Of a DNA stretch of 64,000 bases, positions 1 through 64,000 are shown piece after piece. The position numbers were made by a program, and so were the translations under genes. This DNA is from an uncultured Candidatus Saccharibacteria bacterium. GTDB lineage: Bacteria > Patescibacteriota > Doudnabacteria > UBA920 > VMFF01. Numbering within the stretch: the stretch's first letter is position 1; each line of letters begins with the position of its first letter. The notes under the pieces were generated by a model. That model worked only from the letters and a program-made list of their open reading frames with translations. It did not search any database and had not been told where the DNA came from. The stretch covers positions 3,800 to 67,799 of the forward strand of contig CAYIKZ010000002.1 of NCBI GenBank assembly GCA_964364285.1, given 5' to 3'.

Positions 1-304
1 CTTTGAATTGTATTTAAATGATAATGGTGTTTACCCTCAATACGGAACAGCAGGAACAGAATATGATTTAAGCACAGCAATGGCAAATGCAAACCCTGCT
101 CCTTTGGTTCCAGGATATGTTAGTCAAGTACCAACAGACCCTGCACTTGCTGCACAAAATCATCCGTATAGATATGTTACAGATGCAGGGGGAAGAAACT
201 TTGGTTTAGGAATATATTTTGAAGGGGACAATGCATATTGTAAGTATCGCAGTGCTGGTGGACTTGTAACTTGGTTTTCTAGCGCACCTGACTGTGTTAG
301 ATAA
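1..304 (+). CDS. Type IV pilin / pseudopilin-like protein, 5'-partial (N-terminal helix lies upstream of the window)
   Basis: The frame is open from nt 2. It contains the pilin-type motif LYLNDNGVYP and a GspG/pilin-like C-terminal region, ending ...SAPDCVR. Confidence 0.5.
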   Translation, partial: FELYLNDNGVYPQYGTAGTEYDLSTAMANANPAPLVPGYVSQVPTDPALAAQNHPYRYVTDAGGRNFGLGIYFEGDNAYCKYRSAGGLVTWFSSAPDCVR

Positions 305-308
305 CAAA

Positions 309-333
309 AGCACCGTAGCTAACGGTGCTTTTT
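309..333 (+). terminator. Rho-independent terminator after the pilin gene
   Basis: Stem gcaccgt / acggtgc with a 5-nt loop, followed by TTTTT. Confidence 0.6.
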
Positions 334-379
334 AAAATACTACTTATCAAATTTTGGAAAGTGTGAGTATCAATAATTT

Positions 380-1207
380 TTAATCGTTGTTTTCCGCTTT
401 GTTAGTGCTTTGATCACTTTGGTCTGAGGAGTTTGAACCTTGAGTATTTTCTTTTTCATCTGTCTCCTGTAACTCCTTGGTTTCTTCTGCTTCTTCTGCT
501 TCCTCTACCTCTTCAGCTTCTTGTTCTTCTTTTTGCTCAAGCTCTTCTTTTTTCTGATCATCTTCACTCATTTCTTCTTCTATGTTTTCCTGTTCGTTTT
601 GAAGAGAATCTTCAAGCTGATCCTTTTTCTGTTCAAGCGTGTCAATCTGTCCATCAATATCCTTAAGCTGTGCTTCCAATATCGCTATCTGTGTTGTGTT
701 TCCGATGCGACGTGCCTCTGTAAGAAGATTTGTCTTGATTTCTTTACGTTGTGCTTTTAGTTGGTCTTTCGCTGCTTTAAAAGTTTCCTCCAAAATTTTG
801 TCTCGCAAGTCAAACTCATCGTTCAATGTTTTGGCAAGAGCTGATACATCTTTGCCAGATGTTTTTTCTTCATTAACTATTTCTGCGGCATATGCCACAT
901 TAGCTTTAAGAAGCGACTCAGCTATTGCAAGCCCCTTAGCATTAACACCTTTTTTCTCAACCATTATCTTAATTTCCGCAATTCGCTCTCCTGCAAATTC
1001 AATTTGCAATTTAGCTTTTGCCTCGGGATTAAAGGTAAAGAATTGACGAAGATTTTCGCCTAAACGATCAAGGAAATAGAAAGGGCTTGCCGGAGTTAGA
1101 CCTGCTGACGGAAGCGTGACTTGTGTGTTTTGTGCAAAAGCAGTTCCCGTTACTGTTGCAAACAAGGTCACTAGTGCGAAGATGCTAGATACGAATATTT
1201 TTTTCAT
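380..1207 (-). CDS. Secreted coiled-coil protein with a highly acidic (E/D-rich) C-terminal tail
   Basis: 275-aa ORF with an N-terminal signal peptide (MKKIFVSSIFALVTLFATVTGTAFA). It has long heptad-like K/E/Q-rich segments and a poly-E tail. Confidence 0.55.
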   Translation of the reverse strand: MKKIFVSSIFALVTLFATVTGTAFAQNTQVTLPSAGLTPASPFYFLDRLGENLRQFFTFNPEAKAKLQIEFAGERIAEIKIMVEKKGVNAKGLAIAESLLKANVAYAAEIVNEEKTSGKDVSALAKTLNDEFDLRDKILEETFKAAKDQLKAQRKEIKTNLLTEARRIGNTTQIAILEAQLKDIDGQIDTLEQKKDQLEDSLQNEQENIEEEMSEDDQKKEELEQKEEQEAEEVEEAEEAEETKELQETDEKENTQGSNSSDQSDQSTNKAENND

Positions 1208-1297
1208 AGATATTTTGTTAGATTATTAAATTATTTAATACTTGCTGTATTAGTATAGCATAATAGCTCTGCCGTTATGGATATAGTTGAGCCTATT

Positions 1298-1330
1298 TTG
1301 TTTTTCAAGCGCACCAGATTGTGTTAGATA
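1298..1330 (+). pseudogene. Remnant of a pilin gene 3' end (copy of nt 272-304)
   Basis: About 30 bp near-identical to the last codons plus stop of the upstream pilin gene (FSSAPDCVR*). No upstream ORF body. Confidence 0.45.
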
Positions 1331-1378
1331 ACTAAAATACCGCAAACGTGGCATTTTAGAAAATATTTTATTATAGTT

Positions 1379-1615
1379 TTAATTTTTTATGCCGAAGAAA
1401 ATATATTCCTTATTGCAAGACGATTCAATGTAATCAATTTGTTCTTGAAGGGCAATCAGATCAGATCTCAATTCTGGAACAATCAAAGTTGGTAAAGCAT
1501 CCACTGAGTTATGAATACAGGTAAGTTTTCGATCCATTTTACCTATTTGCCATTGCAATGCGAACAAAAAAACTATTCCAAAAAATATCCAAGTGTAAAT
1601 GTGTGATTTTTGCAT
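1379..1615 (-). CDS. Small membrane protein (hypothetical)
   Basis: 78-aa ORF with one clear hydrophobic helix. Confidence 0.35.
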   Translation of the reverse strand: MQKSHIYTWIFFGIVFLFALQWQIGKMDRKLTCIHNSVDALPTLIVPELRSDLIALQEQIDYIESSCNKEYIFFGIKN

Positions 1616-1630
1616 GTCGGATTTATTAAA

Positions 1631-2194
1631 TTATGTTTTTAAATTGTCGACCTTTGCTCGTAATTCATCGTCTAATAGTGAATATATTTCAGGTGCAATT
1701 TTCTCTTTAGAGGGGAGTATTTTCAAAAATTCATTTTGCAATATTTCTTTTACATCTTTATCTAAAAGATTATTCCAATAAATCACTGGTTGGATTAGCG
1801 CCATCGTTGCCATTGCTCTTCTTTCTTCATTGGCATTTTGTAAAGTTCGCAAAGCATCGTTAATTAATTTTCGCAACCAAGCTTCTTTTCCTTCGCTCGG
1901 ATGTTCTTGGCAAACTACATATTCCACCAACGCCTCAACTGAATCAGGATCATTCATTAATAGAAATGGTGCAAGCTCCGACCAGACAAAGGGTTCTTGT
2001 TTCGGGATACCGGCTGCTATATATCGAGTCGATAGTGCGCCATAGAGACCAGCCAGGTGAGGCGTTGTGTCGCCATTTAACGGAATCTTTCCTTGTTGTG
2101 CTGCAAGAAGATGTTTTTTGTATGAAGCGCGCATCGATTCCCTCGTTGCGTCGGCACTCCCTAGATGATTTAAAACTTCATTTAGTAAGCTCAT
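1631..2194 (-). CDS. Hypothetical protein
   Basis: 187-aa ORF with host-like composition. No motif recognised. Confidence 0.45.
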   Translation of the reverse strand: MSLLNEVLNHLGSADATRESMRASYKKHLLAAQQGKIPLNGDTTPHLAGLYGALSTRYIAAGIPKQEPFVWSELAPFLLMNDPDSVEALVEYVVCQEHPSEGKEAWLRKLINDALRTLQNANEERRAMATMALIQPVIYWNNLLDKDVKEILQNEFLKILPSKEKIAPEIYSLLDDELRAKVDNLKT

Positions 2195-2266
2195 ATGATC
2201 AAAATTTTCTTTCCCTTGTTAATACTAATTAGCCATTGAGATAGATAGATCGATGTTTTTCTTTTT

Positions 2267-2353
2267 TGGTGCCCTGGGTGGGACTTGAACCCACACGGGA
2301 TTACTCCCATACGTACCTGAAACGTACGCGTATGCCAATTCCGCCACCAGGGC
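2267..2353 (-). tRNA. tRNA-Leu (anticodon CAG), class II with a long variable arm
   Basis: Manual fold: 7-bp acceptor, D arm GCG/CGC, anticodon stem TACGT/ACGTA, loop TTCAGGT, variable hairpin GGGA/TCCC, T arm GTGGG-TTCAAGT-CCCAC, ACCA end. Confidence 0.85.
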
Positions 2354-2359
2354 AGGAAA

Positions 2360-4120
2360 CTATTTCAGATCTCTACCGGTTTCTAAATACCAGTGATTTA
2401 CATCATAGAAGCGATCTTCTGGATTTGCAAGCACCTTGATGTTAATCCCTTTTACATCAGGGCGCATCTCATAAACAAAAACGCTTTGGTCCAGGATTAT
2501 TGCAGGCAGGTCGTATGAGAAAATATCCTGAAACTGTTTGTAGAAACCATCTCTAGTTGAACCATTAAAAGTTGTTCTTGCATCAGCAATAATCTTGTCG
2601 ATTGTTAAGTTCTTGTATTGAGCAAGATTAACTCCAGGGTTGTTACTCTGAGATGAGTGCCAGAATATAAATGGGTCTGGGTCGTAGCCACTGCTTTCTG
2701 CAAAGAGTAAAGCTTCAAAATTTCTTGTACGCAAGTGATTTTTCTCAAACTCTGCGCTTGCAACAACATTAACATTAATATTCAACCCTATCTTAGACCA
2801 TTGCTCTTTCAAAGCCTCGGCACTTTTAACATTCAAAGAAAAGTCATTTGTAGTGATTGTAAATTGCAATGCATCTTTTCCTCTAAAGCGCATTCCAGAA
2901 GAATCTTTTTTCCAACCGTCTTTTTCCAAGATTGCATTTGCTGCTTCCAAGTCAAAAGAGTTTTTCTGAGTAACACTTTGATCATAACCAATCTGTCCAG
3001 GAAGAATCGGTGTGTACGCGGGCAGTGCCATTCCTGCATATACATCCTTGATGAAAGATTCTCGGTTGATGCTCTTTGCAAGCGCTTCTCTAACAGCGTG
3101 ACTTCCCAAAGCTTTGTTTTTGCTAAGGTTAAAGAACAACGCTTGATACTGGTTTACAGGGATTTGTAAGATATTTAACTTTGTATTCTTTGGGTCAACA
3201 AAAATCTTCTTGTCAAAAGGAATGAAGCCGATTGAATCAACCTCCTTAGTGTGTAGTCCTGAAATCATGTCTTGGTTGGTTTGGTAGAACTTAAGAGATA
3301 CTTCGTCTATATATGCTTTGCCGTTTGCATAATTAGAATATGACTCTAAGAGAATAGATCTAACAGTTCCGTTTGGTAATTTGTTAATTTCTTTAACAAA
3401 ATATGGACCATTGCCAACAGGTTCTAGATTGTATTTAGCAATGTAGAAGTTTTGAGGGGGGACATTTTGCCAAATGTGTTTTGGAAGAATTCCAAGAGTT
3501 AAGTTAGTAACAAAAGGAGCGGAAACATTCTTATTTGTAAACTTAATAGTTAAGTTATCAATCTTTTCTGCAACAATGCTGTTCCAAAGTGCATGTACTG
3601 GGCTCTTGTAATCAGGGTTCTGGATTGTTTGAATGGTAAAAATAACGTCATCTGCAGTAATTGAATGTCCGTCATGCCATTTTAAATTTGGTTTTAAAGA
3701 AATGGTGTATTGTTTCTGGTCATCAGAAAGCTTAAAGTTTTCAGTGGCTAAATCAGGAACAATATTTCCTTGATTGTCATACTTGTATAGTCCTGAAAAA
3801 ACAAGCCTTGTTAAATCTTTGTCAGTTTGAGTTTGAGCAAGTAGGGGATTAATAAAGCGTGGTTCTCCAACCATACCTTCACTGTAACTACCACCATTTG
3901 CAGGTACAACAACAGTGTTTGCAGAATATAAACCAATGCTTAACAACAACACATCTATGATTATTAAAGCAAGGAGGGAAAAGATCCAAATCTTTTCTTT
4001 TTTGCCAAACATCTTAAAGATAGGGGTAAGATGCTTAAACTTAAAAGAACGCAGATTTCTAATCCCGCGTCCAGTTCTCTTAAGTTCAGTTATTGAGTTT
4101 TCTAACAACATTTTTTCCAA
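2360..4120 (-). CDS. ABC transporter substrate-binding protein, family 5 (peptide/nickel type), membrane-anchored
   Basis: 586 aa with an N-terminal TM anchor and family-5 SBP-like sequence throughout. An alternative start at 4012 is possible. Confidence 0.75.
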   Translation of the reverse strand: MEKMLLENSITELKRTGRGIRNLRSFKFKHLTPIFKMFGKKEKIWIFSLLALIIIDVLLLSIGLYSANTVVVPANGGSYSEGMVGEPRFINPLLAQTQTDKDLTRLVFSGLYKYDNQGNIVPDLATENFKLSDDQKQYTISLKPNLKWHDGHSITADDVIFTIQTIQNPDYKSPVHALWNSIVAEKIDNLTIKFTNKNVSAPFVTNLTLGILPKHIWQNVPPQNFYIAKYNLEPVGNGPYFVKEINKLPNGTVRSILLESYSNYANGKAYIDEVSLKFYQTNQDMISGLHTKEVDSIGFIPFDKKIFVDPKNTKLNILQIPVNQYQALFFNLSKNKALGSHAVREALAKSINRESFIKDVYAGMALPAYTPILPGQIGYDQSVTQKNSFDLEAANAILEKDGWKKDSSGMRFRGKDALQFTITTNDFSLNVKSAEALKEQWSKIGLNINVNVVASAEFEKNHLRTRNFEALLFAESSGYDPDPFIFWHSSQSNNPGVNLAQYKNLTIDKIIADARTTFNGSTRDGFYKQFQDIFSYDLPAIILDQSVFVYEMRPDVKGINIKVLANPEDRFYDVNHWYLETGRDLK

Positions 4121-4122
4121 TG

Positions 4123-4353
4123 CTATTTTTTAACTAAGACAACTGCTAATCCTAATCCCACAAAGGCAATTGCTAATATGATAGTAAAGTAGAAAAGCCA
4201 CTTTTCAAACCCACGTTTTGTTCTGTAAATCGCATCCCCACCACCAAACACACCAGATAGCCCAACCCCTTTGCTTTGGGAAAGGATTACAGCAGTAAGG
4301 ATAACCCCAACCGCTATTTGTATTAAGCTTAGTATTTTTTGTAAATTAGTCAT
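4123..4353 (-). CDS. secG: Preprotein translocase subunit SecG
   Basis: 76 aa with two TM helices and a central GKGxGL...FGGG motif typical of SecG. Confidence 0.7.
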   Translation of the reverse strand: MTNLQKILSLIQIAVGVILTAVILSQSKGVGLSGVFGGGDAIYRTKRGFEKWLFYFTIILAIAFVGLGLAVVLVKK

Positions 4354-4399
4354 GCGAAAAGTATATCAAATAAAGGGTTTTGCGGTCAACGATGCTTTT

Positions 4400-6178
4400 T
4401 TAGAGGTTTTCTAACAGATCCTTAGCAGTCTTTTCACCTAAGATTGAAACTAGTTCCTTTTTAGACGCTTTCTTCATACCCCCCACTGACCCAAATCTTT
4501 GAATTAAGAGCTTTTTCTTTTTTGGACCAATCCCAGGAACTTCATCAAGCACTGATTTGTATGCTTGTTTAGATCTAAGCTTCTTATGGAAGGTTATTGC
4601 AAAACGATGTGCTTCATCTCTTAACCTTTGTAGTAGCTGCAAGGCATGGTTTGATTTTGAGAGAATAATTGAATTAGATTTTCCAGGAACAAAGATTTCT
4701 TCCTCTCTTTTTGCAAGACCAATAACTGGAATTTTAAGCTTGTACAAAGAAAGCACTTTCACAGCAACACCAAGTTGTCCTTTTCCTCCATCAACAATCA
4801 AGAGGTTAGGTAGAGGCCATTTGTGTTCAGCACTGTTTTTAAATCTTCTAGTTAATGTTTCTTCCATCATTGCAAAATCATTTGGTCTCCCATCATTTTT
4901 TATCTTAAACTTCCTGTACTCTGATTTTTTAGCTTTTCCACCTTCAAAGACAACCATGCTCGCAACTGAGTTTGTTCCTTGGATATTTGAAATATCAAAA
5001 CATTCAATACGGAATGGAGTTTCAGAAAGCTTCAAAACTTTCTTTAGTTCATCTAAAGCAAGTGTTGTTCTAGAAAGTTCAGTTGCTTGACTGGTTGCCC
5101 ATGACTCAAAATACTCTTGGGCATTTTCAATTCCCATCTTGATAACCTCGGCTTTTTTTCCAATCCTTGGCTTTGTAATCTTAATCTTTCTCCCTGAATT
5201 TAAAGTCATAACCTTAGTCAAAGCAGAAAGCTCCTTTGGTATTTGCTGGACAAAGATTTCCTTAGGAAGATTTGTTGCTTGAGAATAATAGTTTTCTAAG
5301 AAAGCAGAGAATATTTCTTCTTCAGCTTTGTTTTCAGTGTTTTCTAAAATGAAATTTTTTCGGTCATTTAACTTCCCATTTCGTATCACAAAAACATTAA
5401 TAGTTGCTTTGTCGGTACTTTGAAAACACGAAACAAAATCCCACGAAACCTTTTGGGTGAAAATGACTTTTTGACGTTCTTCAATAATGAGGAGAGATTG
5501 CAATTGATTCCTAAGCTCTGCCGCTCTTTCAAATTGCTTAGTTTTAGAAGCTTTGAGCATTTGTGCTTGAATTTCTTTTTTAATTTCAGAAATATGTCCG
5601 CCTAAGAACAAGACAATCTTTTGAATTGTTTTTTCGTATTCTGAAAGAGATATCTTTCCAACGCAAACACCAGGACATTGATGGAGGAAGTAATAGAAGC
5701 AGGGGCGATTTGAAACCTTCTTATTTGCACAATATGGGAAAACTCTTCTTAAGATATTAAGAGTCTCCTTTATTTTCATAGCAGAGGAATATGGTCCAAA
5801 ATACTTCGCGTTTTTAGAATCCGGATTTCTTACTGAATATATCTGCGGAATTTCAGTTTCATAGTCAATTTTAATATATGCATAGTTCTTGTCATCTCGA
5901 AGCATGACATTGTACTTTGGTTGATGCTTTTTGATCAGTGTGTTTTCAAGCATCAAAGACTCAAGCTCATTGTCTGTAATGATGTAATCAAAATCAACCG
6001 CATCATTAACCAAAAAAGGTATTTGTGGGCGGTTATCGTGCCCATCAAAATATTGTCCAACTCTTGATTTCAGGTTTAGAGCCTTTCCAATATATATGAC
6101 AGCACCTTGTTTGTTCTTAAACAGGTAAACCCCTGTTTTCTTGGGCGTATTTCGTAATTTAACCTTGACCTTGTCCAT
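4400..6178 (-). CDS. uvrC: Excinuclease ABC subunit C (UvrC)
   Basis: Full-length UvrC (GIY-YIG, UvrC homology region, C-terminal HhH). The ORF-track start at 6340 runs into the GC-rich island; the ATG at 6178 (MDKVKV...) fits the composition change. Confidence 0.9.
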   Translation of the reverse strand: MDKVKVKLRNTPKKTGVYLFKNKQGAVIYIGKALNLKSRVGQYFDGHDNRPQIPFLVNDAVDFDYIITDNELESLMLENTLIKKHQPKYNVMLRDDKNYAYIKIDYETEIPQIYSVRNPDSKNAKYFGPYSSAMKIKETLNILRRVFPYCANKKVSNRPCFYYFLHQCPGVCVGKISLSEYEKTIQKIVLFLGGHISEIKKEIQAQMLKASKTKQFERAAELRNQLQSLLIIEERQKVIFTQKVSWDFVSCFQSTDKATINVFVIRNGKLNDRKNFILENTENKAEEEIFSAFLENYYSQATNLPKEIFVQQIPKELSALTKVMTLNSGRKIKITKPRIGKKAEVIKMGIENAQEYFESWATSQATELSRTTLALDELKKVLKLSETPFRIECFDISNIQGTNSVASMVVFEGGKAKKSEYRKFKIKNDGRPNDFAMMEETLTRRFKNSAEHKWPLPNLLIVDGGKGQLGVAVKVLSLYKLKIPVIGLAKREEEIFVPGKSNSIILSKSNHALQLLQRLRDEAHRFAITFHKKLRSKQAYKSVLDEVPGIGPKKKKLLIQRFGSVGGMKKASKKELVSILGEKTAKDLLENL

Positions 6179-6254
6179 ATCGCTATTATATAGTATATTT
6201 TTTAGCTGTGTCCTAGCAGTATTCCCATGGGTCTCTTCCTCAGGAGGACCAAGC

Positions 6255-6752
6255 ATGCCAAACAGCAATGGGGCTGAGACTCTGGTTCGAGTGACTGAGA
6301 AGTATAATAGTCTTCTCGAAACTCTCGATCGGGAGATCAACAGCGCCCGACAGCTGGATGGTTTCAGGCTCTACTCGATGTACACCGGGCAGATGGAGTT
6401 CGTTGTCAGAGAGGTGGGAGTGCTTCGGTCATACCACACTGACGACGATAAGATTGTCCGTTATTGGTGGGCGATCAAGCAGCTTACCACGCTTTTGCAC
6501 AAGCTGGAGGCTGCTCAGCTCAAATTCTTGAAGGACCGGGCGCATATTTTGCCGCAGAAGTTTTTCCGTTTCCGGCGTCGCGTTCTGCAAGACTCTGGAC
6601 ACTCGCATCTGATACAGCTGACAAAGGAGTGCGCACACTGGGTGCACATCTTCGCCCGTGCTGCGAACAGCCCCAATGCAACAGTGTATAGGCTCCGACC
6701 GCAGCTGGTTGGAATCCTGACACGGATGCAAGATATACAAACCAGACTTTAG
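6255..6752 (+). CDS. Hypothetical protein encoded in GC-rich island 1
   Basis: 166 aa from an ATG preceded by GGAGG. GC-rich codon usage unlike its neighbours. No recognised domain. Confidence 0.5.
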   Translation: MPNSNGAETLVRVTEKYNSLLETLDREINSARQLDGFRLYSMYTGQMEFVVREVGVLRSYHTDDDKIVRYWWAIKQLTTLLHKLEAAQLKFLKDRAHILPQKFFRFRRRVLQDSGHSHLIQLTKECAHWVHIFARAANSPNATVYRLRPQLVGILTRMQDIQTRL

Positions 6753-6819
6753 AATAGGAGGAAATAACAGGAAGAGTTTTTCAGTTCACGTTGCGCGTAG
6801 TCCTCACACAGGAGAACCG

Positions 6820-7011
6820 ATGGCACGTATGAGAGCGTACTGGGATTCCGGATTTGACAACGCCGCTCGCCACAAGAAGAGCAAGGGAGAAGCCCGTCGT
6901 CGTCGGGAAGATCCCGACGCACAGGCGAAGCAAGTGGCGGCGCAGATCGCCACGCTTGCTCGCAAGAACGCGGTTGGATCCCGTTCCTCGCTGCTGCACA
7001 TCAAGCAGTGA
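6820..7011 (+). CDS. Small basic protein encoded in GC-rich island 1 (hypothetical)
   Basis: 63 aa, Arg/Lys-rich, AGGAG 5 nt upstream of the ATG. Confidence 0.35.
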   Translation: MARMRAYWDSGFDNAARHKKSKGEARRRREDPDAQAKQVAAQIATLARKNAVGSRSSLLHIKQ

Positions 7012-7139
7012 GCTTCCTGAACACAACAGCCACCACCTTGGGTAACACCAAGATGGTGGCTGGTTCATTCCTCATGGCTCCTTGACCGGAGCTTGACATC
7101 GGGTGTATACTTTTTCTTACTTTGTTTGTAATAAAAGGT

Positions 7140-9965
7140 ATGATAAAGATACGAGGTGCAAAACAGCATAATTTGAAGAATATTAACTTGGATTTACCAA
7201 GTAATAAGCTTATCGTAATGACAGGACTTTCCGGCTCAGGGAAGTCTTCTTTAGCGTTTGATACCATCTATGCGGAAGGACAGCGTAGATATGTTGAGTC
7301 GCTTTCAGCGTATGCAAGACAGTTTTTGGGGTTAATGGATAAACCTGATGTTGAAAGCATTGAAGGTCTTTCTCCAGCAATTTCAATAGATCAGAAAAGC
7401 GCATCACATAATCCTCGTTCAACAGTTGGAACTGTTACTGAAATATATGACTATCTCCGTTTACTCTATGCAAGAGTAGGTGTGCCACACTGTCCTGTTT
7501 GTGGAAAGAAAATCTCCGGACAAACAGTTAGCCAAATGATCGATCAACTTTCAAACCTCCCTCATGGATCAAAGATAATCCTGATGGCTCCGTTCATCAA
7601 AGATCAAAAAGGAGAACACAAACATGTTTTAGAGGAAGCAAAAAAAGCAGGGTATGCCAGAGTCAGAGTCGATAGTATAGTTATGGATTTAGATGAGGCT
7701 TTAAGATTAAACTTAGATAAAAAGAAGAAACACTCAATTGAAGTTGTAATTGATCGTATTACCATAGACAAGGATGAGCGTGGAAGACTTGCTGATTCTT
7801 TAGAAACAGCCTTGGAGTTAGGTGATGAAACAGCCATTGTTCAGTTAGCAGACAATTCTAGTAAAGAAATTTTACTTTCTCAGAAATTTGCATGTCCAGA
7901 AGGGCACATGAGCATGCCAGAGTTAGCACCAAGAAACTTTTCTTTCAATTCACCACACGGTGCTTGTCCTGAATGTACAGGTTTAGGAACAAAATTAGAA
8001 ATTGTTCCAGAACTAGTCATACCAAATCCAAAACTTACCTTAGCAGAGGGAGCAATTCGTCCTTGGAGCAAAACTACATCTCGTATTTCATGGTATACAA
8101 GGATTCTACAAGCAGTTGCTGATGAGTTTGGTTTTTCAATGGATGTTCCAATTTCAAAACTTCCTAAATCAGCGGTTGATATAATTCTGCATGGAACTGG
8201 AGAAAAAAAGATCTCAGTAGAACATGGGGAAGATGATTTTGAATATGATTACAACACCACATTTGAAGGTGTAATTCCAAACCTTGAACGTAGATACAGA
8301 GAAACTGATTCTGATTACATGCGCAGAGAAATTGAAAACTACATGCGTATTACTGAATGTCCTGTTTGTTTTGGAAAGAGATTAAAACCAGAGGCTCTTG
8401 CTGTGACAGTTGTAGACAAGGGAATTGTTGATGTTTCAAAAATGAGCATTGATGATGCTGAACTTTTCTTTAGAGACTTAAACAAAAAACTTTCAGAGAA
8501 AGACAAAAAGATTGCATATCAAATATTAAAAGAAATTAGCGCAAGACTTTCTTTCCTCAAAGATGTTGGTCTAAACTATTTAACACTTGATAGAAGCGCA
8601 GACACTCTTTCCGGAGGAGAAGCACAACGTATTCGCTTAGCAACACAGATTGGTTCTGGTTTAACAGGTGTTTTGTATATCTTAGATGAACCATCAATTG
8701 GTTTACACCAAAGAGACAATGACCGTTTACTAAAAACCCTTAAAGGATTAAGAGATTTAGGAAACACAGTCATTGTTGTTGAACATGATCAAGATACCAT
8801 TGAGTCATCTGATTGGGTTGTTGATATTGGACCAGGCGCAGGTAAGCATGGTGGAGAAATCATTGCAGAAGGAACACCAGCACAAATAAAGAAGAACAAG
8901 AATTCAATAACAGGGCAATATCTTTCTGGTGTTGAGAAAATAGAGGTGCCAAAAAGAAGACATCCTGGAAACGGTAAGAAACTAAGCATCATAGGAGCAG
9001 AAGAGCATAATTTAAAAAATATTAATGTTGATCTTCCTCTTGGTAAATTTGTTGTTTTAACTGGTGTTTCAGGTTCAGGTAAATCAACCTTGCTTAATGA
9101 AATTCTTGCAAAAGCTCTTTCAAACTATTTCTACAACTCAAAAGAAGCAGTTGGTAAACACAAGAAACTTCAAGGTGTTGAACACATCGACAAGGTAATA
9201 AACATAGATCAATCACCAATCGGAAGAACACCAAGATCAAACCCTGCGACATACACAGGCGTTTTCACATATATTAGAGATCTCTTTGCTGCAACTCCAG
9301 AAGCAAAAATGCGAGGTTACAAAGCTGGTAGATTCTCCTTCAATGTTAAAGGAGGTAGATGTGAGGTTTGTGGTGGTGACGGAGTTATTAAAATTGAGAT
9401 GCATTTCTTAGCTGATGTCTATGTTGCTTGTGAAGAATGTAAAGGTAAGAGATACAACAGAGAAGCTTTAGAAATACATTACAAAGAAAAAAATATCTCT
9501 GATGTTTTAGAGATGACAGTTGATGAAGCAAAGACTTTCTTCAAACATATCCCATTAATCTACAAGAAACTAGAAACACTTTCAGAAGTAGGTCTTGGTT
9601 ACATGCACCTTGGTCAGCAAGCAACAACTCTTTCTGGTGGAGAAGCACAGCGTATAAAATTGTCTGCAGAACTTTCCCGTGCATCAACAGGGAGAACACT
9701 CTACATCTTGGATGAACCAACAACAGGATTGCACTTTGCCGATGTTAAACGACTCCTTTCAGTTTTAAACAAACTTGTTGAAAAAGGAAACACAGTCGTT
9801 GTCATTGAACACAACCTTGATGTCATAAAAAGCGCGGATTGGGTTATTGACCTAGGTCCTGAAGGCGGGGACAAGGGCGGAGAATTAATAGCCGCCGGAA
9901 CCCCTGAAGATGTGTCGAAGATAAAGAGAAGTTACACAGGACAATATCTAAAAAAGATGCTTTAA
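7140..9965 (+). CDS. uvrA: Excinuclease ABC subunit A (UvrA)
   Basis: Two ABC ATPase modules with zinc fingers and the conserved N-terminus [17 protein letters not shown] 7140 with AAAGG is preferred over the TTG at 7122. Confidence 0.95.
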
Positions 9966-9966
9966 C

Positions 9967-9992
9967 AAAAGACCCTTAAGAAGGGTCTTTTT
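9967..9992 (+). terminator. Rho-independent terminator after uvrA
   Basis: Stem agaccctt / aagggtct with loop aag, followed by TTTTT. Confidence 0.6.
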
Positions 9993-10017
9993 AGCACTTG
10001 ACATGTTAGACTGCTAA
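9991..10017 (+). promoter_or_regulatory. CIRCE operator (HrcA binding site) with an embedded TTGACA -35
   Basis: TTAGCACTT-N9-GACTGCTAA against consensus TTAGCACTC-N9-GAGTGCTAA. Confidence 0.7.
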
Positions 10018-10031
10018 ATATTAAAATGTCT

Positions 10032-10058
10032 TTAGCAAACAGTAGAGGAGAGTGCTAA
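10032..10058 (+). promoter_or_regulatory. Second CIRCE-like element abutting the hrcA start codon
   Basis: TTAGCAAAC-N9-GAGTGCTAA. The right arm is perfect. It overlaps the AGGAG RBS. Confidence 0.55.
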
Positions 10059-10790
10059 ATGAATGGAAAAAAGCCCCAAAACATTACTCCCAGACAAGCT
10101 AAGATATTAGCCGCTATTGTTAGGGAGTATTCAAATACCCCAGAACCAGTTAGTTCAGAGGATATAAGCGTGAAATATAGGTTGGATATATCCTCAGCAA
10201 CCATCCGTAATGAAATGATGGCCTTAGAAAGAAACGGATACATCCAACAGCCACATACATCATCAGGAAGAGTACCGACTGATCTTGGGTATAGATATTT
10301 CGTAAAAGAGCTGATGAAGCGTTTTGAGCTTTCATTAAAAGAACAAATCTCTTTAAGAGAACAGCTTGGTAGGTTACAACAACAGACTCATGAAATAGGG
10401 AAAAACATCGCAAGATTACTTGCTGAAAAAACAGATCAAGCCGCATTCGCGCTTTTACCAGAAGAAAATTCAGCTAGCGGTCTTTCAAACATCTTGCAAC
10501 ATCCGAGGTTTGATAAAAGAGACGTTGTAGAAGTAGTTCAGTTCTTTGAGGATATCGATGAATATGCTGATCAGATGTTGAGCGATTTCTTTAAAGAACA
10601 ACCATCAGCGTTAATTGGTAAAGAACATCATCTGGCGCCAATAAAGAACTACTCATTAATTGTTTCTAAAGTTGAACTACCAACAGGAGAGCGTGGATTA
10701 ATTGGTATAGTCGGACCAAAATCAATGCGATATGACAAAAATATTAGTTTAGTTGAATATTTTGCAAAATACTTAAGCACAGGAGAATAA
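10059..10790 (+). CDS. hrcA: Heat-inducible transcription repressor HrcA (short form)
   Basis: N-terminal winged-HTH region typical of HrcA (ILAAIVREY..., RNEMMALE). First gene of the grpE-dnaK cluster behind the CIRCE elements. Confidence 0.8.
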   Translation: MNGKKPQNITPRQAKILAAIVREYSNTPEPVSSEDISVKYRLDISSATIRNEMMALERNGYIQQPHTSSGRVPTDLGYRYFVKELMKRFELSLKEQISLREQLGRLQQQTHEIGKNIARLLAEKTDQAAFALLPEENSASGLSNILQHPRFDKRDVVEVVQFFEDIDEYADQMLSDFFKEQPSALIGKEHHLAPIKNYSLIVSKVELPTGERGLIGIVGPKSMRYDKNISLVEYFAKYLSTGE

Positions 10791-10792
10791 CT

Positions 10793-11308
10793 ATGGACGA
10801 ACAACAAATATCAGAAACCAGCAGCGGAGATATAACAATAGAGCAGCTGCAAGCAGAGCTTTCAGAAGCCCTTAAACAAGCAGAAGAAAATCTTTCTGGA
10901 TGGAAACGAACACAGGCTGATCTAGAAAACTACAGAAAGAAAAAAGAAGCAGAGGGAACAGAGCTAGTTCAGTTTGGGAGACAAGCAGGTTTTGTTCAGA
11001 TACTCCCAGTTCTTGATTCCCTAGAAATGGCAATACTACACGCACCAGAGATTGAGGATGAAAAGTACAAGAATTTCAAAAATGGTTTAGATGGAATAGT
11101 TAAACAAATAGACGCAGCAATAGTTGCAATGGGTATATCAAAGATAGAAGCAGTTGGAAAAAAGTTTGATCCAAACCTGCATGAAGCTATAAAAGAAGTG
11201 GTTGGAGAAGAAGATGGTTTAGTAGTTGAACAATATCAAACCGGATACACACTTCAAGGAAAACTTTTAAGACCAGCGCAAGTATCAATATCAAAAAAGA
11301 ATATTTAG
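10793..11308 (+). CDS. grpE: Nucleotide exchange factor GrpE
   Basis: 171 aa with GrpE-like coiled-coil and C-terminal beta domain. Sits between hrcA and dnaK. Confidence 0.85.
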
Positions 11309-11331
11309 TAATAACATTAAGAAAGGAACAT

Positions 11332-13155
11332 ATGGCAAAAATAATCGGAATAGACTTAGGAACATCAAACTCTGCAGCTTCAGTGATGGAAGGTGGAAAG
11401 CCTGTAATTATTCCATCAGCAGAAGGAAACAGTATTGCTGGTAAAGCATTCCCTTCATACGTCGCATTTACAAAAGAAGGGCAGCTTTTAGTTGGTGAAC
11501 CTGCAAGAAGACAAGCAGTTACTAACCCAGAAGGAACTGTTTTTGAAGCAAAAAGAAAAATGGGTACTAGCTTTAAGTATTCATTAAACGGAAAAGAATA
11601 CACTCCAGAACAAATTTCTGCGTTCATCTTACAAAAGATTAAAAAGGATGCTGAAAGCTATGCTGGAGGAGCAATTTCTCAAGCAGTTATTACAGTCCCT
11701 GCTTACTTTGATGATGCTCAAAGACAAGCAACAAAAAATGCAGGAGAGATTGCTGGTTTAGAGGTTGTTAGAATAATCAACGAACCAACAGCAGCAGCCT
11801 TAGCTTACGGATTAGACAAAGTAGGACAAGAACAAAAAATCTTAGTCTTTGACCTTGGTGGTGGAACATTAGATGTTACAACAATGGACTTTGGCCAAGG
11901 AGTATTTGAAGTCATCTCAACATCTGGTGATACTCAACTTGGCGGTAAAGACATGGACTCTGCTGTAATCAACCACATCATAACTACATTCAAACAAGAA
12001 AGCGGTATTGATGTTTCAGCAGACAAAATGGCTTTAAACAGAGTTAGAGAAGCAGCAGAAAAAGCAAAGATTGAACTTTCTACAACAATGGAAACAGATT
12101 TAAACCTTCCTTTCATTACAGCTGATGCAAGTGGTCCAAAACATCTGACTATGAAAATAACCAGAGCGAAATTAGAGGAATTGGTTAAGCCAATCATTGA
12201 GAAATTAAGACATCCAATGGAGCAGGCAATTGCAGATGCAAAATTAACTCCTCACCAGATTGATAAAGTTATATTGGTTGGTGGACCTACTCGTATGCCT
12301 ATTGTACAGAAATTCGTTGAAGACTTTGTTGGTAAACAAGTAGAACGTGGTATTGATCCAATGGAAGCAGTTGCAAAAGGAGCTGCAATTCAGGCTGGTG
12401 TTTTAAGCGGTGAAGTGAAAGATATTCTTTTACTTGATGTTACTCCTTTAACGCTTGGTATTGAAACAATGGGTGGTATTAGAACACCATTAATTGATAG
12501 AAACACAACAGTTCCAACATCAAAGTCACAGGTATTTAGCACAGCTGCTGATAACCAGACATCTGTTGAGATAAACGTGTTGCAAGGGGAACGTGAATTT
12601 GCTAAAGACAACAAAACTCTAGGTAAATTCATACTAGACGGAATTCCACCAGCACCACGCGGTGTGCCACAAGTTGAAGTTGCTTTTGATATAGATGCAA
12701 ACGGTATCTTAACCGTTAAAGCAAAAGATAAAGCAAGCGGTAAAGAACAACACATCACAATTCAAGGTTCTTCAAACCTTTCAAAAGATGATATTGAAAG
12801 AATGAGAAAAGAAGCAGAAGAGCATGCTTCTGAAGACAAAAAGAGAAGAGAGACTGTTGAAATTCGGAACCAAGCAGATACCTTAATCTCTGTTTCTGAA
12901 AAGACTTTGAAAGATGCAGGAGACAAAGCATCAGAAGCAGACAGAAAAGATGCTCAGGAAAAACTAGACGCTCTAAAAAATATCAAAGACAAAGATGATA
13001 TTGATGCAATCAAAAAAGCCTTAGATGAGCTTTCCATATCAATTCAAAAGATTGGCGCTGCAATGTATCAGCAAACACCACCAGAACAAACCTCTGGTGC
13101 AGAACCTTCTGGTGAAAACAAAGAAGGACCAGTAGATGCTGAGGTTGTTAAATAA
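11332..13155 (+). CDS. dnaK: Chaperone DnaK (Hsp70)
   Basis: Hsp70 signatures [16 protein letters not shown] and VGGPTRMP. Confidence 0.97.
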
Positions 13156-13169
13156 TTAAGAGAAAACAC

Positions 13170-13472
13170 ATGAACAATGAAAATAAACAGGATCAACAGA
13201 TCCAGGTAAAGATCACAGACGAGATCTTAAAAGGCGTCTATGCAAACACAATGCAAGTAAGCCACACTCCTGATGAATTTGTTCTTGATTTCATGAACAT
13301 ATTTACAGCAAACGGAGTTGGTATAGTTACTTCAAAAGTAATTGTATCTCCAGCACACTACAAAAGAGTGTTAGCTGCAATGCAACAGAACTTAAAGCTC
13401 TTCGAAGATAAATTTGGTACAATAAAGCATGTTGATACGCCAGAGCCAAAGATTGGATTTAAGGCAGAATAA
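13170..13472 (+). CDS. Small conserved protein, DUF3467-like (recalled from memory, unverified)
   Basis: 100 aa. The motif GVYANTMQVSHTPDEFVLDF resembles DUF3467 family members. Confidence 0.5.
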   Translation: MNNENKQDQQIQVKITDEILKGVYANTMQVSHTPDEFVLDFMNIFTANGVGIVTSKVIVSPAHYKRVLAAMQQNLKLFEDKFGTIKHVDTPEPKIGFKAE

Positions 13473-13485
13473 CTAAAACAAAAAA

Positions 13486-14370
13486 ATGAAACTAAAAAAA
13501 CTCTTTCTAAGTTTTGGAGCAGTAATATTCTCAGGTTTGGGTTGGTATCTATTCTCTCAAATCTTTGATGGAAGTAATATTTTCCAAGGCAATAGCTGGA
13601 ATTGGTTTGGTTTCGTTTTTAGTATCGCCTTAGCTTATGCTTTCAGCTTCTTAATAGCAGCAACCAGAGATCGTTTTGATTTTGAGGTTACTTCATTACT
13701 TTCAGTTCTTTGGATCCCTGTATTCTTAGGAACAACAGGAAGAAACATCATAGCAGCAATCGTGCTTTTTCTTTTCTCCCAAGCACTGTTAGAGTTTGCA
13801 AGCGCATTGGAACACTCGATAGACCTAAACTATTTTTCAACAGCATATTCAAAAATAGCTTTAGTTATCATTGCATTACTTGCGATAACTTCAATATATT
13901 TTCAGGACCGAGTTGTTGCAAACGTTGGAAACACAGCAGTATCTCAAAAAGCGGTTGGAGCTATCTGGCCATATGTAAGTAAATATTTTAACCAGTACAA
14001 TACCAACGGAACAGTTAATGAATTTTTAGCCTCTGAGTTTACACAGCAAGGCGTTCAACAACCAACACCACAAATGATTGCTACAGCAAGAAATGAACTT
14101 TCTAAACAACTTAACCTAAACTTAAACGGGAAAGAAAGCATGTCTGCTTTGGGTGAAGACTTTGTTGCAAATCAGTTTAATAGTTTCCTTCAAGAATATC
14201 ACATTGAAAAATCGGGTATATACGTCATCTTCCTTTCACTTCTTGTTCTTTGGCCGATTGGAAGACTACTCTTCGCTCTAATTGCGTTATTAATATTTAA
14301 GATCTTTGAAAGTTCGGGATTAATTAAAATTAGAGAAACTCAGGTTACAGCAAAAACCCTTCAGATATAA
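13486..14370 (+). CDS. Integral membrane protein (hypothetical)
   Basis: 294 aa with multiple TM helices. Inserted between dnaK and dnaJ. Confidence 0.5.
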   Translation: MKLKKLFLSFGAVIFSGLGWYLFSQIFDGSNIFQGNSWNWFGFVFSIALAYAFSFLIAATRDRFDFEVTSLLSVLWIPVFLGTTGRNIIAAIVLFLFSQALLEFASALEHSIDLNYFSTAYSKIALVIIALLAITSIYFQDRVVANVGNTAVSQKAVGAIWPYVSKYFNQYNTNGTVNEFLASEFTQQGVQQPTPQMIATARNELSKQLNLNLNGKESMSALGEDFVANQFNSFLQEYHIEKSGIYVIFLSLLVLWPIGRLLFALIALLIFKIFESSGLIKIRETQVTAKTLQI

Positions 14371-14375
14371 CAAGT

Positions 14376-15437
14376 ATGGCAAAAAACTACTATGACATTC
14401 TAGGCATCAGCAAAACAGCAAGTGCAGATGAAATTAAACGGGCATATAGAAAGTTAGCCTCAGAACACCATCCTGACATGGGAGGTAGTTCAGATCGCTT
14501 CAAAGAATTAAATGATGCATATCAGGTTTTGTCTGATTCAGGAAAACGTTCTCAGTATGACCGGTATGGTCAAACATTTGATCAAGCCCAAAGACAGGGC
14601 GGTTTTTCAGGTAATCCATTTGGTGACTTTGAAGGAAACTTTAACAATGCTGGTTTTGGTTTTGAAGATATTCTTTCAAGCATGTTTGGTGGAGAAGACA
14701 CACAAGCAAGGAATCGCGGTATTGATTTAGAAATGCCCCTAAGAATTTCGTTTAAAGAAGCAGTCTTTGGTGTTGAAAAAGAAATTGCCATTGAAAAGAA
14801 AAACCCTTGTGCTAAATGTAATGGGAGTGGGGCAGAACCTGGAAGCAAGATTAACACATGTCCAAAATGTCATGGGCAAGGACAGATAAAGACGCAGAGA
14901 AGAACAATCTTTGGAACAATGGCAACCTCAACAGCCTGCGATCGTTGTGAAGGAACAGGAAAAGTTCCTGAAAAACCTTGTGCTGAATGCAAAGGCATTG
15001 GATTAAAGAGAGGAAGAAAAATAATCAAGGTTTCAATTCCAGCAGGAATTGACGATGGACAGAGAATACGAGTTAGAGGAGAAGGAGAGCAAGGATACCG
15101 TGGTTCAGCTGTCGGTGATCTATATATTCAAATAGAGGTTCAGGGAAGCAAAGACTTTGTTAGAAAAGGTTTTGATCTTTTCAAAGAAGAAACAATTTCA
15201 TTTCCTCAAGCAGCGCTTGGAATGACTTTAGAAACAGAAACCATTGATGGAAGCGTGAGGATAAAGATACCAGGAGGAACACAATCAGGAAAGGTTTTTA
15301 GGATATCCGATATTGGTGTTCCGCATTTAAATCATTCTGGCAGAGGAGATATGTATGTAACAGTCAAAGTTCATACTCCTGAAAAATTAAGCAAGAAACA
15401 AAAAGAGCTACTTAAACAATTAGAAGAGGTTGAATAA
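14376..15437 (+). CDS. dnaJ: Chaperone DnaJ
   Basis: J domain with HPD, G/F-rich region, four CxxCxGxG zinc-finger repeats, C-terminal domain. Confidence 0.95.
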   Translation: MAKNYYDILGISKTASADEIKRAYRKLASEHHPDMGGSSDRFKELNDAYQVLSDSGKRSQYDRYGQTFDQAQRQGGFSGNPFGDFEGNFNNAGFGFEDILSSMFGGEDTQARNRGIDLEMPLRISFKEAVFGVEKEIAIEKKNPCAKCNGSGAEPGSKINTCPKCHGQGQIKTQRRTIFGTMATSTACDRCEGTGKVPEKPCAECKGIGLKRGRKIIKVSIPAGIDDGQRIRVRGEGEQGYRGSAVGDLYIQIEVQGSKDFVRKGFDLFKEETISFPQAALGMTLETETIDGSVRIKIPGGTQSGKVFRISDIGVPHLNHSGRGDMYVTVKVHTPEKLSKKQKELLKQLEEVE

Positions 15438-15506
15438 AACAGGCGGAGTTTAGTTTGGGTTTAAGTATGGTATAATTAGAGAAACAAAATAGAGTAAAGA
15501 AACAAA

Positions 15507-16046
15507 ATGCCACAAGATTATAATTCGCTTTTAAACAGTGTTAACTTCCAAAACCCCAGCTGGGATGCTTTTATCTTCTTCTTTTGGGCCATAGTGGCTG
15601 TCATATACAGCTTTTCAGCTGGTAGAGGAAGAATAATTAGCATATTAGTTGCTGTTTACATGTCTGAACTGTTGGTAATTCAGGCCCCTTTCTTAAGCAC
15701 AGCAGTAGGGGATCAGTTTGGTTTAGCTTTGTATTTAGGTCGTTTAATCACATTTCTAGTTTTGTTTGGTTTTTTCTTCCTTGTTCTTTCAAAGTTTGTT
15801 TTCAGAACCTCTGTGGAAAATCGTCGTTGGGGTTCATGGGTATTTTCCCTTATCTTCGCTGTCTTACAGGTCGGTTTTTTAATCAGTGTTATTCTTTCAT
15901 TCTTACCCCCTGAAGTTAAAACGACGTTCGCACCACTTGTAAAGTTTGTTTTCATTTCAGAAACAGCAAATTTTGTTTGGTTGCTTCTGCCGATCGCTTT
16001 CTTAGTGTTCGTGGGTAGGCACATCTCAGACCACAGACTAGAGTAA
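15507..16046 (+). CDS. CvpA-family-like membrane protein (putative)
   Basis: 179 aa with four hydrophobic helices. Size and topology match the CvpA family. Confidence 0.45.
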   Translation: MPQDYNSLLNSVNFQNPSWDAFIFFFWAIVAVIYSFSAGRGRIISILVAVYMSELLVIQAPFLSTAVGDQFGLALYLGRLITFLVLFGFFFLVLSKFVFRTSVENRRWGSWVFSLIFAVLQVGFLISVILSFLPPEVKTTFAPLVKFVFISETANFVWLLLPIAFLVFVGRHISDHRLE

Positions 16047-16062
16047 AGAAAAAAGCCAAATT

Positions 16063-16087
16063 AAAAATCCCGGTTTGCGGGATTTTT
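16063..16087 (+). terminator. Terminator hairpin
   Basis: Stem aaatcccg / cgggattt with loop gttt, followed by a T-run. Confidence 0.55.
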
Positions 16088-16090
16088 CTA

Positions 16091-16166
16091 TGGTGGGTCG
16101 GGTGGGGATCGAACCCACGACAAACGGCTTAAAAGGCCGCTGCTCTACCAACTGAGCTACCGACCC
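16091..16166 (-). tRNA. tRNA-Lys (anticodon UUU)
   Basis: Manual fold: acceptor GGGTCGG/CCGACCC, D arm GCTC/GAGC, anticodon loop CTTTTAA, T arm GTGGG-TTCGATC-CCCAC, CCA end. Confidence 0.85.
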
Positions 16167-16242
16167 GCAAGCTTTGCGAGTCAAAATTGATTTAACTTCC
16201 GTATTTTACAATATATATCAGAAAAATTCAAGGTACTTAAAG

Positions 16243-18045
16243 ATGTTCAAATATATTAAATTTCTTTCTAGCTACTTCCAAAAAGAGCGAAAAAACATCG
16301 TTTTGATTTTTGTATTAGTGATGCTTTCGCAAACCTTCTCTTTGGCAGAGCCGGTGTTCTACACTAGAATTTTAGATCGATTCTTAAGAGATTCACATAA
16401 TTTAACAAAGTTTCCAACAGAACACGCTTTCTTCGTAGCTTTAGGGATTACAGTTCTTGCTTGGATAGGTTCTGCTTTTGCAGCACGAATATTTAAAAAC
16501 CTGCAACAATATTATGTTAATACAGTAAGTGACAGAATTGGAATAAATGTTTTTAACCACGCGTATGAACATGTAATATCACTTCCAATTCAATTCCATG
16601 CAAACCAGAAAACAGGAGAGGTCTTTAGAAAAATATCAAAAGCTAGAGAAGACATTACAACACTTTTTAGCGTTGCTTTTGACAAGATCTTTCAAAACGT
16701 GTTTTCAATATCCATTGTCCTCATATATATCTTCATCAGAGAATGGAGAGTCGGTGTAATCGCCGTTATTCTAGTTCCTGTGTTCATAATAGCAACATCT
16801 TTTTTCACAAAAAGAGTTAAAAAAATACAGGAAGAGATAAACAAGAGGAACGAGAAACTTTTTGGAACATCATTTGAAGCGTTAAACCACATTGAGGTTG
16901 TTAAATCCTTTGCTTCAGAAGAACACGAAATTAATCAGATTAAAGAAGACAACAAAGTAACTCACGACAATGTTAAAAAGAAAACCATAGCATACCAGCA
17001 GCTTTTCTTTGTTCAGGGAACAATTGTAAACCTTGCAAGAGTTTCCTTAATTTGGTTTGGTTCTGTTCTTGCATTCAAAGGAGTACTAACCTTTGCAGAT
17101 GTCATTCTTTTTGGAGTGTATTCATTCGTCATATATCAACCTCTCTATGATCTTGGAGATATTTATGCTAAATACCAGGAAGGTGTTAGTGCTGTTGATC
17201 GTTTACAAACGTTGCTTTCTGAAAAAGCAACAATTTTTTCAAAGCCAAATGCTTTGAAACCAAAAAAGCTTCAGGGAAAAGTTGAGTTTAAAAATGTTTC
17301 CTTTAACTACAATCAAGAGCGTGAGATATTAAAAGATGTTTCTTTCAAAGTTGAACCAGGAAAGAAGTTAGCAATCGTTGGATTTTCAGGCAGTGGTAAA
17401 TCTACAATAGTTAAGTTATTACTTCGTTTCTATGAACCAACAACAGGCGAGATTTTAATTGATGGTAAAAACATTGCCGATTACAATCTTCAAGCACTTC
17501 ACAAAAGAATTGGTTTAGTTTTGCAAGACAACATTCTTTTCAACACCACGCTATCAGAAAATATTCGTTACGGAACATTCAAAGCAAGTGATACTGAGGT
17601 CGAAGCTTCAGCAAACAGGGCATACCTTTCCCCTTTCCTTAAAAAACTTAGTTCAGGTTTAGAAACTTTAGTAGGTGAAAGAGGAGTTAAGCTTTCTGGT
17701 GGTGAAAGACAACGCGTTGCAATCGCTAGAAGTATTATTAAAAAACCTGACATCTTAATTTTTGATGAAGCAACGTCTTCCTTAGATTCGCATTCAGAAG
17801 AAATGATAAAAGAAGCAATCTCAGATGTTTCTAAAGATGTAACTACAATAACTGTGGCACATCGTTTCTCAACAGTTGTTAATGCAGATGAGATTATTCT
17901 TCTAGAAGCAGGGGAAATAAAGGAGAGAGGGAATCATGAGGCATTACTTGCGAAACACGGCAAATACGCGAGTTTGTATCAACTTCAAACACAGCGACAA
18001 ACTGAGGATTTTTACAGTCCCAGCTCAATTGACAAAATTGCGTAA
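16243..18045 (+). CDS. ABC exporter, fused permease-ATPase (MsbA/Sav1866-like)
   Basis: Six-TM domain followed by an NBD with Walker A GFSGSGKST, signature LSGGERQR and Walker B ILIFDEATS. ATG 16243 is preferred over 16174, which abuts the tRNA. Confidence 0.85.
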   Translation: MFKYIKFLSSYFQKERKNIVLIFVLVMLSQTFSLAEPVFYTRILDRFLRDSHNLTKFPTEHAFFVALGITVLAWIGSAFAARIFKNLQQYYVNTVSDRIGINVFNHAYEHVISLPIQFHANQKTGEVFRKISKAREDITTLFSVAFDKIFQNVFSISIVLIYIFIREWRVGVIAVILVPVFIIATSFFTKRVKKIQEEINKRNEKLFGTSFEALNHIEVVKSFASEEHEINQIKEDNKVTHDNVKKKTIAYQQLFFVQGTIVNLARVSLIWFGSVLAFKGVLTFADVILFGVYSFVIYQPLYDLGDIYAKYQEGVSAVDRLQTLLSEKATIFSKPNALKPKKLQGKVEFKNVSFNYNQEREILKDVSFKVEPGKKLAIVGFSGSGKSTIVKLLLRFYEPTTGEILIDGKNIADYNLQALHKRIGLVLQDNILFNTTLSENIRYGTFKASDTEVEASANRAYLSPFLKKLSSGLETLVGERGVKLSGGERQRVAIARSIIKKPDILIFDEATSSLDSHSEEMIKEAISDVSKDVTTITVAHRFSTVVNADEIILLEAGEIKERGNHEALLAKHGKYASLYQLQTQRQTEDFYSPSSIDKIA

Positions 18046-18074
18046 GTTGGTTAATATGTTAGGTACTAACATAT
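18029..18074 (+). promoter_or_regulatory. Promoter TTGACA-17-TAATAT overlapping a perfect 9-3-9 palindrome (MarR-type operator candidate)
   Basis: -35 at 18029-18034, -10 at 18052-18057. Palindrome ATATGTTAG-gta-CTAACATAT at 18054-18074, immediately upstream of the marR-family gene. Confidence 0.5.
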
Positions 18075-18083
18075 CTAAAAACA

Positions 18084-18539
18084 TTGAAATATAACAGGGA
18101 AGAACAAGTAAAGGTTTTTTTTGAAGAAATGGCCAAGCTACAAAGGCTCATGTTTTCTAAGAAAGATTCTTTTTTAACAAAGTACAAACTTAGCCGTCCG
18201 CAGATGGTTGTTATGTATTTCATTTCAGAAGGTGGATCTAAAACCATCAAAGACATTGCTGAGATAATGAACATATCAAGCAGTGCTGCAACGCAGATGA
18301 TAGAAGGACTAGTTAGAAATGGTTTCCTTGAAAGAGTCGTTCATCCAACAGATAGAAGGTCAGTACAGATTAGTATGTCTAAAATAGGGAAAAAGACATT
18401 TGATCAATTCAAGATTCAACACTTAAGACAAATGCAAAATCTTTTGGTGTCTTTAAGTGATGCAGAAATTGAACTCCTGTTAAAGATCCCTGCAAAGATT
18501 TTAAAACAATTAGAAAACTTAAAAGTAAGAAATAATTAA
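18084..18539 (+). CDS. MarR-family transcriptional regulator
   Basis: 151 aa with a winged-HTH MarR-like core. The start may be the ATG at 18129. Confidence 0.75.
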   Translation: MKYNREEQVKVFFEEMAKLQRLMFSKKDSFLTKYKLSRPQMVVMYFISEGGSKTIKDIAEIMNISSSAATQMIEGLVRNGFLERVVHPTDRRSVQISMSKIGKKTFDQFKIQHLRQMQNLLVSLSDAEIELLLKIPAKILKQLENLKVRNN

Positions 18540-18548
18540 GAGAAAGAA

Positions 18549-20099
18549 ATGAAAGAATTCATCAAAAGAAGAAAGTACTGGATTATTGGTGGAGTAATCT
18601 TGCTTTCGCTAATCATTTGGCGTGCAAATTCAGGTAATGGTCCTAAATACACCGTAGCTTACACAGTTGCTAAACAAGACATTAAACAAACCGTCTTAGC
18701 AACTGGAACCATAACTTCTCAATCAAACTTAAACTTAAGTTTTAAAAACGGCGGTATATTAAGTAAGATAAACGTTAAAGTTGGAGACAAAGTTAGAAAA
18801 GGTCAGGTGCTAGCGATGCTTGATCAGCGTGATGCAAGCGCATCATTAAACCAAGCAAGGGCATCTGTGCTTTCAGCACAAGCAAACTATCAGAAAGTTA
18901 AAAGTGGTGCTTCTCAACCAGAAATTGCAGTTGCGCAAGCTTCTGTTGTTGCTGCTGAAGTAACTTACAAAAATGCCCAGAATACATACACTGCAACTGA
19001 ATCTCAACAGAAAAGTCTGGTTGCTTCTGCACAAGGAGCAATGCTTAACTCTGGATTGCAAGCAGTTGTTGAAAGCGGTTCAACAACAATTACAGGAACA
19101 GTTTCAGGAACATACACAGGAACAGAACAAGGTAGATACAGAGTAGTTATGGGTACAAGCGGATCAGGATTAACATACAATGTTTCAGGCTTAGAAGGAT
19201 ACTACGCTGAGTTTCAACGTGGTGTCCCAGCTAAAATAGGGAACAGAGGGTTGTATATAACCATCGGGACAAGTGGGACTTTAAACAGTGGCGATTCTTG
19301 GGTTATTGATGTTCCTAACACTCAATCTTCTACATACATCACAGCATCTAATTCATACCAGAGCGCTTTGCAAACTCAGAATCAAGCCTTAGTTACTGCT
19401 CAAAATGCTGTTGATTCAACACGCGTTGCTTTAACACAAGCTCAAGCAAACCTAAATCTAAAACAGTCTCTAGCAAGACCAGAGGATTTGGCTGCTGCTG
19501 ATGCGCAAGTTAAAACAGCACAAGCACAATTACAAGCAGCTCAGAATCAATACAGTAATAATATAATCACATCTCCAATAGATGGAACAGTAACTTCTGT
19601 TGATTTAAAGCTAGGAGAAAACGTTGCTCCGCAAAAAGCCGTTATTGTAGTCCTAGATCAGTCTTCTTTGCATGTTGAGTCTAATATATCTGAATCTTCA
19701 ATTGCGCTATTACAATCAGGTCAGAAAATAGACATGACAATGGATGCATTTGGTCCTGACAGACACTTTACAGGAGAAATTCTTTCAATAGATCCCGCAT
19801 CAACTGTTCTTTCTGGAGTCATAAACTACAGAGTAATCTCATCCATTCCACAAGATGTTGATATTAAACCAGGGATGACAGTTAACCTAGTAATACTAGT
19901 TAACGAAAAGACTCAGGTCTTAGCAGTTCCAAACAGATTAGTTAAAAGCAACTCTCATAGATACGTAACAGTCTTAGAAAATGGAAATGTTAAGGAAATA
20001 GAAGTAACAATTGGTTTAAGTGGTGATTCATATACTGAAATTACAAGTGGGTTGTCTGGTGGGGAAGAAATAGTTACTACCATAGAACCAAAGAAATAA
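18549..20099 (+). CDS. HlyD/MacA-like periplasmic adaptor (efflux membrane-fusion protein)
   Basis: 516 aa with an N-terminal TM, long coiled-coil Q/A-rich segments and biotinyl-lipoyl-like and beta-barrel regions. Confidence 0.7.
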   Translation: MKEFIKRRKYWIIGGVILLSLIIWRANSGNGPKYTVAYTVAKQDIKQTVLATGTITSQSNLNLSFKNGGILSKINVKVGDKVRKGQVLAMLDQRDASASLNQARASVLSAQANYQKVKSGASQPEIAVAQASVVAAEVTYKNAQNTYTATESQQKSLVASAQGAMLNSGLQAVVESGSTTITGTVSGTYTGTEQGRYRVVMGTSGSGLTYNVSGLEGYYAEFQRGVPAKIGNRGLYITIGTSGTLNSGDSWVIDVPNTQSSTYITASNSYQSALQTQNQALVTAQNAVDSTRVALTQAQANLNLKQSLARPEDLAAADAQVKTAQAQLQAAQNQYSNNIITSPIDGTVTSVDLKLGENVAPQKAVIVVLDQSSLHVESNISESSIALLQSGQKIDMTMDAFGPDRHFTGEILSIDPASTVLSGVINYRVISSIPQDVDIKPGMTVNLVILVNEKTQVLAVPNRLVKSNSHRYVTVLENGNVKEIEVTIGLSGDSYTEITSGLSGGEEIVTTIEPKK

Positions 20100-20110
20100 C
20101 AGAGGAGAAC

Positions 20111-20809
20111 ATGACTTTAATTAGAATGGAGAAGATCAAAAAGATCTACAACAACGGAGAGGATAACCAAGTTGTTGCCTTAAAAGATATTGATCTTGAA
20201 ATAGAGCAAGGTGATTTCGTTGCCATCATGGGTCCTTCAGGATCAGGCAAATCAACACTAATGCATGTCATTGGTTTCTTAGACAAAGCAGATTCTGGAA
20301 ACTATTTCTTTGAAGACAAAAACGTTGTTACCTTAACAGATGATGAATTAGCAGAGATACGAAACAAAAGAGTTGGGTTTGTTTTTCAGGCTTTTAATCT
20401 TTTACCAAGAACATCAGCGCTTGATAACGTGGCGTTGCCAATGTTGTATGCAGCGAACTCAGATAAATCCAGCGCAGAACAACGTGCTTTAGAAATGCTT
20501 AAACAAGTTGATTTAGAAAGCAGAAAAGACCATCATCCATCAGAGCTTTCTGGTGGACAACAACAACGCGTTGCCATAGCAAGAGCTTTAGTTAATGATC
20601 CCGCGGTCATCTTTGCTGATGAACCAACGGGAAACCTAGACACCAAATCATCCGAAGAAGTGATGCGTATATTTAAGCGTTTAAATGATTCTGGAAGAAC
20701 CTTAATCTTCGTAACACATGAAGAAGATGTTGCCGCATACGCAAAAAGAATCATCCGATTAAAAGACGGTGCCATCATTTCAGACGAACTTAACAGGAAC
20801 AGAATATAA
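20111..20809 (+). CDS. ABC transporter ATP-binding protein (MacB/LolD-type)
   Basis: Walker [18 protein letters not shown], Walker B IFADEPTGNLD. Confidence 0.9.
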   Translation: MTLIRMEKIKKIYNNGEDNQVVALKDIDLEIEQGDFVAIMGPSGSGKSTLMHVIGFLDKADSGNYFFEDKNVVTLTDDELAEIRNKRVGFVFQAFNLLPRTSALDNVALPMLYAANSDKSSAEQRALEMLKQVDLESRKDHHPSELSGGQQQRVAIARALVNDPAVIFADEPTGNLDTKSSEEVMRIFKRLNDSGRTLIFVTHEEDVAAYAKRIIRLKDGAIISDELNRNRI

Positions 20810-20810
20810 T

Positions 20811-22043
20811 ATGTTTTTCCAATCCATAAAAATAGCGGCAAGAGCATTGCTTCTTAACAAAACAAGATCATTCCTTACAATGTTAGGAATCATCATTGGT
20901 ATTACCGCGGTTATTGTCCTAATCTCAGCAGGACAAGGTGCTCAGGAGCTCATTGTTAATCAGGTTAAAGGAATAGGGTCAAACCTTCTTTTTGTAATTC
21001 CTGGTGGAAGTGGTAAATCACAGTTTTCAGCGCCAGCATCAGCTCAAGGAATCATCATCACGTCTTTAGTTGATTCAGATATTAAATCACTCCGTAACAA
21101 ATTGCTTGCTCCTGACATTGAATATGTAAGTCCGGAAGTTAGAGGACAATATACAGTTTCATACAATAACGTTGACCAGATTGCTCCTGTAGTCGGCGAA
21201 GATGAAAACTTTGGTGTTGTTAGAAACATTAATTTAACAGCAGGAAACTGGTTTACTAAATCAGATGTAGATGGTTTAACTCAAGTAGCAATTTTAGGTT
21301 CAACTATAAAAGAGGATCTTTTTGGAGAACAAGATCCAATCGGTCAGTTGGTTAAGATAAAGCAGGTGAGCTTTAGAGTTGTTGGTGTTTCTGAACCAAA
21401 AGGAGTTGGTGCTTTTGGTGTTGATCAAGACACCCAGATCATTGTTCCTGTAAGCACAGCTCAAAAACTTCTTTTAGGAATTAACCATTACAACTTAATT
21501 TCAATTCAGGTTAAAGACGCAGACTCAATTCCACTTGCAAGAGAAGAAGTTGAACGAATTTTAAGATACAATCATAAAATATCAGATCCACAGAAAGATG
21601 ATTTTACCGTTCGTAATCCTCAAGATGCTTTAAGCCTGCTTTCAAACATCACTTCAGTACTAACAATATTCTTAGGAGCAATTGCAGGAATATCTTTGTT
21701 AGTAGGTGGTATTGGTATTATGAATATCATGCTTGTTTCAGTTACAGAAAGAACAAGAGAGATTGGTTTAAGAAAAGCAATCGGAGCCAAGAGAAAAGAT
21801 ATTCTCTTGCAGTTCCTCATAGAAGCGGTTTTCTTAACAATTTTAGGTGGGGTTATTGGAATATTCTTAGGATACTTGGGAGCTGTTGGTATAGCGTTAA
21901 TAGGGAAATGGACTCCTGTTGTTTCCATAGGTTCAATACTCCTTGCTTTTGGGGTTTGTACGCTATTTGGTTTAATCTTTGGAATATATCCAGCAAATAA
22001 AGCATCCAAACTTAGTCCAATAGAAGCGTTAAGATATGAATAA
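20811..22043 (+). CDS. ABC transporter permease (FtsX/MacB-type)
   Basis: MacB-like periplasmic domain plus a C-terminal four-TM FtsX domain. ATG 20811 overlaps the upstream stop (ATAATATG). Confidence 0.8.
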   Translation: MFFQSIKIAARALLLNKTRSFLTMLGIIIGITAVIVLISAGQGAQELIVNQVKGIGSNLLFVIPGGSGKSQFSAPASAQGIIITSLVDSDIKSLRNKLLAPDIEYVSPEVRGQYTVSYNNVDQIAPVVGEDENFGVVRNINLTAGNWFTKSDVDGLTQVAILGSTIKEDLFGEQDPIGQLVKIKQVSFRVVGVSEPKGVGAFGVDQDTQIIVPVSTAQKLLLGINHYNLISIQVKDADSIPLAREEVERILRYNHKISDPQKDDFTVRNPQDALSLLSNITSVLTIFLGAIAGISLLVGGIGIMNIMLVSVTERTREIGLRKAIGAKRKDILLQFLIEAVFLTILGGVIGIFLGYLGAVGIALIGKWTPVVSIGSILLAFGVCTLFGLIFGIYPANKASKLSPIEALRYE

Positions 22044-22066
22044 CCCGAGCAATCGGGTTTTTTTGT
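22044..22066 (+). terminator. Terminator
   Basis: cccga-gcaa-tcggg followed by TTTTTTT. Confidence 0.6.
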
Positions 22067-22080
22067 GCTAAGATATATCT

Positions 22081-23325
22081 ATGCAACCAAAACAAAAAAC
22101 AATCGTAGTAGTCGGTGGAGGATTTGGTGGTTTAAACGCCGCCATTCTATTACGCAAATACCTTCGTCAGGAAAAAGCACACGTTTTGTTAATAGATAAA
22201 AGCTCGTATCATCTTTACTACCCAAACCTTTATGAGGTCGCTTCTTCAGAAGAAGAGTTTGTTAGTATAAAGGCTTTGAAGAAAAGCATTGCCCTTCCTT
22301 TTACTGATGTGCTTTCAAGACACAACATTCAGTTCATCGAAGCAGAAGTAACCAAAATACATCAAAAAGAAAACTACGTTGTTTTTAGAGAAGAAAAAGT
22401 AGACTATGATTACCTTGTTTTAGCAACAGGTGCTGTTTCAGATTTCTTCGACATTCCTGGAGCAGAACAAAACGCTCTAACCTTTAAATCAGTAAACGAT
22501 GCTTTAAGAGTTAGAGCAAGTCTTGAAGCACTGGTTCAACAAGCAGCAACAACCACAGCAAAGAGACCTGTTAGAATAATCATTGCAGGCGGAGGCTTTA
22601 CAGGAGTTGAGTTAGCAGGAGAACTAACAAACCTAAAAAAGATTGTTGCTTGGAAATATTCTTTTCCAGAAGAGAAAATAGAGATTGAGATAATAGAAGG
22701 ATCTAATCAGTTAATGCCAGGAATGGGGAAAGAGGTGTACTTACCAATCGCAGAAAGATTAAAGGAGATTGGAGTTCGTATTAGCTTCAATTCAATAATC
22801 ACAGAAGTTTCAGAAAAAAGCATTACTTTAAAAAATGGAGAGGTTCAAAATTTTGATATGATCATTTGGGCAGCTGGTATAAAAGGGGCGGATATTCCTT
22901 TAGATGAAAAAACCGAAACAGATCACAAAAATCGTTGTATGACCAGTACTGATTTAACCCTTAAAGATTTCTCTAATGTGTATTTAATAGGGGACAATGC
23001 TTGTGTGCTAGACCCAAACAAAATGCCAATGCCACAAACAGCAACACAGGCAATTGATCAGGCAGAGTTTGTAGCTCATAACATTGCTGCTTCAGTAAAC
23101 GGATATCCAACATTTGAATATGTAACTAAACCATCACCATACATCATCCCTGTAAAAGGGAAGTGGGCATTATTACACCTTGCAAATGGTGTGAATATCA
23201 AAGGATTCTTTGCTTGGTTTGTAAAGCAATTCGCAAACTTAAGATATTTTATGCGTTTACTACCCCCTTGGAAAGCAATCTGGCTTGCTTGGTTTGATGT
23301 TGAAATATATACCAGGAATGATTAA
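22081..23325 (+). CDS. Type II NADH dehydrogenase (NDH-2) / FAD-dependent pyridine nucleotide-disulfide oxidoreductase
   Basis: N-terminal GGGFGG dinucleotide fold and a second GGGFTGVE Rossmann motif. 414 aa. Confidence 0.75.
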   Translation: MQPKQKTIVVVGGGFGGLNAAILLRKYLRQEKAHVLLIDKSSYHLYYPNLYEVASSEEEFVSIKALKKSIALPFTDVLSRHNIQFIEAEVTKIHQKENYVVFREEKVDYDYLVLATGAVSDFFDIPGAEQNALTFKSVNDALRVRASLEALVQQAATTTAKRPVRIIIAGGGFTGVELAGELTNLKKIVAWKYSFPEEKIEIEIIEGSNQLMPGMGKEVYLPIAERLKEIGVRISFNSIITEVSEKSITLKNGEVQNFDMIIWAAGIKGADIPLDEKTETDHKNRCMTSTDLTLKDFSNVYLIGDNACVLDPNKMPMPQTATQAIDQAEFVAHNIAASVNGYPTFEYVTKPSPYIIPVKGKWALLHLANGVNIKGFFAWFVKQFANLRYFMRLLPPWKAIWLAWFDVEIYTRND

Positions 23326-23328
23326 AAA

Positions 23329-23357
23329 AACCGCAGAGCTTTCTGCGGTTTTTAACT
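23329..23357. terminator. Bidirectional terminator between ndh-like gene and topA
   Basis: aaaaccgcagag-cttt-ctgcggtttt. Confidence 0.6.
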
Positions 23358-25584
23358 ATTCCTTTTTCTTTTTGTAAAATCTTTTCTTTCCTGTTTTTTT
23401 GGGTTTTGCTTTTTGTTCTTCCCAAAGCGTTTTAAGCTCTTCTTCAGTCTGTGGTTTCTTGTTTATGATGAAATTACAATCAGGATATCTAGAACAGGAA
23501 TAGAAAGGCTGACCACGTCCACGAGCTTTCTTTTCCACAACCTCTCCAATACCACAACTTGGACACTTAAAACCAACCTTAGTTAAAATCTTTTTAATTC
23601 CCTTACACTCTGGATACTTAGCACAACCTAAGAAGAAACCAAACCTTCCGCGTTGTATTTTCATAGGACCACTACAGATAGGGCAGAGCTCTCCTTTTGT
23701 TTTCTCTTCCAGCTCTTTAATCTTTGCTTCTTCCTCAGGCATTGGTTTAGTAATCTTTTCACCCTCAGGACATGCCAAGAACTTTCCAAACCTCCCGTAT
23801 TTTATAATCATTGGTTTGCCACAGTGAGGACAAGGAGTGTCAGAAACAGTAACCTGTTTTTCAACCTCTTCATTTTTTATATCCAAATGTTTTTTAAAAG
23901 GATCGTAGAATTCTTTAATGACTGGTTGCCATTCAATCTTTCCCTCAGCGATTTCATCAAGCTCATCTTCCATCTTTGCTGTAAACCCAATGTCTATGAC
24001 TTCAGGGAAGTGTTCGACTAAAAGATCGTTAACCAAAAACCCTATTTCAGTCGGATTATACTTTTTGTCTATCTTCTCAACATATTCACGATCTTGAATT
24101 GTAGAAAGAGTAGGCGCATATGTTGAAGGTCTGCCAATACCGTGTCCTTCCAAAGCTTTAATCAAAGTAGCATCAGAATATCTTGGAGGTGGTTCTGTAA
24201 AGTGTTGATTTGGAACAAGCTCTGAAAGCTCCAAAGCTTCGCCTTTAGAAAGTTCAGGTAATTGTCCTTCTACCTCTGACTCTTCATCATCACGCCCCTC
24301 AGTGTATGCTTTAATGAAACCTTCAAACTTAACAACCTGTCCATTTGCTCTCAATCCATATATTTTAGAGGATTTACCTTTGCTTTCAATATCAACTGCA
24401 GTTGCGTCAAAAACAGCTTGTGCCATTTGGCTTGCAATAGTTCTTTTCCAGATTAAATCATAGATTTTTTGTTGTCCTCGATCTAAGAAAGAACGAACCA
24501 TATCAGGATGACGCATTAAATCAGTTGGGCGGATTGCTTCGTGTGCTTCCTGTGCATTCTTTGATTTGTTGCTATACCTTCTTGCTTGACCATGATAATA
24601 GGTTTTACCAAAACGGGATTCAATGACTTCAGATGCTTGTTTCAAAGCAAACTCAGAAAGATTAACAGAGTCAGTACGCATGTAAGTGATTAAACCAGTT
24701 GAACCTTCTTCTCCAATATCAATACCTTCATAGAGCTGTTGAGCTATGACCATTGTTTGTTTTGCAGACATACCAAATTTTCGAGCTGCTTCTTGTTGCA
24801 AAGTTGATGTTGTAAAGGGTGCTGCTGGGTTTCTGTTGACTTCTTTCTTTTCTATTTCAGTGACTGTATACTTTGCACCATCTAAATCAGACACGACCTC
24901 ATTTGCTGAAACGTCTTTTACAATATCAAACTTTCCAAGAGTTTTACCATCAATTTTGTTTAACTTCGCAGAGAAAGAAGTTTTGTCCTTAGAAAACAAA
25001 GCATCAATACTCCAGTATTCTTCTTTAACAAATTTCTCAATTTCTCTTTCACGTTCAACAATCAAACGTAAAGCAACAGACTGAACCCTTCCAGCTGACA
25101 AACCATAACGGACTTTTTTCCAGATGAAAGGGGAGAGTCCATAACCAACCAAGCGATCTAAGATTCTTCGTGCTTGCTGAGCATCTACTAAATGCATGTT
25201 TAAATTACGAGGATGTGCTAAAGCCTCATCAATCGCGGTTTTAGTAATTTCATGGAATACAATTCTTTTTGGATCCTTATTCTTAAGTTTTAAGGCAGAC
25301 ACCAAATGCCAGGAAATAGCTTCTCCTTCGCGGTCTTCGTCAGTTGCCAGAATAACTTCAGTTGCTTTATCTGCTTTAGCTTTTAATTCACTGATTATTT
25401 TTTTAGCTTTAACTGGAACAATATATGTGGGTTCAAAGTTGTTTTCAATATCAATACCCATCTTGCTTTTAGGAAGATCTCTAACATGTCCGAAAGATGC
25501 TTGAACGTCAAAATCCTTTCCCAAGAAACGGGAAATTGTTTTTGCTTTAGTCGGAGACTCAACAATTACTAATGTTTTTTTCAT
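23356..25584 (-). CDS. topA: DNA topoisomerase I
   Basis: TOPRIM N-terminus (VIVESPTKAKTI), core domains and C-terminal C4 zinc ribbons (CPxCG repeats). Confidence 0.95.
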   Translation of the reverse strand: MKKTLVIVESPTKAKTISRFLGKDFDVQASFGHVRDLPKSKMGIDIENNFEPTYIVPVKAKKIISELKAKADKATEVILATDEDREGEAISWHLVSALKLKNKDPKRIVFHEITKTAIDEALAHPRNLNMHLVDAQQARRILDRLVGYGLSPFIWKKVRYGLSAGRVQSVALRLIVEREREIEKFVKEEYWSIDALFSKDKTSFSAKLNKIDGKTLGKFDIVKDVSANEVVSDLDGAKYTVTEIEKKEVNRNPAAPFTTSTLQQEAARKFGMSAKQTMVIAQQLYEGIDIGEEGSTGLITYMRTDSVNLSEFALKQASEVIESRFGKTYYHGQARRYSNKSKNAQEAHEAIRPTDLMRHPDMVRSFLDRGQQKIYDLIWKRTIASQMAQAVFDATAVDIESKGKSSKIYGLRANGQVVKFEGFIKAYTEGRDDEESEVEGQLPELSKGEALELSELVPNQHFTEPPPRYSDATLIKALEGHGIGRPSTYAPTLSTIQDREYVEKIDKKYNPTEIGFLVNDLLVEHFPEVIDIGFTAKMEDELDEIAEGKIEWQPVIKEFYDPFKKHLDIKNEEVEKQVTVSDTPCPHCGKPMIIKYGRFGKFLACPEGEKITKPMPEEEAKIKELEEKTKGELCPICSGPMKIQRGRFGFFLGCAKYPECKGIKKILTKVGFKCPSCGIGEVVEKKARGRGQPFYSCSRYPDCNFIINKKPQTEEELKTLWEEQKAKPKKTGKKRFYKKKKE

Positions 25585-25761
25585 CCACTCTATATATTAG
25601 TTGCAGAAACAGCGCTAATTACTTTAAGAGTTTAACTATATGTTTCAAAGGTTGTCAAATATACCTCTCAAAAACAACCCATAACTACAATCCTTAATAT
25701 CTAGGTGTGGTATACTTCTAAATGCATAGAAAAGGCAATAAACAAAGGGGGTTTAGTACCG

Positions 25762-25790
25762 TTGACAAAGTAACGGTATTGTGTTAAATT
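25762..25790 (+). promoter_or_regulatory. Promoter TTGACA-17-TAAATT (extended -10 TGT) within a 7-bp inverted repeat
   Basis: -35 at 25762-25767, -10 at 25785-25790. Inverted repeat TACCGTT...AACGGTA spans the -35. Confidence 0.5.
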
Positions 25791-25954
25791 ACAGTGTTAG
25801 TTGTTCCTTTATATATATTTCATCCAGCCCCCTATTTGCGAGTAGCGAAAATAGATATGAATCCCTCCTACTATTTGTAAGTAGCTGTCAAGTAAAGGTT
25901 GGCAGCGTTTGTTGTCTTCCTTTCACTCGTAAATAGGGTATTGTATGAAATATT

Positions 25955-25979
25955 AAAGCGCTTTTGCGCTTTTTTGTTT
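25955..25979 (+). terminator. Intrinsic terminator/attenuator hairpin in the leader of the GC-rich gene
   Basis: agcgc-tttt-gcgct followed by TTTTTT. No upstream plus-strand gene for it to terminate. Confidence 0.5.
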
Positions 25980-26057
25980 TTATGGTATATTGAGTTGCTC
26001 ACTCACACACGAGAGAGAGGCGCCGTGGCTAGACACGGAAGTCGAAGGAGGATTCAC

Positions 26058-26987
26058 ATGACGCATCGCGAAGTGCACTTCCGCGTGTCTGATGAAGACA
26101 TGCGGAAGATCGATGGGGTCTGGTCGAGTCTGAGAGACAAGGCTCAAAGGGGCCGTCTCCCAATCGACAAGATCATCCGGGAGCTCCAGCGTGCCAATGA
26201 AGGTCACTTCACGGCACCGCCGCTGACATACAGCGACGAGGAGTGTTCGGATGAAGAGAAGGGGATGTACAACGGAAACCACAAGCCTGCAAGCATCTGG
26301 GAGCAGGCGCAGTTCTGGAGTCGTATTCTCCCAGATGCGGACTTCTCGTATCTTGAGAAGTTCGCCGGAGGAGACCCTGATCTGTACCAGCTCGCCGAGC
26401 AGTGGGGTGTGGTTCCGAAGCCTCAGCTGCTTCGCGCTCCCGACTACTGGGGTGCCTACCAGCACCTCGTGCACACGTACTTCAGTTTGGACGGGGACTT
26501 CCCACACATCATGATGCAGTGGAGCGGTTTCATCAACGACCACAGCGACAGGCCACGTCTGACCAGGAAGACTGCTGCGTGGCATGAACGCATCACCGAG
26601 CAGACACCGGGAGACTTCCTGGTTTTCCCGTTCCAGTTCGGTGCTTTGCACGCCGGCAGATCTAGGCGCCGTGCCCAGGTTTGCTATGAGCACAACGAGA
26701 TTGGCCTCGGTCCTTACGAGGCATTGTGCTTGCTTGCAACGCATCCGAACCGGCTCGCGCAGGGCGCTCTCGGGTTCTACTGCATCGGTGCGAAGTGTGG
26801 CTGGCACAAGCGGGATCAGCAGGTTCCGAGTTCGGCGATGTATCCTAGCTGGTTCTGTCCGCGTTTCGGGTATTCCGACGTTGATCAGATAGCATTCGTT
26901 GACTGCGGCTTGCCGACGTACCAATCGAACCGCTACATTGGTTCGATCACGGCGTTCGAGTTGCCGATCGAGGAAGTCGCTGACTGA
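26058..26987 (+). CDS. Hypothetical protein encoded in GC-rich island 2 (no recognised domain)
   Basis: 309 aa from an ATG preceded by AAGGAGGA. GC-rich. The ORF-track start at 25899 lies in AT-rich leader and is rejected. Confidence 0.55.
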   Translation: MTHREVHFRVSDEDMRKIDGVWSSLRDKAQRGRLPIDKIIRELQRANEGHFTAPPLTYSDEECSDEEKGMYNGNHKPASIWEQAQFWSRILPDADFSYLEKFAGGDPDLYQLAEQWGVVPKPQLLRAPDYWGAYQHLVHTYFSLDGDFPHIMMQWSGFINDHSDRPRLTRKTAAWHERITEQTPGDFLVFPFQFGALHAGRSRRRAQVCYEHNEIGLGPYEALCLLATHPNRLAQGALGFYCIGAKCGWHKRDQQVPSSAMYPSWFCPRFGYSDVDQIAFVDCGLPTYQSNRYIGSITAFELPIEEVAD

Positions 26988-27007
26988 TCGGATCGCGTCA
27001 TTAACAA

Positions 27008-27062
27008 AGGACCTGGGTTCTGAGGATTGAAAAATCCAAAGAATCCAGGTCCTGCAGTTTTT
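27008..27062. terminator. Long nested hairpin followed by T-run (bidirectional terminator)
   Basis: ggacctgggttc...gaatccaggtcc around an inner ggatt/aatcc stem, then gcagttttt. Confidence 0.5.
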
Positions 27063-27074
27063 AATACACGTTTT

Positions 27075-27605
27075 TTAAACCTTTGCTTTTAACTCAAGAA
27101 GAACCCTTGCTTTAATTGCATCAAAAGGAATTTGTTCCAGTTCTTCATCTGAAAAATCCTGTAATACAAAAGCATCTGTTGGCATGTGTTCCTTGTTTTC
27201 TCTGCTTTCAACGCCAATGCGTATTCTTCGGAACTCCTTTGTTCCCAAATAGTCGATTAATGAGGTAACTCCATTGTGTCCTGCAGATCCCGAGTTATCC
27301 GTAAACTTAATTGTTCCTAAAGGCAAGTCAACATCATCATGCAAAACCACAATATCTTTAGGTGTTAACTTGTAGAAATCAAGAATCTGTTTAACAGCTT
27401 TTCCAGAGTCATTCATAAAGGTTTGAGGAAAGACGAAAAAGGTTTTCTCTGGCATATGTATTTCACAAATCTTTGAATCAAAACTTGAATTACATGAGAT
27501 TGTTTGTAGTTCTTTTAATATATGATCCAAAGCCAAGAACCCGACATTGTGTCGGTTGTTTTTGTATTTCTCTCCTGGATTTCCAAGTCCAATTATTACC
27601 TGCAT
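27075..27605 (-). CDS. pth: Peptidyl-tRNA hydrolase
   Basis: MQVIIGLGNPG...NRHNVGF Pth signature. Confidence 0.9.
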   Translation of the reverse strand: MQVIIGLGNPGEKYKNNRHNVGFLALDHILKELQTISCNSSFDSKICEIHMPEKTFFVFPQTFMNDSGKAVKQILDFYKLTPKDIVVLHDDVDLPLGTIKFTDNSGSAGHNGVTSLIDYLGTKEFRRIRIGVESRENKEHMPTDAFVLQDFSDEELEQIPFDAIKARVLLELKAKV

Positions 27606-27608
27606 ATA

Positions 27609-28973
27609 TTAATAGTTTACCATTTCTTCATTAAATTTTGGATTACCACGTTTTGCTTGAAGTTTTAGTATAATCGGTGTGCCCCAGAAACCAAGTTCTT
27701 TCATAATGGAGTTTTGAATGAATTTTCTAAACTGCATTGAGATTGCAGAAGGTTCATTAACCATCATTAAGAAAACCGGGGGATTAGTACTTGTTTGTTG
27801 TAGGGAATATACTTTTGGAACTCTTTCGTCTCTAAGTCTTTGTGGTTGTCTAATCTTTTGCTTAGCGTAGAAAAAGTCTTTTAAAGTTTGACTATCAATT
27901 TCTTTTTTCCTGTTTACTTCAATAGTTAGGATGTAGTCCAAAACTTCTTTAACACCCTCTCCGTCTTTTGCTGAGATTGGAACAGCAGGAGCCCACCAAA
28001 GGAAAGGGAAGTAATCAGGAAGTTGTGAGAAGAGCTTTTCTTTTTTCTTTGGAGCAAGTAAATCAATCTTGTTTGCAACCAAAACAAATCCTTTAGATGC
28101 TTCAACTATTTCTCCTGCAATTCTTTGATCTTGCTGTGAGATACTTTCTGAAGCATCGATCATAAACAAACAGACATCAGCTTTGCGCATTGCGCGTATT
28201 GTTTGAAGAGCCGCGTATATATCAGGAAGCGCTTGGTTCTTCTCTTTGCGCTTTAACCCAGCAGTGTCTAAGAATTTAATCTTGTGTCCTTTGTAAGTTA
28301 TATCAGTATCAACAACATTTCTTGTTGTTCCTGGAACACTTGAAACAACAACTCTTTCTTCACCAATGATTTTGTTAAACAAAGAAGATTTACCAACATT
28401 TGGTTTACCAAGAATTGCAACGGATATAGTGGAGGGGTCTTTTTCAATTTGTCCGAATCCTTGTTTTTTCAAAGAATCGGTAATGCCATCAAGCAAATCT
28501 CCAGTACCCATTCCTGAAACAGCAGAGATTGGAAAAATATTTTTAAATCCAGTAAAAGAATATTCTGAAACCATTTCGACAAACTTTTTAGGAGAGTCGA
28601 TTTTGTTAATAACCAGGAGAACATCTTTCTTTTGTTTCCTGAGTTTTAACATAATGTTTCTGTCGATTGAGTCAGCAGGTTTTTTACCATCCAAAACATA
28701 AAGGATTAAATCAGCTTCACTGATTGCAATCTCAACTTGCTTTTGAATATTTTTCTCTAGCTCATCGCGTTGTTCCAGGATTATTCCAGCAGTATCAATC
28801 AAAGAGAAATCAACTGCATTCCAAGTAGCAGGAGCATAAAAACGATCACGGGTTGTTCCAGCAACTGAAGATGTTAAAGCAATTCTTGCTTCAACAAGTT
28901 TGTTCATTAATGTTGATTTTCCTACATTTGGTTCTCCGATAATTGCAACCAATGCTTCTCTTTCGTTAGACAT
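27609..28973 (-). CDS. der: Ribosome-biogenesis GTPase Der (EngA)
   Basis: Two tandem GTPase domains (GEPNVGKS, GKPNVGKS) plus a KH-like C-terminus. Confidence 0.9.
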   Translation of the reverse strand: MSNEREALVAIIGEPNVGKSTLMNKLVEARIALTSSVAGTTRDRFYAPATWNAVDFSLIDTAGIILEQRDELEKNIQKQVEIAISEADLILYVLDGKKPADSIDRNIMLKLRKQKKDVLLVINKIDSPKKFVEMVSEYSFTGFKNIFPISAVSGMGTGDLLDGITDSLKKQGFGQIEKDPSTISVAILGKPNVGKSSLFNKIIGEERVVVSSVPGTTRNVVDTDITYKGHKIKFLDTAGLKRKEKNQALPDIYAALQTIRAMRKADVCLFMIDASESISQQDQRIAGEIVEASKGFVLVANKIDLLAPKKKEKLFSQLPDYFPFLWWAPAVPISAKDGEGVKEVLDYILTIEVNRKKEIDSQTLKDFFYAKQKIRQPQRLRDERVPKVYSLQQTSTNPPVFLMMVNEPSAISMQFRKFIQNSIMKELGFWGTPIILKLQAKRGNPKFNEEMVNY

Positions 28974-28975
28974 AG

Positions 28976-30361
28976 CTATTTACCTCCTGCGACAAAAAGC
29001 ACCAGGTCGACTCTTGCAGTCATACTTTCTGGCTTTGGCAAAGCTTTTGTGCTTACTAATTGTTGAATATATGTAATAGTGGCGGGTTTGTCTTCATTAA
29101 CCTTGTAAAAAGCACTGTTGCTTAGCGGTAACCCTCGGTATGGTACTTCATAAACAACAACACCTGCATTAACTAATTGTTTTTTGATTAAGTTGTAATA
29201 CTCAGGATCTCTCCCCGCGTTTTCTAAGATTAAAGAAGCAGACTCTGTTTTAACAGCTGTGTTACTGAAACTGTTTTTAAAGTATGTTTGCACTTGATTA
29301 GTTGTCACTCCTTCACATGGGAAGATTACATAACCAACTTCTTCTTTCACTCCATCACAAAACATTCCTGCTTCTAAGTCAATGCTCTCTGAAGTAATTT
29401 TAACTTCAGGAGATTTTAATATCTCAGCAAGATGTAGTAATTCGCTTGGTTCGACATTTGTGTGAGCACGATCTGCAAGAATATCTAAGAGATCATTGAT
29501 TGTTCCTGAGCTTGAAAGAATACCTAAGTCTTGAACCTTGGTTTTAAAAGCGTCTAAAACTTTTGCTTGACGTATGCTTCTAGCAATATCTGAGTCTTCT
29601 AAATTCGTGCCGTGTCTTGAACGAACAAATTGCAAAGCTCTTGTACCACTCATTTTTTCAAGACCTTTGTTAAAAACCAAGGTTGGTAAGTATCCAAACG
29701 TATCATTTGGATATTGGCTGTCTGTAAAACTGGTATCAATCTGAACATCAATACCACCTAAGCGATCAACTGCTTTTTCAAAACCTTTAAAATCAATACT
29801 AGCAAAATATGGAATGGTTAGCCCTGTAATTTTGTCAGCAGCTTTTAAAGCTTTTTCTCCTGCTTCATTAAAATCATGGCGTGGTTGATATCCAGCAGCA
29901 AAAGCAAAATTAATCTTTTGTTTTCCGTCTTCCCAGTAGTAATCGCGGGGGAGAGAGGTCAGAGCAACCTGTTTAGTTTCAGGATTAATGCTTGCAAGAA
30001 TAATAGTGTCAGTTAAAAACGGACCATCGTGTCCTTCACCACCATACCCAAGAAGTAAAATATTAATCCTTCCTTCTGATTCTCCTTTGAGAGACGACGT
30101 GCTTCCTGAAAACACCAAAGTAGTTACCTTTTTAAAGAAAGAAGATTTATGTACAAAAACTTTGCTTCCAAAAGAATATGCTTTAGAAAAAAGAACTCCT
30201 AAGATGATGCATAGGATAATCAGGGCTGGCCAGAATATTCTTGGGAACCAGCGCCTTTTTGTTTGTGGTTGTATATCTTGAAATTGTTGCATAGTAGCTT
30301 GGTTAGTATATCTGAAAATGAGCCTTTTGCGAAGCAAAAGAACCCTCTTAAACGCTTGCAA
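28976..30361 (-). CDS. LytR-CpsA-Psr (LCP) family cell-envelope phosphotransferase
   Basis: N-terminal TM, LCP core INILLLGYGGEGHDGPFLTDTIILASI...LPRD, C-terminal extension. The start may be at 30292. Confidence 0.75.
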   Translation of the reverse strand: MQAFKRVLLLRKRLIFRYTNQATMQQFQDIQPQTKRRWFPRIFWPALIILCIILGVLFSKAYSFGSKVFVHKSSFFKKVTTLVFSGSTSSLKGESEGRINILLLGYGGEGHDGPFLTDTIILASINPETKQVALTSLPRDYYWEDGKQKINFAFAAGYQPRHDFNEAGEKALKAADKITGLTIPYFASIDFKGFEKAVDRLGGIDVQIDTSFTDSQYPNDTFGYLPTLVFNKGLEKMSGTRALQFVRSRHGTNLEDSDIARSIRQAKVLDAFKTKVQDLGILSSSGTINDLLDILADRAHTNVEPSELLHLAEILKSPEVKITSESIDLEAGMFCDGVKEEVGYVIFPCEGVTTNQVQTYFKNSFSNTAVKTESASLILENAGRDPEYYNLIKKQLVNAGVVVYEVPYRGLPLSNSAFYKVNEDKPATITYIQQLVSTKALPKPESMTARVDLVLFVAGGK

Positions 30362-30429
30362 TACTTAAAAAGAACAGGTATATTGAATTAGTTAAGTTCT
30401 ACTTTTTAGCTCTAGGTGGCGACTGTTTT

Positions 30430-30506
30430 GGACGATTAGCTCAGCTGGTTAGAGCGCACCGTTCACATCGGTGAGGTCAAAGGTTCGAGTCCTTTATCGT
30501 CCACCA
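30430..30506 (+). tRNA. tRNA-Val (anticodon CAC)
   Basis: Manual fold: acceptor GGACGAT/ATCGTCC, anticodon stem CACCG/CGGTG with loop TTCACAT, T arm AAAGG-TTCGAGT-CCTTT, CCA. Confidence 0.85.
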
Positions 30507-30524
30507 AAGTTTCAAACAAAAAAC

Positions 30525-31142
30525 ATGCAAACAGATCCAGAACAACAGAATACAGAAAACCAGGAAACCGAAAGCGGTTTAAAAGAGCTTGGACTTTTTG
30601 TCTGGGACTTGGTTAAGGTTTTAATAATCGCGATGGCAATAATCTTGCCGATTAGATACGCTGTAGCTCAGCCTTTCATTGTTTCCGGTTCTTCCATGGA
30701 ACCCACCTTCTATTCTGGTGAATACTTAATCATCAATGAATGGACATATCATTTCGACAATCCACAAAGAGGCGATGTAGTAGTTTTTAAATATCCTAAA
30801 GACACAAGTCAATATTTCATAAAAAGAATAATTGCATTACCTGGTGAAAGAGTTAAGATAGAGGAAGATAACGTCATTATTTACAACAAAGAACATCCAA
30901 ACGGATGGGTGTTAGATGAATCATACATTCCTTCGTCAGACACAACTCTTCCAGTAGGTGATGGTATGACAACATTGGGAAGCAATGAGTACTATGTTTT
31001 GGGTGATAATCGTTTAGCATCATCCGATTCTCGTTTCTGGGGCCCAGTTCCTAAAAATGACATCATCGGAAAAGTTTTCGTTAGAGCTTTTCCTTTCAGT
31101 GACTTAAAGAAATTTGAAACAATTGAATACGGGGTTAAATAA
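30525..31142 (+). CDS. lepB: Signal peptidase I
   Basis: TM anchor and catalytic Ser box VSGSSMEPT. The ORF-track start at 30471 overlaps the tRNA; ATG 30525 is used. Confidence 0.8.
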   Translation: MQTDPEQQNTENQETESGLKELGLFVWDLVKVLIIAMAIILPIRYAVAQPFIVSGSSMEPTFYSGEYLIINEWTYHFDNPQRGDVVVFKYPKDTSQYFIKRIIALPGERVKIEEDNVIIYNKEHPNGWVLDESYIPSSDTTLPVGDGMTTLGSNEYYVLGDNRLASSDSRFWGPVPKNDIIGKVFVRAFPFSDLKKFETIEYGVK

Positions 31143-31143
31143 T

Positions 31144-32448
31144 ATGAATATAAAGAAAAAAACAACAGTTTCTCAATCAAGCAAACCACAATCACTTCCT
31201 GGCTTAGCCGATATTATTCCAGGACAGGATAATTACTGGGATTTTGTAAGCTCTCATCTTCAAAGAATTGCTCGTGGTTATGGTTTCAACAGAATTGAAA
31301 TGCCACTCCTTGAAAATATTAGTTTGTACGCTCAAACAGAATTCGCAGAAAACAATGAAGCGGTTGATTTTGTAGACAACAGCGCAACCAAAATTGCTGT
31401 TAGAGCAGCAAGCATGCCATCTCTGATGCGTGCTTTTCATGAATACAAAATTCCGGAAGGACACAAGGTTTCAAAATGGTACTACCTGTCTCCGGTTTTA
31501 AGCTATGACCAGAAACAAAAGCAATACATTTCTTCTTGGCAATATGGTTTTGAAATGTTTGGCGAGTTTTCTCCTTTAAACGAGGTTCAGATGATTAGCT
31601 TGCTTTGGAAGTTCTTCAAAGCAATAGGTTTACAAAATGTTTCTTTGGAGATAGACAGCTTGGGTGACGAAGCTTGCAAAGGACAATACGAGGAAGCATT
31701 AACCGGATACTTACAAAGCAAGAAATATGAACTCTGCAATGATTGTGTGGCTGCAATTGAAGAGTTCCCAATGCAGGTTTTCAGATGCAACAACCTAGAG
31801 TGCAAAACCGTTGCAACAGACGCTCCACAATCAGTGGATTTCTTAGACACTGCTTGCCACAAACATCTTACAAATGTTTTAGAAGGATTAGATGAGTTGG
31901 GAATAATGTACGCGTTAAATCCAATGCTTGCTGGAAAAAAAGGAACATCTAAAACAACCTTTGCTTTCAAACACACAGAAACAACTCCAACAGGAACAGT
32001 AGACAGATTTCTAGGAGAGGGAGCATACCATGATCAGATATATAAAGAACTGACCGGTAAAAACGTGGTTTGTTTTGGTTTCCATTCAAACATTGAAAGC
32101 TTACAAAAAGCAGTTAAAGAACAAAAACAAGAACAGATTGAAACATTAGCAGCAGCAAAAGCAGAAGTTTTCTTAGCGCCACTAGGTGACCTTGCTTCAA
32201 AGAAAGCAATCAAGCTATTCTCAGAGCTTTGGGATGCACAGGTTTCAGTTCATGACCATTTTGGAGGAGAGGGAGTTAAGAACCAGCTTAAACTAGCAGA
32301 GGGATCAAAAGCCATGATTGCTTTAATCATTGGACAAAAAGAAGCTATGGATGACATGGTTATTCTAAGAGATGTTAAATCAGGAATGCAGGAAGTTTTC
32401 AGATATGATCAGATAATAGAAGAAGTTAAAAAAAGATTAGGGAAATAG
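31144..32448 (+). CDS. Histidyl-tRNA synthetase paralogue, probably catalytically inactive (HisRS-like)
   Basis: Full HisRS architecture (catalytic core, insertion domain with Cys pairs, anticodon-binding domain). Motif-2 and motif-3 arginines are replaced (LSYDQKQ..., GEGAYHD versus GGRYD). The canonical hisS is at 44798. Confidence 0.65.
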   Translation: MNIKKKTTVSQSSKPQSLPGLADIIPGQDNYWDFVSSHLQRIARGYGFNRIEMPLLENISLYAQTEFAENNEAVDFVDNSATKIAVRAASMPSLMRAFHEYKIPEGHKVSKWYYLSPVLSYDQKQKQYISSWQYGFEMFGEFSPLNEVQMISLLWKFFKAIGLQNVSLEIDSLGDEACKGQYEEALTGYLQSKKYELCNDCVAAIEEFPMQVFRCNNLECKTVATDAPQSVDFLDTACHKHLTNVLEGLDELGIMYALNPMLAGKKGTSKTTFAFKHTETTPTGTVDRFLGEGAYHDQIYKELTGKNVVCFGFHSNIESLQKAVKEQKQEQIETLAAAKAEVFLAPLGDLASKKAIKLFSELWDAQVSVHDHFGGEGVKNQLKLAEGSKAMIALIIGQKEAMDDMVILRDVKSGMQEVFRYDQIIEEVKKRLGK

Positions 32449-32449
32449 C

Positions 32450-32782
32450 ATGGAAGAATGTGTATTTTGTAAAATCGTAAACAAAGAAGAACCAACTGAA
32501 CGAATCATATTTGAAGATCAGGATTTTTTGGTTTTTCCCTCAAAGTTTCCATCAGCAGAGACACATCTTTTGTTGATCCCTAAAAAACACATTCTTTCAA
32601 TGGCACATGTTTCTGAAGAAGAAACTGACATCTTAGGGCGTTTACTTGTTCTTTCAAGAAAAATTGCTGAACTAGAAAGCATAAAAGACTACAAATTGGT
32701 TTTTAACATCGGGAAATATCTGCACGTGCCACACTTACATCTACACCTTGTTGCAGGGAATCTAGAGAACGACCGAGTCTAG
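32450..32782 (+). CDS. HIT-family (histidine triad) nucleotide hydrolase
   Basis: C-terminal HVPHLHLHLV histidine-triad motif. 110 aa. Confidence 0.85.
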   Translation: MEECVFCKIVNKEEPTERIIFEDQDFLVFPSKFPSAETHLLLIPKKHILSMAHVSEEETDILGRLLVLSRKIAELESIKDYKLVFNIGKYLHVPHLHLHLVAGNLENDRV

Positions 32783-32796
32783 CAAAGAAGAAACAG

Positions 32797-32825
32797 TGCC
32801 GCCATAACAGGGCGGCATTTTTGTT
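32797..32825 (+). terminator. Terminator
   Basis: tgccgcc-ataacag-ggcggca followed by TTTTTG. Confidence 0.55.
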
Positions 32826-32911
32826 TTAGAGAGAATTGCTCATTTGACCAAAGCCCATTTTTGGGGTATATTCATATCAGTTTTAATCAGTTTTTACATC
32901 CTTAGAAGGGG

Positions 32912-33157
32912 GTGACAGTAGTGGTAGAAGTTAAAAAGAAAGAAGGCGAGTCATTCGAAAGTTTACTCAGAAGATTTAACCGCAAAATACAACAAAGCGG
33001 TGTTTTAGTGCGTGCTAGAAAAACAAGATTTTTCGAGCCAGTAAAAAGCAAGCGATTTGTCAGAGAAGACGCTCGTAGACGCGCTGATTTAAAAGAGAAA
33101 AGAGAAGAGTTAAAAAAATCAGGTAAATTACCTATTAAAAAGTACGGTAGATATTAA
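32912..33157 (+). CDS. rpsU: Ribosomal protein S21
   Basis: Basic 70-80-aa protein with an S21-like core. GTG start at 32912 or 32921 after AGGGGG. Confidence 0.7.
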   Translation: MTVVVEVKKKEGESFESLLRRFNRKIQQSGVLVRARKTRFFEPVKSKRFVREDARRRADLKEKREELKKSGKLPIKKYGRY

Positions 33158-33163
33158 ACCCTC

Positions 33164-33601
33164 ATGTTAAAAGAACAAATTGACGCAGACTTAAAAGCAG
33201 CAATGATCGCAAAAGACCAGACAACACTGGATACTTTAAGAATGCTTAGAGCACGCATCAAAAACGAAGAAATAGCTAAGGGAAAAGATTCCACAGACGA
33301 AGATATTATTTCAATACTCGGTTCTGAAGTTAAAAAAAGAAAAGACTCAGTGACCGCGTACACACAAGGGAACAGACTAGAGCTAGCAGAAAAAGAACAA
33401 AGCGAAATCACAGTTCTACAAAAATATTTACCAGCTCAGCTTTCAGAACAAGAAGTAACACAGATCATAACAGAAGCATTAGCAGGGCAAACATTCCAAG
33501 CTTCTGAGTTTGGTAAGGCCATGGCTTTAGTAATGCCTAAGTTAAAAGGTAAAGCTGATGGTTCTTTAATTTCAAAAATCTTGAAAGAAAAGCTTAGTTA
33601 A
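33164..33601 (+). CDS. GatB/YqeY-domain protein
   Basis: 145 aa with the YqeY-like helical pattern. Confidence 0.75.
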   Translation: MLKEQIDADLKAAMIAKDQTTLDTLRMLRARIKNEEIAKGKDSTDEDIISILGSEVKKRKDSVTAYTQGNRLELAEKEQSEITVLQKYLPAQLSEQEVTQIITEALAGQTFQASEFGKAMALVMPKLKGKADGSLISKILKEKLS

Positions 33602-33610
33602 AAAAAACAA

Positions 33611-34855
33611 ATGCCACAACAACAATATCTTGTAGGTTTGGATATAGGGTCATCATACGTTAGAGTAGTTGTCGGAAAGATTGATGAAGAATCCAAAGTT
33701 CCAAGCATCATCGGAGTAAGCGAAACACCATCTTCTGGAATCAGAAAGGGAGTTATCATTGACATTGATGAAGCTGTTTCAACAATTTCTCAAGCACTTG
33801 AAAAAGTTGAACGCATGACAGGTATTGCTGTTACCGAGGCAACAGTAGCAATTGGTGGAGCACATATCTCATCAGTTGAATCACATGGAGTCATTGCAGT
33901 TTCCAGAGCTGATGGTGAGATCATGGAAAATGACATCATAAGAGTGATAGACGCTTCACAAGCGATTTCAATTCCAGCGAACAGGGAAATAATACACGTC
34001 ATACCTAAAAATTTTGTTGTTGACGGACAAACAGGAATAAAAGATCCGCTCGGTATGACAGGTATTCGTTTAGAAGTTGATACAGTCATAGTTCAGGCAG
34101 CAGCACCATTCATAAAAAACTTAACTAAAGCAATACAGCAAGCTGGTATAAAGATAAACGACATGGTTTTAGCACCTCTTGCCGCAGCTCAAGCAGTACT
34201 AACAAAGCGCCAAAAAGAACTTGGCGTTGCTTTAGTAGATTTGGGCGGTGGCACGACAGGTTTAGTTGTTTTTGAAGAAGGACAACTCTTGCACACATCA
34301 GTTGTTCCTGTTGGTTCAGCACATATTACAAACGACATTGCGATTGGCCTCAGAACTTCAATCGAAACAGCAGAGAAAGTTAAACAAAGATATGCTCATG
34401 CAATACCAAGAGAAGTAAACAGAAGCGAAGAAATAGATCTTTCTGAGATTGATTCATCTGAAGAAGAGCGTGTTTCAAGACACCATGTTGCTGAAATATC
34501 AGAAGCTCGCCTTGAAGAAATCTTTGATCTAGTAAACAAAGAATTAAAGACCATAAATAGAGACGGACAACTGCCGGCCGGGGTTGTTTTCACAGGGGCT
34601 GGCGCAAATCTTCCGGGCATACTAGAATTAGCTAAAAAGCAGCTTCGATTACCAGTACAACTTGGAGTTCCCGCAAACGTAAATACAATCATTGACCGGG
34701 TGGAGGACCCTGCATACGCAACAGCAGTGGGTCTAGTTCTTTGGGCTTTTGAATACCATCATGGTAGTGCTAAAGCACCAAAGTTTGGATTTGATATATT
34801 ACAGAATGCAAAATTGGATCCTCTAAAAAAGCTGTTTAAGAAGTTTTTGCCATAA
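33611..34855 (+). CDS. ftsA: Cell division protein FtsA
   Basis: Actin-like ATPase ([14 protein letters not shown]) immediately upstream of ftsZ. Confidence 0.9.
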
Positions 34856-36132
34856 TGAAAAAGAATTTAAACAAGAAAAAGATGCAAGTTAAACCTAAAA
34901 TTGAGACCTACGCCAGAATCAAAGTGTTAGGTGTTGGTGGTTCAGGCACAAATGCAATTCACCGAATGATGGAACTTGGTATTAATGGTGTTGAGTTCAT
35001 TGCTATAAACACAGACGCGCAGGCATTACACAATTCCAAAGCTGATAAAAAAGTTCACATCGGAAGAACAATCACAAGAGGTCTTGGTGCTGGAATGAAT
35101 CCAGACCAAGGAAGACAAGCAGCGGAAGAATCACACGATGATATATTTGAAGCTATTGAAAATGCTGACATGGTTTTCATTACTTGTGGTTTAGGTGGAG
35201 GAACAGGAACAGGTGCAGCACCAATCATTGCAGAGCTAGCCAAAGAACACGGCGTCTTAACAGTTGCTGTTGTTACAAAACCTTTTGCATTTGAAGGAAC
35301 AAAAAGAAGAGACGTTGCAGAAGAAGGCTACTCAAATCTAAAAGACAAAGTTGACGCAATAATCTCAATTTCAAACGATCGAATCTTACAGATCATCGAC
35401 AAAAAAACATCCTTAATAGATGCTTTCAAAACAGTTGATGATGTACTAAGACAAGGTATACAAGGAATCTCCGATTTAATTACAACACACGGTATTGTTA
35501 ACGCTGACTTTGCGGATGTTAGAACAATAATGCAAGATGCTGGTACTGCTTTAATGGGTATTGGCAGAGCATCTGGTGAAGGCAGAGCAATCGAAGCCGC
35601 AAGAAACGCAATTAATTCGCCATTATTAGAATTAGCAATCGATGGTGCTAAAGGAGTCTTGTTTAATATCACAGGTGGAACCAACCTTGGAATGTTTGAA
35701 ATTGATGAAGCAGCTAAGATCATTACAAAGAGCGTTGATCCTGAAGCAAAAATCAAATTCGGCGCAGTTATTAACGAAGACATGACTGATGAAGTTCAGA
35801 TTACAGTCATTGCAACAGGTTTTGATGAGATGCAAAGAAAACCAAGCACAATTCGTTTGTCAGAAATTGATGAACAGCTCGGTGGTGGTATGAGAGAATT
35901 TAGAAAAATGGATGATATTAAAAGAGAAGACATCTTTAAAAAAGTAGAAAAGCACGAAGAACCAAAAATTGAACCAAAAAAAGTAGAAGAACCAAGAGTG
36001 GTTCAAGAAAAACAAGTTCTTCCAGAAGCGAGAGAAGTTAGGAAACCATTTTTTTCAGGAACAGCGCCAGTCGTTGATGAAGAAACAGATGAGTTAGACA
36101 TTCCTGCGTTCATCAGAAAAAAAATGAAGTAA
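34855..36132 (+). CDS. ftsZ: Cell division GTPase FtsZ
   Basis: Tubulin signature GGGTGTG, T7 loop NxDFAD and a C-terminal DIPAFIRK peptide. The ATG overlaps the ftsA stop (TAATG). Confidence 0.95.
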
Positions 36133-36180
36133 AAACTCTAGACAAGAACGAAATTTTGTGATATAATAGATATGTAAAGT

Positions 36181-36211
36181 TAGAAACTCTAAGAAAACCT
36201 TAGAGTTTTTG
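36181..36211 (+). terminator. Terminator after ftsZ
   Basis: aaactctaag-aaaac-cttagagttt followed by a T-run. Confidence 0.6.
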
Positions 36212-36261
36212 ATTGGTCGATTACCGATCCTTTGTTCCCAAAGATCTAGTGAATAAAGGGT

Positions 36262-36678
36262 ATGAAACAAAAACAAAAACGAAAAATGAAAACAAAGACT
36301 AAAGTCTATCAATCAGACGCGCACATTATTATGCCGTTGTTAGTTGTTGCTTTAGCAGCAAACCTTTTCTTGTTTGCTGTATCATATAGCAACGCATCTT
36401 TCTACGGCGAGGAGCGCGCATTCCCTGACCTCTTTGGTCCTGCTCAAATTTCACAGAATTTAGACCAGGTCATAAACAAAGTGGTTTTTAATGTTCAAGA
36501 TTCCTTAAACTTTGTTGCTACCGAAATAAAGCCAGCGGTAGTTGCATTTATGGGACTTGATGAATACCATTATGGTTCATCAAGACAAACTGCTTTAGCA
36601 CCACAAGTGCAGAGTTACACTCAAGGAGCAGTACTTGGTGCGATGTATTACAACCCAGCATATTTTGTTGGACAATAG
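36262..36678 (+). CDS. Hypothetical membrane/secreted protein
   Basis: 138 aa with a basic N-terminus followed by a hydrophobic helix. Confidence 0.4.
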   Translation: MKQKQKRKMKTKTKVYQSDAHIIMPLLVVALAANLFLFAVSYSNASFYGEERAFPDLFGPAQISQNLDQVINKVVFNVQDSLNFVATEIKPAVVAFMGLDEYHYGSSRQTALAPQVQSYTQGAVLGAMYYNPAYFVGQ

Positions 36679-36816
36679 AGAGTAGATGATCTGCGCGATG
36701 GGAGCTCGGATCGAATCTAGACGGAGGGTGCAGGGATAATTTTAAGCAACAATTCAAAACAAAGAACGCAACGGACTTCTACGCAAACCGAGGCGTTTTT
36801 TGTTTGTCCAAAGGAT

Positions 36817-36845
36817 TTGGCAAAACCCGTACCTTATGTTAATTT
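36817..36845 (+). promoter_or_regulatory. Promoter TTGGCA-17-TAATTT (extended -10) upstream of GC-rich island 3
   Basis: Same architecture as the promoters at 25762 and 52773. Confidence 0.4.
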
Positions 36846-36915
36846 TATATGTCGCGGTACATGCCGTGATACAAGTAGGTTCACAGTCTGACACGGAGGA
36901 CTCTTGGACAAACTG

Positions 36916-37620
36916 ATGTTGCTTAACCGTATGGTGTTGGCTCTTGACGATATGGAACCGGATCAGATCGGTGAGCTGATCGCTGCACTTGCTCACAATG
37001 ATCTTCTTCCATGGTCGTTCAAGGTCAACGATCGTTGGGTCGAGAGTGGAAAGCAGACGGTACCGATGTTGCGTCTTGCGGCCGGCGGTGCTCACGTCAG
37101 GGTGCTCGCAGACCTGAAGCTCAGCGACACCCCCAAGACCATGAGCGCAAGCGCGAGGCGGGTGCGCGAGGCGGGTGCAGTTGCACTCACAATCCATGCC
37201 AGCTGCGGCCTTGATTCCATCAAGGCTGCGCTTGAGCACGGTCCAGCGGAGATCATTGCTGTGACCTTGCTCACCTCGATCAATCGGATGAACTGCCTGG
37301 CGCTCTACGGGCGTGAGCCGATTGAGCAGGTCAAGATCTTTGCCAAATACGCGCTCGAGAGCGGGGTTGGCAATCTGGTCTGCTCCGGGGAAGAAGTCGC
37401 GACGCTTCACGAGATGTACCCTGGCATCGGTCTGCTGGTTCCCGGTGTTCGTATGCCGGGTAGCGACCTTCGGGGTCAGAAGCGCATCACTACGCCATGG
37501 GATGCTTTCAACAACGGTGCAACGCGCATCGTTGTCGGAAGCGAAGTCACGATGGCGAAGGACCCAGTGGCTACGTTCGAGAATCTGCTCGCGGAAACTG
37601 AGAAGCACGTGGAGTTCTGA
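36916..37620 (+). CDS. pyrF: Orotidine-5'-phosphate decarboxylase-family protein (PyrF-like), GC-rich
   Basis: LALDD near the N-terminus, K-L-S-D-T-P-K-T (OMPDC KxxDIPNT-like) and C-terminal RIVVGSEV. ATG 36916 is used; a TTG at 36904 is possible. Confidence 0.65.
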   Translation: MLLNRMVLALDDMEPDQIGELIAALAHNDLLPWSFKVNDRWVESGKQTVPMLRLAAGGAHVRVLADLKLSDTPKTMSASARRVREAGAVALTIHASCGLDSIKAALEHGPAEIIAVTLLTSINRMNCLALYGREPIEQVKIFAKYALESGVGNLVCSGEEVATLHEMYPGIGLLVPGVRMPGSDLRGQKRITTPWDAFNNGATRIVVGSEVTMAKDPVATFENLLAETEKHVEF

Positions 37621-37640
37621 CACCAACCGGAGGAGGAAGG

Positions 37641-38336
37641 ATGATAGTAACTGGGGGAAGGTGGCAGAACGAAGCTGTGACAAGCTTCCTAGACTCCCTC
37701 TGGGCCTTTGGCGCCATCATGGGCGTCGACAAGTCGCCAGAGGGCAAGGGGTTTCGGCTTGCGCTTCACGAGCGTAACCCAGATGCCCCACTCTCGCCGT
37801 TCTACTTCAACCTGCGGCGGGTCCAGTCGCACCCGGCGACCCTGTACATGGCAGCACAGATGATGAGGGAGAAGATCATCGAGGATATTGATGGTGGTGC
37901 TTTCCAACTCATCGCCGGCATTCCAACTGCCGGTACACCGTTTTCGACAGCCTTGTCCCTGCTGATGCATCGCGGACAGGTGTCGCCGCGGATGCAGGCG
38001 AAGGGGCACGGGGTTGGTGATCTCGTGGATGGTGACTTCCATGACGGGCAGACCGTTCTGTTGGTCGACGATCTGATCACCGAGGCTGATTCCAAGCTTC
38101 GTGCGATCGACATCCTGCAGCGCGCCGGTCTCATCGTTCAGAATATCGCCGTCCTGATCGACCGGGAACAGGGCGGCAGACAGCGGCTTGAGGCTGCTGG
38201 GTACAAGGTTCACCCCGTCTTCACGGTCACTGAAGTCTTCTCCTACTACCTGGCTGCTGGTGAATCCACCCAGTCCGCCTACGACCAGATCGTGGAGTAC
38301 CTCGACCGCGAAGCCGAGAAGCACGCGAACCAGTAA
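37641..38336 (+). CDS. pyrE: Orotate phosphoribosyltransferase (PyrE-like), GC-rich
   Basis: PRPP-binding motif VLLVDDLITEADS and DREQGG. N-terminal PyrE-like flexible loop. Strong RBS GGAGGAGGAAGG. Confidence 0.75.
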   Translation: MIVTGGRWQNEAVTSFLDSLWAFGAIMGVDKSPEGKGFRLALHERNPDAPLSPFYFNLRRVQSHPATLYMAAQMMREKIIEDIDGGAFQLIAGIPTAGTPFSTALSLLMHRGQVSPRMQAKGHGVGDLVDGDFHDGQTVLLVDDLITEADSKLRAIDILQRAGLIVQNIAVLIDREQGGRQRLEAAGYKVHPVFTVTEVFSYYLAAGESTQSAYDQIVEYLDREAEKHANQ

Positions 38337-38509
38337 CAAACAATCGACAAGAGGAAAAACCGTCCCTGGAGGAGGACGGATGAAAGAAACAGGCTATGGC
38401 TCTGGTGCAGATTTTGTACCAGAGCCTGCTGTTTTTTAGTGATTGTGGATAAACTTGATTTAGTTGTTTAAAAAGGTTGAAATTATTGGATTTTTGATAT
38501 ATTTGCCTA

Positions 38510-38557
38510 CCACAACATATGGTGCTAAGATGTTTTTAGGAACACAAGATATAGTGT
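38510..38557 (+). promoter_or_regulatory. Tandem NrdR boxes upstream of nrdR-nrdJ
   Basis: Box 2 ACACAAGATATAGTGT (15/16 to acaCwAtATaTwGtgt). Box 1 CCACAACATATGGTGC (12/16). Centres 32 bp apart. Confidence 0.55.
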
Positions 38558-38676
38558 CCTGAAACAAAGACAAAAGCACATTCTTAATGTTCCCCGGTTT
38601 GTTTTTAACCTTATTTGGAGCTAAGGGCTAGTTATCATCGGCTCAAAAAAGGAAATATTACCTAAATTTTAAGACC

Positions 38677-39120
38677 ATGCGCTGCCTAAACTGCAATCAC
38701 GAAGACACAAAAGTTATTGACTCCCGCGTTGCTGGAGATGGTGTTGCAATTCGCCGCAGAAGAGAATGTAATTCCTGTGGTTTTCGTTTTTCTACATACG
38801 AAGAAGTTGAAATTTTAGATCTAACAGTTGTAAAAAGAGATGGAGTTAAAGAACTCTACTCTAGAGACAAACTAGAGCGGGGAATTAGGAGGGCATTTGA
38901 AAAAAGACCAGTCTCAGAAGAAAACTTCAAGAAACTAATATCACAGATTGAGCAGGAGATACAAAAAGTTGCAGATCCGGAAATAACGACAGAGCAAATT
39001 GGAGACATAGTCATGAAAAAGATTAAAAAGGTCGACAAGGTTGCTTACGTAAGATTCGCATCAGTATACAAACAGTTTGAAGACATTGAAGAATTCAAAG
39101 CAGAACTGCAAAAACTTTAA
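38677..39120 (+). CDS. nrdR: Transcriptional repressor NrdR
   Basis: Zn ribbon CLNC...CNSC plus an ATP-cone. 147 aa. Confidence 0.9.
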   Translation: MRCLNCNHEDTKVIDSRVAGDGVAIRRRRECNSCGFRFSTYEEVEILDLTVVKRDGVKELYSRDKLERGIRRAFEKRPVSEENFKKLISQIEQEIQKVADPEITTEQIGDIVMKKIKKVDKVAYVRFASVYKQFEDIEEFKAELQKL

Positions 39121-39149
39121 TAACCAATAACAGAAAACAATTAAAAACC

Positions 39150-42100
39150 ATGAGTGAAAACTTACAAATCAGAACCAAGAACGCACTATCCGAACTCGGA
39201 GAAAAAATCTTTCTAGATCGTTATGCAGTTAAAGATGCTAAAAAAGAAACATTGGCAGTAGGAGATACTGTTGTCATCAATGTTAATTTAAAAACAGGAC
39301 AGAGAGAAATTGGAACAGTTAAGGAAGTTGATAGGTTTAGCAAACAAGTAGAAGTAACCTTGCGCGATGGCACAGTAGAGAAACGCGCAATAGAGCATGT
39401 AGACAAACCTTTGGAAACAGTTCCTGAACAAATGTTTGAGCGCATAGCTCGTCATATTGCAAGCGTTGAGAAAACTCCAGAAAAACAAAATGAATGGCAG
39501 GGGAAATTTAGAGAACTAATGGATGACTGGAAATATGTTCCAGCAGGAAGAATCTTTACTGGTGCAGGAACCGGTCAAAACCTAACTTTTTACAACTGCT
39601 ATGTCATACCATGTCCTCAGGATTCTCGTGGTGGTATTTTTGACACACTCAGACAAATGGCAGAAATCATGTCCCGAGGGGGCGGTGTTGGTATAAACGT
39701 ATCTACGTTGAGACCAAGATACGCATATGTTAAAGGTGTTAATGGAAGATCCTCTGGTTCTGTTTCCTGGGCTTCTTTGTATAGCTTTGTTACAGGTTTA
39801 ATTGAACAGGGTGGTTGTTTTGGACCGAATGAAAGAATTGCAACCAATGTTGGTTTGGTTCCTGCAAAAGAATTGGCTGACCGTGTTGAAGCAGGTGAAG
39901 CAATATACGCCCAAACCCATAAAGGTATGCGCCGAATAACAGCTAAATTCAGAAATGGCGTGAAAGAACTTTATGAAGTAACAACTGAGCGTGGATTTAG
40001 CACCGAGATAACAGCAGATCATAAGGTTGCAGTACTATTAAACGGCCGAGTTGAAACAACTGCTTTAAAAAATTTGAAGCAAGGAGACGACATCTTGTTG
40101 TTGCTTGGCAATGCTACTGGTCAAAATTATGTGTCGCTTAAGAAAAGTGATTACAAGCGTTCTGTAATGAGTACGACCTTAAATACTGATGTTCGTCTTC
40201 CTGAAATGCTCAATGAAGATTTGGCATACCTTGTTGGATATATGTTGGGTGATGGATATGTGAGTTGGGGTAAAAAAGTAAATTGGTCTGCTCCTAAAGC
40301 TGTTAAAATGGCAACCGCCGATGCATACCCTGAAATTCGTCAGAGAATTGTTGATGCGATCCAAAATCTTTTTGGTGTTGATGCAGTAATTGAAAAAGGC
40401 GACGGTGCTTGCCAAAACGTTTCTTTGTATTCTCGCATTGTAATTGAGTGGCTCTTAGAAAATGGTTTACTCAAATCTAAAGCAAAAGATATTCGTGTGC
40501 CAGAAAGCATTTTTCGCTCACCGACCAGCGTGACTGGGTCATTCATAGCCGGGTATTTTGACGCTGACGGTTGCAACCGTGGAGCAAAGGGTGGTTATGG
40601 TATTGACAGCATAAGTCGTGAAATGCTCACAGACGTGCAACAGCTTTTAGCTGCAAACGGTGTCTTGTCTGCTATTCGTGCAACTGATCGAACAGAACAA
40701 GGTTGGCAAACAATCTATCGTTTAAGTGTTACTGGAAATCAATTTAAAGAGCGTTTTGCGGATTTGGTTTCTACTGCCAAGCGTTCTGACTTCAATGGCA
40801 AGCGCGATATGTTTAATACTTACCCGTCAGAAATTTTAGCTGCTGTCGGTGTGCGTAGCAAGGACCGTCAGGGAATCTATGATGGCACATCTCCGCAGGT
40901 TTCTTTTAATCAACTTGTACACATCCAAAAACGTTTGAATACTGTCGAACAATATTCTGCCGCCCAATATCTTGATGACATCATGCACACCATTCCTGAC
41001 ACGATTACCGCAATCAAATCGGTTGGTAAAAGCGATGTTTATGACTTTGAGGTTGAAGATGTCCATTTGCTCAGCGGTGGTGGTGTTTACACTTCAAACA
41101 GCAGAAGAGGCGCTTTAATGCTCATTCTAAACGTTTGGCATCCTGATATTGTTGATTTCATTAATGCAAAGAGAGAAGCTGGAAAAATAACTAACGCGAA
41201 TATTTCTGTTGGTATTACTGATGATTTTATGGAAGCAGTTAAAAATGATGCTGACTGGGATTTGGTTTTCCCAGACACATCAGATCCTTTGTATCAATCA
41301 GAGTGGGCTGAGACACAAGGTGATATTAAAGCATGGCAAAAACTTGGTGGTAAAGTCGTTGTTCATAAAACAATGAAAGCAAAAGAAATCTGGGATCAAA
41401 TCATTTCCTCAGCATGGTCTTCAGCAGAACCTGGTGTTTACTTCATTGATCGCGCAAACTATCTTTCAAATTCTTACTACTACGCAGCATTGCCTTGTAC
41501 CAATCCTTGTGGTGAACAACCACTTCCTGCTTGGGGTGTTTGTAACCTAGGACATGTTAATCTTGCAAAACATCTTACAAACAATGAAGTTGATTGGCAG
41601 AAATTAAAAGAAACAGTAAGATACGCAGTTCGTTTCCAGGACAATGTCATAGATGCAACACCATACTTCTTTGATGAGAACTTTAAACAACAAATGTCTG
41701 AAAGAAGAGTTGGTATGGGAACAATCGGACTCGCAGAAATGTTAATTAAATTAAGAATTAGATATGGCAGTGATCAAGCAATTCAATTCATCGACAAACT
41801 ATATCAATTCATTGCAGTTACATCTTACGAAACATCAGTAGAAATCGCTCGTGAAAAAGGATCTTTCCCTCAATTTGATGCTGAAAAATTCTTAGAAAGC
41901 GGATACATGAAAGCAATGCCTGAATATATTCGTTCATTAGTAAGACAATACGGTGTAAGAAACGTAACAATAATGACTCAGGCACCAACTGGAACAATCG
42001 GAACAATGGTTGGAACATCAACAGGAATTGAACCATTCTTCTCATGGACATACTTTAGAAAGAGCAGACTTGGTGTTCATGAAGAAAAGATTAAACTAGC

Positions 42101-43106
42101 TCAAGACTGGTTGGATCAAAATCCAGGACAAGAACTTCCAGAATACTTTGTTACTGCAATGAGCCTTGCTCCTGAAGACCACGTTAGAGTTCAGGCAGCA
42201 GTTCAACGTTGGACAGACTCAGCAATTTCAAAGACCTGTAATGCCCCTTCAAACTACACTGTAGAAGACACTAAAAAGCTATACCAGATGATGTATGACC
42301 TTGGTTGCAAAGGTGGAACCATTTACCGTGATGGTTCAAGAGATGAACAAATCTTAGCAACAGATGCAAAGAACCTTGGTAAAGATGTTCAGGAACAACT
42401 AGAGGCAAAAGCAAAGATTGAAACACAAGTAACTCAAATTGTTCAAGAAGGACAAGATCTCTTACAAATTGGTGACCACAAGTTCTTGGTTAAAAAACTC
42501 ATTCAAAACGGAACTAAATTTGAAGTTGTACCAAGGGAACGTCCAATTGAGATGCAAGGAACAACATACAAATTAAATACGCCGTATGGTTCGCTCTTTG
42601 TAACCATAAACGAAGATGAGCATGGACCATTTGAAGTCTTTGCACAGCTTGGTAAAGCTGGTGGTTTTTTCGCAGCTCAATCAGAAGCTCTATGCAGAAT
42701 GATTTCCTTAAGTTTAAGATCAGGCGTTGCTGTAGAGGAAATAATCAAACAGTTGAAGGGAATTAGAAGTACTGAGGTTGCATTTAACCAAGGCGAGATA
42801 ATTTATTCATTGCCTGATGGTATTGCAAAGACCATGGAAAAGCACATCAATCGCAAACAGCAAAGCTTACAACTCCAATTCAAACAAGCAGAACCAGCAA
42901 AACTCGATTTAAAAGAAGAAGTCAAAATGACAGTTTCAGAAGGACCGGTAGAAGTAAGTTCTGTTGCGGAGTTTCAGCCTAAACAACAAAAGGTTTCAAT
43001 GGCAGACTATGGTCATGCGCCGGTTTGTCCAGATTGTTCTTCAATGCTTGTTATGGCAGAGGGATGTATGAAATGTGATGTCTGCGGATATTCTAAGTGC
43101 GGTTAA
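39150..43106 (+). CDS. nrdJ: Ribonucleotide reductase, adenosylcobalamin-dependent (class II-like), containing an intein
   Basis: RNR catalytic motifs (NPCGE, C-terminal CxxC...CxxC tail). nrdR is upstream and a cobalamin adenosyltransferase gene downstream. 1318 aa including the intein. Confidence 0.85.
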   Translation: MSENLQIRTKNALSELGEKIFLDRYAVKDAKKETLAVGDTVVINVNLKTGQREIGTVKEVDRFSKQVEVTLRDGTVEKRAIEHVDKPLETVPEQMFERIARHIASVEKTPEKQNEWQGKFRELMDDWKYVPAGRIFTGAGTGQNLTFYNCYVIPCPQDSRGGIFDTLRQMAEIMSRGGGVGINVSTLRPRYAYVKGVNGRSSGSVSWASLYSFVTGLIEQGGCFGPNERIATNVGLVPAKELADRVEAGEAIYAQTHKGMRRITAKFRNGVKELYEVTTERGFSTEITADHKVAVLLNGRVETTALKNLKQGDDILLLLGNATGQNYVSLKKSDYKRSVMSTTLNTDVRLPEMLNEDLAYLVGYMLGDGYVSWGKKVNWSAPKAVKMATADAYPEIRQRIVDAIQNLFGVDAVIEKGDGACQNVSLYSRIVIEWLLENGLLKSKAKDIRVPESIFRSPTSVTGSFIAGYFDADGCNRGAKGGYGIDSISREMLTDVQQLLAANGVLSAIRATDRTEQGWQTIYRLSVTGNQFKERFADLVSTAKRSDFNGKRDMFNTYPSEILAAVGVRSKDRQGIYDGTSPQVSFNQLVHIQKRLNTVEQYSAAQYLDDIMHTIPDTITAIKSVGKSDVYDFEVEDVHLLSGGGVYTSNSRRGALMLILNVWHPDIVDFINAKREAGKITNANISVGITDDFMEAVKNDADWDLVFPDTSDPLYQSEWAETQGDIKAWQKLGGKVVVHKTMKAKEIWDQIISSAWSSAEPGVYFIDRANYLSNSYYYAALPCTNPCGEQPLPAWGVCNLGHVNLAKHLTNNEVDWQKLKETVRYAVRFQDNVIDATPYFFDENFKQQMSERRVGMGTIGLAEMLIKLRIRYGSDQAIQFIDKLYQFIAVTSYETSVEIAREKGSFPQFDAEKFLESGYMKAMPEYIRSLVRQYGVRNVTIMTQAPTGTIGTMVGTSTGIEPFFSWTYFRKSRLGVHEEKIKLAQDWLDQNPGQELPEYFVTAMSLAPEDHVRVQAAVQRWTDSAISKTCNAPSNYTVEDTKKLYQMMYDLGCKGGTIYRDGSRDEQILATDAKNLGKDVQEQLEAKAKIETQVTQIVQEGQDLLQIGDHKFLVKKLIQNGTKFEVVPRERPIEMQGTTYKLNTPYGSLFVTINEDEHGPFEVFAQLGKAGGFFAAQSEALCRMISLSLRSGVAVEEIIKQLKGIRSTEVAFNQGEIIYSLPDGIAKTMEKHINRKQQSLQLQFKQAEPAKLDLKEEVKMTVSEGPVEVSSVAEFQPKQQKVSMADYGHAPVCPDCSSMLVMAEGCMKCDVCGYSKCG
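39816..41099 (+). mobile_element. Intein with a LAGLIDADG homing-endonuclease domain inside nrdJ
   Basis: Begins with Cys after ...EQGG. Two LAGLIDADG motifs (LAYLVGYMLGDGYV, FIAGYFDADGC). Block G VYDFEVEDVHLL...VYTSN, followed by the extein SRRGALM. Confidence 0.75.
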
Positions 43107-43114
43107 TTAAAGAA

Positions 43115-43145
43115 CTTAAAGAAATCGCCTTAGAGGCGATTTTCT
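43115..43145 (+). terminator. Terminator after nrdJ
   Basis: aaatcgcc-ttagag-gcgattt followed by a T-run. Confidence 0.6.
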
Positions 43146-43155
43146 TTTTACTAAA

Positions 43156-43407
43156 ATGATCCTAAAAGTAAAAGCTCATCCTAAATCTAAAAAAAGAATG
43201 CTCAAGAAAATTTCCAATACTGAAGTCGAAGTTTGGATTCATGAAGAACCAATAGAAGGGAAGGCTAACAAAGCAATCATAGAGCTTTTGTCTGAAGAAC
43301 TAGAAATCCCTAAGAGTTTGATTAGTATAAAGTCGGGGAGCGCTTCTAAACAAAAAAGCTTTGAGATACAAGGCAAGCCCAAAATGCCAAGAGACTTGTT
43401 TGGGTAA
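43156..43407 (+). CDS. DUF167/YggU-family small protein
   Basis: 83 aa with the pattern ...KVKAHPKSKK...VEVWIHEEPIEGKANKA..., typical of UPF0235. Confidence 0.65.
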   Translation: MILKVKAHPKSKKRMLKKISNTEVEVWIHEEPIEGKANKAIIELLSEELEIPKSLISIKSGSASKQKSFEIQGKPKMPRDLFG

Positions 43408-43512
43408 TCAAAAGCCCCGATTGCTCGGGGCTAGAGAATTTACACGAGTTCTTAGGGAACGTAGACCTAACAAAGACAATGTAGCAAAACAATTGTAGAA
43501 CGTCAATATTTT

Positions 43513-43590
43513 GGTGGACCCCAGGGGAATCGAACCCCGCGTGTAAAATGTTAGGTCTACACTGTTCACCTGAAGCTTTTAGGCCCAGGA
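43513..43590 (-). other. Aberrant tRNA-like element (intact T arm and ACCA end, no canonical anticodon arm), flanked by a 12-bp inverted repeat
   Basis: Minus strand reads ...GCGGGGTTCGATTCCCCTGGGGTCCACCA, but the 5' half cannot be folded into D and anticodon arms. Inverted repeat GTAGACCTAACA at 43461-43472 pairs with TGTTAGGTCTAC at 43539-43550. Confidence 0.3.
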
Positions 43591-43651
43591 ACAAATCATA
43601 ACAAACTCAAATTAAATAAAGATTAAACATAGATAATTATTCAAATCCGTT

Positions 43652-44233
43652 ATGTCTAAAGGCCTAAACATCTACTATTTCGGGAAAGGAAAAGGAAAAA
43701 CCACAGCAGTGATGGGTCTTGCTGTTCGTGCTGCTGGTGCTTCTTTGGATGTTTGCATTTTGCAGTTTGTAAAAGCAAAACAACCAAAAAAAGGAGACCG
43801 TTTACAAAGTGGAGAATGGCCTGTTTCAAATGAGTTTTTGTATTTCAATGCAAATAAAACAAACAAGGTTGGTAAAATTGAAAGCAAACAAGTTGGAGCT
43901 GGATTTGTTGGAATATTAGGTGACAAAAAACAAAGAGCAATCCATATTAAAGTTGCAAAACAAGGATTAAAAGAAGCTGAGAAAATATTTGAATCCAAAA
44001 AATACCAGCTCGTAATTCTAGATGAGCTCATTTCTGCTCTTGAACTTAAACTAGTAACTGAAAAAGAAGTCCTTAACCTCATTTCAAAAAAACCTAAAGA
44101 ATTACACCTTGCATACACAGGTCACGATGCTTTCAAAAAGATAATAGAGGTTTCAGATTTGGTTTCTGAAGTAAAAATGATTAAGCACCCATATTACAAA
44201 GGAATCATGGCAATTAGGGGCATAGATTTTTAA
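43652..44233 (+). CDS. Cob(I)alamin adenosyltransferase (CobA/BtuR family)
   Basis: P-loop YYFGKGKGKTTA near the N-terminus. 193 aa. Functionally linked to the B12-dependent RNR. Confidence 0.75.
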   Translation: MSKGLNIYYFGKGKGKTTAVMGLAVRAAGASLDVCILQFVKAKQPKKGDRLQSGEWPVSNEFLYFNANKTNKVGKIESKQVGAGFVGILGDKKQRAIHIKVAKQGLKEAEKIFESKKYQLVILDELISALELKLVTEKEVLNLISKKPKELHLAYTGHDAFKKIIEVSDLVSEVKMIKHPYYKGIMAIRGIDF

Positions 44234-44277
44234 TTGTGATATACTAATATCACTAGAAAATATTAGGGAGAAAAAAA

Positions 44278-44736
44278 ATGATGGAAAACAAACAAAAAAT
44301 ATTAGTTGGTCTAGTCGTTCTTTTAGCAATCGCTTTAATATCAATGCTTTTGTTAAAGAACAATGCTAAACAAAATAAGCAAGCAGAACAACCCAAGATA
44401 AATAGAGTAGATGCACCTAAGGGCAAAATCGTTTCTGGTTTCCCACAAGCATTAATAGTTGATAGTTCAGCAGAGACCCAGTCCAGCTACACTATAAAGT
44501 ACGAGACAGAGAATCAATACACGGCAAGCTTTAAGACAGACAAGAGCGTCAAAGATGAATACAGTGCATACATATCTTTCTTCGAAAAGAATAAGTATGA
44601 GGTTGTAAACAAGTCAGAAGGACCGGTTGTTTCATCAATCTATGCGAAAGATGCCTCCGGAGAAGTTAACGTAGTCATAAGCAGGCTTGAAAAAGACACC
44701 CAAACCTCAGTTGTTGTTTCTTATCTGAAGAAATAA
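44278..44736 (+). CDS. Membrane-anchored hypothetical protein
   Basis: 152 aa with an N-terminal TM and a hydrophilic domain. Confidence 0.45.
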   Translation: MMENKQKILVGLVVLLAIALISMLLLKNNAKQNKQAEQPKINRVDAPKGKIVSGFPQALIVDSSAETQSSYTIKYETENQYTASFKTDKSVKDEYSAYISFFEKNKYEVVNKSEGPVVSSIYAKDASGEVNVVISRLEKDTQTSVVVSYLKK

Positions 44737-44797
44737 CGCAAAGAGAATACAAAAACCGACTGTTTCAAAGCCGGTTTTTTTCTGTTAAAATATAACT

Positions 44798-46123
44798 ATG
44801 AAATTAATAGAACCACGAAATCTAAAGGGCTTCAGAGACTATCTGCCAACAGATCAGATTCCAAGAGCCATCATGTTTTCAAAAATCAAAGCAGTCTTTG
44901 AGCGTTTTGGGTTTGAGCCATTAGAAACGCCTGTTTTAGAATATGAGGATATTCTAGCTGGTAAATATGGAGTTGAAGGCGAGAAACTAATGTATCGCTT
45001 CAAAGACAATGGTGAAAGAGATGTTGCCATGCGATATGACCTAACAGTTCCACTAGCAAGAGTTTCAGCTCAATACCAAAACGAACTTCCAAAACCTTTC
45101 AAGAGATATCAGATTGCTCCAGTGTGGAGAGCAGAGAATACACAAAAAGGAAGATATCGCGAGTTCTATCAATGTGATGTTGATGTTGTTGGAGCACCTG
45201 CTGGTGTTGCAGATGCTGAATGTATTGCTATGGTAGAACAGATTTTCTTAGAGCTGGGTATAAAGAAATTTGTTGTTAAAGTAAACAACAGAAAAATATT
45301 GAATGCGATAATGCTGACAGCAGGGGTTTCAGAAGACAAGATACTAGATGCGATAAGAGCCATAGACAAGTTGGATAAGGTTGGAGCAAAAGCAGTTGTT
45401 TTAGAACTAAAAGAAAAAGTTGGATTAAGCTTAAACGAAGCTGAAGGCTTAATTACCCTTGCTTCAACAAAAGTTCCTGATATTGGTGCCCTAAAAGCAT
45501 TCATAAACAAATACATCCTTAAACAACCTCAAGGACAAGAAGGCTTTGATGAACTAAACAGTGTTTTTACAGCCTTAAAAGCTTTTGGAATAAAAAACGT
45601 TGAGATTGATCTTTCATTAGCTCGTGGTCTTGATTACTATACTTCGACAATCTTTGAAACAATCATTACTGAAACAGTAGACTCCAGAAAATATGGTTCA
45701 GTAGCTGGTGGTGGTAGATACGACAAATTAATCAAGCTTTTTACAGGCAAAGATGTTCCTGCTGTTGGTATTTCAATTGGTATTGATCGTTTGTTTGCAG
45801 CAATGGAAGACCTTGGTTTAGTTAAAAAACAAGGCATTGTTTCAGTATTGGTCTTAAACATGGAAGAATCTCTTCAAAAAGGATACTTAAAGATTGTTTC
45901 AGACTTGAGAAAAGCTGGTATTAATTCAGAGTTTTACTATATTCCTTCAGAAATGAAAAAGCAGTTTGCTTTTGCAGAAGCAAAAAACATCCCATATGGA
46001 ATACTTTTTGGTTTAGAAGAAGCAAAAAAAGGAACAGTTACCTTAAGAGACTTAAAAACAAGAAAACAAAAGACCGTTAAACAAAAAGACCTTCCAAAGG
46101 AATTAAAAAAACTTTTAAAATAG
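44798..46123 (+). CDS. hisS: Histidyl-tRNA synthetase
   Basis: Intact class II motifs: FRYE...GRYREFYQ (motif 2) and GGGRYD (motif 3), plus a C-terminal anticodon-binding domain. Confidence 0.95.
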   Translation: MKLIEPRNLKGFRDYLPTDQIPRAIMFSKIKAVFERFGFEPLETPVLEYEDILAGKYGVEGEKLMYRFKDNGERDVAMRYDLTVPLARVSAQYQNELPKPFKRYQIAPVWRAENTQKGRYREFYQCDVDVVGAPAGVADAECIAMVEQIFLELGIKKFVVKVNNRKILNAIMLTAGVSEDKILDAIRAIDKLDKVGAKAVVLELKEKVGLSLNEAEGLITLASTKVPDIGALKAFINKYILKQPQGQEGFDELNSVFTALKAFGIKNVEIDLSLARGLDYYTSTIFETIITETVDSRKYGSVAGGGRYDKLIKLFTGKDVPAVGISIGIDRLFAAMEDLGLVKKQGIVSVLVLNMEESLQKGYLKIVSDLRKAGINSEFYYIPSEMKKQFAFAEAKNIPYGILFGLEEAKKGTVTLRDLKTRKQKTVKQKDLPKELKKLLK

Positions 46124-46161
46124 TTAAGAAATATTTAATCTCAAGATGCTAGACTTGCAAA

Positions 46162-47601
46162 ATGAACAAGTCTAGCATTTTTGTTTGGGGAATTAGTTTT
46201 TTCCTTCTAGGTTCTTTCCTGGGAGTTAGCAAACAGACGGGGATAATACTTCCGTTGATTCTTTTTGTGTTTGGGTTGTTTTGCTCTTTTAAGATTAAAG
46301 AGAGGAGGTTAAAAATATCCGCAATATTTCTTGTTTTCTTCTTGCTTGGTTTTTTGAAAGCAGAGGTCTCTTCTTGGGAAGAAAGTAAATACTCCAAATA
46401 CTATGGCCAAAAAGCTTTCTTCAAAGCAACAATTGCGAAAGACCCTGAAACATACAAACAAAAATTTAAAAGAATAACCCTAAAGCCCGAGGGATTTGAT
46501 CAGATGCTTTTAACAACGTTTTTTACAAGAGACCAGTATTTCTACGGAGATCATGTTTTTGTAAGTGGAAAGATAAAAGAACCAAGAAGTGATGATGATT
46601 TTAACTACAAAAGATATCTTCAATCAAAAAATATCTATGCTCAGATTTCTTCTCCTGAAATCTTTGTCCTTACAAAAGCAAATGGTTTTACTTTAAACTC
46701 TAATCCAGCAATATTCTGGAGCTTGAAATTTAAACACTGGGTTTACAAACAATTTCAACAAAAGCTTCCAAAAGAACAGGCTGGTCTTTTGGTTTCCTTG
46801 CTAGTGGGACAAAAAGAGTTGCTTTCAGAACAAACAATTACAGAGTTTACCAAAGCAGGTTTGGCTCATATAATCGCGGTGTCGGGATTTACACTCACTT
46901 TAATCCTTCTTTTCTGTAGCAAACTAGGTGCGTATATTGGTAAAAAGAAGGCTTGGGCAATTTGTTTAGCGGTTGCTTTCCTTTATATTGTAATGGCTGA
47001 TTTTGCCGCTGGTGTCATACGAGCAGCTTTGATGTCAGGAATATTTGTTTTTGGGAAAAGCTTTGGTAGACAATACACGCTTTTGCCAGCTTTAGCTTTC
47101 ACAGCTGGAGCTTTGGTTTTTCTTAACCCTTTGATAATAAAGTATGACATTGGGTTTATGCTTTCTTTTCTTTCAATTCTCGGAATATTGTTCTTTGTTC
47201 CACCACTTGAAATCCTTCTTGAAAAAATACATATTCCAAAAAGATTTGAAATACGAAGCATTATTGCAACAACCCTGGCTGCTGAAATTGTTACAGTCCC
47301 ATTAACCCTTTATTATTTTCAACAATTTTCAGTTGTTGCACCACTTTCTAATCTGCTAATCCTTCCTATTCTTCCGATCTGTCTTGCTTTAGGGTACTTG
47401 GTTTGTTTTCCTTTGATAGGTTTTTTGATTGCAAAAATTCTTTTGATCCCTTTAAACTATTGCTTGTTTGTTGTTTCAACACTCTCTTCATTCAAATATT
47501 CAACCTTAAATTTTAAGATTCAAGCAAGCGTTTTAATCCTGGCATACATAGGTATTTTTCTCTTCTACAGAGCTTTAATGCGAAAGTTGAAAGATGTTTA
47601 A
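46162..47601 (+). CDS. ComEC/Rec2-family competence membrane protein (no beta-lactamase domain)
   Basis: N-terminal DUF4131-like region plus a multi-TM competence domain. 479 aa. Confidence 0.7.
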   Translation: MNKSSIFVWGISFFLLGSFLGVSKQTGIILPLILFVFGLFCSFKIKERRLKISAIFLVFFLLGFLKAEVSSWEESKYSKYYGQKAFFKATIAKDPETYKQKFKRITLKPEGFDQMLLTTFFTRDQYFYGDHVFVSGKIKEPRSDDDFNYKRYLQSKNIYAQISSPEIFVLTKANGFTLNSNPAIFWSLKFKHWVYKQFQQKLPKEQAGLLVSLLVGQKELLSEQTITEFTKAGLAHIIAVSGFTLTLILLFCSKLGAYIGKKKAWAICLAVAFLYIVMADFAAGVIRAALMSGIFVFGKSFGRQYTLLPALAFTAGALVFLNPLIIKYDIGFMLSFLSILGILFFVPPLEILLEKIHIPKRFEIRSIIATTLAAEIVTVPLTLYYFQQFSVVAPLSNLLILPILPICLALGYLVCFPLIGFLIAKILLIPLNYCLFVVSTLSSFKYSTLNFKIQASVLILAYIGIFLFYRALMRKLKDV

Positions 47602-47641
47602 TAGTTTGTTAAAATACCCAAGTAATTAAGCAAAATACAAG

Positions 47642-48358
47642 ATGACAAGAGCAGTTAAAATTTCAAGTGTAATTGCGGCAATAATCGTCATTGCTGCTGT
47701 AGTAATAATCGTTAAGAATAATAAAGGGGGAAGCAGAGAGGAAGTAAAAGATATGGCTAGTCAGACAGAAAACAAGCAAGCTGAGAATCAGAGCAATCCA
47801 TGTGCTGATGCATCACAAAAAGACAGCAACGGTAAGTTTAAACCAGCTGTAGACATTGCAAACAAAACAGCAGTTCTACAAACCAGCATGGGTGTAATCT
47901 CAATCAAGCTGTATGATCAGGATGTTCCAAAGACAGTTCAGAACTTTGTCTGTTTAATCCAAAAAGGGTACTATGATGGTATTAAATTTCATAGAGTCTC
48001 GCATGGATTTGTAATTCAAGCAGGGGATCCGACTGGAACAGGTGCTGGTGGTGAAAGTATCTTTGGCGGAAAATTTGAAGATGAACTAAATCAAGACACA
48101 GCTTCATATAAAGAAGGGTATGTTGAAGGAGTAGTAGCAATGGCAAATTCAGGACCAAACACAAATGGATCACAGTTCTTCATAATGACAGATACACGAA
48201 AAGATCTTCCAAATGCGTACACAATCTTTGGTAAAGTAACCATAGGTCTCGATGTTGTTAAGAAGATTGGCGCTGTTCCCGTAGAACCAGGTCCTTTTGG
48301 AACAGAAGATGGTGCTCCTAAGACCCCTGTTTTAATAAACAAAGCAATAATTAAATAA
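47642..48358 (+). CDS. Peptidyl-prolyl cis-trans isomerase, cyclophilin type, membrane-anchored
   Basis: N-terminal TM followed by a cyclophilin core (HRVSHGFVIQAGDPTGTG...SQFFI). Confidence 0.85.
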   Translation: MTRAVKISSVIAAIIVIAAVVIIVKNNKGGSREEVKDMASQTENKQAENQSNPCADASQKDSNGKFKPAVDIANKTAVLQTSMGVISIKLYDQDVPKTVQNFVCLIQKGYYDGIKFHRVSHGFVIQAGDPTGTGAGGESIFGGKFEDELNQDTASYKEGYVEGVVAMANSGPNTNGSQFFIMTDTRKDLPNAYTIFGKVTIGLDVVKKIGAVPVEPGPFGTEDGAPKTPVLINKAIIK

Positions 48359-48367
48359 TAGAAAAAT

Positions 48368-48859
48368 ATGGAAAGAACATTAGTATTACTAAAACCAGAC
48401 GCAGTTAGCAGGGGATTAGTTGGTGAAATAACTCAGCGTTTTGAGAGGGTTGGATTAAAAATTGCTGGTATGAAAATGGTTCAACCAGACGAGGATATTG
48501 CGACAAAACAGTACCACGACCTTGGTGAAAGAAAAGGCGCTGATGTTTTGAGAGTAACAGTTGAAATGTTAGTATCAGGTCCTGTTGTTGCAATTGTTTT
48601 TGAGGGAATAGAAGCAGTTGAATTGGTTAGAAAAATGGCTGGATCAACAGAACCAAAAGCAGCGGCTCCAGGAACCATACGAGGAGACTACTCACACATT
48701 TCCTTCAAGCATGCTGATGTAAAGAAAATTGGTGTTAAGAATTTAATCCATGCATCAGGATCAGTAGAGGATGCGGAAAAAGAGATTCCTATTTGGTTTG
48801 AAGAAGAAGAGTTAATTCAACACACTCCGTCATACGCAAAACACACATTAGGTGAATAA
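48368..48859 (+). CDS. ndk: Nucleoside diphosphate kinase
   Basis: ERTLVLLKPD...NLIHAS with an NDK active-site His. 163 aa. Confidence 0.9.
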   Translation: MERTLVLLKPDAVSRGLVGEITQRFERVGLKIAGMKMVQPDEDIATKQYHDLGERKGADVLRVTVEMLVSGPVVAIVFEGIEAVELVRKMAGSTEPKAAAPGTIRGDYSHISFKHADVKKIGVKNLIHASGSVEDAEKEIPIWFEEEELIQHTPSYAKHTLGE

Positions 48860-48866
48860 CTAAAAA

Positions 48867-48893
48867 AGAACCTCATCTGAGGTTCTTTTACTT
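48867..48893. terminator. Bidirectional terminator between ndk and the rel-like gene
   Basis: aagaacctca-tc-tgaggttctt. Confidence 0.6.
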
Positions 48894-50369
48894 TCTCTTA
48901 ATCAAGTTTTTTAAAGTGTTAAATATCCCACTTTGATTTTCATTCAAGTAGTGCCGTATTTTATGCTTTGCATTAGATGTTTTAACCTGTTTTAACCAAT
49001 CCTGTGAAATCTTTACAGGTTTTTTTGTTTTAATAATCTCAACAACATCACCGCTGTGAAGCGCGTGATCAATCTTTACCATCTTGCCATTAACTTTAGC
49101 GCCCATCATAAAGAAGCCAAGATCAGAGTGAACTGAAAAAGCAAAATCAATTGGAGTTGCTCCCTCAGGAAGATCTTTAACATCTCCTTTTGGTGTTAAG
49201 ACGAAAATACGGTCTTGGAAAAAATCAATCTTTAGAGCCTGCAAGAAATCCTCTGCATTCTTAACCTCATCCTGCATACTTTGCAAGTCTTCAACCCACT
49301 GAACTTTGAAGCTGTTAATATCATCACTTTTGCCCTCTTCCTCATATACCCAGTGTGCAGCAATACCACGCTCAGCTTCATCATGCATTTGTTCTGTTCT
49401 AATTTGTATTTCAAAAACATTCTTTTCAGAGTCAAAAACAGTCGTGTGAATAGAGCGGTAGCCATTTGGTTTAGGCAGGGCAATGAAGTCCTTAACACGC
49501 CCAGGAAGAGGCTGTAAGTGCTTATGAATAGCTCCAAGGGCTGCATAACAGTCAGCAGTTGATTGTGTAATCACTCTTAAAGCTATCAAATCATAAATCT
49601 TGTTAACATCCCCGTCATAGCGGGGAAGTTTTTTGTATAGCGAGTAAACACGTTTAACCCTTCCTTTTAAATCCTCAAACTTAACACCTTCGGTTTTTAG
49701 GATAGTTGAAACATCTCTTTGTAGTTTCTTCAAGGCAGACTGTCTTCCAGAAAGAGCAGCTTCCAAAACTTCCTTTGTTTTCTTAAATGCTTCTGGGTTT
49801 GCAATTTCAAAAGCCGTGTCTTCTAATTCATCCTTCCATTCTCCAATACCCAAACGGTTTGCAATAGGGGCAAAAATTTCAAGAGTTTCTTCTGCAATTC
49901 TTTTTTGTTTTTCTTTTTTAACATATTGGATAGTGCGCATATTATGAATTCGATCAGCAAGCTTAATCAAAATGACACGAATATCTTTAGATGTTGCCAC
50001 AAACATCTTGCGCAGATTTTCAACATAATACTTGTCTTTGCTGTTTCTTAAACGTACTTTTCCTAGTTTAGTTACTCCATCAACTAAAGACGCAACTTCT
50101 TTGCCAAATTCTTTTTCAATTTCTAAAAGACCAACCTTAGTGTCTTCTGGAACATCATGCAAAAGTGTTGCAGCTATAGTTGTTGCATTTGGAAAAATTC
50201 TTCCGAGAATCAAAGCAGCTTCTTGAGGGTGTATGACATACTCTTCTCCGGAAAATCGTTTCTGCCCTTTATGTGCAGCCTCCGCAAACTTAAAAGCACG
50301 CTCTAAAAGCTCTTTGTTCTTGTCTTTAAACTTAAATTGAATCTTACTTAGAAATCCGTTAAAATCCAT
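48888..50369 (-). CDS. RelA/SpoT-family (p)ppGpp synthetase/hydrolase
   Basis: HD domain (HDVPEDT), synthetase motif RVKDFIALPKPNGYRSIH and a TGS-like C-terminus. 493 aa. Confidence 0.85.
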   Translation of the reverse strand: MDFNGFLSKIQFKFKDKNKELLERAFKFAEAAHKGQKRFSGEEYVIHPQEAALILGRIFPNATTIAATLLHDVPEDTKVGLLEIEKEFGKEVASLVDGVTKLGKVRLRNSKDKYYVENLRKMFVATSKDIRVILIKLADRIHNMRTIQYVKKEKQKRIAEETLEIFAPIANRLGIGEWKDELEDTAFEIANPEAFKKTKEVLEAALSGRQSALKKLQRDVSTILKTEGVKFEDLKGRVKRVYSLYKKLPRYDGDVNKIYDLIALRVITQSTADCYAALGAIHKHLQPLPGRVKDFIALPKPNGYRSIHTTVFDSEKNVFEIQIRTEQMHDEAERGIAAHWVYEEEGKSDDINSFKVQWVEDLQSMQDEVKNAEDFLQALKIDFFQDRIFVLTPKGDVKDLPEGATPIDFAFSVHSDLGFFMMGAKVNGKMVKIDHALHSGDVVEIIKTKKPVKISQDWLKQVKTSNAKHKIRHYLNENQSGIFNTLKNLIKRK

Positions 50370-50506
50370 ATATTTCCATCCCCCCTAATTATATGCCACA
50401 ACTACCATAACCAGAAACAAGTTGTCAAAGGTAAAAAATTTAAGTCCCAAGACTTAATCCATTAATTTGATATACTGCTTAAAGAAGCCTTAAACAAGGA
50501 GCATCT

Positions 50507-50857
50507 ATGCAAGATGATAAATGGAACATGTTAATAGAACATGCAAAAAAGTCCTTTAGAGATGTTGATTTAAGGACAGAGGATTTAACCGCAGAAACAG
50601 CTGACGGTCTAGTAAAACAGGGGACCCAGGAGATTCTAGAGTTTACAAACGATAAAGGAAGGTTCAGGTTAATACGAGAAACAAAGCCTGTGGTCCTAGA
50701 AAAAAAGATGTATTATTCCCACAGACAAGGGGATAGCGCTAGAACAGAATATGTTTTTTCAGATACAGAAAAAACACACAGAATGCGCTTCTTCAAAGAA
50801 GACGGTTTTGATGAATGGAGAGAGTTAGAAGCAGACAACATTACAGATATATTTTAA
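50507..50857 (+). CDS. Hypothetical protein
   Basis: 116-aa ORF, translationally coupled to the next gene. Confidence 0.4.
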   Translation: MQDDKWNMLIEHAKKSFRDVDLRTEDLTAETADGLVKQGTQEILEFTNDKGRFRLIRETKPVVLEKKMYYSHRQGDSARTEYVFSDTEKTHRMRFFKEDGFDEWRELEADNITDIF

Positions 50858-50859
50858 AG

Positions 50860-51711
50860 ATGCTAGCTGAACAAATATTAAAAACCATAAAATATTTCGA
50901 TGTTCAAAACCACCCTTTGACGCTTTTAGAGATACATAAATATTTGCTTGCAGACAAAGGAATAAAAGCAACAATTTCAGAAATACTAACAATCCTAGAA
51001 ACAGATCTTAAAGACAAAATTCAAACTTCAAATGGTTTCTATTATTTAACAGGCCGTAGTGAAATTTCAGAACAAAGATTAAAAAACAACATCTTTGCAA
51101 CCAAACGGTTAAAAAGAACAAAAAAATATCTTTCAAAAATTAAATACATACCATTCATAAAAGGTCTTGCTGTTGGTGGTTCTGAAGCAATCACCAACTC
51201 AAGAGAGACAAGCGACATTGATATCTTTGTTTTAACTAAACCAAATAGGATTTGGTTGGCAAGACTTTTCCTAAGCGCATACTTTCAAATATTTGGAGTC
51301 AGAAGACATGGCAAAAAAACAGCCAACCGTTTTTGTTTAAACCACTACATTGAACAAGGGAAACTACTTAACAGAGAACAGCATATATATTCAGCAGTAG
51401 AATATATATCTTTAATTCCATACTTTGGAGGAGAAGAAATCTATGAGTTTCAAACGGCAAATCTAACTTGGATTAGAGAATACTTAGCTCAACCACAGAT
51501 TGTCAGATACACAACACCAAAAGCAGCGAAGATAACAGAGATATTTGAAAAGATGCTACAGAATAAACTCGGAGACTTTTTAGAAGAAATATCAGGTAAA
51601 TTTCAGACAAAAAAAATACACCTTCAGGATAGTATAGTGTTAGAAAAAGACGAGCTTGTTTTCCACCCAGGAAATAAGGGGAGACAAGTCATGAGTAAAT
51701 TTAACCCTTAA
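50860..51711 (+). CDS. Nucleotidyltransferase-fold protein (pol-beta superfamily, putative)
   Basis: GGSEAITNSRETSDIDIF matches GS...DxD. ATG 50860 immediately follows the upstream stop. Confidence 0.5.
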   Translation: MLAEQILKTIKYFDVQNHPLTLLEIHKYLLADKGIKATISEILTILETDLKDKIQTSNGFYYLTGRSEISEQRLKNNIFATKRLKRTKKYLSKIKYIPFIKGLAVGGSEAITNSRETSDIDIFVLTKPNRIWLARLFLSAYFQIFGVRRHGKKTANRFCLNHYIEQGKLLNREQHIYSAVEYISLIPYFGGEEIYEFQTANLTWIREYLAQPQIVRYTTPKAAKITEIFEKMLQNKLGDFLEEISGKFQTKKIHLQDSIVLEKDELVFHPGNKGRQVMSKFNP

Positions 51712-51720
51712 ACGAACCGA

Positions 51721-51757
51721 GGCCCCGCAGACAAAAATAGTCTGGGGGCCTCACGAG
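51721..51757. terminator. Long GC hairpin
   Basis: gaggccccgcagac-aaaaata-gtctgggggcctc. Confidence 0.45.
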
Positions 51758-51760
51758 GGT

Positions 51761-51931
51761 TCACGGCTTCGTCGTGTCGATGACAGCCGCGGGCGGCGTC
51801 TGGGCGGCCGCTCTCGGCTTCGGGGTCTGGTTGACGAAGAAGTAGCCGGCTACAAGCGCGCAGACGATGATGACGAACGCGATCGTCCATGTGCTTGGTC
51901 CGGTGTCCACCGTGGCACGCTTGCCGAACAT
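51761..51931 (-). CDS. Small single-TM protein encoded in GC-rich island 4 (hypothetical)
   Basis: 56 aa from an ATG after GGAGGG, with one hydrophobic helix and a Pro/Ala-rich tail. GC-rich. Confidence 0.3.
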   Translation of the reverse strand: MFGKRATVDTGPSTWTIAFVIIVCALVAGYFFVNQTPKPRAAAQTPPAAVIDTTKP

Positions 51932-52036
51932 AGTCCCTCCTGCGATCCCTCGCAGGTTGAAGTGGTGCTGCGTGATACTGCGTGGGGTTTCATTGCATAT
52001 TGCCACATCTGTTTTAAAAAATCAAGCGCAACAAAA

Positions 52037-52066
52037 CACCCTAAAGAATGCTCTTTAGGGTGTTTA
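52037..52066. terminator. Terminator after the NERD gene
   Basis: aacaccctaaag-aatgct-ctttagggtgtt. Confidence 0.55.
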
Positions 52067-52078
52067 AATTAGATGTAT

Positions 52079-52732
52079 TTAAACTTTCTTTATGACCTCT
52101 GCGATATATCCTGGTTCTGTAATGGAATGCGTATAGCTATTCAGTATTAAACTTACTAATTCATCCTTATGTACAAAAGAAACATCATCAGAAACATGAT
52201 TAACACCACCATCGCGCATATTCGGCATAACAAGGATCGCATTAACCCAAATTTTTTTTCTGCAGTACGCATCAATGAAATGCTTTAACTTCATTGCACC
52301 ACGATGTGATTGATTTAAAAAAGCATGCATTTGTCCCTGGTTTGGGTGATAGTGGCTTTTGACTTCAATCGCAAAAATTCCAGTTGGACCAATAACAGCA
52401 AAATCAATATCACCGCCGTGTCTTAAAGAGAGGTCTTGGAAAACATAAAAGTCATGTGGTAGGCGAAGAAGTTCTTTTTTGATGCTTTCTTCACCCCAGA
52501 TTCCTCTTGAAAATCTATGAGATCTTTTTTCAAAAAGTTTAGCCAAGCTGTAACCGAGAGGGATTAATAGAACAATCAAAAGCATCCAATCAGAAAGAGA
52601 AGAGTAGGTATCAACATCACGCTGGGTTAAATAACTCAAAAACAAGAACAGTCCTAAGGTTATGACAAACAGAAGAATAAAAAGAGACTCTTTTCTTTGC
52701 AGGAAACTGCTTTTTTTAATGTATATAGCCAT
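52079..52732 (-). CDS. NERD (nuclease-related domain) protein, membrane-anchored
   Basis: N-terminal TM helices plus a NERD-like core ...DFYVFQDLSLRHGGDIDFAVIGPTGIFAIEVKS.... Confidence 0.65.
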   Translation of the reverse strand: MAIYIKKSSFLQRKESLFILLFVITLGLFLFLSYLTQRDVDTYSSLSDWMLLIVLLIPLGYSLAKLFEKRSHRFSRGIWGEESIKKELLRLPHDFYVFQDLSLRHGGDIDFAVIGPTGIFAIEVKSHYHPNQGQMHAFLNQSHRGAMKLKHFIDAYCRKKIWVNAILVMPNMRDGGVNHVSDDVSFVHKDELVSLILNSYTHSITEPGYIAEVIKKV

Positions 52733-52772
52733 TACTGTTTTATTCTAGCACTTTTGGATCCTCTGTGGAGGG

Positions 52773-52801
52773 TTGACATGGTAAGTCCTTGGTGTTAATA
52801 T
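52773..52801 (+). promoter_or_regulatory. Promoter TTGACA-17-TAATAT (extended -10) upstream of GC-rich island 5
   Basis: -35 at 52773-52778, -10 at 52796-52801. Confidence 0.45.
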
Positions 52802-52947
52802 GCTTTTTCTACAGTATTCTCCTGCAGCCGCTCGCGTGAGCGAAGCGGAAGCAACACAAGCCCAGAGGGCGAGTGGCTGTAGGAAACCCTTTCGTTCTGG
52901 CACAAGGGTCCAGATACGAAGGACAACTCGTTCGGAGGAACCATCTG

Positions 52948-53163
52948 ATGACCACCACGAGCACCGGCCGACTGCGGACCCGCAAGCCCCAGGCGAGCAT
53001 TTTTCCCACCATCATGGACATCCTGGACGCGGTGAAGCACGACGACGGCAGCGGGCAGCAGGGCATCGACAAGGCGCCGGCCACGCAGTCCGACGGCAGC
53101 GGGCAGCAGGGCATCGACAAGGCGCCGGCCACGCAGTCCGACGGCAGCGGCACCGCGCAGTAG
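52948..53163 (+). CDS. Small tandem-repeat protein encoded in GC-rich island 5 (hypothetical)
   Basis: 71 aa from an ATG after GGAGGA. Contains two copies of DGSGQQGIDKAPATQS. Confidence 0.4.
   Translation: MTTTSTGRLRTRKPQASIFPTIMDILDAVKHDDGSGQQGIDKAPATQSDGSGQQGIDKAPATQSDGSGTAQ
53044..53151 (+). repeat. 48-bp direct tandem repeat, 2.25 copies
   Basis: gacggcagcgggcagcagggcatcgacaaggcgccggccacgcagtcc repeated exactly. Confidence 0.9.
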
Positions 53164-53193
53164 CAAGGCGGCGCCGGGTCACCAGGGAAGCTC

Positions 53194-53237
53194 GCCCCGA
53201 GGCGCTCGGGGCGGGCAACCCCAGGTTTTCCTGGGGA
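53194..53237 (+). terminator. Two consecutive GC hairpins (terminator)
   Basis: gccccgag-gcg-ctcggggc, then ccccagg-tttt-cctgggg. Confidence 0.5.
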
Positions 53238-53557
53238 GCAAGCGAAGAAGCAGCAACCGCATTGGTTGACTGCTTTTTTCGTCCCTTTCTTAGGTCCTTG
53301 ACAAACTAGCAATATTTAGTTAATATTCCCAGTTAAAACAAAATATTAGTTATGGCTCCTGATTTCGTGCATACGGATTGGGGGCAACCCAAAAGGCTTG
53401 TGTAAGAGCATTTATTTATGAGGCTCTATGGCACGAGTCTTTTTGTTTTGTATATTTAATACTTTGTTAATGAATTTTTAATGTTTTTTGCGTATTAATA
53501 GTAGGAAGGTTAAAAAGGAATATTAGTTTAGATCTAGTCTGTGTTTTCAGGAGCGCG

Positions 53558-53586
53558 TTGACATATGGGGTCTTTTGTTTTAAAAT
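53558..53586 (+). promoter_or_regulatory. Promoter TTGACA-17-TAAAAT for rpmF
   Basis: Lies 35 nt upstream of the rpmF ATG. Confidence 0.5.
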
Positions 53587-53620
53587 GAAACCTGTATATT
53601 AACTTGATAATCACAAAACT

Positions 53621-53797
53621 ATGGGTGTTCCAAAAAAGCACAAGACCAGATCAGGAAGAGACCAAAGAAGATCTCACCACGCTTTAAAAGCAAAGGTATA
53701 CGTAGCTTGCAAAAACTGTGGCGCTCCAACAAGAACGCATGAGATTTGTCAGAGCTGTGGTTTTTACAAGGGACGTCAGGTCCGTAAAGTTAAATAA
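53621..53797 (+). CDS. rpmF: Ribosomal protein L32 (zinc-ribbon type)
   Basis: 58 aa, MGVPKKHKTRSGRDQRRSH...CKNCG...CQSCG. Missed by the ORF track because it is under 60 aa. Confidence 0.8.
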   Translation: MGVPKKHKTRSGRDQRRSHHALKAKVYVACKNCGAPTRTHEICQSCGFYKGRQVRKVK

Positions 53798-53806
53798 CCG
53801 AGAAAC

Positions 53807-54241
53807 ATGGCAAACCGACATCTCTCACGAACAGTAGCAATGCAAACCCTGTATGAGTGGGATTTTAACGGTAGGAAAGAGCAGCTTAAAGATCTAGCAA
53901 AGCACAACATTGAACAGCTAGCTCCAGGAATGGAAGATACTGCGTTCATCTATGATTTGTTAGGCGGGGTTGAATCTTATCTTGAAGATATAGATAAAAC
54001 AATTATTGAGACTGCTCCAGAATGGCCATTGGACCAGATCACAGTCGTTGATAGAAATATCTTACGCATCGGAATATTTGAACTTCTCTTTGAAAAACAG
54101 GTGCCTCCTAAAGTCGCTATAAATGAAGCGGTGGAATTGGGAAAGACATTTGGTGGAGAATCATCTGGTAAGTTCGTAAACGGTGTGTTAGGAACTCTTT
54201 ACAAAAAACTATTTCCTGAAGAGACTTTAAAGGTAGAATAA
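53807..54241 (+). CDS. nusB: Transcription antitermination factor NusB
   Basis: 144 aa. [11 protein letters not shown]...NGVLG, a NusB-like helical fold sequence. Confidence 0.85.
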
Positions 54242-54258
54242 AGTCGACTTCTAGCAAA

Positions 54259-54290
54259 AAGACCTTCCAAAAGAAGGTCTTTTTGTTTTG
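54259..54290 (+). terminator. Terminator after nusB
   Basis: aaagaccttc-caaaa-gaaggtcttt followed by TTGTTTTG. Confidence 0.6.
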
Positions 54291-54312
54291 TCATTAAAAG
54301 AGGGGAGAAAAC

Positions 54313-54876
54313 ATGAAATATATTGCGATTGCCTTAATGGCAATAACTGTGTTGTTAACAGGAAGTATTGCTTTGGCGCAAGAAATTCCAATACATGCTC
54401 AAGCTCAGTCTGTTGAGAGTGCTGAATTAACAACACAAGTTCAGTCTCAGAGTAGCACGAGTACAACAAAGCCAAAGCAAACAACCAAGAAGAAAAAAGC
54501 TAAGAAAAAAGCAACTAAAAAACAGACTAAGGCAAAAAACACTGATGCAAAGAAACAGACCAAAGAAAAAAAGAGTGCTAAAAAGACAACCAAGAAAACT
54601 AGCGCAAAGAAGCCGAAGACAAGCAAGAGCGTTTCAACAAACACAACAGCAGATGTTGAAAGAGCTAACCTCGGAGCAAATCAAGATCCTTTAAAGGTCG
54701 AACAGCCAGATGCTTTAGGGCAGTTAATAAACAACGGAACGGTTGATCTACAAGCACAGTCTACAGAAGAGTTAATTCGTCCTAATGGAGCTCGTAAAGG
54801 TTTGGCTATTGCGGGCGCTTCAGGATTTGGGGGCTTAGGATTAATGCTTTTGTTAAAGAAGTTCTTGCTTCATTAA
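54313..54876 (+). CDS. Secreted lysine-rich low-complexity protein with a C-terminal hydrophobic anchor
   Basis: Signal peptide, an approximately 60-aa K/T/A-rich tract (KKKKAKKKATKKQTKAK...) and a C-terminal GxG-rich hydrophobic segment. Confidence 0.5.
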   Translation: MKYIAIALMAITVLLTGSIALAQEIPIHAQAQSVESAELTTQVQSQSSTSTTKPKQTTKKKKAKKKATKKQTKAKNTDAKKQTKEKKSAKKTTKKTSAKKPKTSKSVSTNTTADVERANLGANQDPLKVEQPDALGQLINNGTVDLQAQSTEELIRPNGARKGLAIAGASGFGGLGLMLLLKKFLLH

Positions 54877-54958
54877 CTAAGCATTAGGCGGTTGCCAAAA
54901 GGCCTCTGCTTGAGGTATACTAGTGGGGAATTATTTTAAGAAAAACAGCACAAAAGAA

Positions 54959-55240
54959 ATGAACAAAAACGAACTAATAGAAAACCTTGCAGGAAAGCTT
55001 GCTCTGCCAAGATCAGAAGCAGAGAGAATGCTTAATACTTTAGTTGATGTAATTTCTGAAACTCTGAAAAAAGGTGATGAAGTAAACATTACTGGATTTG
55101 GTCAGTTTTCAGTAAGTAACAGAGCAGCAAGGGCAGGGGTAAATCCTCAGAATCCAACAGAGAGAATACAGATTGCTGCAACAAAAGTCCCAAAGTTTAG
55201 AGCAGGCAAGAGTTTGAAAGAAGCGGTAAAAAGCGAATAA
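54959..55240 (+). CDS. DNA-binding protein HU
   Basis: MNKNELIE...GFGQFSVSNRAARAGVNPQNPTERIQIAATKVPKFRAGK HU/IHF signature. Confidence 0.85.
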   Translation: MNKNELIENLAGKLALPRSEAERMLNTLVDVISETLKKGDEVNITGFGQFSVSNRAARAGVNPQNPTERIQIAATKVPKFRAGKSLKEAVKSE

Positions 55241-55280
55241 CTAGAAAATGTTTGGCCAGAAACTTCTGGCCAAACTTTAA

Positions 55281-55357
55281 CGGGAACTGGCTCAATTGGC
55301 TAGAGCGCTCGCTTTGGGAGCGAGAGGTTCCGGGTTCGAGTCCCGGGTTCCCGACCA
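55281..55357 (+). tRNA. tRNA-Pro (anticodon UGG)
   Basis: Manual fold: acceptor CGGGAAC/GTTCCCG, anticodon stem CTCGC/GCGAG with loop TTTGGGA, T arm CCGGG-TTCGAGT-CCCGG, CCA. Confidence 0.85.
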
Positions 55358-55390
55358 AAATAATTCCGGTTCCCCCGGTTTTTATTTAAG

Positions 55391-56083
55391 TTGAAATTAG
55401 GAGGATGCGTGAAATCATATTTAAAACAAAAGGCAATACAACTGCGCAAAGAAGGTTGGTCATACAGCGTTATCCAAAAAAGAACAGGGATATCTAAGAG
55501 CACCCTTAGTAATTGGCTTGGTAATTTATCGTACAGACCAAACTTAGAAGTTAGAAAGAGCATAAAAGAAGGACCGTTGCGTTCTGCTATTATGCGCAGA
55601 AAAGCTAAGATCAGGAGTATAAGAGAGATTAAAATAGCGGCAGCAAGAGAATTGGGTAAGCTTTCCAAAAGAGATAAGTGGATGTTAGGTTTGGCTATTT
55701 ATATGGGTGAAGGTTCAAAGACTCATGATAATATTAGGGTTGTAAACTCAAACCCAGAAATAATTAAAAGTGCTGTTAAATGGTTTAGTAATAATTGTGA
55801 TGTGCCATTAGCTAATCTCGCTATTAGGGTCCATTCATATCCTGATATAGACCAAGACAAGACTAAAGTATATTGGTCAGGAGTTACTGGTATACCCTTA
55901 AGCCAGTTTTTTAAAAATCATATAGATACCAGGACAAACAAATCAGTTTTGAAAAAACGTAAATTGCAATATGGAACAGCTCATTTAATAATCAAGAGTT
56001 GTGGAAAAATAAAATTTGGGGTAATCTTACATAGAAGAATTATGGGCTGGATACAAGAAGCCTATAAGCAAATGCGGGTATAG
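55391..56083 (+). CDS. HTH-domain protein with a single LAGLIDADG-like motif (putative homing endonuclease-like protein)
   Basis: N-terminal resolvase-type HTH (GWSYSVIQKRTGISKSTLSNWL) and a central WMLGLAIYMGEGSK motif. Start uncertain (TTG 55391 or GTG 55409). The stop lies inside tRNA-Gly. Confidence 0.45.
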   Translation: MKLGGCVKSYLKQKAIQLRKEGWSYSVIQKRTGISKSTLSNWLGNLSYRPNLEVRKSIKEGPLRSAIMRRKAKIRSIREIKIAAARELGKLSKRDKWMLGLAIYMGEGSKTHDNIRVVNSNPEIIKSAVKWFSNNCDVPLANLAIRVHSYPDIDQDKTKVYWSGVTGIPLSQFFKNHIDTRTNKSVLKKRKLQYGTAHLIIKSCGKIKFGVILHRRIMGWIQEAYKQMRV

Positions 56084-56147
56084 TTTAGTGGTCAAACGCC
56101 TCCCTTCCAAGGAGAAGTTGCGGGTTCGATTCCCGCTACCCGCTCCA
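56074..56147 (+). tRNA. tRNA-Gly (anticodon UCC)
   Basis: Manual fold: acceptor GCGGGTA/TACCCGC, D stem GTTT/AAAC, anticodon loop CTTCCAA, T arm GCGGG-TTCGATT-CCCGC, CCA. Confidence 0.8.
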
Positions 56148-56264
56148 AATATCGGTTAATTTAGATTGCGGAACATCCGCATTTTTTATCCACAAGAATT
56201 TTGGTTATCCTCATTGACTACATAAAAATATTTTTGTTAAACTCCTCATACGGGAGGAAATATT

Positions 56265-56723
56265 ATGCCAGAAGTAACAGAAAAAATAAGGGCAATATTT
56301 AGAGAAGAAGGCGCTCTTTTAATTGAGCCTTTAAGTAAGGCTATTCAAAGAACGCAGGACGATGTCTTGTTAATCAAGAATGACGTCTCAGGTTTGAAGA
56401 ATGACGTCTCAGGTTTGAAGGGTGACGTTTCGGATCTCAAGAGTGATATGTCAGGTGTTAAAGAAGACATCTCGGATCTCAAGAGTGATATGTCAGGTGT
56501 TAAAGAAGACATCTCGGATCTCAAGAGTGATATGTCGGATGTCAAAGATGATATTACTGGGATTCGAGAAGTTGTTGATAGTCACACGGTTACACTTGAT
56601 GGAATGGCTGGTTCTTTGGAAATCATGAGAACAGAGTTATCGGTAAGCAAATATAGACTGGATCGCCATGAGGGATGGATAACTAAATTAGCTCAAAAAA
56701 CCAAGCTCAAGCTTAGTCATTAA
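56265..56723 (+). CDS. Tandem-repeat protein (DxSxLKxDxS 7/14-aa repeats), hypothetical
   Basis: 152 aa, SD-like GGGAGG upstream. Central region is encoded by 21/42-bp DNA tandem repeats. Confidence 0.5.
   Translation: MPEVTEKIRAIFREEGALLIEPLSKAIQRTQDDVLLIKNDVSGLKNDVSGLKGDVSDLKSDMSGVKEDISDLKSDMSGVKEDISDLKSDMSDVKDDITGIREVVDSHTVTLDGMAGSLEIMRTELSVSKYRLDRHEGWITKLAQKTKLKLSH
56376..56560 (+). repeat. Coding tandem repeat array (21-bp and 42-bp units)
   Basis: aagaatgacgtctcaggtttg x2, then aagagtgatatgtcaggtgttaaagaagacatctcggatctc x2, plus degenerate copies. Confidence 0.85.
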
Positions 56724-57072
56724 CAGGGGGTAATGTTATCAAAGCATTGGCAGAGTTTTTTAGGAAGTGTAATATTTATTTACAAACGCCACGCCCAGCC
56801 CGCAAGGGTCCGGTGTGGTTTTTGATTCAGTTGGGTAGCTATGCGTTTCAAACTGGAATTTGATCTCATTTAGGGTTTATATTAGCTACGGCAACAGTAA
56901 ATTAATGGCTCCTAAATCCAATATGGGCTGGTACCTAAATAATTCGAAATTTAAAGTGAATTTTAACAAGTATCCTATTTATTCAACCAGTGGATATGTA
57001 GGCTTGTGATATTTAGGATTATATGTTAATATGTTTCTAAAGAGTGTTATTAATAGCCTTTTTTAGAAACGT

Positions 57073-57693
57073 ATGCAATATAATGAATTTAAGGAACAAT
57101 TAAAAGACTTTATTGTTTTTTCGATAACGGATATCCGCAAGATAGAACCGAAGTTTTACCGCCGTCGTTTAAATGAGTGGCAAGACAAGGGTTACATCAA
57201 GAAGATACGCCGTGGTTACTATATGTTTGCAGACACGCAGTTGAGTGAGGAAAAGCTTTTTTTGATTGCTAATAAAATTTATTCTCCATCTTATGTTTCT
57301 TTTGAAATGGCTTTGTCTTATTATGGTCTGATCCCCGAAGGTGTTTATTCGATTACTTCTGCTTCCAGCAAGAAGACAGAAAAGTTTAAGACAACTGTTG
57401 GTGAATTTACTTATCGAAGTCTTAAGCCACAACTGCTGTTTGGTTTTAGCTTACTAACGCAAGGAAAACAGACATACAAGTTAGCGGAGATGGAAAAGGC
57501 AGTCTTAGATTATTTATACATCAATTCCAAGAGCACGAGAAAGGAAGATTTGCAGGAGTGGCGATTTGAGGGGCGAGAATTTCTGGCAAAGGCTGACTTA
57601 AATAAGTTTAATAGATATGTTAAAGCTTTTAATAGTCCCAGTCTGGAAAAGCGAGTCAAGCAGTTTATAAATTTTATTAAGCAACAACAATAA
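57073..57693 (+). CDS. AbiEi-like antitoxin (type IV toxin-antitoxin / abortive-infection transcriptional regulator)
   Basis: 206 aa with an N-terminal wHTH and AbiEi_4-like layout. 1-nt overlap with the downstream nucleotidyltransferase gene. Confidence 0.65.
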   Translation: MQYNEFKEQLKDFIVFSITDIRKIEPKFYRRRLNEWQDKGYIKKIRRGYYMFADTQLSEEKLFLIANKIYSPSYVSFEMALSYYGLIPEGVYSITSASSKKTEKFKTTVGEFTYRSLKPQLLFGFSLLTQGKQTYKLAEMEKAVLDYLYINSKSTRKEDLQEWRFEGREFLAKADLNKFNRYVKAFNSPSLEKRVKQFINFIKQQQ

Positions 57694-58469
57694 TGTTAAC
57701 CTTAGAACAAATTGAACAGCAATATCCTGAAAATTTGCGAGCTTTTAAGCGTTCACTGCTTCGAGAGTATTTGCAGTATAAGATATTAGAAATTATTTTT
57801 GCTTCTGAGTATGCCTCTAAGCTGTCATTTTTGGGTGGCACAGCTTTAAGAATCCTTTATAATAATAATCGTTTTTCTGAAGATATTGATTTTGACAATT
57901 TTGGTTTAGAAGAGAGCGAGTTTAATGCCTTAGCAGAAAAGGTAAAATCTGGTTTAGAAGCTGAGGGACTGAAAGTAGAAATTGATATTGTTGGTAAAGA
58001 GGCTTATCGTTGCAATGTTCGTTTTCCAGATATTCTTTTTGGCAGCGAGCTGTCTCAACATCAAAGCGAAAAAATTCTTATTCAAATTGACAGTCTAGCG
58101 CACGGTTTTTCTTACCAACCCGAACGCAAGATTTTGAACAAGTTTGATGTTTTTACCGAAATTTTTGTTGCCACTTCTGATTTGTTACTGTCGCAAAAAA
58201 TAAATGCTGCTGTAAACCGCAAACGGGCCAAAGGTAGGGATTTTTATGATATTGTATTTTTGCTATCTTTTACCAAGCCCAACTATCAATACCTACACCA
58301 AAAAATGAACATTAGGGAACCAGAAGAGTTAAGAGCAAAGCTACTTAAACTGTCTGAGGAACTTGATTTTACAGAGTTAGCACGAGATGTAGAGCCTTTT
58401 CTTTTTAATCCTAGTGATAGTAAAAAGGTAGAGTTATTCCGAGATTTTATTCAGCAAGCAAAATTATAG
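57693..58469 (+). CDS. AbiEii/AbiGii-family nucleotidyltransferase toxin (DUF1814)
   Basis: GGTALRILYNNNRFSEDIDFD NTase motif. 258 aa. Confidence 0.75.
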   Translation: MLTLEQIEQQYPENLRAFKRSLLREYLQYKILEIIFASEYASKLSFLGGTALRILYNNNRFSEDIDFDNFGLEESEFNALAEKVKSGLEAEGLKVEIDIVGKEAYRCNVRFPDILFGSELSQHQSEKILIQIDSLAHGFSYQPERKILNKFDVFTEIFVATSDLLLSQKINAAVNRKRAKGRDFYDIVFLLSFTKPNYQYLHQKMNIREPEELRAKLLKLSEELDFTELARDVEPFLFNPSDSKKVELFRDFIQQAKL

Positions 58470-58536
58470 GGAGTAAGCTTTAAATTAACAAAGTTTTTGT
58501 TGCACTTCAGATTAGAATTTATGTAGTGGTCGCGTG

Positions 58537-58566
58537 TTGACCTAGTCTGTATAAGTAGGGTATAAT
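58537..58566 (+). promoter_or_regulatory. Promoter TTGACC-18-TATAAT (copy 1 of a duplicated 31-bp promoter block)
   Basis: gttgacctagtctgtataagtagggtataat. 29/31 identical to the block at 59209-59240. Confidence 0.55.
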
Positions 58567-58588
58567 ACGAACAACTAAAAAAGTATAT

Positions 58589-58906
58589 ATGACAAAATTA
58601 CATAAAATTTTTAGAGTTATATATCCCGCTAAACACCCAGAGGAACTTATTAAAGAATATAATATTCCTCGTACTTTGCATTTACAAATACGTCTTACTA
58701 AAGACGGCTGGTTTGTTGCGTCTGTTCCAGAACTTCCAGGTTTAATTACTCAAGCACAAACTCAACATGAATTACTAGATATGGTTAATGACGCGGTTTT
58801 AACTTATTTTGATGTACCAAAAAGACAAGCTGATATAATTTACGATCAATTGAATATTCAAGGAGTCCCAGCAGTCCAATATGAGGCTCAATTACGAACT
58901 ACTTAA
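58589..58906 (+). CDS. hicB: HicB-family antitoxin
   Basis: 105 aa, YPAKHPEE...WFVASVPELPGLITQAQTQHELLDMVNDAV HicB/UPF0150-like. Confidence 0.65.
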   Translation: MTKLHKIFRVIYPAKHPEELIKEYNIPRTLHLQIRLTKDGWFVASVPELPGLITQAQTQHELLDMVNDAVLTYFDVPKRQADIIYDQLNIQGVPAVQYEAQLRTT

Positions 58907-58912
58907 ATTTCA

Positions 58913-59170
58913 ATGGGAGAGTATAATTTCAATAAAAGACAATGCTTACAAGCATTAAAAAAATTAGGTTTTTTTGAGGGAAGCAAGCGCAGAGGTATTC
59001 ATGATAAATATTATCCTCCCAAAAGAATAGCCGAAAATCTGACTTCTGAGAAAGCCCCTTTTATAATGATACCTAGGCATAACGAGTTGCATATCCAAAC
59101 GGAAATTATCAAAGAGATTAAGGCTATGGGTGGTGATGATTTGGTAGAACAATTTAAAAAATATTTATAA
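58913..59170 (+). CDS. hicA: HicA-family mRNA interferase toxin
   Basis: 85 aa. ALKKLGFFEGSKRRGIHDKYY...IPRHNELHIQTEIIKEIK matches the HicA/YcfA pattern. Confidence 0.7.
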   Translation: MGEYNFNKRQCLQALKKLGFFEGSKRRGIHDKYYPPKRIAENLTSEKAPFIMIPRHNELHIQTEIIKEIKAMGGDDLVEQFKKYL

Positions 59171-59173
59171 TAG

Positions 59174-59200
59174 AACCGCTATAAATCAAATAAGCGGTTT
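59174..59200 (+). terminator. Terminator after hicA
   Basis: aaccgct-ataaatcaaata-agcggtt followed by TTATAGTTTT. Confidence 0.5.
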
Positions 59201-59210
59201 TATAGTTTTG

Positions 59211-59240
59211 TTGATCTAGTCTGTATAAGCAGGGTATAAT
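59211..59240 (+). promoter_or_regulatory. Promoter TTGATC-18-TATAAT (copy 2 of the duplicated promoter block)
   Basis: gttgatctagtctgtataagcagggtataat. Confidence 0.55.
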
Positions 59241-59268
59241 TTAAACAAGTATTAAGCTAATTTTAGCT

Positions 59269-59616
59269 ATGTCCAGATTTATTCAAAGAATACAATCTTA
59301 TTTGGCTACTCCGGCACAAGCCCAAGAAAAGATCACTCATTTATTGATTGAGCTTCGTCATCGTGGGTTGACTTTTGATATTAGCTTAGAAAATGAAGAT
59401 GGACAAAAATTCTTTTATGCAAAATCCATAGATTATCCAAAGGGTTATATTTCTGCTACTGGTCAAACTACGGAAGAATTAGAAAGTGAATTAAAGGACG
59501 CGATTTTTACAGCCTTTGAAGTTCCAGCAAGATTTTGCATTTCTGAACTAATTGTTTTCAATCCTCCTGTCTCACAGGTAGCTACTGCAAACCAGAAAGT
59601 ATATGCTACCATCTAG
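59269..59616 (+). CDS. hicB: Second HicB-family antitoxin paralogue
   Basis: 115 aa. YPKGYISATGQTTEELESELKDAIFTAFEVP, a HicB-like N-terminal domain. Confidence 0.6.
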   Translation: MSRFIQRIQSYLATPAQAQEKITHLLIELRHRGLTFDISLENEDGQKFFYAKSIDYPKGYISATGQTTEELESELKDAIFTAFEVPARFCISELIVFNPPVSQVATANQKVYATI

Positions 59617-59775
59617 TTTCCCGTCTGATATATCGCAAAAGAGACTAGCAAAAGCATTTCAAAAAGGGTTTACGCTGGTGGCAAAGGCGGTCATTATAAA
59701 CTTGATGATCCTAAAAGCAAGAAGTTTATAACTCTACAATCTAAACTCTGGAAAGCTGTACTAAAGATAAATTGA
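59603..59775 (+). pseudogene. hicA: Frameshifted hicA-like toxin remnant
   Basis: Frame 1 encodes ...LAKAFQKGFTLVAK. After a shift near 59670, the next frame encodes GGKGGHYKLDDPKSKKFITLQSKLWKAVLKIN* (a HicA-like C-terminus). Confidence 0.5.
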
Positions 59776-60461
59776 AGCAAGCGGAAGAACTCGGTTATGA
59801 CGCAACAGAGATAATGAATAATTATTAAATTCTCCGGCCTCTAAAATAAGAAGCAGGAGCTTTTTAATAGAAAAGGACTACATTCAACATTCTAGTGCAA
59901 CACCTCATTAGTCTACCTTACGGTGTTGCGCTTACTTGTTGAACTTACTATACGGTTGGTTGACAATAATACCAAAAGATTATATAATGCTTGCATATTA
60001 AACCTTTGTACCAGGTTTATCCACATTTATGATTTGTACCATCATAAGTATTTCCAAAGGCATTCTGCTGAATACCTTAGGAGCCAAAGAAATCAGGAAA
60101 GTAGAACCAACCACGCTTAAATAGGGGATTTTAAGCGACTTTGTTATACTTTCCTGGTTTTTTTATGCAGATTGTGTTTGCACGCACATGTACGTATAAA
60201 AGGAACCGGGCGGTTATTTGAAGACATATATAGAGGGTGTAACAACGCTCTATTATAGGCGTCAAATAATACGCAACTAGCACTGGAGTGTTTAGTGTTC
60301 TTTATTAATAAAGATTGGTCGATCTCTAGGCGAAAGGCCTTGTAATAGGCTTTGCCAGAAGCTAGTTGAAACAGAAAATATATTAATAACACTTTTTTTA
60401 GATTAAGATTGATTGTCGCATATGAACAATTAATCCCTCGTCTAAAAAAACGGAGTAAAAC

Positions 60462-63400
60462 ATGCAAACCTCTTTAGCAAAGAAAATCTTTGCAATAGGT
60501 TCAACTTCAGCCATGTTGTTAGCTGCTGTCCCTTTTGTGGCTTCAGCTGCAGTTCACTCTGCCGGAACAAACGTCGTTTCTAACGGAACCGTTTATTTCG
60601 TCAACAGCAATGGTCAGAAACAACCTTACACTTCAGCTGGCGCATTTTTGTCCTATGGTTTTAACACCTGGGCAGATGTAGTCCCAGCTTCCGCTGAAGA
60701 TATGGCTTTGCCTACTGGCTCATTCGTTCCTCCATCAGATGGTTCCCTTATCAATGATAAAGGCACTGTATATTTGATGGTTAACGGAATGCCATCAGGC
60801 TTTACTACAGAACCAAACTTCTTAGGCTCAGGCTATTCTTACAAGAATGTCTTGGCTGGTGATGTTTCCTTCTTAGCAAAAGGCTCAAATATCAGCACAA
60901 CAGCAATGTCCCACCCAGTTGGTACATTAGTAAACGACAAAGGTACTGTTTACTTAATGACAGCATCTGGAAAAATGGGCATTCCTTCTCTTTCAACATT
61001 TAATTCTTGGGGCTATAGCTTCGCAAAAGTCGTTCCTGCAAACAGCTACGACTCAGCAGTTTCTATGAGCTCTGGAATTATGAATGCAAGAGTTGTCGGA
61101 CAATTGAACCCAACAGGTTCAACAGTCAACATTCCTCCAGTATCTGGAACTCTATCTGTAAGCGCAGCTTCAGATATGCCAGTTACTAGAACATTGGTCA
61201 AAGGCGAAGCAGTCTCTGATTTAGCTCACTTCACTTTCTACGGTACTGGTACAGTTACCGCAGTTACTTTGAAGAGATTCGGCGTTTCAGCAGATGCTAC
61301 TTTGAACAATGTCTACCTCTTTGACGGTTCAACAAGACTTACAGATTCAGCATCAGTCTCATCTGGAAGCACAATCAACTTCACAAGCAACAGCGGCTTG
61401 TTTACAGTCAATGGTTCAAAAACCGTTGCTGTAAGAGCTGACATCCTTTCAACTGCAGCAGCAGGTGAAACAGTCGGCGTTCAGTTGACATCAGCAATGA
61501 GCGGTTCTAACACAGTTAGTGGCGCTCCTGTATCAGGTAACTTACACACTGTTGCAACAGCTACTTTAGCTACTGTAGCATTGGGTGCAGTTACTCAATC
61601 TGGTGCAACAAATCCAGGCGTAGACATCAATGTCTGGCAATCAACAGCAACTGTCTCAACAAGAGACGTATTGATGACAAGATTAGCATTGCGCCAAGTT
61701 GGCTCAATTGTTTCTGCTGACGTCAATAACTTCAAGTTGTTTGTAGATGGAGTACAAGTAAGCTCAGCAGCTTCTTTGGACTCTAATGGTTATGTAACCT
61801 TTAGCTTTAGCAAAGCATTGACAACAGGCAACAGAACCTTAAAGGTAACAGCAGATGTTATCGGTGGTTCTGGAAGAAATGTAGAGTTCTCTCTACGTGG
61901 TGCTTATGACATCTCAGTTACTGATACTCAGTACAATGCAGGTGTTACAGCAACCGCTTCTTCATTCCCATTGGATGCAGGTGCAACCTTCAACATTAGC
62001 GCTGGTTCTATGACAGTTGTTAAAGCAACTGATTCACAGTCTCAGAACGTTACTTTGGGTGCAACTGATCAAACATTGGCTAAATACACCTTCACCGCTT
62101 ATGGTGAACAAATCAAGGTTGAAACCTTGAGAGTCGGTGTTATAACAACTGGTGGAACTGTTACTGAACATACATTGAGAAATGTAAGAATCTTAGTAAA
62201 TGGTTTACAAGTTGGTAGCACAACCAACGTCCCAGCTGCAGCAACTTTTGCATCAGGCGCTGGTACACAATTCACAACAAACTTCACAGTAGTTCCTGGT
62301 ACAGTAGCTACAGTTGAAATTCGTGGTGATATCGTAGACTCTGAAGATACTGATAACATCGCAGCTGGAACAGTTACTGCTGTCCAAGCTTTGTTAATCG
62401 GTGGTACTTCAGCAAACAACGCAATTCCACAGGTATCCTTAGGAACCTTGGACGTGCCAACAGCTAACAACACATTAGGTAATAGCTTAACAATTGCCTC
62501 TGGTTCTATTAGTTTGACTCAACAGTCAACCTACGCAGGTCAGACAATTGTTGCTCCTCAAACAGCTTACAAAGTCGGTGCTTACAACCTAACTGGTAAT
62601 AGCACTGAAGCAGTCAACCTCAATACACTTGAAGTAGACTTCACTGGTACTACTGCTGAAGAAACTGTCTTAACAGACGTTTACGTAAAGTATGGTACTC
62701 AGACAACAGCTGTTAAAGGAACTGTAACCGCAGCAGACAACACATGGTCCATAAGCAGAACATTGGCAATCAACGAAACAATGCCAGTTGAAGTTTATGC
62801 AACCGTATCTTCTGCATTATCTACAGATACAATTATTACTCGTTTGACTGTCACTGGTATTACAGCATCATCTGGTTTAACCACTTATGCTGATACAAAC
62901 TCTGACACAACTAAGGATGCAAACGGCTTCTTAGGTCAAACAATCACTGGTGCTGCAAACGGAACTTTGACAGCAACAGCTGATGCTTCAACTCCTGATT
63001 CAGCAATTGTTGATGACTCAGGTACAGTAACTACAGCAGCCTTCAAGTTTGCTGCAGTCAATGATTCATTTACAATCACTGACATGACAGTCACTCTTGC
63101 AGATGCTTCTGCAGTTAACACTGTTACTTTGATGGACAGTGGCGTAGCAGTAACTGGTGGTTCAAAGCCAGGCGCTGCAACTCTAACCTTCAGTGGTTTG
63201 AATATCGCAGTCCAATCAAATAGCACAAAGATAATCACAGTTCAATTGACAATGTCTCCTGTTGGAGTAGGCGCTGGCACAGCTGGCTCTTCCTTGTTAA
63301 CAACATTGACATCATTCACCTCTCGTACCTCAAACGGCACATCTGACGTTTCAGCAAACGATGCAGGTCCTTCAATTGAAAACGACCCAGCTGGTAACAT

Positions 63401-64000
63401 TATGTACGTCTACCGCTCAATTCCTACAATCACAAACGTATTATATTTGCCAAATTCAATCTTGGCAGCTGGTACGCAGACTGTATCCAAGTTCACCGTT
63501 TCTTCTGGTGGAACTGGAGCAATTAGCTGGCAGAAACTTGTATTCACAGTTGCAAGAAGCATCGGTGGTACAGACACTCTTGCCACAACTCAATTGTGGA
63601 ACTCTGATACCAACACTCAAATTAGTGGTACAGTTGCATACACTGGCAGCGTAGAAGCTGACAATGGAACTGCTGGTACTATAATCTTTGTTGCAAACTC
63701 AGAACAGGCTATTAGCGGTGCTAAGACCTATGAGTTGAGAACAACAATTGCTGGAACCGTTGGAACTGGCGATTATATCTCTGTTAAAATCGCTCAGCCT
63801 TCTACTTTCGCAGCTTCAGTAGCAGCATTTGCTTCACATACTGCAAGCAGTGCTTCATACGCTGATGTAAATGCAGGCGGAACAGTCAATGCAAACGATA
63901 TTCGTTTGACAGCTCAAACATCTGTTGAATCAGGTTACGTGCAGACGACTACTGAAGGTGTCGCAACATTCTTAACATCAGATACAACTGATGAAGTACA
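60462..64000 (+). CDS. Very large secreted surface protein (3'-partial, over 1179 aa in window), S/T/G/A/V-rich with beta-type repeat domains
   Basis: GGAG RBS and signal peptide MQTSLAKKIFAIGSTSAMLLAAVPFVASA. Three N-terminal repeats of about 60 aa (NDKGTVYLM...). One continuous open frame to the window end. Not in the ORF track because no stop lies in the window. Confidence 0.8.
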   Translation, partial: MQTSLAKKIFAIGSTSAMLLAAVPFVASAAVHSAGTNVVSNGTVYFVNSNGQKQPYTSAGAFLSYGFNTWADVVPASAEDMALPTGSFVPPSDGSLINDKGTVYLMVNGMPSGFTTEPNFLGSGYSYKNVLAGDVSFLAKGSNISTTAMSHPVGTLVNDKGTVYLMTASGKMGIPSLSTFNSWGYSFAKVVPANSYDSAVSMSSGIMNARVVGQLNPTGSTVNIPPVSGTLSVSAASDMPVTRTLVKGEAVSDLAHFTFYGTGTVTAVTLKRFGVSADATLNNVYLFDGSTRLTDSASVSSGSTINFTSNSGLFTVNGSKTVAVRADILSTAAAGETVGVQLTSAMSGSNTVSGAPVSGNLHTVATATLATVALGAVTQSGATNPGVDINVWQSTATVSTRDVLMTRLALRQVGSIVSADVNNFKLFVDGVQVSSAASLDSNGYVTFSFSKALTTGNRTLKVTADVIGGSGRNVEFSLRGAYDISVTDTQYNAGVTATASSFPLDAGATFNISAGSMTVVKATDSQSQNVTLGATDQTLAKYTFTAYGEQIKVETLRVGVITTGGTVTEHTLRNVRILVNGLQVGSTTNVPAAATFASGAGTQFTTNFTVVPGTVATVEIRGDIVDSEDTDNIAAGTVTAVQALLIGGTSANNAIPQVSLGTLDVPTANNTLGNSLTIASGSISLTQQSTYAGQTIVAPQTAYKVGAYNLTGNSTEAVNLNTLEVDFTGTTAEETVLTDVYVKYGTQTTAVKGTVTAADNTWSISRTLAINETMPVEVYATVSSALSTDTIITRLTVTGITASSGLTTYADTNSDTTKDANGFLGQTITGAANGTLTATADASTPDSAIVDDSGTVTTAAFKFAAVNDSFTITDMTVTLADASAVNTVTLMDSGVAVTGGSKPGAATLTFSGLNIAVQSNSTKIITVQLTMSPVGVGAGTAGSSLLTTLTSFTSRTSNGTSDVSANDAGPSIENDPAGNIMYVYRSIPTITNVLYLPNSILAAGTQTVSKFTVSSGGTGAISWQKLVFTVARSIGGTDTLATTQLWNSDTNTQISGTVAYTGSVEADNGTAGTIIFVANSEQAISGAKTYELRTTIAGTVGTGDYISVKIAQPSTFAASVAAFASHTASSASYADVNAGGTVNANDIRLTAQTSVESGYVQTTTEGVATFLTSDTTDEV

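Follow-up and report, generated by a model that had tools for sequence, protein, structure and literature searches.

Phage morons are reportedly autonomous promoter-ORF-terminator cassettes lying between conserved genes, a picture drawn from lambdoid comparisons of the Juhala/Hendrix type, while acquired genomic islets are said, under the amelioration model of Lawrence and Ochman, to decay towards the composition of their host at the synonymous rate. Other islands, exemplified by the O-antigen or capsule loci, are of the replacement type, i.e., flexible genomic islands or allelic cassettes at fixed loci. At the level of RNA, genome-scale ordered RNA structure (GORS) is found in certain RNA viruses, and AT-rich hyperthermophiles carry islands of structured RNA that are rich in GC; a GC-rich island in an AT-rich genome is a classic ncRNA signature.

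Compositional islands are routinely taken as recent horizontal transfers that are expected to fade, whereas those described here are old, co-inherited and compositionally static. They lie in a window (the whole stretch of 64,000 nucleotides that was analysed) from an AT-rich, ultra-small member of the CPR belonging to Candidatus Doudnabacteria (Patescibacteria), and provide a natural case for asking what holds base composition ~20 points (~40 for GC3) off that of the genome.

Composition and Architecture of the Islands

Five sharply bounded islands, with 53-64% GC in a 37% GC genome, stand out in the sliding GC profile of the window (background median 0.38, MAD-sd 0.044; finer pass at 50-nt resolution), in agreement with a sequence-only reading that had placed them in intergenic spacers (Table 1). 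Their GC switches within ~25-50 nt at the edges, the raised GC spans whole units, UTRs included, and GC1, GC2 and GC3 are all elevated (GC3: 0.63-0.94 vs. 0.26-0.31 in nine flanking genes), while the GARP content of the island proteins amounts to 29% vs. 22%. The abrupt switch and the GC-rich codon usage first noted are thus confirmed, the figure of about 60% GC being slightly generous for island 1 (53-54%).

Each island is a unit of its own, with predicted promoter, UTR, SD, ORF and hairpin, set between housekeeping genes, and the islands make up five autonomous transcription units with seven conserved ORFs. The neighbours (uvrC/uvrA, topA/pth, ftsZ+hyp138/nrdR and NERD/rpmF) are intact, as already recognised, and also orthologous in sister genomes. 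Likewise, the description of individually promoter-equipped units of foreign-type composition and atypical amelioration was right, and the ORF sizes first given stand, except that the first ORF has 165 aa instead of 166. By direct reading, a GGAGG-type SD precedes all ORFs but I1b (GGAGA only). As for the three promoters proposed, the one at 52773 was recovered by the scan and the one at 36817, below the scanner threshold, by reading only, whereas the site at 25762 exists but lies ~230 nt upstream of island 2; since a terminator (25955-25972) separates them, this site probably belongs to another, short transcript, and a likelier promoter element for island 2 is an extended -10 (TGgTATATT) near 25984. 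Finally, of the suggested dispersed multi-gene module, what remains is a common composition, architecture and excess of RNA folding, as no sequence, repeats or ends shared by the islands were found. Similar GC-rich islands were absent from ~80 other contigs, mostly from CPR.

Table 1. Positions in the window of the GC extents and predicted features of the five islands.
Feature	Position	Strand	Description
Island 1 GC extent	~6200-7065		49-53% (300-nt windows), local peaks 66%
Island 1 transcription unit	6165..7065	+	Promoter-like sites 6165-6199, GGAGGA SD
ORF I1a	6255-6752	+	165 aa, all-helical prediction
ORF I1b	6820-7011	+	63 aa, basic
Island 1 3' hairpin	7027-7062	+	15-bp stem
Island 2 GC extent	~25995-27057		57-59%
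Island 2 transcription unit	25984..27063	+	Likely extended -10, GC-rich 5' UTR, AGGAGGA SD
Island 2 ORF	26058-26987	+	309 aa, large uncharacterised family
Island 2 terminator	27008-27053	+	Hairpin plus T-run
Island 3 GC extent	~36850-38435		57-59%
Island 3 operon	36817..38435	+	Promoter-like TTGGCA-17-TAATTT, 36817-36845
pyrF	36916-37620	+	234 aa
pyrE-like	37641-38336	+	231 aa
Island 3 terminator	38398-38426	+	13-bp stem
Island 4 GC extent	~51712-51975		53% in 300-nt window, 64% in ORF
Island 4 unit	51712..52025	-	Promoter-like TTGATT-17-CAATAT, 52025-51997, by reading
Island 4 ORF	51931-51761	-	56 aa, one transmembrane helix (predicted)
Island 4 terminator hairpin	~51716-51750	-	
Island 5 GC extent	~52803-53281		57-62%, locally 78%
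Island 5 unit	52773..53281	+	Promoter TTGACA-17-TAATAT with TG, 52773-52801
Island 5 5' UTR and SD		+	~140-nt structured UTR, GGAGGA
Island 5 ORF	52948-53163	+	71 aa, low-complexity
Island 5 terminator (3' end)	~53249-53280	+	Last of three hairpins

Gene Content of the Islands

Islands 1, 4 and 5 code for small conserved proteins without assigned function. Island 1 is covered by a single sister (L074), while several labelled sisters cover each of the others (island 2: L006-L009, L064 and L065; island 3: L009, L064 for its start only, L070 and L071; islands 4 and 5: L154-L158). Relative to L074, identity amounts to 92-97% over all of I1b and the initial ~100 nt of I1a and to 63-70% in the interior of I1a, I1a being a mosaic at the sequence level (dN/dS: 0.38 for I1a, 0.19 for I1b).

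The island 2 protein has no match in Pfam, NCBIfam, PADLOC, PHROG or PDB sequences. A profile search nonetheless returns a family of 1,620 representatives (281 at E<=1e-30), the named members of which (Kuenen-, Uhr-, Parcu- and Doudnabacteria) are all CPR, and the columns of its conserved core (PGDF-x-VFP-x-QFG ... E-x-x-L-x-PY ... LL-x-THP-x-R) are invariant in A1 and A2. We single out this uncharacterised family as a target for study.

The first ORF of island 3 is, by profile and catalytic motif, a PyrF (orotidine-5'-phosphate decarboxylase): it matches PF00215 (106 bits; cut-off 27) and TIGR01740 (95.9; cut-off 92.3), falling short of the stricter equivalog PRK00230 (132.6 vs. 193), and the catalytic D-x-K-x-x-D (D66, K68, D71; DLKLSD) is invariant across 13 sequences, outgroups included, the upstream Lys ('FKV/LKV') being present, by reading, in the Doudnabacteria sequences. 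The pyrF SD is located 15 nt from the ATG. The adjoining pyrE-like gene of the same operon scores exactly at the threshold of Pfam Pribosyltran (26.3) and below those of TIGR00336 (84.1; cut-off 106.8) and PRK05500 (105; cut-off 656). In the canonical type-I PRT PRPP loop, an acidic pair is followed by T-x-G-x-T/S; here, the region reads VLLVDDLITEADS, with the acidic pair and the Thr kept but the glycines replaced, so that substrate specificity is uncertain. Going by family membership, island 3 would convert scavenged orotate to UMP, a salvage route suggested here for an organism in which de novo pyrimidine synthesis is expected to be missing. The island is 100% identical to the window in L009, while the other sisters show 53-56% identity for pyrF and 74-77% for pyrE, with a GC of 0.57-0.59. 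Outside the clade, the closest pyrF (40% identity) belongs to a 66% GC genome, a distant match and the single hint of a high-GC origin.

In island 4, a 5' UTR hairpin (CCTGCGAGGGATCGCAGG) overlaps the SD, and both ORF and hairpin are kept in L154, L157 and L158. Island 5 is conserved in these three sisters and in L156, its reading frame surviving indels, and a 48-nt tandem duplication in the ORF (53030-53125) is specific to the window.

Age and Maintenance of the Islands

The islands recur, with unchanged sites and GC, in all sister genomes examined, which are independent assemblies at 76-98% nt identity. When genes of one allele class are compared, divergence in the islands keeps pace with that of the flanks, the dS values being 0.78-1.53 for I2B (flanks: 0.36-1.58) and 0.94 and 1.85 for pyrF and pyrE (flanks: 0.61-1.51), in a range where NG86 estimates are near saturation and sensitive to skewed composition; the corresponding dN/dS is 0.09-0.17. 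Despite a dS of ~0.8-1.9, no lineage has an island GC3 outside 0.66-0.75, although 0.37-0.57 would be expected under the regime of the flanks. Moreover, the polarised S>W/W>S ratio of the islands (2.2 vs. 6.3 expected) mirrors that of the flanks (0.35), a comparison made composition-biased by the majority rule used for polarisation. With shared sites and GC, flank-like dS and no fall in GC3, the islands are therefore ancient, vertically inherited and non-ameliorating: the common ancestor of this Candidatus Doudnabacteria clade had them at these sites, and they have since been passed on together with their housekeeping neighbours under purifying selection. Within the limits of NG86 and parsimony, their high GC is a maintained equilibrium unlike the rest of the genome, not the fading trace of an import. 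The original source was probably to be found among higher-GC organisms.

The likeliest candidate for the force maintaining this equilibrium is selection for highly structured mRNAs, as in-silico folding suggests. When MFE was computationally compared with that of 20-200 shuffles per sequence, the six island units had z-scores of -2.1 to -7.4 (mean -4.4), vs. a mean of -0.65 and a minimum of -3.5 for 36 controls (p=1.3e-4), and the excess held against GC-matched controls (p=4.5e-4) as well as in sister islands (mean z -3.0, p=0.001). It is largest for island 2 (-7.4), pyrF (-5.7) and island 1 (-4.3 to -5.5), followed by island 5 (-3.8 to -4.0), while pyrE (-3.4) and island 4 (-2.1 to -2.7) are inside the control range. 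The sense strand is the more structured one in 4/6 units, and the signal persists under synonymous-codon shuffling for island 2 (-4.1) and pyrF (-4.7), being marginal for pyrE and I1a. No conserved specific CDS structure was found across four I2B sequences (RNAalifold covariation term +1.06), and the 17 compensatory pairs counted there (8.3 in shuffles, 1-9 in slid versions) are a biased figure, the structure having been derived from the same sequences.

Island GC would be kept up by selection acting on the nucleic acid itself, in favour of heavily base-paired, and so G+C-rich, transcripts, and the benefit of such folded mRNAs would lie in their stability, in resistance to RNases or in control of translation. 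Taken as a whole, ancient, vertically inherited, GC-maintained cassettes, with RNA-structure selection as the likely force, are our best explanation, held with moderate confidence. More doubtfully, the islands may be 'armoured' units, in which GORS-like pairing of the whole mRNA would keep genes at ~58% GC in a 37% GC genome over at least one synonymous substitution per site; this would amount to a persistent second compositional equilibrium in one bacterial chromosome, upheld by RNA-level selection, perhaps for long-lived messages in host-free dormancy or for resistance to single-strand-specific RNases. If RNA-structure selection is indeed at work, mRNA folding can dominate the codon, and even the amino-acid, usage of whole bacterial genes, and GC deviation alone should be used with caution for dating or inferring horizontal transfer in CPR genomes.

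Allele Replacement and Alternative Explanations

At island 2, pyrF and I1a, one allele class has been replaced by a deeply diverged one through homologous recombination in conserved flanks or UTRs. Sisters carry at the topA/pth site a GC-rich orthologue of 307-310 aa belonging to the other allele class (25% aa identity), inside flanks that are ~98% identical and the identity of which decays towards the island, while L064 has the same class as the window (89%); the pyrF classes share 54% identity and I1a is the mosaic described above. No template/variable repeat pair differing at adenines with a nearby reverse transcriptase, as in a diversity-generating retroelement, was found. Since the islands coincide with both allele swaps and MAG contig breaks, they matter for binning and strain resolution.

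Such swaps might also reflect recurrent re-import, in which a GC-rich reservoir that has escaped sampling (e.g., a mobile element, a host or relatives of higher GC) would repeatedly supply alleles to the same spacers by homologous recombination, GC staying high through short residence in the AT-rich genome. That MAG contigs break at island edges, that island 2 homologues look compositionally native in one Patescibacteria genome (~46% GC) but resemble islands in another, and that the nearest outside pyrF sits in a GC-rich genome are all in line with this scenario. We nevertheless consider it unlikely, because island dS tracks flank dS within an allele class in at least four lineages, which argues for long co-residence, all placeable top matches lie in AT-rich Doudnabacteria contexts, no GC-rich contig with a close homologue was found and recombination via the flanks needs Doudnabacteria donors.

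Less probable still is GC-biased gene conversion at hotspots, where the loci would recombine often under diversifying selection and biased mismatch repair would lead to W>S fixation. Recombination is seen directly at three islands, with decaying flank identity, and the S>W bias of the polarised spectrum falls short of that predicted from the flank regime. However, GC switches exactly at unit edges, whereas the recombination footprint extends ~1.5 kb into flanks of 35-38% GC, and island 3 shows no difference between the window and L009 and, in other comparisons, diverges together with its flanks. To our knowledge, a 40-point GC3 shift is far above any reported bacterial effect of this kind.

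Recent horizontal acquisition from a high-GC partner or host, one of the explanations offered by the sequence-only reading, appears very unlikely. In its favour are the foreign-type composition, seen in amino-acid usage and at each codon position, and the distant pyrF relative, but same-GC homologues occupy the same sites in low-GC relatives down to ~76% nt identity, with dS comparable to the flanks. The finding of such homologues is one of the outcomes that the sequence-only reading had itself named as refuting. Among the sisters covering each locus, none has an empty site, i.e., a spacer without its island. The best relatives belong to other Doudnabacteria or CPR rather than to a high-GC phylum, and no close homologue from any high-GC organism was found in searches of 5.8 billion and 1.84 billion proteins. 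No integrase-like ORF was detected inside any island, nor flanking direct or att-like repeats, and none of the five tRNAs of the window adjoins an island. As candidates for recently acquired DNA, the islands were rejected on all three counts of patchy presence, mobility signatures and amelioration.

That the islands are assembly chimeras, contamination or structured ncRNA genes instead of coding cassettes is scarcely credible in spite of the covarying UTR hairpins of island 5 (6 and 4 compensatory pairs), since chimerism is excluded by island 2 junctions that five independent Logan assemblies reproduce with 100% identity and by recurrence of the islands in MAGs of unrelated studies, the ORFs are conserved (dN/dS 0.09-0.38, frame kept through indels), pyrF and the pyrE-like gene have Pfam/NCBIfam matches, and Rfam yields only the five tRNAs at the gathering score over the whole window and sub-threshold, chance-level matches in a relaxed search covering islands 4 and 5 as well as the sequence upstream of island 2.

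Comparison with Known Systems

Like phage morons, the islands hold one or two ORFs per unit, with a predicted sigma-70-like promoter and hairpin terminator of their own, and lie in spacers between intact conserved neighbours from which they differ in composition. Unlike morons, they reside in a cellular chromosome, among housekeeping genes and not in a prophage, are fixed and syntenic across the clade instead of sporadic, and are GC-richer than their host and non-ameliorating; with respect to phages, PHROG returned only a weak generic PRT, and no viral-contig relative was closer than a generic pyrF. They resemble acquired genomic islets in that their composition is atypical at every codon position, their functions are accessory and their ultimate origin is probably foreign, but the expected decay is not seen, mobility genes and flanking repeats are lacking and the distribution is not patchy.

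The resemblance to replacement-type islands lies in the deeply diverged homologous alleles found at the same locus in close relatives, with breakpoints in conserved flanks. However, where O-antigen or capsule loci are long, AT-rich glycosylation clusters, the islands consist of single small genes of high GC, and their functions give no obvious sign of surface exposure. Finally, whereas GORS and the RNA islands of hyperthermophiles are of another nature, the islands being DNA-encoded bacterial mRNAs for ordinary proteins, with predicted structure and no Rfam match, they recall such systems in standing out as GC peaks and in a pervasive excess of predicted folding over shuffles along the transcripts, without a strongly conserved specific fold.

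Composition and architecture of the islands

In a 300-nt profile, the GC content of the window is about 0.38 with five sharp peaks, and at 50-nt resolution the composition switches within ~25–50 nt at the island edges. Every codon position of the island ORFs has an elevated GC content (GC3 0.63–0.94 vs. 0.26–0.31 in nine flanking genes), as have the UTRs, and the encoded proteins are GARP-rich. Each island can be read in the same order, i.e., promoter, GC-rich 5′ UTR, GGAGG-type Shine–Dalgarno, one or two ORFs and hairpin. The five islands of the sequence-only reading are real and statistically unambiguous, though the GC content of ~60% attributed to them does not apply to island 1 (53–54%). 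Similarly, the promoter reported at 25762 is present, but its assignment to island 2 fails on the terminator standing between them, and it probably serves another short transcript. This strong promoter-like site, with its terminator ~190 nt on, lies just upstream of island 2 in a region alignable in all sister genomes and without an Rfam match; a small RNA or the transcript of a small ORF may arise from it.

Coordinates of the islands and of other features in the window
Feature	Position	Strand	Details
tRNA-Leu(CAG)	2267-2353		
Island 1	~6200-7065		ORFs of 165 aa and 63 aa
Element upstream of island 2	25762-25975	plus	TTGACA-17-TAAATT with TG; terminator 25955-25972
Island 2	~25995-27057		ORF of 309 aa
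tRNA-Val(CAC)	30430-30506		
Island 3	~36850-38435		ORFs of 234 aa and 231 aa
Repeat of pyrE start region	38368-38440		3′ of pyrE stop
Ribonucleotide reductase	39150-43106	plus	1318 aa
Island 4	~51712-51975	minus	ORF of 56 aa
Island 4 5′ UTR hairpin	51937-51954	minus	CCTGCGAGGGATCGCAGG
Island 5	~52803-53281		ORF of 71 aa
Island 5 tandem duplication	53030-53125		48 nt, copies 88% identical
Non-coding element	53298-53450	plus	promoter TTGACA-17-TAATAT at 53298; terminator 53420-53441
Repeat-bearing ORF	56265-56723		21-nt (7-aa) tandem array at 56361-56570

Distribution of the islands in sister genomes

A housekeeping gene located between island 2 and island 3 places the genome in Patescibacteria/Candidatus Doudnabacteria. 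Sister MAGs come from unrelated studies (H41-bin257_1, ~98% nucleotide identity; Gr01-1014_77, 91%; WY4.bin85 and clean1170, ~81%), and further sister loci were reached via island and flank proteins, the NERD protein being used towards the rpmF side. Wherever a sister locus covers an island site, a GC-rich segment of equal size is present: island 1 in L074, island 2 in L006–L009, L064 and L065, island 3 in L009, L070 and L071 (only its start in L064), and islands 4 and 5, which flank the NERD gene, in L154–L158 (L-numbers denote fetched relative loci). According to a gene-by-gene table, island orthologues have a GC content of 57–59% in all sisters, vs. 34–43% in their neighbours. Recent import from a high-GC partner, proposed in the sequence-only reading, is contradicted by these islands of the same GC at the same sites, an observation that this reading had itself named as contrary, and recent horizontal transfer is effectively excluded. 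Across 124 fetched loci, comparable islands are almost confined to this clade plus one Parcubacteria locus with an island 2 homologue; ~80 other contigs, mostly CPR, are without them.

Several MAG contigs are broken exactly at the edges of islands: L006 ends at the equivalent of window position 36734, L070 starts inside pyrF, and L064 starts 285 nt upstream of the island 2 ORF. Such breaks suggest that assemblies fragment at islands through differences in alleles among strains or through the change in composition, and that binning could be misled. Two ordinary-GC accessory genes of sister loci are absent from the window: one of ~1.7 kb encoding a Glu/Lys/Ala-rich protein (L009 18302–20016, between window 22044 and 22056) and a Fic-domain gene between ftsZ and a 130-aa gene (L071/L072 3694–4764).

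Vertical descent with allele-class swaps

The window island 2 protein is ~25% identical to the same-site protein of L006–L009, which are ~80% identical among themselves. L009 flanks are 97–100% identical to the window, and identity falls from 100% to 86% nearing island 2; a further Doudnabacteria MAG has the window's class, at 89% identity. Likewise, pyrF of the window and L009 is 51–56% identical to all other Doudnabacteria pyrF, which group tightly, and the first ORF of island 1 (I1a) is a mosaic (97% identity in the first ~100 nt, 63–70% in the interior). Within classes, divergence resembles that of the neighbours: for the island 2 class of the sisters (I2B), dS is 0.78–1.53 vs. 0.36–1.58 in the flanks of the same genome pairs, and between L070 and L071 it is 0.94 for pyrF and 1.85 for pyrE vs. 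0.61–1.51 in the flanks. With dN/dS within a class at 0.09–0.17, the genes are therefore functional and have stayed beside their neighbours over a span of roughly one synonymous substitution per site. Our reading is that the islands are old, clade-conserved autonomous cassettes of foreign compositional type, under purifying selection and with occasional swaps of allele class.

A hidden reservoir of GC-rich alleles recurrently replacing one another would agree with the swaps, but disagrees with the co-divergence observed within classes. GC-biased gene conversion (gBGC) at recombination hotspots would account for the recombination evidence, yet the island boundaries are sharp at transcription-unit edges, and the fit fails because the recombination footprint reaches into flanks that remain AT-rich.

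The remaining candidates can be dismissed briefly. Structured RNA genes (rRNA, RNase P, tmRNA, large ncRNAs), the initial hypothesis for GC-rich islands in an AT-rich genome, are rejected, Rfam gathering scores yielding five tRNAs only in the window and relaxed searches sub-threshold, chance-level matches only. Cassettes mediated by DGRs, integrons or att sites are rejected for want of repeats common to the islands or flanking them, and no mobility signature was found at the islands. A defence-system origin finds no PADLOC match, while for a phage origin the sole PHROG match is a weak generic PRT, and viral-contig scans returned nothing for island 2, pyrE or I1a and generic relatives only (26–41%) for pyrF. 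As for the chimeric junctions feared in the sequence-only reading, the island 2 protein and its pth neighbour were assembled identically from five separate sequencing runs (100% identity over 1.5–4 kb among five independent assemblies), which excludes chimeric assembly and effectively any artefact.

Island genes and their origin

The first gene of island 3 is, from its sequence, a bona fide OMP decarboxylase: PyrF scores above the Pfam and TIGR01740 cut-offs, with an invariant catalytic DxKxxD. Its companion is a divergent PyrE-like phosphoribosyltransferase, below NCBIfam cut-offs and with an atypical PRPP loop; together, the pair would turn orotate into UMP. Among PDB sequences the island 2 family has no match and I1a has matches at noise level only; a single-sequence AF2 model of I1a is all-helical at low confidence (pLDDT 66). 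Island 4 encodes a conserved peptide with a single TM, and island 5 a low-complexity peptide (MTTTST..RTRKPQ...DGSGTAQ) whose frame is kept through indels in five genomes. Outside the clade, the closest pyrF (40% identity) adjoins pyrD in a 66% GC genome. A homologue of island 2 looks native in composition in a Patescibacteria genome of ~46% GC, and looks like an island in a Parcubacteria genome (GC3 0.70 vs. 0.27–0.46). These findings make an ancient origin in higher-GC organisms plausible.

Two repeats were observed at these genes. The RBS and start region of pyrE (GGAGGAGGAaGGATGA) recurs beyond its stop, at the head of a mini-ORF of 19 codons whose 3′ part enters the terminator hairpin of island 3; this may be either a remnant or an element resembling a regulatory leader. 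Through the tandem duplication, the island 5 peptide gains 16 residues (DGSGQQGIDKAPATQS twice), and the duplication is absent from the four sister sequences.

Other features in the window

The ribonucleotide reductase is longer than in L070 and L071 (890–895 aa) and contains Pfam intein splicing and LAGLIDADG homing endonuclease domains (roughly residues 240–640), hence a strain-specific intein insertion, coinciding with a mild GC rise at 40.5–41.1 kb. Between island 5 and rpmF lies a non-coding element that is very well conserved in L154 and L156–L158, better than the adjoining coding DNA; it is without an Rfam match and may be an sRNA or an L32 leader. An ORF further on bears a tandem repeat array (see table). 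The two tRNAs of the table, retained in an AT-rich genome, read G-ending codons common in islands and rare elsewhere.

Maintenance of high GC

GC3 remains at 0.66–0.75 in every lineage despite synonymous turnover. A two-state relaxation model, set to the flank equilibrium GC3 of 0.27 and to the fraction of S<->W changes seen in the data, predicts at flank dS 0.9–1.5 a GC3 of 0.37–0.45 from a start of 0.70, and of 0.43–0.57 even from 1.00. Polarised third-position S>W/W>S is 2.2 for I2B vs. 6.3 expected under the flank regime; the flank value of 0.35, itself reflecting majority-rule bias, is approximately its mirror. From these sequence comparisons, with NG86 near saturation, a parsimony bias and few taxa (four, and three for topA), we infer that the islands are at their own compositional equilibrium.

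When folded in silico, island transcripts are far better folders than their dinucleotide shuffles, with z-scores of −4.3 (island 1), −7.4 (island 2), −5.7 (pyrF), −3.4 (pyrE), −2.1 (island 4) and −3.8 (island 5), compared to −2.3 to +1.05 for AT-rich flanking genes (n = 12), −1.3 to +1.2 for genes of a 66% GC genome (L073; n = 4) and −3.5 to +1.7 for native genes of 46–63% GC contigs (n = 20). The islands differ from all 36 controls (Mann–Whitney, p = 1.3e-4) and from the GC-matched set (p = 4.5e-4), and island CDSs of sister genomes, other allele classes included, average −3.0 (p = 0.001). In four of the six units, the folding predicts more structure for the sense strand than for the reverse complement. 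With the protein and its codon usage kept constant in the shuffles, pyrF (−4.7) and island 2 (−4.1) are still outliers, while pyrE and I1a are marginal.

Island 5 UTR hairpins show compensatory changes. A single conserved fold over the island 2 CDS is unsupported (covariation term +1.06), its excess of compensatory pairs being biased by circularity, as the structure was derived from the same sequences. The property looks like generalised, GORS-like excess pairing, not a defined structure. If pairing were selected, G+C would be required, which would account for a composition that spans the entire transcript and ends at promoter and terminator; in the light of these predicted folds, selection on mRNA structure is the best current candidate for what holds the islands at high GC. 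The island 4 hairpin, which overlaps the Shine–Dalgarno, is identical in all sisters even though the ORF has fallen to about half identity as judged by eye, and is a candidate for an element of translational control.

Comparison with known systems

No description of such a pattern was found in the literature searched. The islands resemble GORS in the pervasive excess of predicted pairing along their transcripts, with no defined fold in the island 2 CDS, and phage morons in being autonomous cassettes.

Follow-up and report, generated by a model that had tools for sequence, protein, structure and literature searches.

Between uvrC and uvrA, two divergent DNA-repair genes, a GC-rich islet of ~0.9 kb lies in the genome of a member of a groundwater subclade of Candidatus Doudnabacteria (Patescibacteria, CPR), ultra-small bacteria with an AT-rich genome. 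We analysed it within a 64-kb stretch of this DNA, referred to as the window. The islet, or cassette, carries two small genes on the same strand, p165 and p63, which are separated by a 67-nt gap. Its GC content is 54.1%, compared with 35.4% and 39.0% in its two flanks and 38.8% in the whole window, which bears out the GC richness reported in a preliminary description of this DNA. The composition changes abruptly at both islet edges. No paper on these genes or on GC-rich islets in Doudnabacteria was found in the literature.

Table 1. Features of the uvrC-uvrA locus, in window coordinates
Feature	Position	Strand	Basis and remarks
uvrC coding sequence, 592 aa, MDKVKV start at ATG 6178	4400..6178	-	domains, orthologue alignment, public gene calls
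Promoter-like site, p165-p63 operon (TTGACC, 18 nt, TATAGT)	6165..6194	+	consensus scan, 10/12 matches
uvrC extension of 54 codons, spurious	6179..6340	-	ORF list; antisense to p165 5' end
Promoter-like site, uvrC (AGGACA, 18 nt, TATAAT)	6185..6214	-	consensus scan
GC-rich islet, entire	6215..7090		composition profiles
p165, 165-aa orphan	6255..6752	+	ATG 6255, stop 6752; Shine-Dalgarno AGGAGG 6242-6247
Hyper-divergent block (p165 codons 32-165 and spacer)	6348..6809	+	comparison with closest relative, L006
Shine-Dalgarno-like element AGGAGGAAATAACAGGAAG	6756..6774	+	immediately 3' of p165 stop; no start codon after it
p63, 63 aa, strongly basic	6820..7011	+	Shine-Dalgarno AGGAG 6810-6814
Stem-loop, 15-bp arms	7027..7062	+	inverted repeat; ends operon, upstream of uvrA promoter-like site
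Promoter-like site, uvrA (TTGACC, 18 nt, TATACT)	7082..7111	+	consensus scan; conserved in all relatives
uvrA, 941 aa from MIKIRGAK	7140..9965	+	identity 95-99% in relatives, 75% in L112; public calls start at this ATG

The uvrC gene has an open reading frame that, read naively, starts at TTG 6340 and encodes 646 aa. The preliminary description proposed that this frame is 54 codons too long and that UvrC starts with MDKVKV, and both proposals were supported. The 592-aa form contains a GIY-YIG domain at residues 15-90, with UvrC RNase H and HhH domains also assigned by Pfam, and UvrC orthologues align from query residues 1-12. In relatives the upstream extension comprises 54, 28, 26 or 0 codons and its sequence is not conserved. 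Judged by domains and alignments, ATG 6178 is the uvrC start and the extension is spurious; the longer frame is an artefact that arises because GC-rich DNA has a low density of stop codons. Automated annotation had been expected to yield a chimeric UvrC. However, this is not seen in the public gene calls, which adopt the start of the 592-aa form both here and in relatives.

The product of p165 had been given as 166 aa; the reading frame is correct, while its 166 codons include the stop and the protein has 165 residues. The frame is 165-167 aa long in all relatives, with amino acid identities of 40-58% across lineages, 44 invariant positions and dN/dS of 0.11-0.39. For p63, the identities are 70-94% and dN/dS is 0.19-0.44. 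Since frame length is conserved and dN/dS lies between 0.1 and 0.44, the two genes evolve as coding sequence, and by this measure they are genuine protein-coding genes. The Shine-Dalgarno sites claimed for both are present. A TTG-extended form of p165 (203 aa, start 6141) was considered and discarded: L008 does not conserve the extension, and it is ATG 6255 that the Shine-Dalgarno site precedes. For annotation, the analysis fixes the uvrC start at ATG 6178 and turns two ‘hypothetical’ ORFs into real genes.

An AlphaFold2 model of p165 is a five-helix bundle with a pLDDT of 89.4 and a pTM of 0.80, and Foldseek found no match to it in PDB or BFVD at E <= 0.001. The model thus predicts, with confidence, a novel helical fold without a structural neighbour. 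The p63 protein is rich in Arg and Lys as originally described (15 of 63 residues), with a pI of 11.25. It is predicted as two helices with low confidence (pLDDT 65.5), which suggests a very basic, largely disordered protein. In the L086/L091 lineage p63 is deleted while uvrA and uvrC are intact, and L190/L191 carry an N-terminal variant of p63. The gene is therefore dispensable, as one sublineage has deleted it.

Across about 15 billion proteins, homologues of p165 and p63 are confined to the clade. A word-indexed HMMER search of 5.8 billion clusters recovered the families themselves, 8 clusters for p165 and 4 for p63, and an exhaustive HMMER search of 1.84 billion representatives matched family members alone. 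The sole extra match, a marginal coiled-coil similarity to a 1676-aa protein (E = 6e-5), was regarded as compositional. Pfam, PHROGs, NCBIfam, PADLOC and PDB sequences gave no match to p165 or p63; for the PADLOC anti-phage defence models this holds at E <= 1. Rfam gave no match to the islet at the gathering threshold or at E <= 1. By these searches, p165 and p63 are a new pair of protein families restricted to one clade. In addition, neither ORF matches a transposase, integrase or recombinase (Pfam, PHROGs, NCBIfam), neither has a paralogue or a second copy in the window, and no viral contig matches the cassette. No terminal inverted repeats or target-site duplication were found; a repeat search of positions 6100-7200 returned the hairpin of the predicted terminator and short repeats at chance level.

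Promoter-like sites for the p165-p63 pair, uvrC and uvrA were obtained by a consensus scan, from which their promoter function is inferred. The predicted -35 box of the p165-p63 operon falls within the first uvrC codons, and both this site and that of uvrC overlap a 30-nt block (6182-6211) without any variation across five lineages. The predicted uvrC -10 box stops 6 nt short of the ATG, suggesting that the uvrC mRNA is probably leaderless. Downstream of p63, the stem-loop is found in seven lineages and covaries, 3 of its pairs having changes in both arms, and is retained even where p63 is deleted; it is a predicted terminator or 3' stabiliser. The element AGGAGGAAATAACAGGAAG is likewise kept in all lineages, including the one without p63. 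At the 3' edge, the motif CATGGCTCCTTGACC lies at 7073-7087 rather than at 7071-7085 as first given, and includes the -35 box of the predicted uvrA promoter. It had also been said to recur near other unusual loci. We found a single occurrence in the window, even with 2 mismatches, and its 11-nt core is unique there with 1 mismatch allowed. In an exact 8-mer search, recurrence is limited to the two -35 boxes: CCTTGACC occurs at 6163 and 7080 only. This pair is not significant, because 1.4 matches are expected by chance, and the left copy is not conserved in relatives.

The junctions of the islet are 99.8-100% identical across five independent assemblies. The islet occupies the same site in all sampled relatives of the subclade, whose UvrC proteins are 81-96% identical and whose uvrA is 95-99% identical. 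Both its position and its GC excess recur in L006, L008 and L007, in L086, L087, L089 and L091, in L110 and L111, and in L190-L192. Every genome with the cassette has it at the uvrC-uvrA locus. The cassette is therefore fixed and old within the clade, and it is neither an assembly artefact nor the recent insertion that the preliminary description implied. In the closest outgroup found, L112 (UvrA 75% and UvrC 48% identical), uvrA and uvrC are divergent neighbours, and the 215-nt spacer between them contains no gene and shows no similarity to the cassette. The earlier claim that the islet splits the uvrC-uvrA spacer is supported by this arrangement. The uninterrupted spacer that was to be looked for in relatives thus exists in the outgroup, while all sampled relatives within the clade carry the cassette. 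The divergent uvrA/uvrC arrangement is restricted to L112 and the islet-bearing clade. This empty-site comparison consists of one outgroup, itself GC-rich (uvrA GC3 0.65), and a loss in L112, in place of a gain in the clade, could conceivably account for it.

Comparison with L006 revealed that divergence within the cassette is uneven. The block from p165 codon 32 through the spacer has 37% mismatches, against 7-9% in its flanks (Fisher p = 2e-49). Within p165, dS is 1.18 in the hyper-divergent part and 0.10 in codons 1-31. The pattern reads as an allelic replacement relative to L006, in which the p165 body in the window is a much more divergent allele recombined into a ~95%-identical background.

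The islet genes also stand apart at synonymous positions. GC3 is 0.59-0.68 in the islet genes vs 0.26-0.36 in the neighbouring genes, and GC4 is 0.50-0.64 vs 0.17-0.25. Polarised third-position changes comprise 65 from G/C to A/T vs 27 in the reverse direction. The implied equilibrium GC3 is 0.32 for p165, which is the host value; it is 0.51 for p63 and 0.54-0.57 for pyrE/pyrF, all from singleton-parsimony substitution counts that are biased and noisy. Under neutral two-state decay since the split of the window lineage and L007, GC4 could be at most 0.54 if the ancestor was 100% GC and 0.48 if it was 85%. This model is crude, with two states, saturated distances and 30-80 sites per gene. In every lineage the islet GC4 is at or slightly above this ceiling, and simple amelioration fits only with an extremely GC-rich donor or slowed decay. 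Across the window, gene GC3 is bimodal (0.23-0.38 and 0.58-0.72, with none between), and we infer that the window holds at least five GC-rich islets of this kind, the cassette among them. The others likewise keep their position in relatives, and no DNA is common to the five. Islet 3 carries pyrF and pyrE, clearly old genes with the same compositional signature; its pyrF is 61% identical in nucleotide sequence between genomes, vs 94% for the adjacent nrdR.

Taken as a structural and evolutionary description, and leaving function aside, the islet is likely an old, horizontally acquired orphan operon that is still ameliorating. A foreign origin is suggested because of its composition, its strong Shine-Dalgarno sites and its absence from the single outgroup, although no homologue of p165 or p63 in any GC-rich organism was found in the databases searched. 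The source of the cassette would be a GC-rich donor, with transfer preceding the radiation of the clade, and its insertion would have interrupted the divergent uvrC-uvrA promoter region, represented in L112 by the 215-nt gene-free spacer. The p165-p63 pair may form a two-gene operon with a sigma-70-like promoter of its own, back to back with the promoter of the putatively leaderless uvrC, and uvrA would keep its own promoter 3' of the stem-loop.

An acquired orphan islet is ordinary in kind. Amelioration of horizontally acquired islets is a concept that reportedly goes back to Lawrence and Ochman in 1997. The cassette resembles acquired ORFan islets in its GC3 (0.6-0.7 against 0.3 in the host), in ribosome-binding signals stronger than those of neighbouring genes, in a restricted phyletic range with absence from the outgroup, and in third-position changes biased toward host composition. 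Unlike such islets, it has no mobility genes, repeats, tRNA target or identifiable donor, is very small (0.9 kb) and position-fixed across the clade, and retains GC at the upper limit of neutral decay. It also shares features with type II toxin-antitoxin systems: two small co-oriented genes with a predicted promoter and terminator of their own, one strongly basic partner, one partner that can be lost, and one partner with allele replacement and high divergence. However, searches of Pfam, NCBIfam, PADLOC and PDB, the last by both sequence and fold, link neither protein to any family of toxins, antitoxins or defence proteins. A 67-nt gap lies between the genes, which do not overlap, no DNA-binding antitoxin fold is recognisable, and the pair is single-copy at a fixed locus. 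As for function, we offer a tentative guess: the pair could be an accessory module that is non-essential and varies between strains. Its role would lie in some genetic conflict (phage, host or toxin-antitoxin-like) and not in excision repair proper, with the helical p165 acting through protein-protein contacts and p63 as its nucleic-acid-binding partner.

The old, still-ameliorating acquisition that we prefer has to be weighed against active maintenance of the high GC, in which the islet would have its own equilibrium. Nucleotide-content selection could be responsible, as could GC-biased repair in a recombination hot spot or the repeated arrival of divergent GC-rich alleles in fixed ‘slots’. 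Several observations point in this direction, including a GC4 that reaches or exceeds the neutral ceiling for the time since the deepest split, the bimodal GC3 of the window genes, the p165 body that differs by 37% between genomes with flanks differing by 7-9%, the contrast between pyrF and nrdR, and the implied equilibria of p63 and pyrE/pyrF. However, the changes in p165 run 65 to 27 toward A/T with an equilibrium at the host value, as for plain amelioration, and the crude decay model and noisy parsimony counts weaken the case. On balance we consider active maintenance unlikely. A specific version that we think rather doubtful takes the cassette as islet 1 in a set of position-fixed ‘slots’ with GC-rich, hyper-divergent genes, whose composition a non-neutral process holds well away from the equilibrium of the genome, for example through recurrent import of alleles or GC-biased repair in recombination hot spots. 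In that version, p165 and p63 would be a previously unknown conflict or regulatory pair under balancing or diversifying exchange. GC-rich islets that are old and fixed, yet still compositionally foreign, can exist in a CPR genome. If the GC retention and hyper-divergence are non-neutral and general across the islets, they would provide a natural test of amelioration theory and be informative on recombination in ultra-small symbiotic bacteria.

A link to nucleotide excision repair or the DNA-damage response is improbable in our view. Under such a link, p165 and p63, expressed from a promoter that overlaps that of uvrC, would act on or alongside UvrA/UvrC, for example as a regulator specific to the lineage or an accessory factor that binds DNA. 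The cassette does lie invariably between uvrC and uvrA, the predicted p165 and uvrC promoters overlap in the invariant 30-nt block, and the strong basicity of p63 is common among nucleic-acid binders. However, all occurrences are in one clade with conserved synteny, so the uvr linkage counts as a single evolutionary event. In addition, neither protein resembles a known repair or regulatory family or fold, p63 was lost in one lineage with uvrA and uvrC intact, and the L112 outgroup has no cassette at all.

De novo origin of both genes from a GC-rich non-coding spacer within the lineage is very improbable. It would agree with the lack of homologues anywhere searched, with the capacity of GC-rich sequence to hold long ORFs, and with the GC-rich uvrA of the sister lineage L112 (GC3 0.65). 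Against it, the L112 spacer is just 215 nt and dissimilar to the cassette, and the compositional signature is common to islets with the old genes pyrF and pyrE. In addition, p165, which has 44 invariant positions and is modelled as a well-packed bundle of five helices, would be an unusual product of a young de novo gene.

In AT-rich genomes, an island of high GC is a classic sign of structured RNA, and the intergenic position of the islet fits. If it were a large structured non-coding RNA, the ORFs would be accidents of low stop-codon density; long ORFs do occur here in several frames and on both strands of the GC-rich DNA, and the stem-loop at 7027-7062 is conserved. This explanation is largely refuted by the coding signature. 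The sense ORFs keep their length at amino acid identities of 40-58% (p165) and 70-94% (p63), whereas antisense ORF lengths vary between relatives. Synonymous change exceeds non-synonymous change two- to ten-fold, the Shine-Dalgarno spacing is correct, p165 has a confidently predicted fold, and Rfam has no match at E <= 1. A recent mobile-element insertion or chimeric assembly, which the abrupt compositional change at both edges might suggest, is refuted by the identical junctions in five independent assemblies, the unchanged site in every relative, the most distant with 81% UvrC identity, and the absence of a transposase, integrase, terminal inverted repeats, target-site duplication, second copy or viral-contig match.

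A replication origin near 6 kb was considered and rejected, as there is no DnaA-box cluster there; the cumulative GC skew minimum and a switch in gene orientation lie near this position.

The GC-rich block between uvrC and uvrA is best read as an old, horizontally acquired islet of orphan genes. The window as a whole is AT-rich (38.8% GC) and its housekeeping genes are typical of a Patescibacteria/CPR bacterium. By UvrC identity, 'Patescibacteria group bacterium H41-bin257_1' (95%) and 'Candidatus Doudnabacteria bacterium Gr01-1014_77' (91%) come closest among named relatives. uvrC (-) and uvrA (+) are divergent with the islet in between, and the GC content rises from ~35% to 51-61% across roughly 6215-7090 (mean 54.1%) before it returns to 39%. 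The composition profile and the ORF list bear out the preliminary description of a GC-rich block with two ORFs between the divergent genes; the islet is a genuine feature that was spotted correctly. The two proteins had been described as a 166-aa protein and a 63-aa Arg/Lys-rich protein. Both ORFs are present and the smaller product, p63, is indeed basic, but the larger, p165, is one residue shorter than stated.

Coordinates of the islets and of predicted features at the uvrC-uvrA locus
Feature	Position	Strand	Description
p165	ATG 6255 to stop 6752	+	165 aa; AGGAGG 7 nt 5' of start
p63	6820-7011	+	63 aa, 15 Arg+Lys, pI 11.25; AGGAG upstream
Predicted p165-p63 promoter	TTGACC at 6165	+	18-nt spacer, TATAGT; consensus and conservation
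Predicted uvrC promoter	6185-6190	-	perfect TATAAT, ending 6 nt before ATG 6178; consensus and conservation
Stem-loop	7027-7062		15 bp, 3' of p63; kept in seven lineages, three pairs changed on both sides
Islet 1	6215-7090		p165, p63
Islet 2	25971-27061		309-aa orphan protein
Islet 3	36631-38451		OMP decarboxylase (pyrF) and orotate phosphoribosyltransferase (pyrE)
Islet 4	51651-52031		
Islet 5	52751-53311		

Five contigs that come from independent assemblies (Logan, ENA; Hainich groundwater) encode identical copies of p165 and p63 and match the window at 99.8-100% identity over both islet junctions. The cassette is located at the uvrC-uvrA position, with the same GC excess, in every relative recovered. 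These relatives, with their UvrC identities, are L006 and L110 (95-96%), L008 and L192 (91%), L111 (86%), L086, L087, L089 and L091 (85-90%) and L007 (81%), and also L190 and L191. The five matching assemblies and the common site in all relatives rule out an assembly artefact or a recent insertion. No transposase or integrase, terminal repeat, target duplication or second copy was found for the cassette, and a search of viral contigs revealed nothing related to it. In L112, the next-closest metagenome sequence found (UvrA 75%, UvrC 48% identical), uvrA and uvrC point away from each other across a 215-nt spacer without genes. Of 171 loci that match UvrC or UvrA, only those of the island clade and L112 have the two genes back to back; in L184 the two genes are divergent, yet about 2.6 kb apart, and in the remaining loci holding both they are co-directional. 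The empty spacer of L112 and the restricted gene order thus support the claim that the islet interrupts the region between uvrC and uvrA. The insertion is older than the radiation of the clade. L112 (JGI C687J35021_10010316, 1-5498) is itself GC-rich (52-56%, uvrA GC3 0.65), indicating that base composition has shifted strongly, genome-wide, between CPR lineages that are fairly closely related. The islet GC3 matches this sister-type composition.

Both islet ORFs are genes. Across relatives, p165 is 165-167 aa long with 40-58% identity to the window copy and 44 invariant positions, and p63 is 63-65 aa long with 70-94% identity. Their dN/dS values are 0.11-0.39 and 0.19-0.44, respectively. Rfam gave no family match over 5900-7400, even at E <= 1, and the ORFs behave as coding sequence; a structured-RNA reading is therefore rejected. 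AlphaFold2 modeling with eight sequences confidently predicted a five-helix bundle for p165 (pLDDT 89.4, pTM 0.80; helices at residues 10-31, 41-59, 63-112, 117-138 and 144-164). The p63 model is poor (pLDDT 65.5), with two helices and disordered ends. The net charge of p165 differs among alleles, with pI ranging from 6.8 to 10.0. p63 is dispensable, since it has been lost in one sublineage (L086, L087, L091) by deletion of nearly the whole gene (L086 10499-10662), leaving its last six codons and stop (LLHIKQ-stop), the hairpin and the uvrA promoter. L190 (628-900) and L191 (572-830) contain an uncalled 61-aa p63 variant that diverges in its N-terminal half (MEGSLHWEYFHRRLAR...) and retains the conserved C-terminal half (...QVAAQIAEHARRNA...SSLLHIKQ).

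Among 5.8 billion clusters, profile searches returned only eight for p165 and four for p63, all in this clade, and an exhaustive HMMER search of 1.84 billion representatives returned the family itself and one marginal coiled-coil match. Neither protein has a match in Pfam, PHROGs, NCBIfam, PADLOC or the PDB sequences, and Foldseek comparison of the p165 model with PDB and BFVD revealed only generic helical bundles (E >= 0.2). Family members are labelled 'hypothetical protein' in GenBank. p165 and p63 are orphans, and none of these searches linked them to a known activity. As a weak and tentative suggestion, they might be a non-essential, strain-variable accessory pair that takes part in some kind of genetic conflict by contacting proteins and nucleic acids. 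The main functional rival, a cassette role tied to excision repair, is in keeping with the promoter region shared with uvrC and seems quite improbable.

The p165 gene in the window is mosaic. Between the window and its close relative L006, nucleotide identity is 91-93% in uvrC, the promoter block, p165 codons 1-31, p63 and uvrA, whereas 37% of the sites differ at 6348-6809 (Fisher p = 2e-49 for the contrast to the flanks). The dS is 1.18 for p165 codons 32-165, compared with 0.10 for codons 1-31, 0.15 for p63 and 0.22-0.28 for uvrC/uvrA. This block is not closer to any other sampled allele. It points to recombination inside the cassette that replaced one allele with another, the source being an unsampled island-bearing member of the group. 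The three within-population differences inside p165 (6369, 6511 and 6543), which occur in contigs L003 and L005, are C-to-A changes in every case and may be sequencing errors as the coverage of these contigs is low.

GC3 is 0.59-0.68 in p165/p63 versus 0.26-0.36 in uvrC/uvrA in all four lineages tested, and its distribution across the window is bimodal, with ordinary genes at 0.23-0.38 and the genes of the five islets at 0.58-0.72. Polarised third-position changes in p165 comprise 65 from G/C to A/T versus 27 in the reverse direction, and the implied equilibrium GC3 of 0.32 equals the host value. This pattern is consistent with foreign DNA that is slowly ameliorating. Under a two-state decay model, with the four-fold sites of the flanks as calibration, the ceiling for the present islet GC4 is 0.54 if the ancestor at the window/L007 split was 100% GC, and 0.48 if it was 85% GC. 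The observed GC4 is 0.50-0.64, so plain amelioration can barely account for it; active maintenance of the islet GC to some degree, the other reading of these values, is rather unlikely.

As the preliminary description pointed out, the naive uvrC ORF reaches 54 codons into the islet, starting at TTG 6340 rather than ATG 6178. This extension is spurious, and the MDKVKV start proposed there is the true one: in this form the GIY-YIG domain starts at residue 15, alignments to distant UvrC orthologues begin at residues 1-12, and the extension is not conserved. The window and L006, about 95% identical in this DNA, have an in-frame upstream extension of 54 codons; it is 28 codons long in L008 and 26 in L111 and is absent from L007, and the sequences are unrelated. 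The concern that automated annotation would produce a chimeric UvrC was overstated, as the 592-aa start is the one already chosen in gene calls for public contigs.

Consensus matches and conservation were used to infer the anatomy of the transcription units. Five lineages share an invariant 30-nt block (6182-6211) with two overlapping -10 boxes. The short distance between TATAAT and the uvrC ATG, with no Shine-Dalgarno site ahead of the start, suggests that the uvrC mRNA may be leaderless. Downstream, the stem-loop is retained even in the p63-deleted lineage and is followed by the conserved uvrA promoter and then the 5' UTR. A conserved Shine-Dalgarno-like element, AGGAGGAAATAACAGGAAG (6756-6774), is located directly after the p165 stop and lacks a downstream start codon. 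The p63-deleted lineage keeps it as well, and it may serve in regulation or as a standby site for ribosomes. The motif CATGGCTCCTTGACC that had been noted at the 3' islet edge is present at 7073-7087, two bases from its original placement. It includes a TTGACC that, together with TATACT across an 18-nt spacer, makes up the best promoter-like match before uvrA, conserved in all relatives. The motif was also said to recur near other loci, but it is single-copy in the window at up to two mismatches, and its 11-nt core is unique as well. The sole other CCTTGACC in the window, at 6163, provides the -35 box for the promoter predicted ahead of p165, and two CCTTGACC matches do not exceed chance expectation. 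The recurrence is therefore unsupported.

Islets 2-5 have a GC content of 56-61% and gene GC3 of 0.58-0.72. Islet genes are preceded by strong Shine-Dalgarno sites and end in hairpins, and no DNA similarity shared among the islets was found. Islets 2 and 3 are at fixed positions in relatives too. The nucleotide identity of islet 3 pyrF/pyrE (36904-38336) to L092, L096 and L099 is 61-74%, versus 94-96% for the neighboring nrdR in those genomes, whose protein is identical; pyrF is at 61% where the adjoining nrdR is at 94%. Islet 3 genes therefore diverge far beyond neutral drift at the core-gene rate, an excess comparable to that in the mosaic p165. The interest of the islet is modest, and would be higher only if the islets' GC retention and hyper-divergence turned out to be non-neutral.

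Several other features of the window were observed. The cumulative GC skew minimum and a switch of the predominant gene orientation are at the uvrC/uvrA junction (about 5500-6500); a replication origin there is not supported, as a DnaA-box cluster is absent. The 1318-aa ribonucleotide reductase large subunit (39150-43103, +) contains an intein with a LAGLIDADG homing endonuclease. The gene in L092, L096 and L099 encodes 890 aa and is intein-free, so the presence of the intein is polymorphic in the clade. A gene near 56.3 kb has an in-frame tandem repeat (56361-56570) with a 21-nt period and at least six copies, and another in islet 5 (53030-53125) consists of two copies of a 48-nt unit with 88% identity, encoding the peptide DGSGQQGIDKAPATQS.

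Follow-up and report, generated by a model that had tools for sequence, protein, structure and literature searches.

A small RNA gene conserved in Doudnabacteria and the variable slot behind it

Organization of the locus

The analyzed window is a stretch of 64,000 nt from the genome of an uncultured member of the Doudnabacteria. The region under study is best described as two adjacent, separate genes, one for a small RNA (~25797 to ~25979) and one for a 309-aa protein, and we assign this description a probability of about 0.6. The features of the locus are compiled in Table 1. The GC content is ~58% in the ORF (26058-26987), compared to ~37% around it.

Table 1. Positions of the features at the locus, numbered within the window
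Feature	Position	Strand	Description
Promoter P1 of the small RNA	25762-25790	+	-35 TTGACA at 25762-25767, 17-nt spacer, extended -10 TGtTAAATT at 25782-25790
Small RNA gene, ~183 nt	25797-25979	+	5' end placed from the -10 element; 3' end is the U-tract of the terminator
Helix P1, 5' strand	25815-25843	+	pairs with 25925-25953; includes direct repeat 1 (25832-25846)
Helix P2, apical loop UGAAUCCCUCCUAC	25858-25871	+	complementary to the Shine-Dalgarno (SD) motif GGAGG
Direct repeat 2	25871-25885	+	3' strand of helix P2, pairs with 25847-25857; A7 structure, covariation
Helix P3	25894-25923	+	hairpin with internal loop; 5 of 11 pairs compensatory
Helix P1, 3' strand	25925-25953	+	RNAalifold, pair counts
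Intrinsic terminator of the small RNA	25955-25979	+	terminator scan; covariation between lineages in each of the 8 stem pairs
Putative promoter P2 of the ORF	25983-25991	+	extended -10 TGgTATATT, no good -35
Predicted 5' UTR of the ORF	25998-26057	+	hairpins 25998-26019 and 26023-26038; SD motif AGGAGG 26046-26051
ORF, 309 aa, allele A	26058-26987	+	GC3 0.71; non-diversified member of an unannotated CPR family with DGR targets
Long hairpin past the stop codon	27009-27052	.	from folding; analogous hairpin in allele-B copies

The near-consensus promoter of the original prediction (TTGACA-17-TAAATT) was recovered by a consensus scan with 10 of 12 matches, and it is of the sigma-70 type with a TG extension. 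The -35 motif and the extended -10 motif are invariant across the related loci L002, L020, L021 and L023, with a variable spacer between them. Promoters of the same type (TTGACA-17-TG-extended-10) also precede the RNA in L039, L041 and L042, where its sequence has diverged. The 7-bp inverted repeat that had been noted at the promoter (ACCGTT...AACGGT) is present around the -35 motif, but L020 and L021 do not preserve it, which makes it probably meaningless. The intrinsic terminator was likewise found by the terminator scan (stem 25955-25972, T-run to ~25979); however, it is predicted to terminate a separate small RNA gene and not a leader. Its sequence is wholly different between lineages, and in L041 the U-tract is poor. 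From these signals, the transcript is predicted to start at ~25797 and to end at 25979. A covariance model of the RNA matched 25794-25987 with 231.7 bits. A 51-aa ORF at 25781-25936 was rejected as a coding sequence because a 1-nt indel interrupts it in both L020 and L021 and because the covariation operates at the RNA level.

The GC-rich ORF with the motifs FPFQFGALHAG and CIGAKCGWHKR and the strong ribosome binding site in front of it were found as described, and the start codon is the ATG at 26058, not at 26059. Most likely, the transcript of the ORF originates from a separate promoter, P2, with a start near 25998, which would yield a structured 5' UTR of 60 nt with a strong SD motif. The extended -10 motif of the putative promoter P2 is invariant in the window, L002, L020, L021 and L023, and the neighboring bases vary; the consensus promoter scan made no call at this site. 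The 5' UTR is common to both alleles of the ORF (see below) up to ~26054, and in alignment A4 its stems are kept, with a variable loop in the first hairpin. The hairpin past the stop codon shows compensatory changes among the allele-A copies and is replaced by a different, but analogous, hairpin in the allele-B copies. It is probably a bidirectional terminator common to the ORF and the convergent pth gene.

Fold and distribution of the small RNA

The AT-rich stretch upstream of the ORF folds far better than expected by chance, with an MFE of -56.9 kcal/mol (z = -6.8). In alignment A7 of the RNA copies, which was fitted to the model, 97.4% of the cells are paired and 17 pairs show compensatory, i.e. 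two-sided, changes; an independent analysis with RNAalifold counted 18 such pairs. Slid controls yielded no more than 6 compensatory pairs and a paired fraction of 38-46%, and none of 500 shuffles reached the observed values. The fold of the small RNA is thus supported by covariation, and the conserved structure that was to be looked for in homologs of the presumed leader exists.

The RNA is predicted to form a three-way junction with a 27-bp closing helix P1 and the two helices P2 and P3. Helix P1 contains 27 pairs, 3 of them compensatory and 7 changed on one side only (RNAalifold, pair counts). The nine aligned copies and L044 show no difference in the apical loop of helix P2, and the stem below it covaries (AU to GC, UA to CG). 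A more distant partial copy of the RNA, L045, retains UCCCUCCUA at this loop. The two 15-bp direct repeats are present as predicted, CTATTTGcgAGTAGC at 25832 and CTATTTGtaAGTAGC at 25871. This pair pattern occurs once in the window, compared to 0.00 expected occurrences (100 shuffles); loose single copies with up to 2 mismatches were found 6 times, no more than the 6.7 expected by chance. Metagenome matches to the repeat pattern (L018, L019, L022) turned out to be unrelated tandem repeats.

The RNA could not be assigned to a described class. In a search with Rfam 15, only tRNAs reached the gathering threshold in the window, and a permissive Rfam search with three diverged RNA copies yielded best matches that were far below gathering and inconsistent between the copies, which is regarded as noise. 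Inspection by eye led to the rejection of 6S RNA (the would-be central bubble has only 1 nt on its 3' side), SRP RNA (domain IV motifs were not recognized) and a T-box (no such motif was seen). A retron msr/msd or the template repeat (TR) RNA of a diversity-generating retroelement (DGR) was also rejected, as a reverse transcriptase (RT) is absent and the RNA exists where no ORF of the family does. A viral origin was rejected, as viral contigs gave no matches to the RNA.

The copy in L020 differs at about 12 of 185 positions (~93% identity, counted by eye in alignment A4), compared to 82.6% identity in the flanks. Two Doudnabacteria that are more distant (L042/L043 and L044) have the gene order pth, RNA, and then dprA and topA. 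The terminator of the RNA abuts pth in these genomes, and therefore, there is no ORF behind the RNA. In L039 and L041, the RNA precedes GC-rich ORFs of 225 aa and 166 aa, respectively, which have no Pfam match and are related neither to the 309-aa family nor to each other. In all genomes with cargo, the cargo ORF has the same orientation as the RNA and follows directly behind it. A covariance model search upstream of distant members of the protein family did not reveal such an RNA. With no gene behind it in L042/L043 and L044 and unrelated ORFs behind it in L039 and L041, the RNA is not a leader for the ORF, and the attenuation or riboswitch control that had been proposed for the AT-rich stretch does not hold. 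Instead, the RNA is a lineage-conserved, independent small RNA gene of the Doudnabacteria.

The 309-aa protein and the variable slot

Sequence searches with the 309-aa protein against Pfam, NCBIfam, PADLOC and PDB gave no match, and neither did profile searches with 82 family members against PDB and Pfam, an FGE-sulfatase model included. An AF2 model of the protein had a pLDDT of 82, and a Foldseek comparison of the model with PDB and BFVD returned nothing significant. A distant C-type-lectin-like fold is putative and weakly indicated. A signal peptide or a TM segment was not evident by eye, and the protein may be a cytoplasmic, fixed ligand-binding protein. It belongs to a family with 597 cluster representatives at E <= 1e-3, mostly in genomes of Patescibacteria (candidate phyla radiation, CPR). 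The window ORF matched the family profile A1 over most of its length with E = 8e-70 (it is itself a row of A1), allele B with E = 2e-51, and the paralogs in L009 and L013 with values from 1e-96 to 1e-108. No conserved partner gene of the family was found, apart from an RT in L009 and L013; the genes encountered next to its members, i.e. rpoC/yebC, an amidohydrolase, a nucleotidase/RuvX, an MFS transporter and pth, are unrelated.

A 345-aa RT of the RVT_1 type lies between two family paralogs in both L009 and L013. L009 has a canonical pair of TR and variable repeat (VR), with a TR of 125 nt that matches the 3' ends of both paralogs; the mismatches between TR and VR lie at TR adenines in 15 of 16 and 19 of 20 cases (34 of 36 in total), and the last ~27 nt, which encode WGSASGF, are identical. 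An RT is nearby in 2 of the 11 distinct family loci that were examined. The composition of the gene is foreign and a domain is not recognizable, as had been stated, but the family includes DGR target proteins. In some other CPR bacteria, the C-terminus of the family is hypermutated by DGRs. The GC content of the window gene is 8-20 points above that of the host genome, and the GC3 of ~0.72 of the DGR-target family in genomes with a GC3 of ~0.28 might be selected instead of being a trace of recent transfer.

The copy in the window shows a different picture. The RTs of L009 and L013 had no tblastn match in the 64 kb (among the loci, only L009 and L013 match), there is no second copy of 26650-27060 in the window that could serve as TR, and the 3' end of the ORF has no nucleotide similarity to the L009 TR or to its conserved 3' end. 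The overall dN/dS of the ORF is 0.12-0.15, indicating purifying selection, and the VR-equivalent codons 246-310 have values of 0.20 for allele A and 0.06 for allele B. In L024, L025 and L026 the ORF is identical. Because the window contains neither TR nor RT and the selection is purifying, the window copy is regarded as a fixed protein; RT and TR could lie outside of the 64-kb window.

The comparison with L023 indicated an allele swap. The flanks of L023 are 97.2% and 93.7% identical to the window, but the ORF is only 26% identical, although it is still a clear member of the family (E = 2e-51). In L002, the flanks are 90% identical and allele A is kept at 89%. The nucleotide homology with L023 stops at 26054 and restarts at 27057, and the hairpin past the stop codon therefore marks the 3' edge of the exchanged segment. 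The segment 26055-27056 is exchanged, and the presumed mechanism is homologous recombination within the flanks, which are conserved. Taken together, the Doudnabacteria have a variable slot between the terminator of the RNA and the 3' end of pth, which is empty or contains unrelated GC-rich ORFs or one of two deeply diverged alleles of the family.

Possible functions of the RNA and known systems

Our guess is that the small RNA is a trans-acting regulator. Its C/U-rich loop might pair with the SD regions of mRNAs and lower their translation, and the possible targets would include the neighboring ORF.

It is also conceivable, but unlikely, that RNA and ORF work together as a pair, in which the anti-SD-like loop or the 5' UCCUUU tail sequesters the SD motif of the ORF, either in trans or on read-through transcripts, similar to an RNA antitoxin or repressor by which a costly foreign gene is kept silent. 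In that case, the slot would be an expression-controlled landing pad. The predicted duplexes between the loop and the initiation regions have energies of -17.2 kcal/mol for allele A and -14.0 kcal/mol for allele B, compared to a mean of -8.0 kcal/mol (sd 3.6) for the genes of the window. A functional coupling is thus possible, because both alleles pair with the loop better than most window genes. In addition, the SD motif pairs with the 5' tail in the MFE structure of a read-through transcript, conservation of the UCCUUU tail is limited to the clade with the 309-aa ORFs, and the order of promoter, RNA, terminator and ORF resembles type III toxin-antitoxin loci. However, any strong GGAGG motif will pair with CCUCC, and therefore, the complementarity is not specific. 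The duplexes with the cargo ORFs of L039 and L041 are weak (-8.8 and -4.3), the RNA does not change from one allele to the other in spite of their 26% identity, and it exists without any cargo. Furthermore, the 15-bp repeats are not full tandem units, PADLOC found no match, and the ORF is under ordinary purifying selection.

A low probability is given to the idea that the conserved RNA and the slot together are an expression platform for GC-rich foreign genes that enter these reduced genomes, with the invariant loop occluding their ribosome binding sites. Cargo would land behind a strong promoter and terminator and would be expressed by read-through or from a minimal promoter. Such a platform would functionally resemble the Pc/attI site of an integron with an added RNA silencer, but without an integrase.

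A cis-acting leader, i.e. an attenuator or riboswitch with a terminator that gates transcription from promoter P1 into the ORF, is improbable. The order of promoter, structured RNA, terminator and ORF is real, RNA and ORF point in the same direction in all genomes of the clade to which the window belongs, and, by eye, a pairing of AGCGUUU (25903-25909) with the 5' half of the terminator (25956-25962) is conceivable as a candidate antiterminator. L041 has a weak terminator, with only ~30 nt between it and the start of the cargo. Against this stand the solitary RNAs and the unrelated ORFs of the other lineages, the invariant extended -10 motif past the terminator, the lack of a riboswitch or leader match in Rfam, and the covariation, which was assessed for one fold plus the terminator and supports that fold.

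Very improbable is an active DGR target with TR and RT elsewhere in the genome and the hairpin past the stop codon as target-recognition structure. Family homologs are bona fide DGR targets, the hairpin is long and GC-rich, DGRs with remote targets are known, and DGR clade 2 is restricted to the CPR (PMC8144416). Nevertheless, the missing TR and RT within 64 kb, the low dN/dS values of the VR-equivalent region, the identical ORF in three further loci and the 3' end unlike the L009 TR all argue against ongoing diversification. That the direct repeats and the -35 inverted repeat are DNA operators for a repressor can practically be dismissed, as the repeated 14-15-nt motif downstream of a strong promoter, which had suggested operators, represents the strands of two covarying RNA helices, the inverted repeat is not conserved, and a regulator gene is not adjacent.

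The two-gene arrangement of an independent small RNA and an exchangeable ORF has several implications. A literature search found no regulatory RNA described for Doudnabacteria, and to our knowledge only few are known for CPR bacteria in general. The new RNA family combines a covariation-backed fold and a defined promoter and terminator with an invariant loop that is open to direct testing. About 600 cluster representatives without annotation are now linked to DGRs, and many of them, including the window copy, are fixed copies without RT. The slot offers a natural experiment on compositional anomalies and gene flow in uncultured bacteria with streamlined genomes. It also became clear that the layout promoter, RNA, terminator and ORF is insufficient to call an attenuator.

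Among known systems, trans-acting sRNAs such as RsaE/RoxS and those of the S. aureus RNAIII type use C-rich loops to pair with SD motifs. The RNA of the Doudnabacteria shares with them the stand-alone gene with its own promoter and terminator and the invariant C/U-rich loop, but it has no sequence or Rfam relation to them and is built from a 27-bp closing helix and a three-way junction. With the type III toxin-antitoxin systems ToxIN, CptIN and TenpIN, the locus shares the order of promoter, repeat-containing RNA, intrinsic terminator and protein gene; tandem full-length RNA repeats and a ToxN/AbiQ-like endoribonuclease were not found at the locus. Riboswitch and attenuator leaders also consist of a structured RNA and a terminator upstream of an ORF, but here the RNA is solitary in two lineages, and the ORF has a promoter-like element of its own in front of it. 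In contrast to the DGR target proteins with C-type-lectin fold (Mtd of the Bordetella phage, Treponema TvpA, Thermus TaqVP), the window copy lacks both TR and RT within 64 kb, is not diversified, has no Pfam match and is GC-rich relative to its host.

Variable hot spots are known as islands next to tRNA or tmRNA genes and as integron cassette arrays. The slot resembles them in its fixed position behind an RNA gene, its single, foreign-looking and co-oriented ORFs, and the strong upstream promoter. It differs from them in that no integrase is among the genes annotated beside it, no attachment-site repeats or attC-like core sites were recognized by eye, and the exchange appears to use the homology of the flanks.

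A conserved and structured small RNA between topA and pth

The region between topA and pth was analyzed in an AT-rich chromosome (GC about 37%) of a Doudnabacteria-like CPR bacterium, the closest named relatives of the window being Candidatus Doudnabacteria MAGs. All features of the original prediction, i.e. promoter, direct repeats, terminator, ribosome binding site, and GC-rich ORF, were present between the two genes, the ATG of the ORF lying one base before the position that had been implied.

Features of the studied region (window coordinates)
Feature	Position	Strand	Remarks
topA	23356-25584	minus	gene on one side of the region
Promoter P1	25762-25790		TTGACA-17-TAAATT with TG extension
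Helix P1	25815-25843 with 25925-25953		closing helix, 27 bp
Direct repeats	starts 25832 and 25871		two, 15 nt each
Helix P2, apical loop	25858-25871		14 nt, UGAAUCCCUCCUAC, same in all full-length copies
Helix P3	25894-25923		covarying hairpin
Intrinsic terminator	25955-25979
ORF	26058-26987		309 aa, 58% GC, preceded by AGGAGG ribosome binding site
pth	27075-27605	minus	gene on the other side of the region

Compared with shuffled versions, the segment 25797-25985 folded with much greater stability (−56.9 kcal/mol, z = −6.8). When metagenomes were scanned for a DNA pattern made of the two repeats, three further contigs with the region (L020, L021, and L023) came to light, and many more were obtained by look-up via the neighboring Pth protein. 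Within the window clade the small RNA turned out to be almost invariant: about 12 of 185 positions differ from L020, as counted by eye in one alignment of the copies (A4), and the flanks are 82.6% identical. A covariance model made from the window-clade copies detected diverged copies in Doudnabacteria with a Pth identity of 69–76%, with scores of 112–114 bits (L039, L042/L043, and L044) and 99 bits (L041). At a locus with 61% Pth identity (L045), a partial match of 39 bits broke off near the contig end. Two metagenome hits of the repeat pattern, L018 (1-420) and L019, were false positives; they contain a 42-nt tandem array with CTATTTGAAAGTAG that is unrelated to the RNA.

The fold of the small RNA is a three-way junction. 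In an alignment of nine sequences (A7), standard pairs occupied 97.4% of the cells, and compensatory changes were found in 17 of the 61 pairs. When the 3′ partner was moved by 1–3 columns, these slid controls retained 2–6 compensatory pairs and 38–46% pairing, and none of 500 shuffles reached the observed covariation values. A separate RNAalifold run gave 18 compensatory pairs. The terminator has a wholly different sequence in different lineages with the pairing always kept, and the elements of promoter P1 are kept in all lineages with a variable spacer. The direct repeats had been proposed as possible operators, but the consensus structure and the covariation in A7 assign both to the RNA, repeat 1 being the 5′ strand of helix P1 and repeat 2 the 3′ strand of helix P2. 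The predicted inverted repeat around the −35 element was not kept across the aligned copies.

The region contains a new small-RNA family, which matches no family in Rfam. No copy was found in the viral contigs searched, and the covariance model detected none in front of the genes for distant members of the protein family to which the window ORF belongs. In more distant Doudnabacteria (L039, L042, and L044 were compared) the gene order is pth, RNA, dprA, topA, with a truncated dprA in L041; in the window clade, the interval from the small RNA to topA (25585-25760) lacks dprA.

The small RNA and the downstream gene

Besides the signals of the small RNA, a second conserved set of transcription signals was found. 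An extended −10 element, TGgTATATT (25983-25991), lies immediately 3′ of the terminator; it is unchanged in all five aligned genomes, and the bases beside it vary. It is followed by a 60-nt 5′-UTR with two hairpins, the stems of which are kept while the first loop is variable. Judged from its sequence, this element is probably an active promoter (P2) of the ORF. We infer that the small RNA would be abundant and terminated at 25979, that the ORF would be transcribed from P2, and that the invariant C/U-rich loop of the RNA may act in trans on Shine-Dalgarno regions.

A specific coupling between the RNA and the ORF could be deduced from the pairing of this loop with the initiation regions of allele A, i.e. 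the window ORF, and allele B, a diverged family member in the same slot elsewhere, which reached −17.2 and −14.0 kcal/mol, respectively, versus a mean of −8.0 kcal/mol (sd 3.6) for 56 window genes. However, any strong GGAGG site would pair alike, and the cargo ORFs behind the RNA in L039 and L041 pair poorly with the loop; therefore, specific coupling is unlikely. These GC-rich cargo ORFs (225 aa in L039 and 166 aa in L041) have no Pfam match and are unrelated to the window's protein family and to one another.

In L039, the stretch between the unrelated 225-aa ORF and pth (4531-4620) contains, 3′ of the stop codon of this ORF, the 15-mer GAAGGAGGATTCACA, which is identical to the SD motif plus spacer of the window ORF (26044-26058). 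L041 carries TAAGGAGGATGTGTAG at the corresponding place (4531-4615, between pth and the cargo ORF). These SD-like sequences could be remnants of an older junction or sites bound by the RNA loop.

In L042/L043 and L044, with the order pth, RNA, dprA, topA, no more than about 10 nt separate the RNA terminator from the stop codon of pth, which leaves no gene behind the RNA. The RNA keeps promoter, fold, and terminator with nothing to regulate and is therefore an independent conserved gene. The original prediction is partly supported, since a conserved, structured RNA does exist and a foreign-looking gene stands behind it, but the attenuator that it proposed is highly improbable, as the RNA persists where no gene follows.

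A variable slot for GC-rich genes

Over 27057-34047 the contig L023 matches the window at 97.2% identity, and over 24117-26054 at 93.7%; no nucleotide homology exists for 26055-27056. Its slot gene is also GC-rich and encodes a protein of 309 aa, which is only 26% identical to that of the window, but still a family member (E = 2e-51). Conversely, the flanks of L001 and L002 are only 90% identical to the window, yet both contain its allele at 89% protein identity. Allele A is carried by the window, L001/L002, L007, L008, L024-26, and L029, and allele B by L020, L021, L023, L031-34, L036, and L038. This distribution does not track genome relatedness, which implies that the alleles either are swapped through recombination in the conserved flanks or represent a polymorphism of long standing. 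The segment is flanked by the RNA, P2, and the UTR on one side and by a hairpin and pth on the other. The long terminal hairpin is specific to each allele class, with compensatory changes within the class.

The GC3 of the ORF is 0.71–0.73 versus 0.26–0.31 in the neighbor genes, and the high value persists over a dS of about 1 inside each allele class. In most of the family loci examined (the window ORF, L009, L010, L011, L013, L014, L015, and L016), the family gene exceeds the whole locus by 5–12 GC points; L017 shows a difference of just 2 points. Relative to the adjacent reverse transcriptase (RT) gene (GC 0.29–0.30), the excess reaches up to 20 points in L009 and L013. The window contains three further GC-rich islands with similarly high GC3. 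Genes of foreign appearance therefore occur genome-wide, and the slot beside the RNA may be no more than a permissive intergenic position.

One island (36750-38400, GC3 0.68–0.72) contains two genes of pyrimidine synthesis with a foreign appearance in this genome, one for an OMP decarboxylase (PF00215, 36904-37620) and one for a phosphoribosyltransferase (PF00156, 37641-38336). Another (6141-7100), between uvrC and uvrA, has an ORF without Pfam match that ends at 6752 and likely starts near 6255 (GC3 0.63). A GC-rich island at 52795-53310 has overlapping ORFs on the two strands, and a tandem repeat of 48 nt lies at 53030-53125. Further observations in the window were a 1318-aa ribonucleotide-reductase-like ORF (39150-43106), which, as read off the translation, is apparently split by an intein-like insert; a promoter-like 43-nt sequence (TGTTGAC...GGGTATAAT) present twice (58535-58577 and 59209-59251, 674 nt apart, 86% identity); and a DNA repeat with a 21-nt period (56361-56570) that possibly codes for heptad-like repeats.

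Relation of the ORF to diversity-generating retroelements

Sequence searches with the ORF protein in Pfam, NCBIfam, PADLOC, and PDB gave no matches. The family comprises 597 cluster representatives (E ≤ 1e-3) with the conserved core PGDFLVFPFQFG...GRSxRRAR...NEFGLGPYE...THPxR. Members with organism names belong to Patescibacteria, plus a few MAGs labelled Gammaproteobacteria. Four of the latter (L009, L011, L016, and L017, 'uncultured Gammaproteobacteria') stand in an otherwise CPR family. L009 has 36% GC, its RT is 79% identical to that of the Kuenenbacteria contig L013, and at least L009 is probably a mislabelled CPR bin.

In both L009 and L013, a 345-aa RVT_1 reverse transcriptase is encoded between two family paralogs. 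In L009, the intergenic region upstream of the RT carries a 125-nt repeat that corresponds to the 3′-terminal 125 nt of each paralog. Adenines of this intergenic copy account for 15 of 16 mismatches with one paralog and for 19 of 20 with the other, and the final ~27 nt, encoding WGSASGF, are identical between the repeat copies. Such a pattern is the hallmark of diversity-generating retroelements (DGRs), of which a clade restricted to CPR is on record (PMC8144416). The RT and the adenine-specific mismatches therefore show that the family includes DGR target proteins, with the C-terminus as variable region.

Most other family loci examined have no RT nearby, and within the 64-kb window neither an RT nor a template repeat was found, the ORF being the only family member. 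Its dN/dS is 0.12–0.15 overall (pth and der, 0.02–0.04) and 0.20 and 0.06 at the codons equivalent to the variable repeat in the two allele classes, and it is identical across L024, L025, and L026. The ORF is under purifying selection. In summary, the region holds the small RNA and, in a recombining slot, a fixed copy from a DGR-target family that lacks annotation; this copy is not being diversified.
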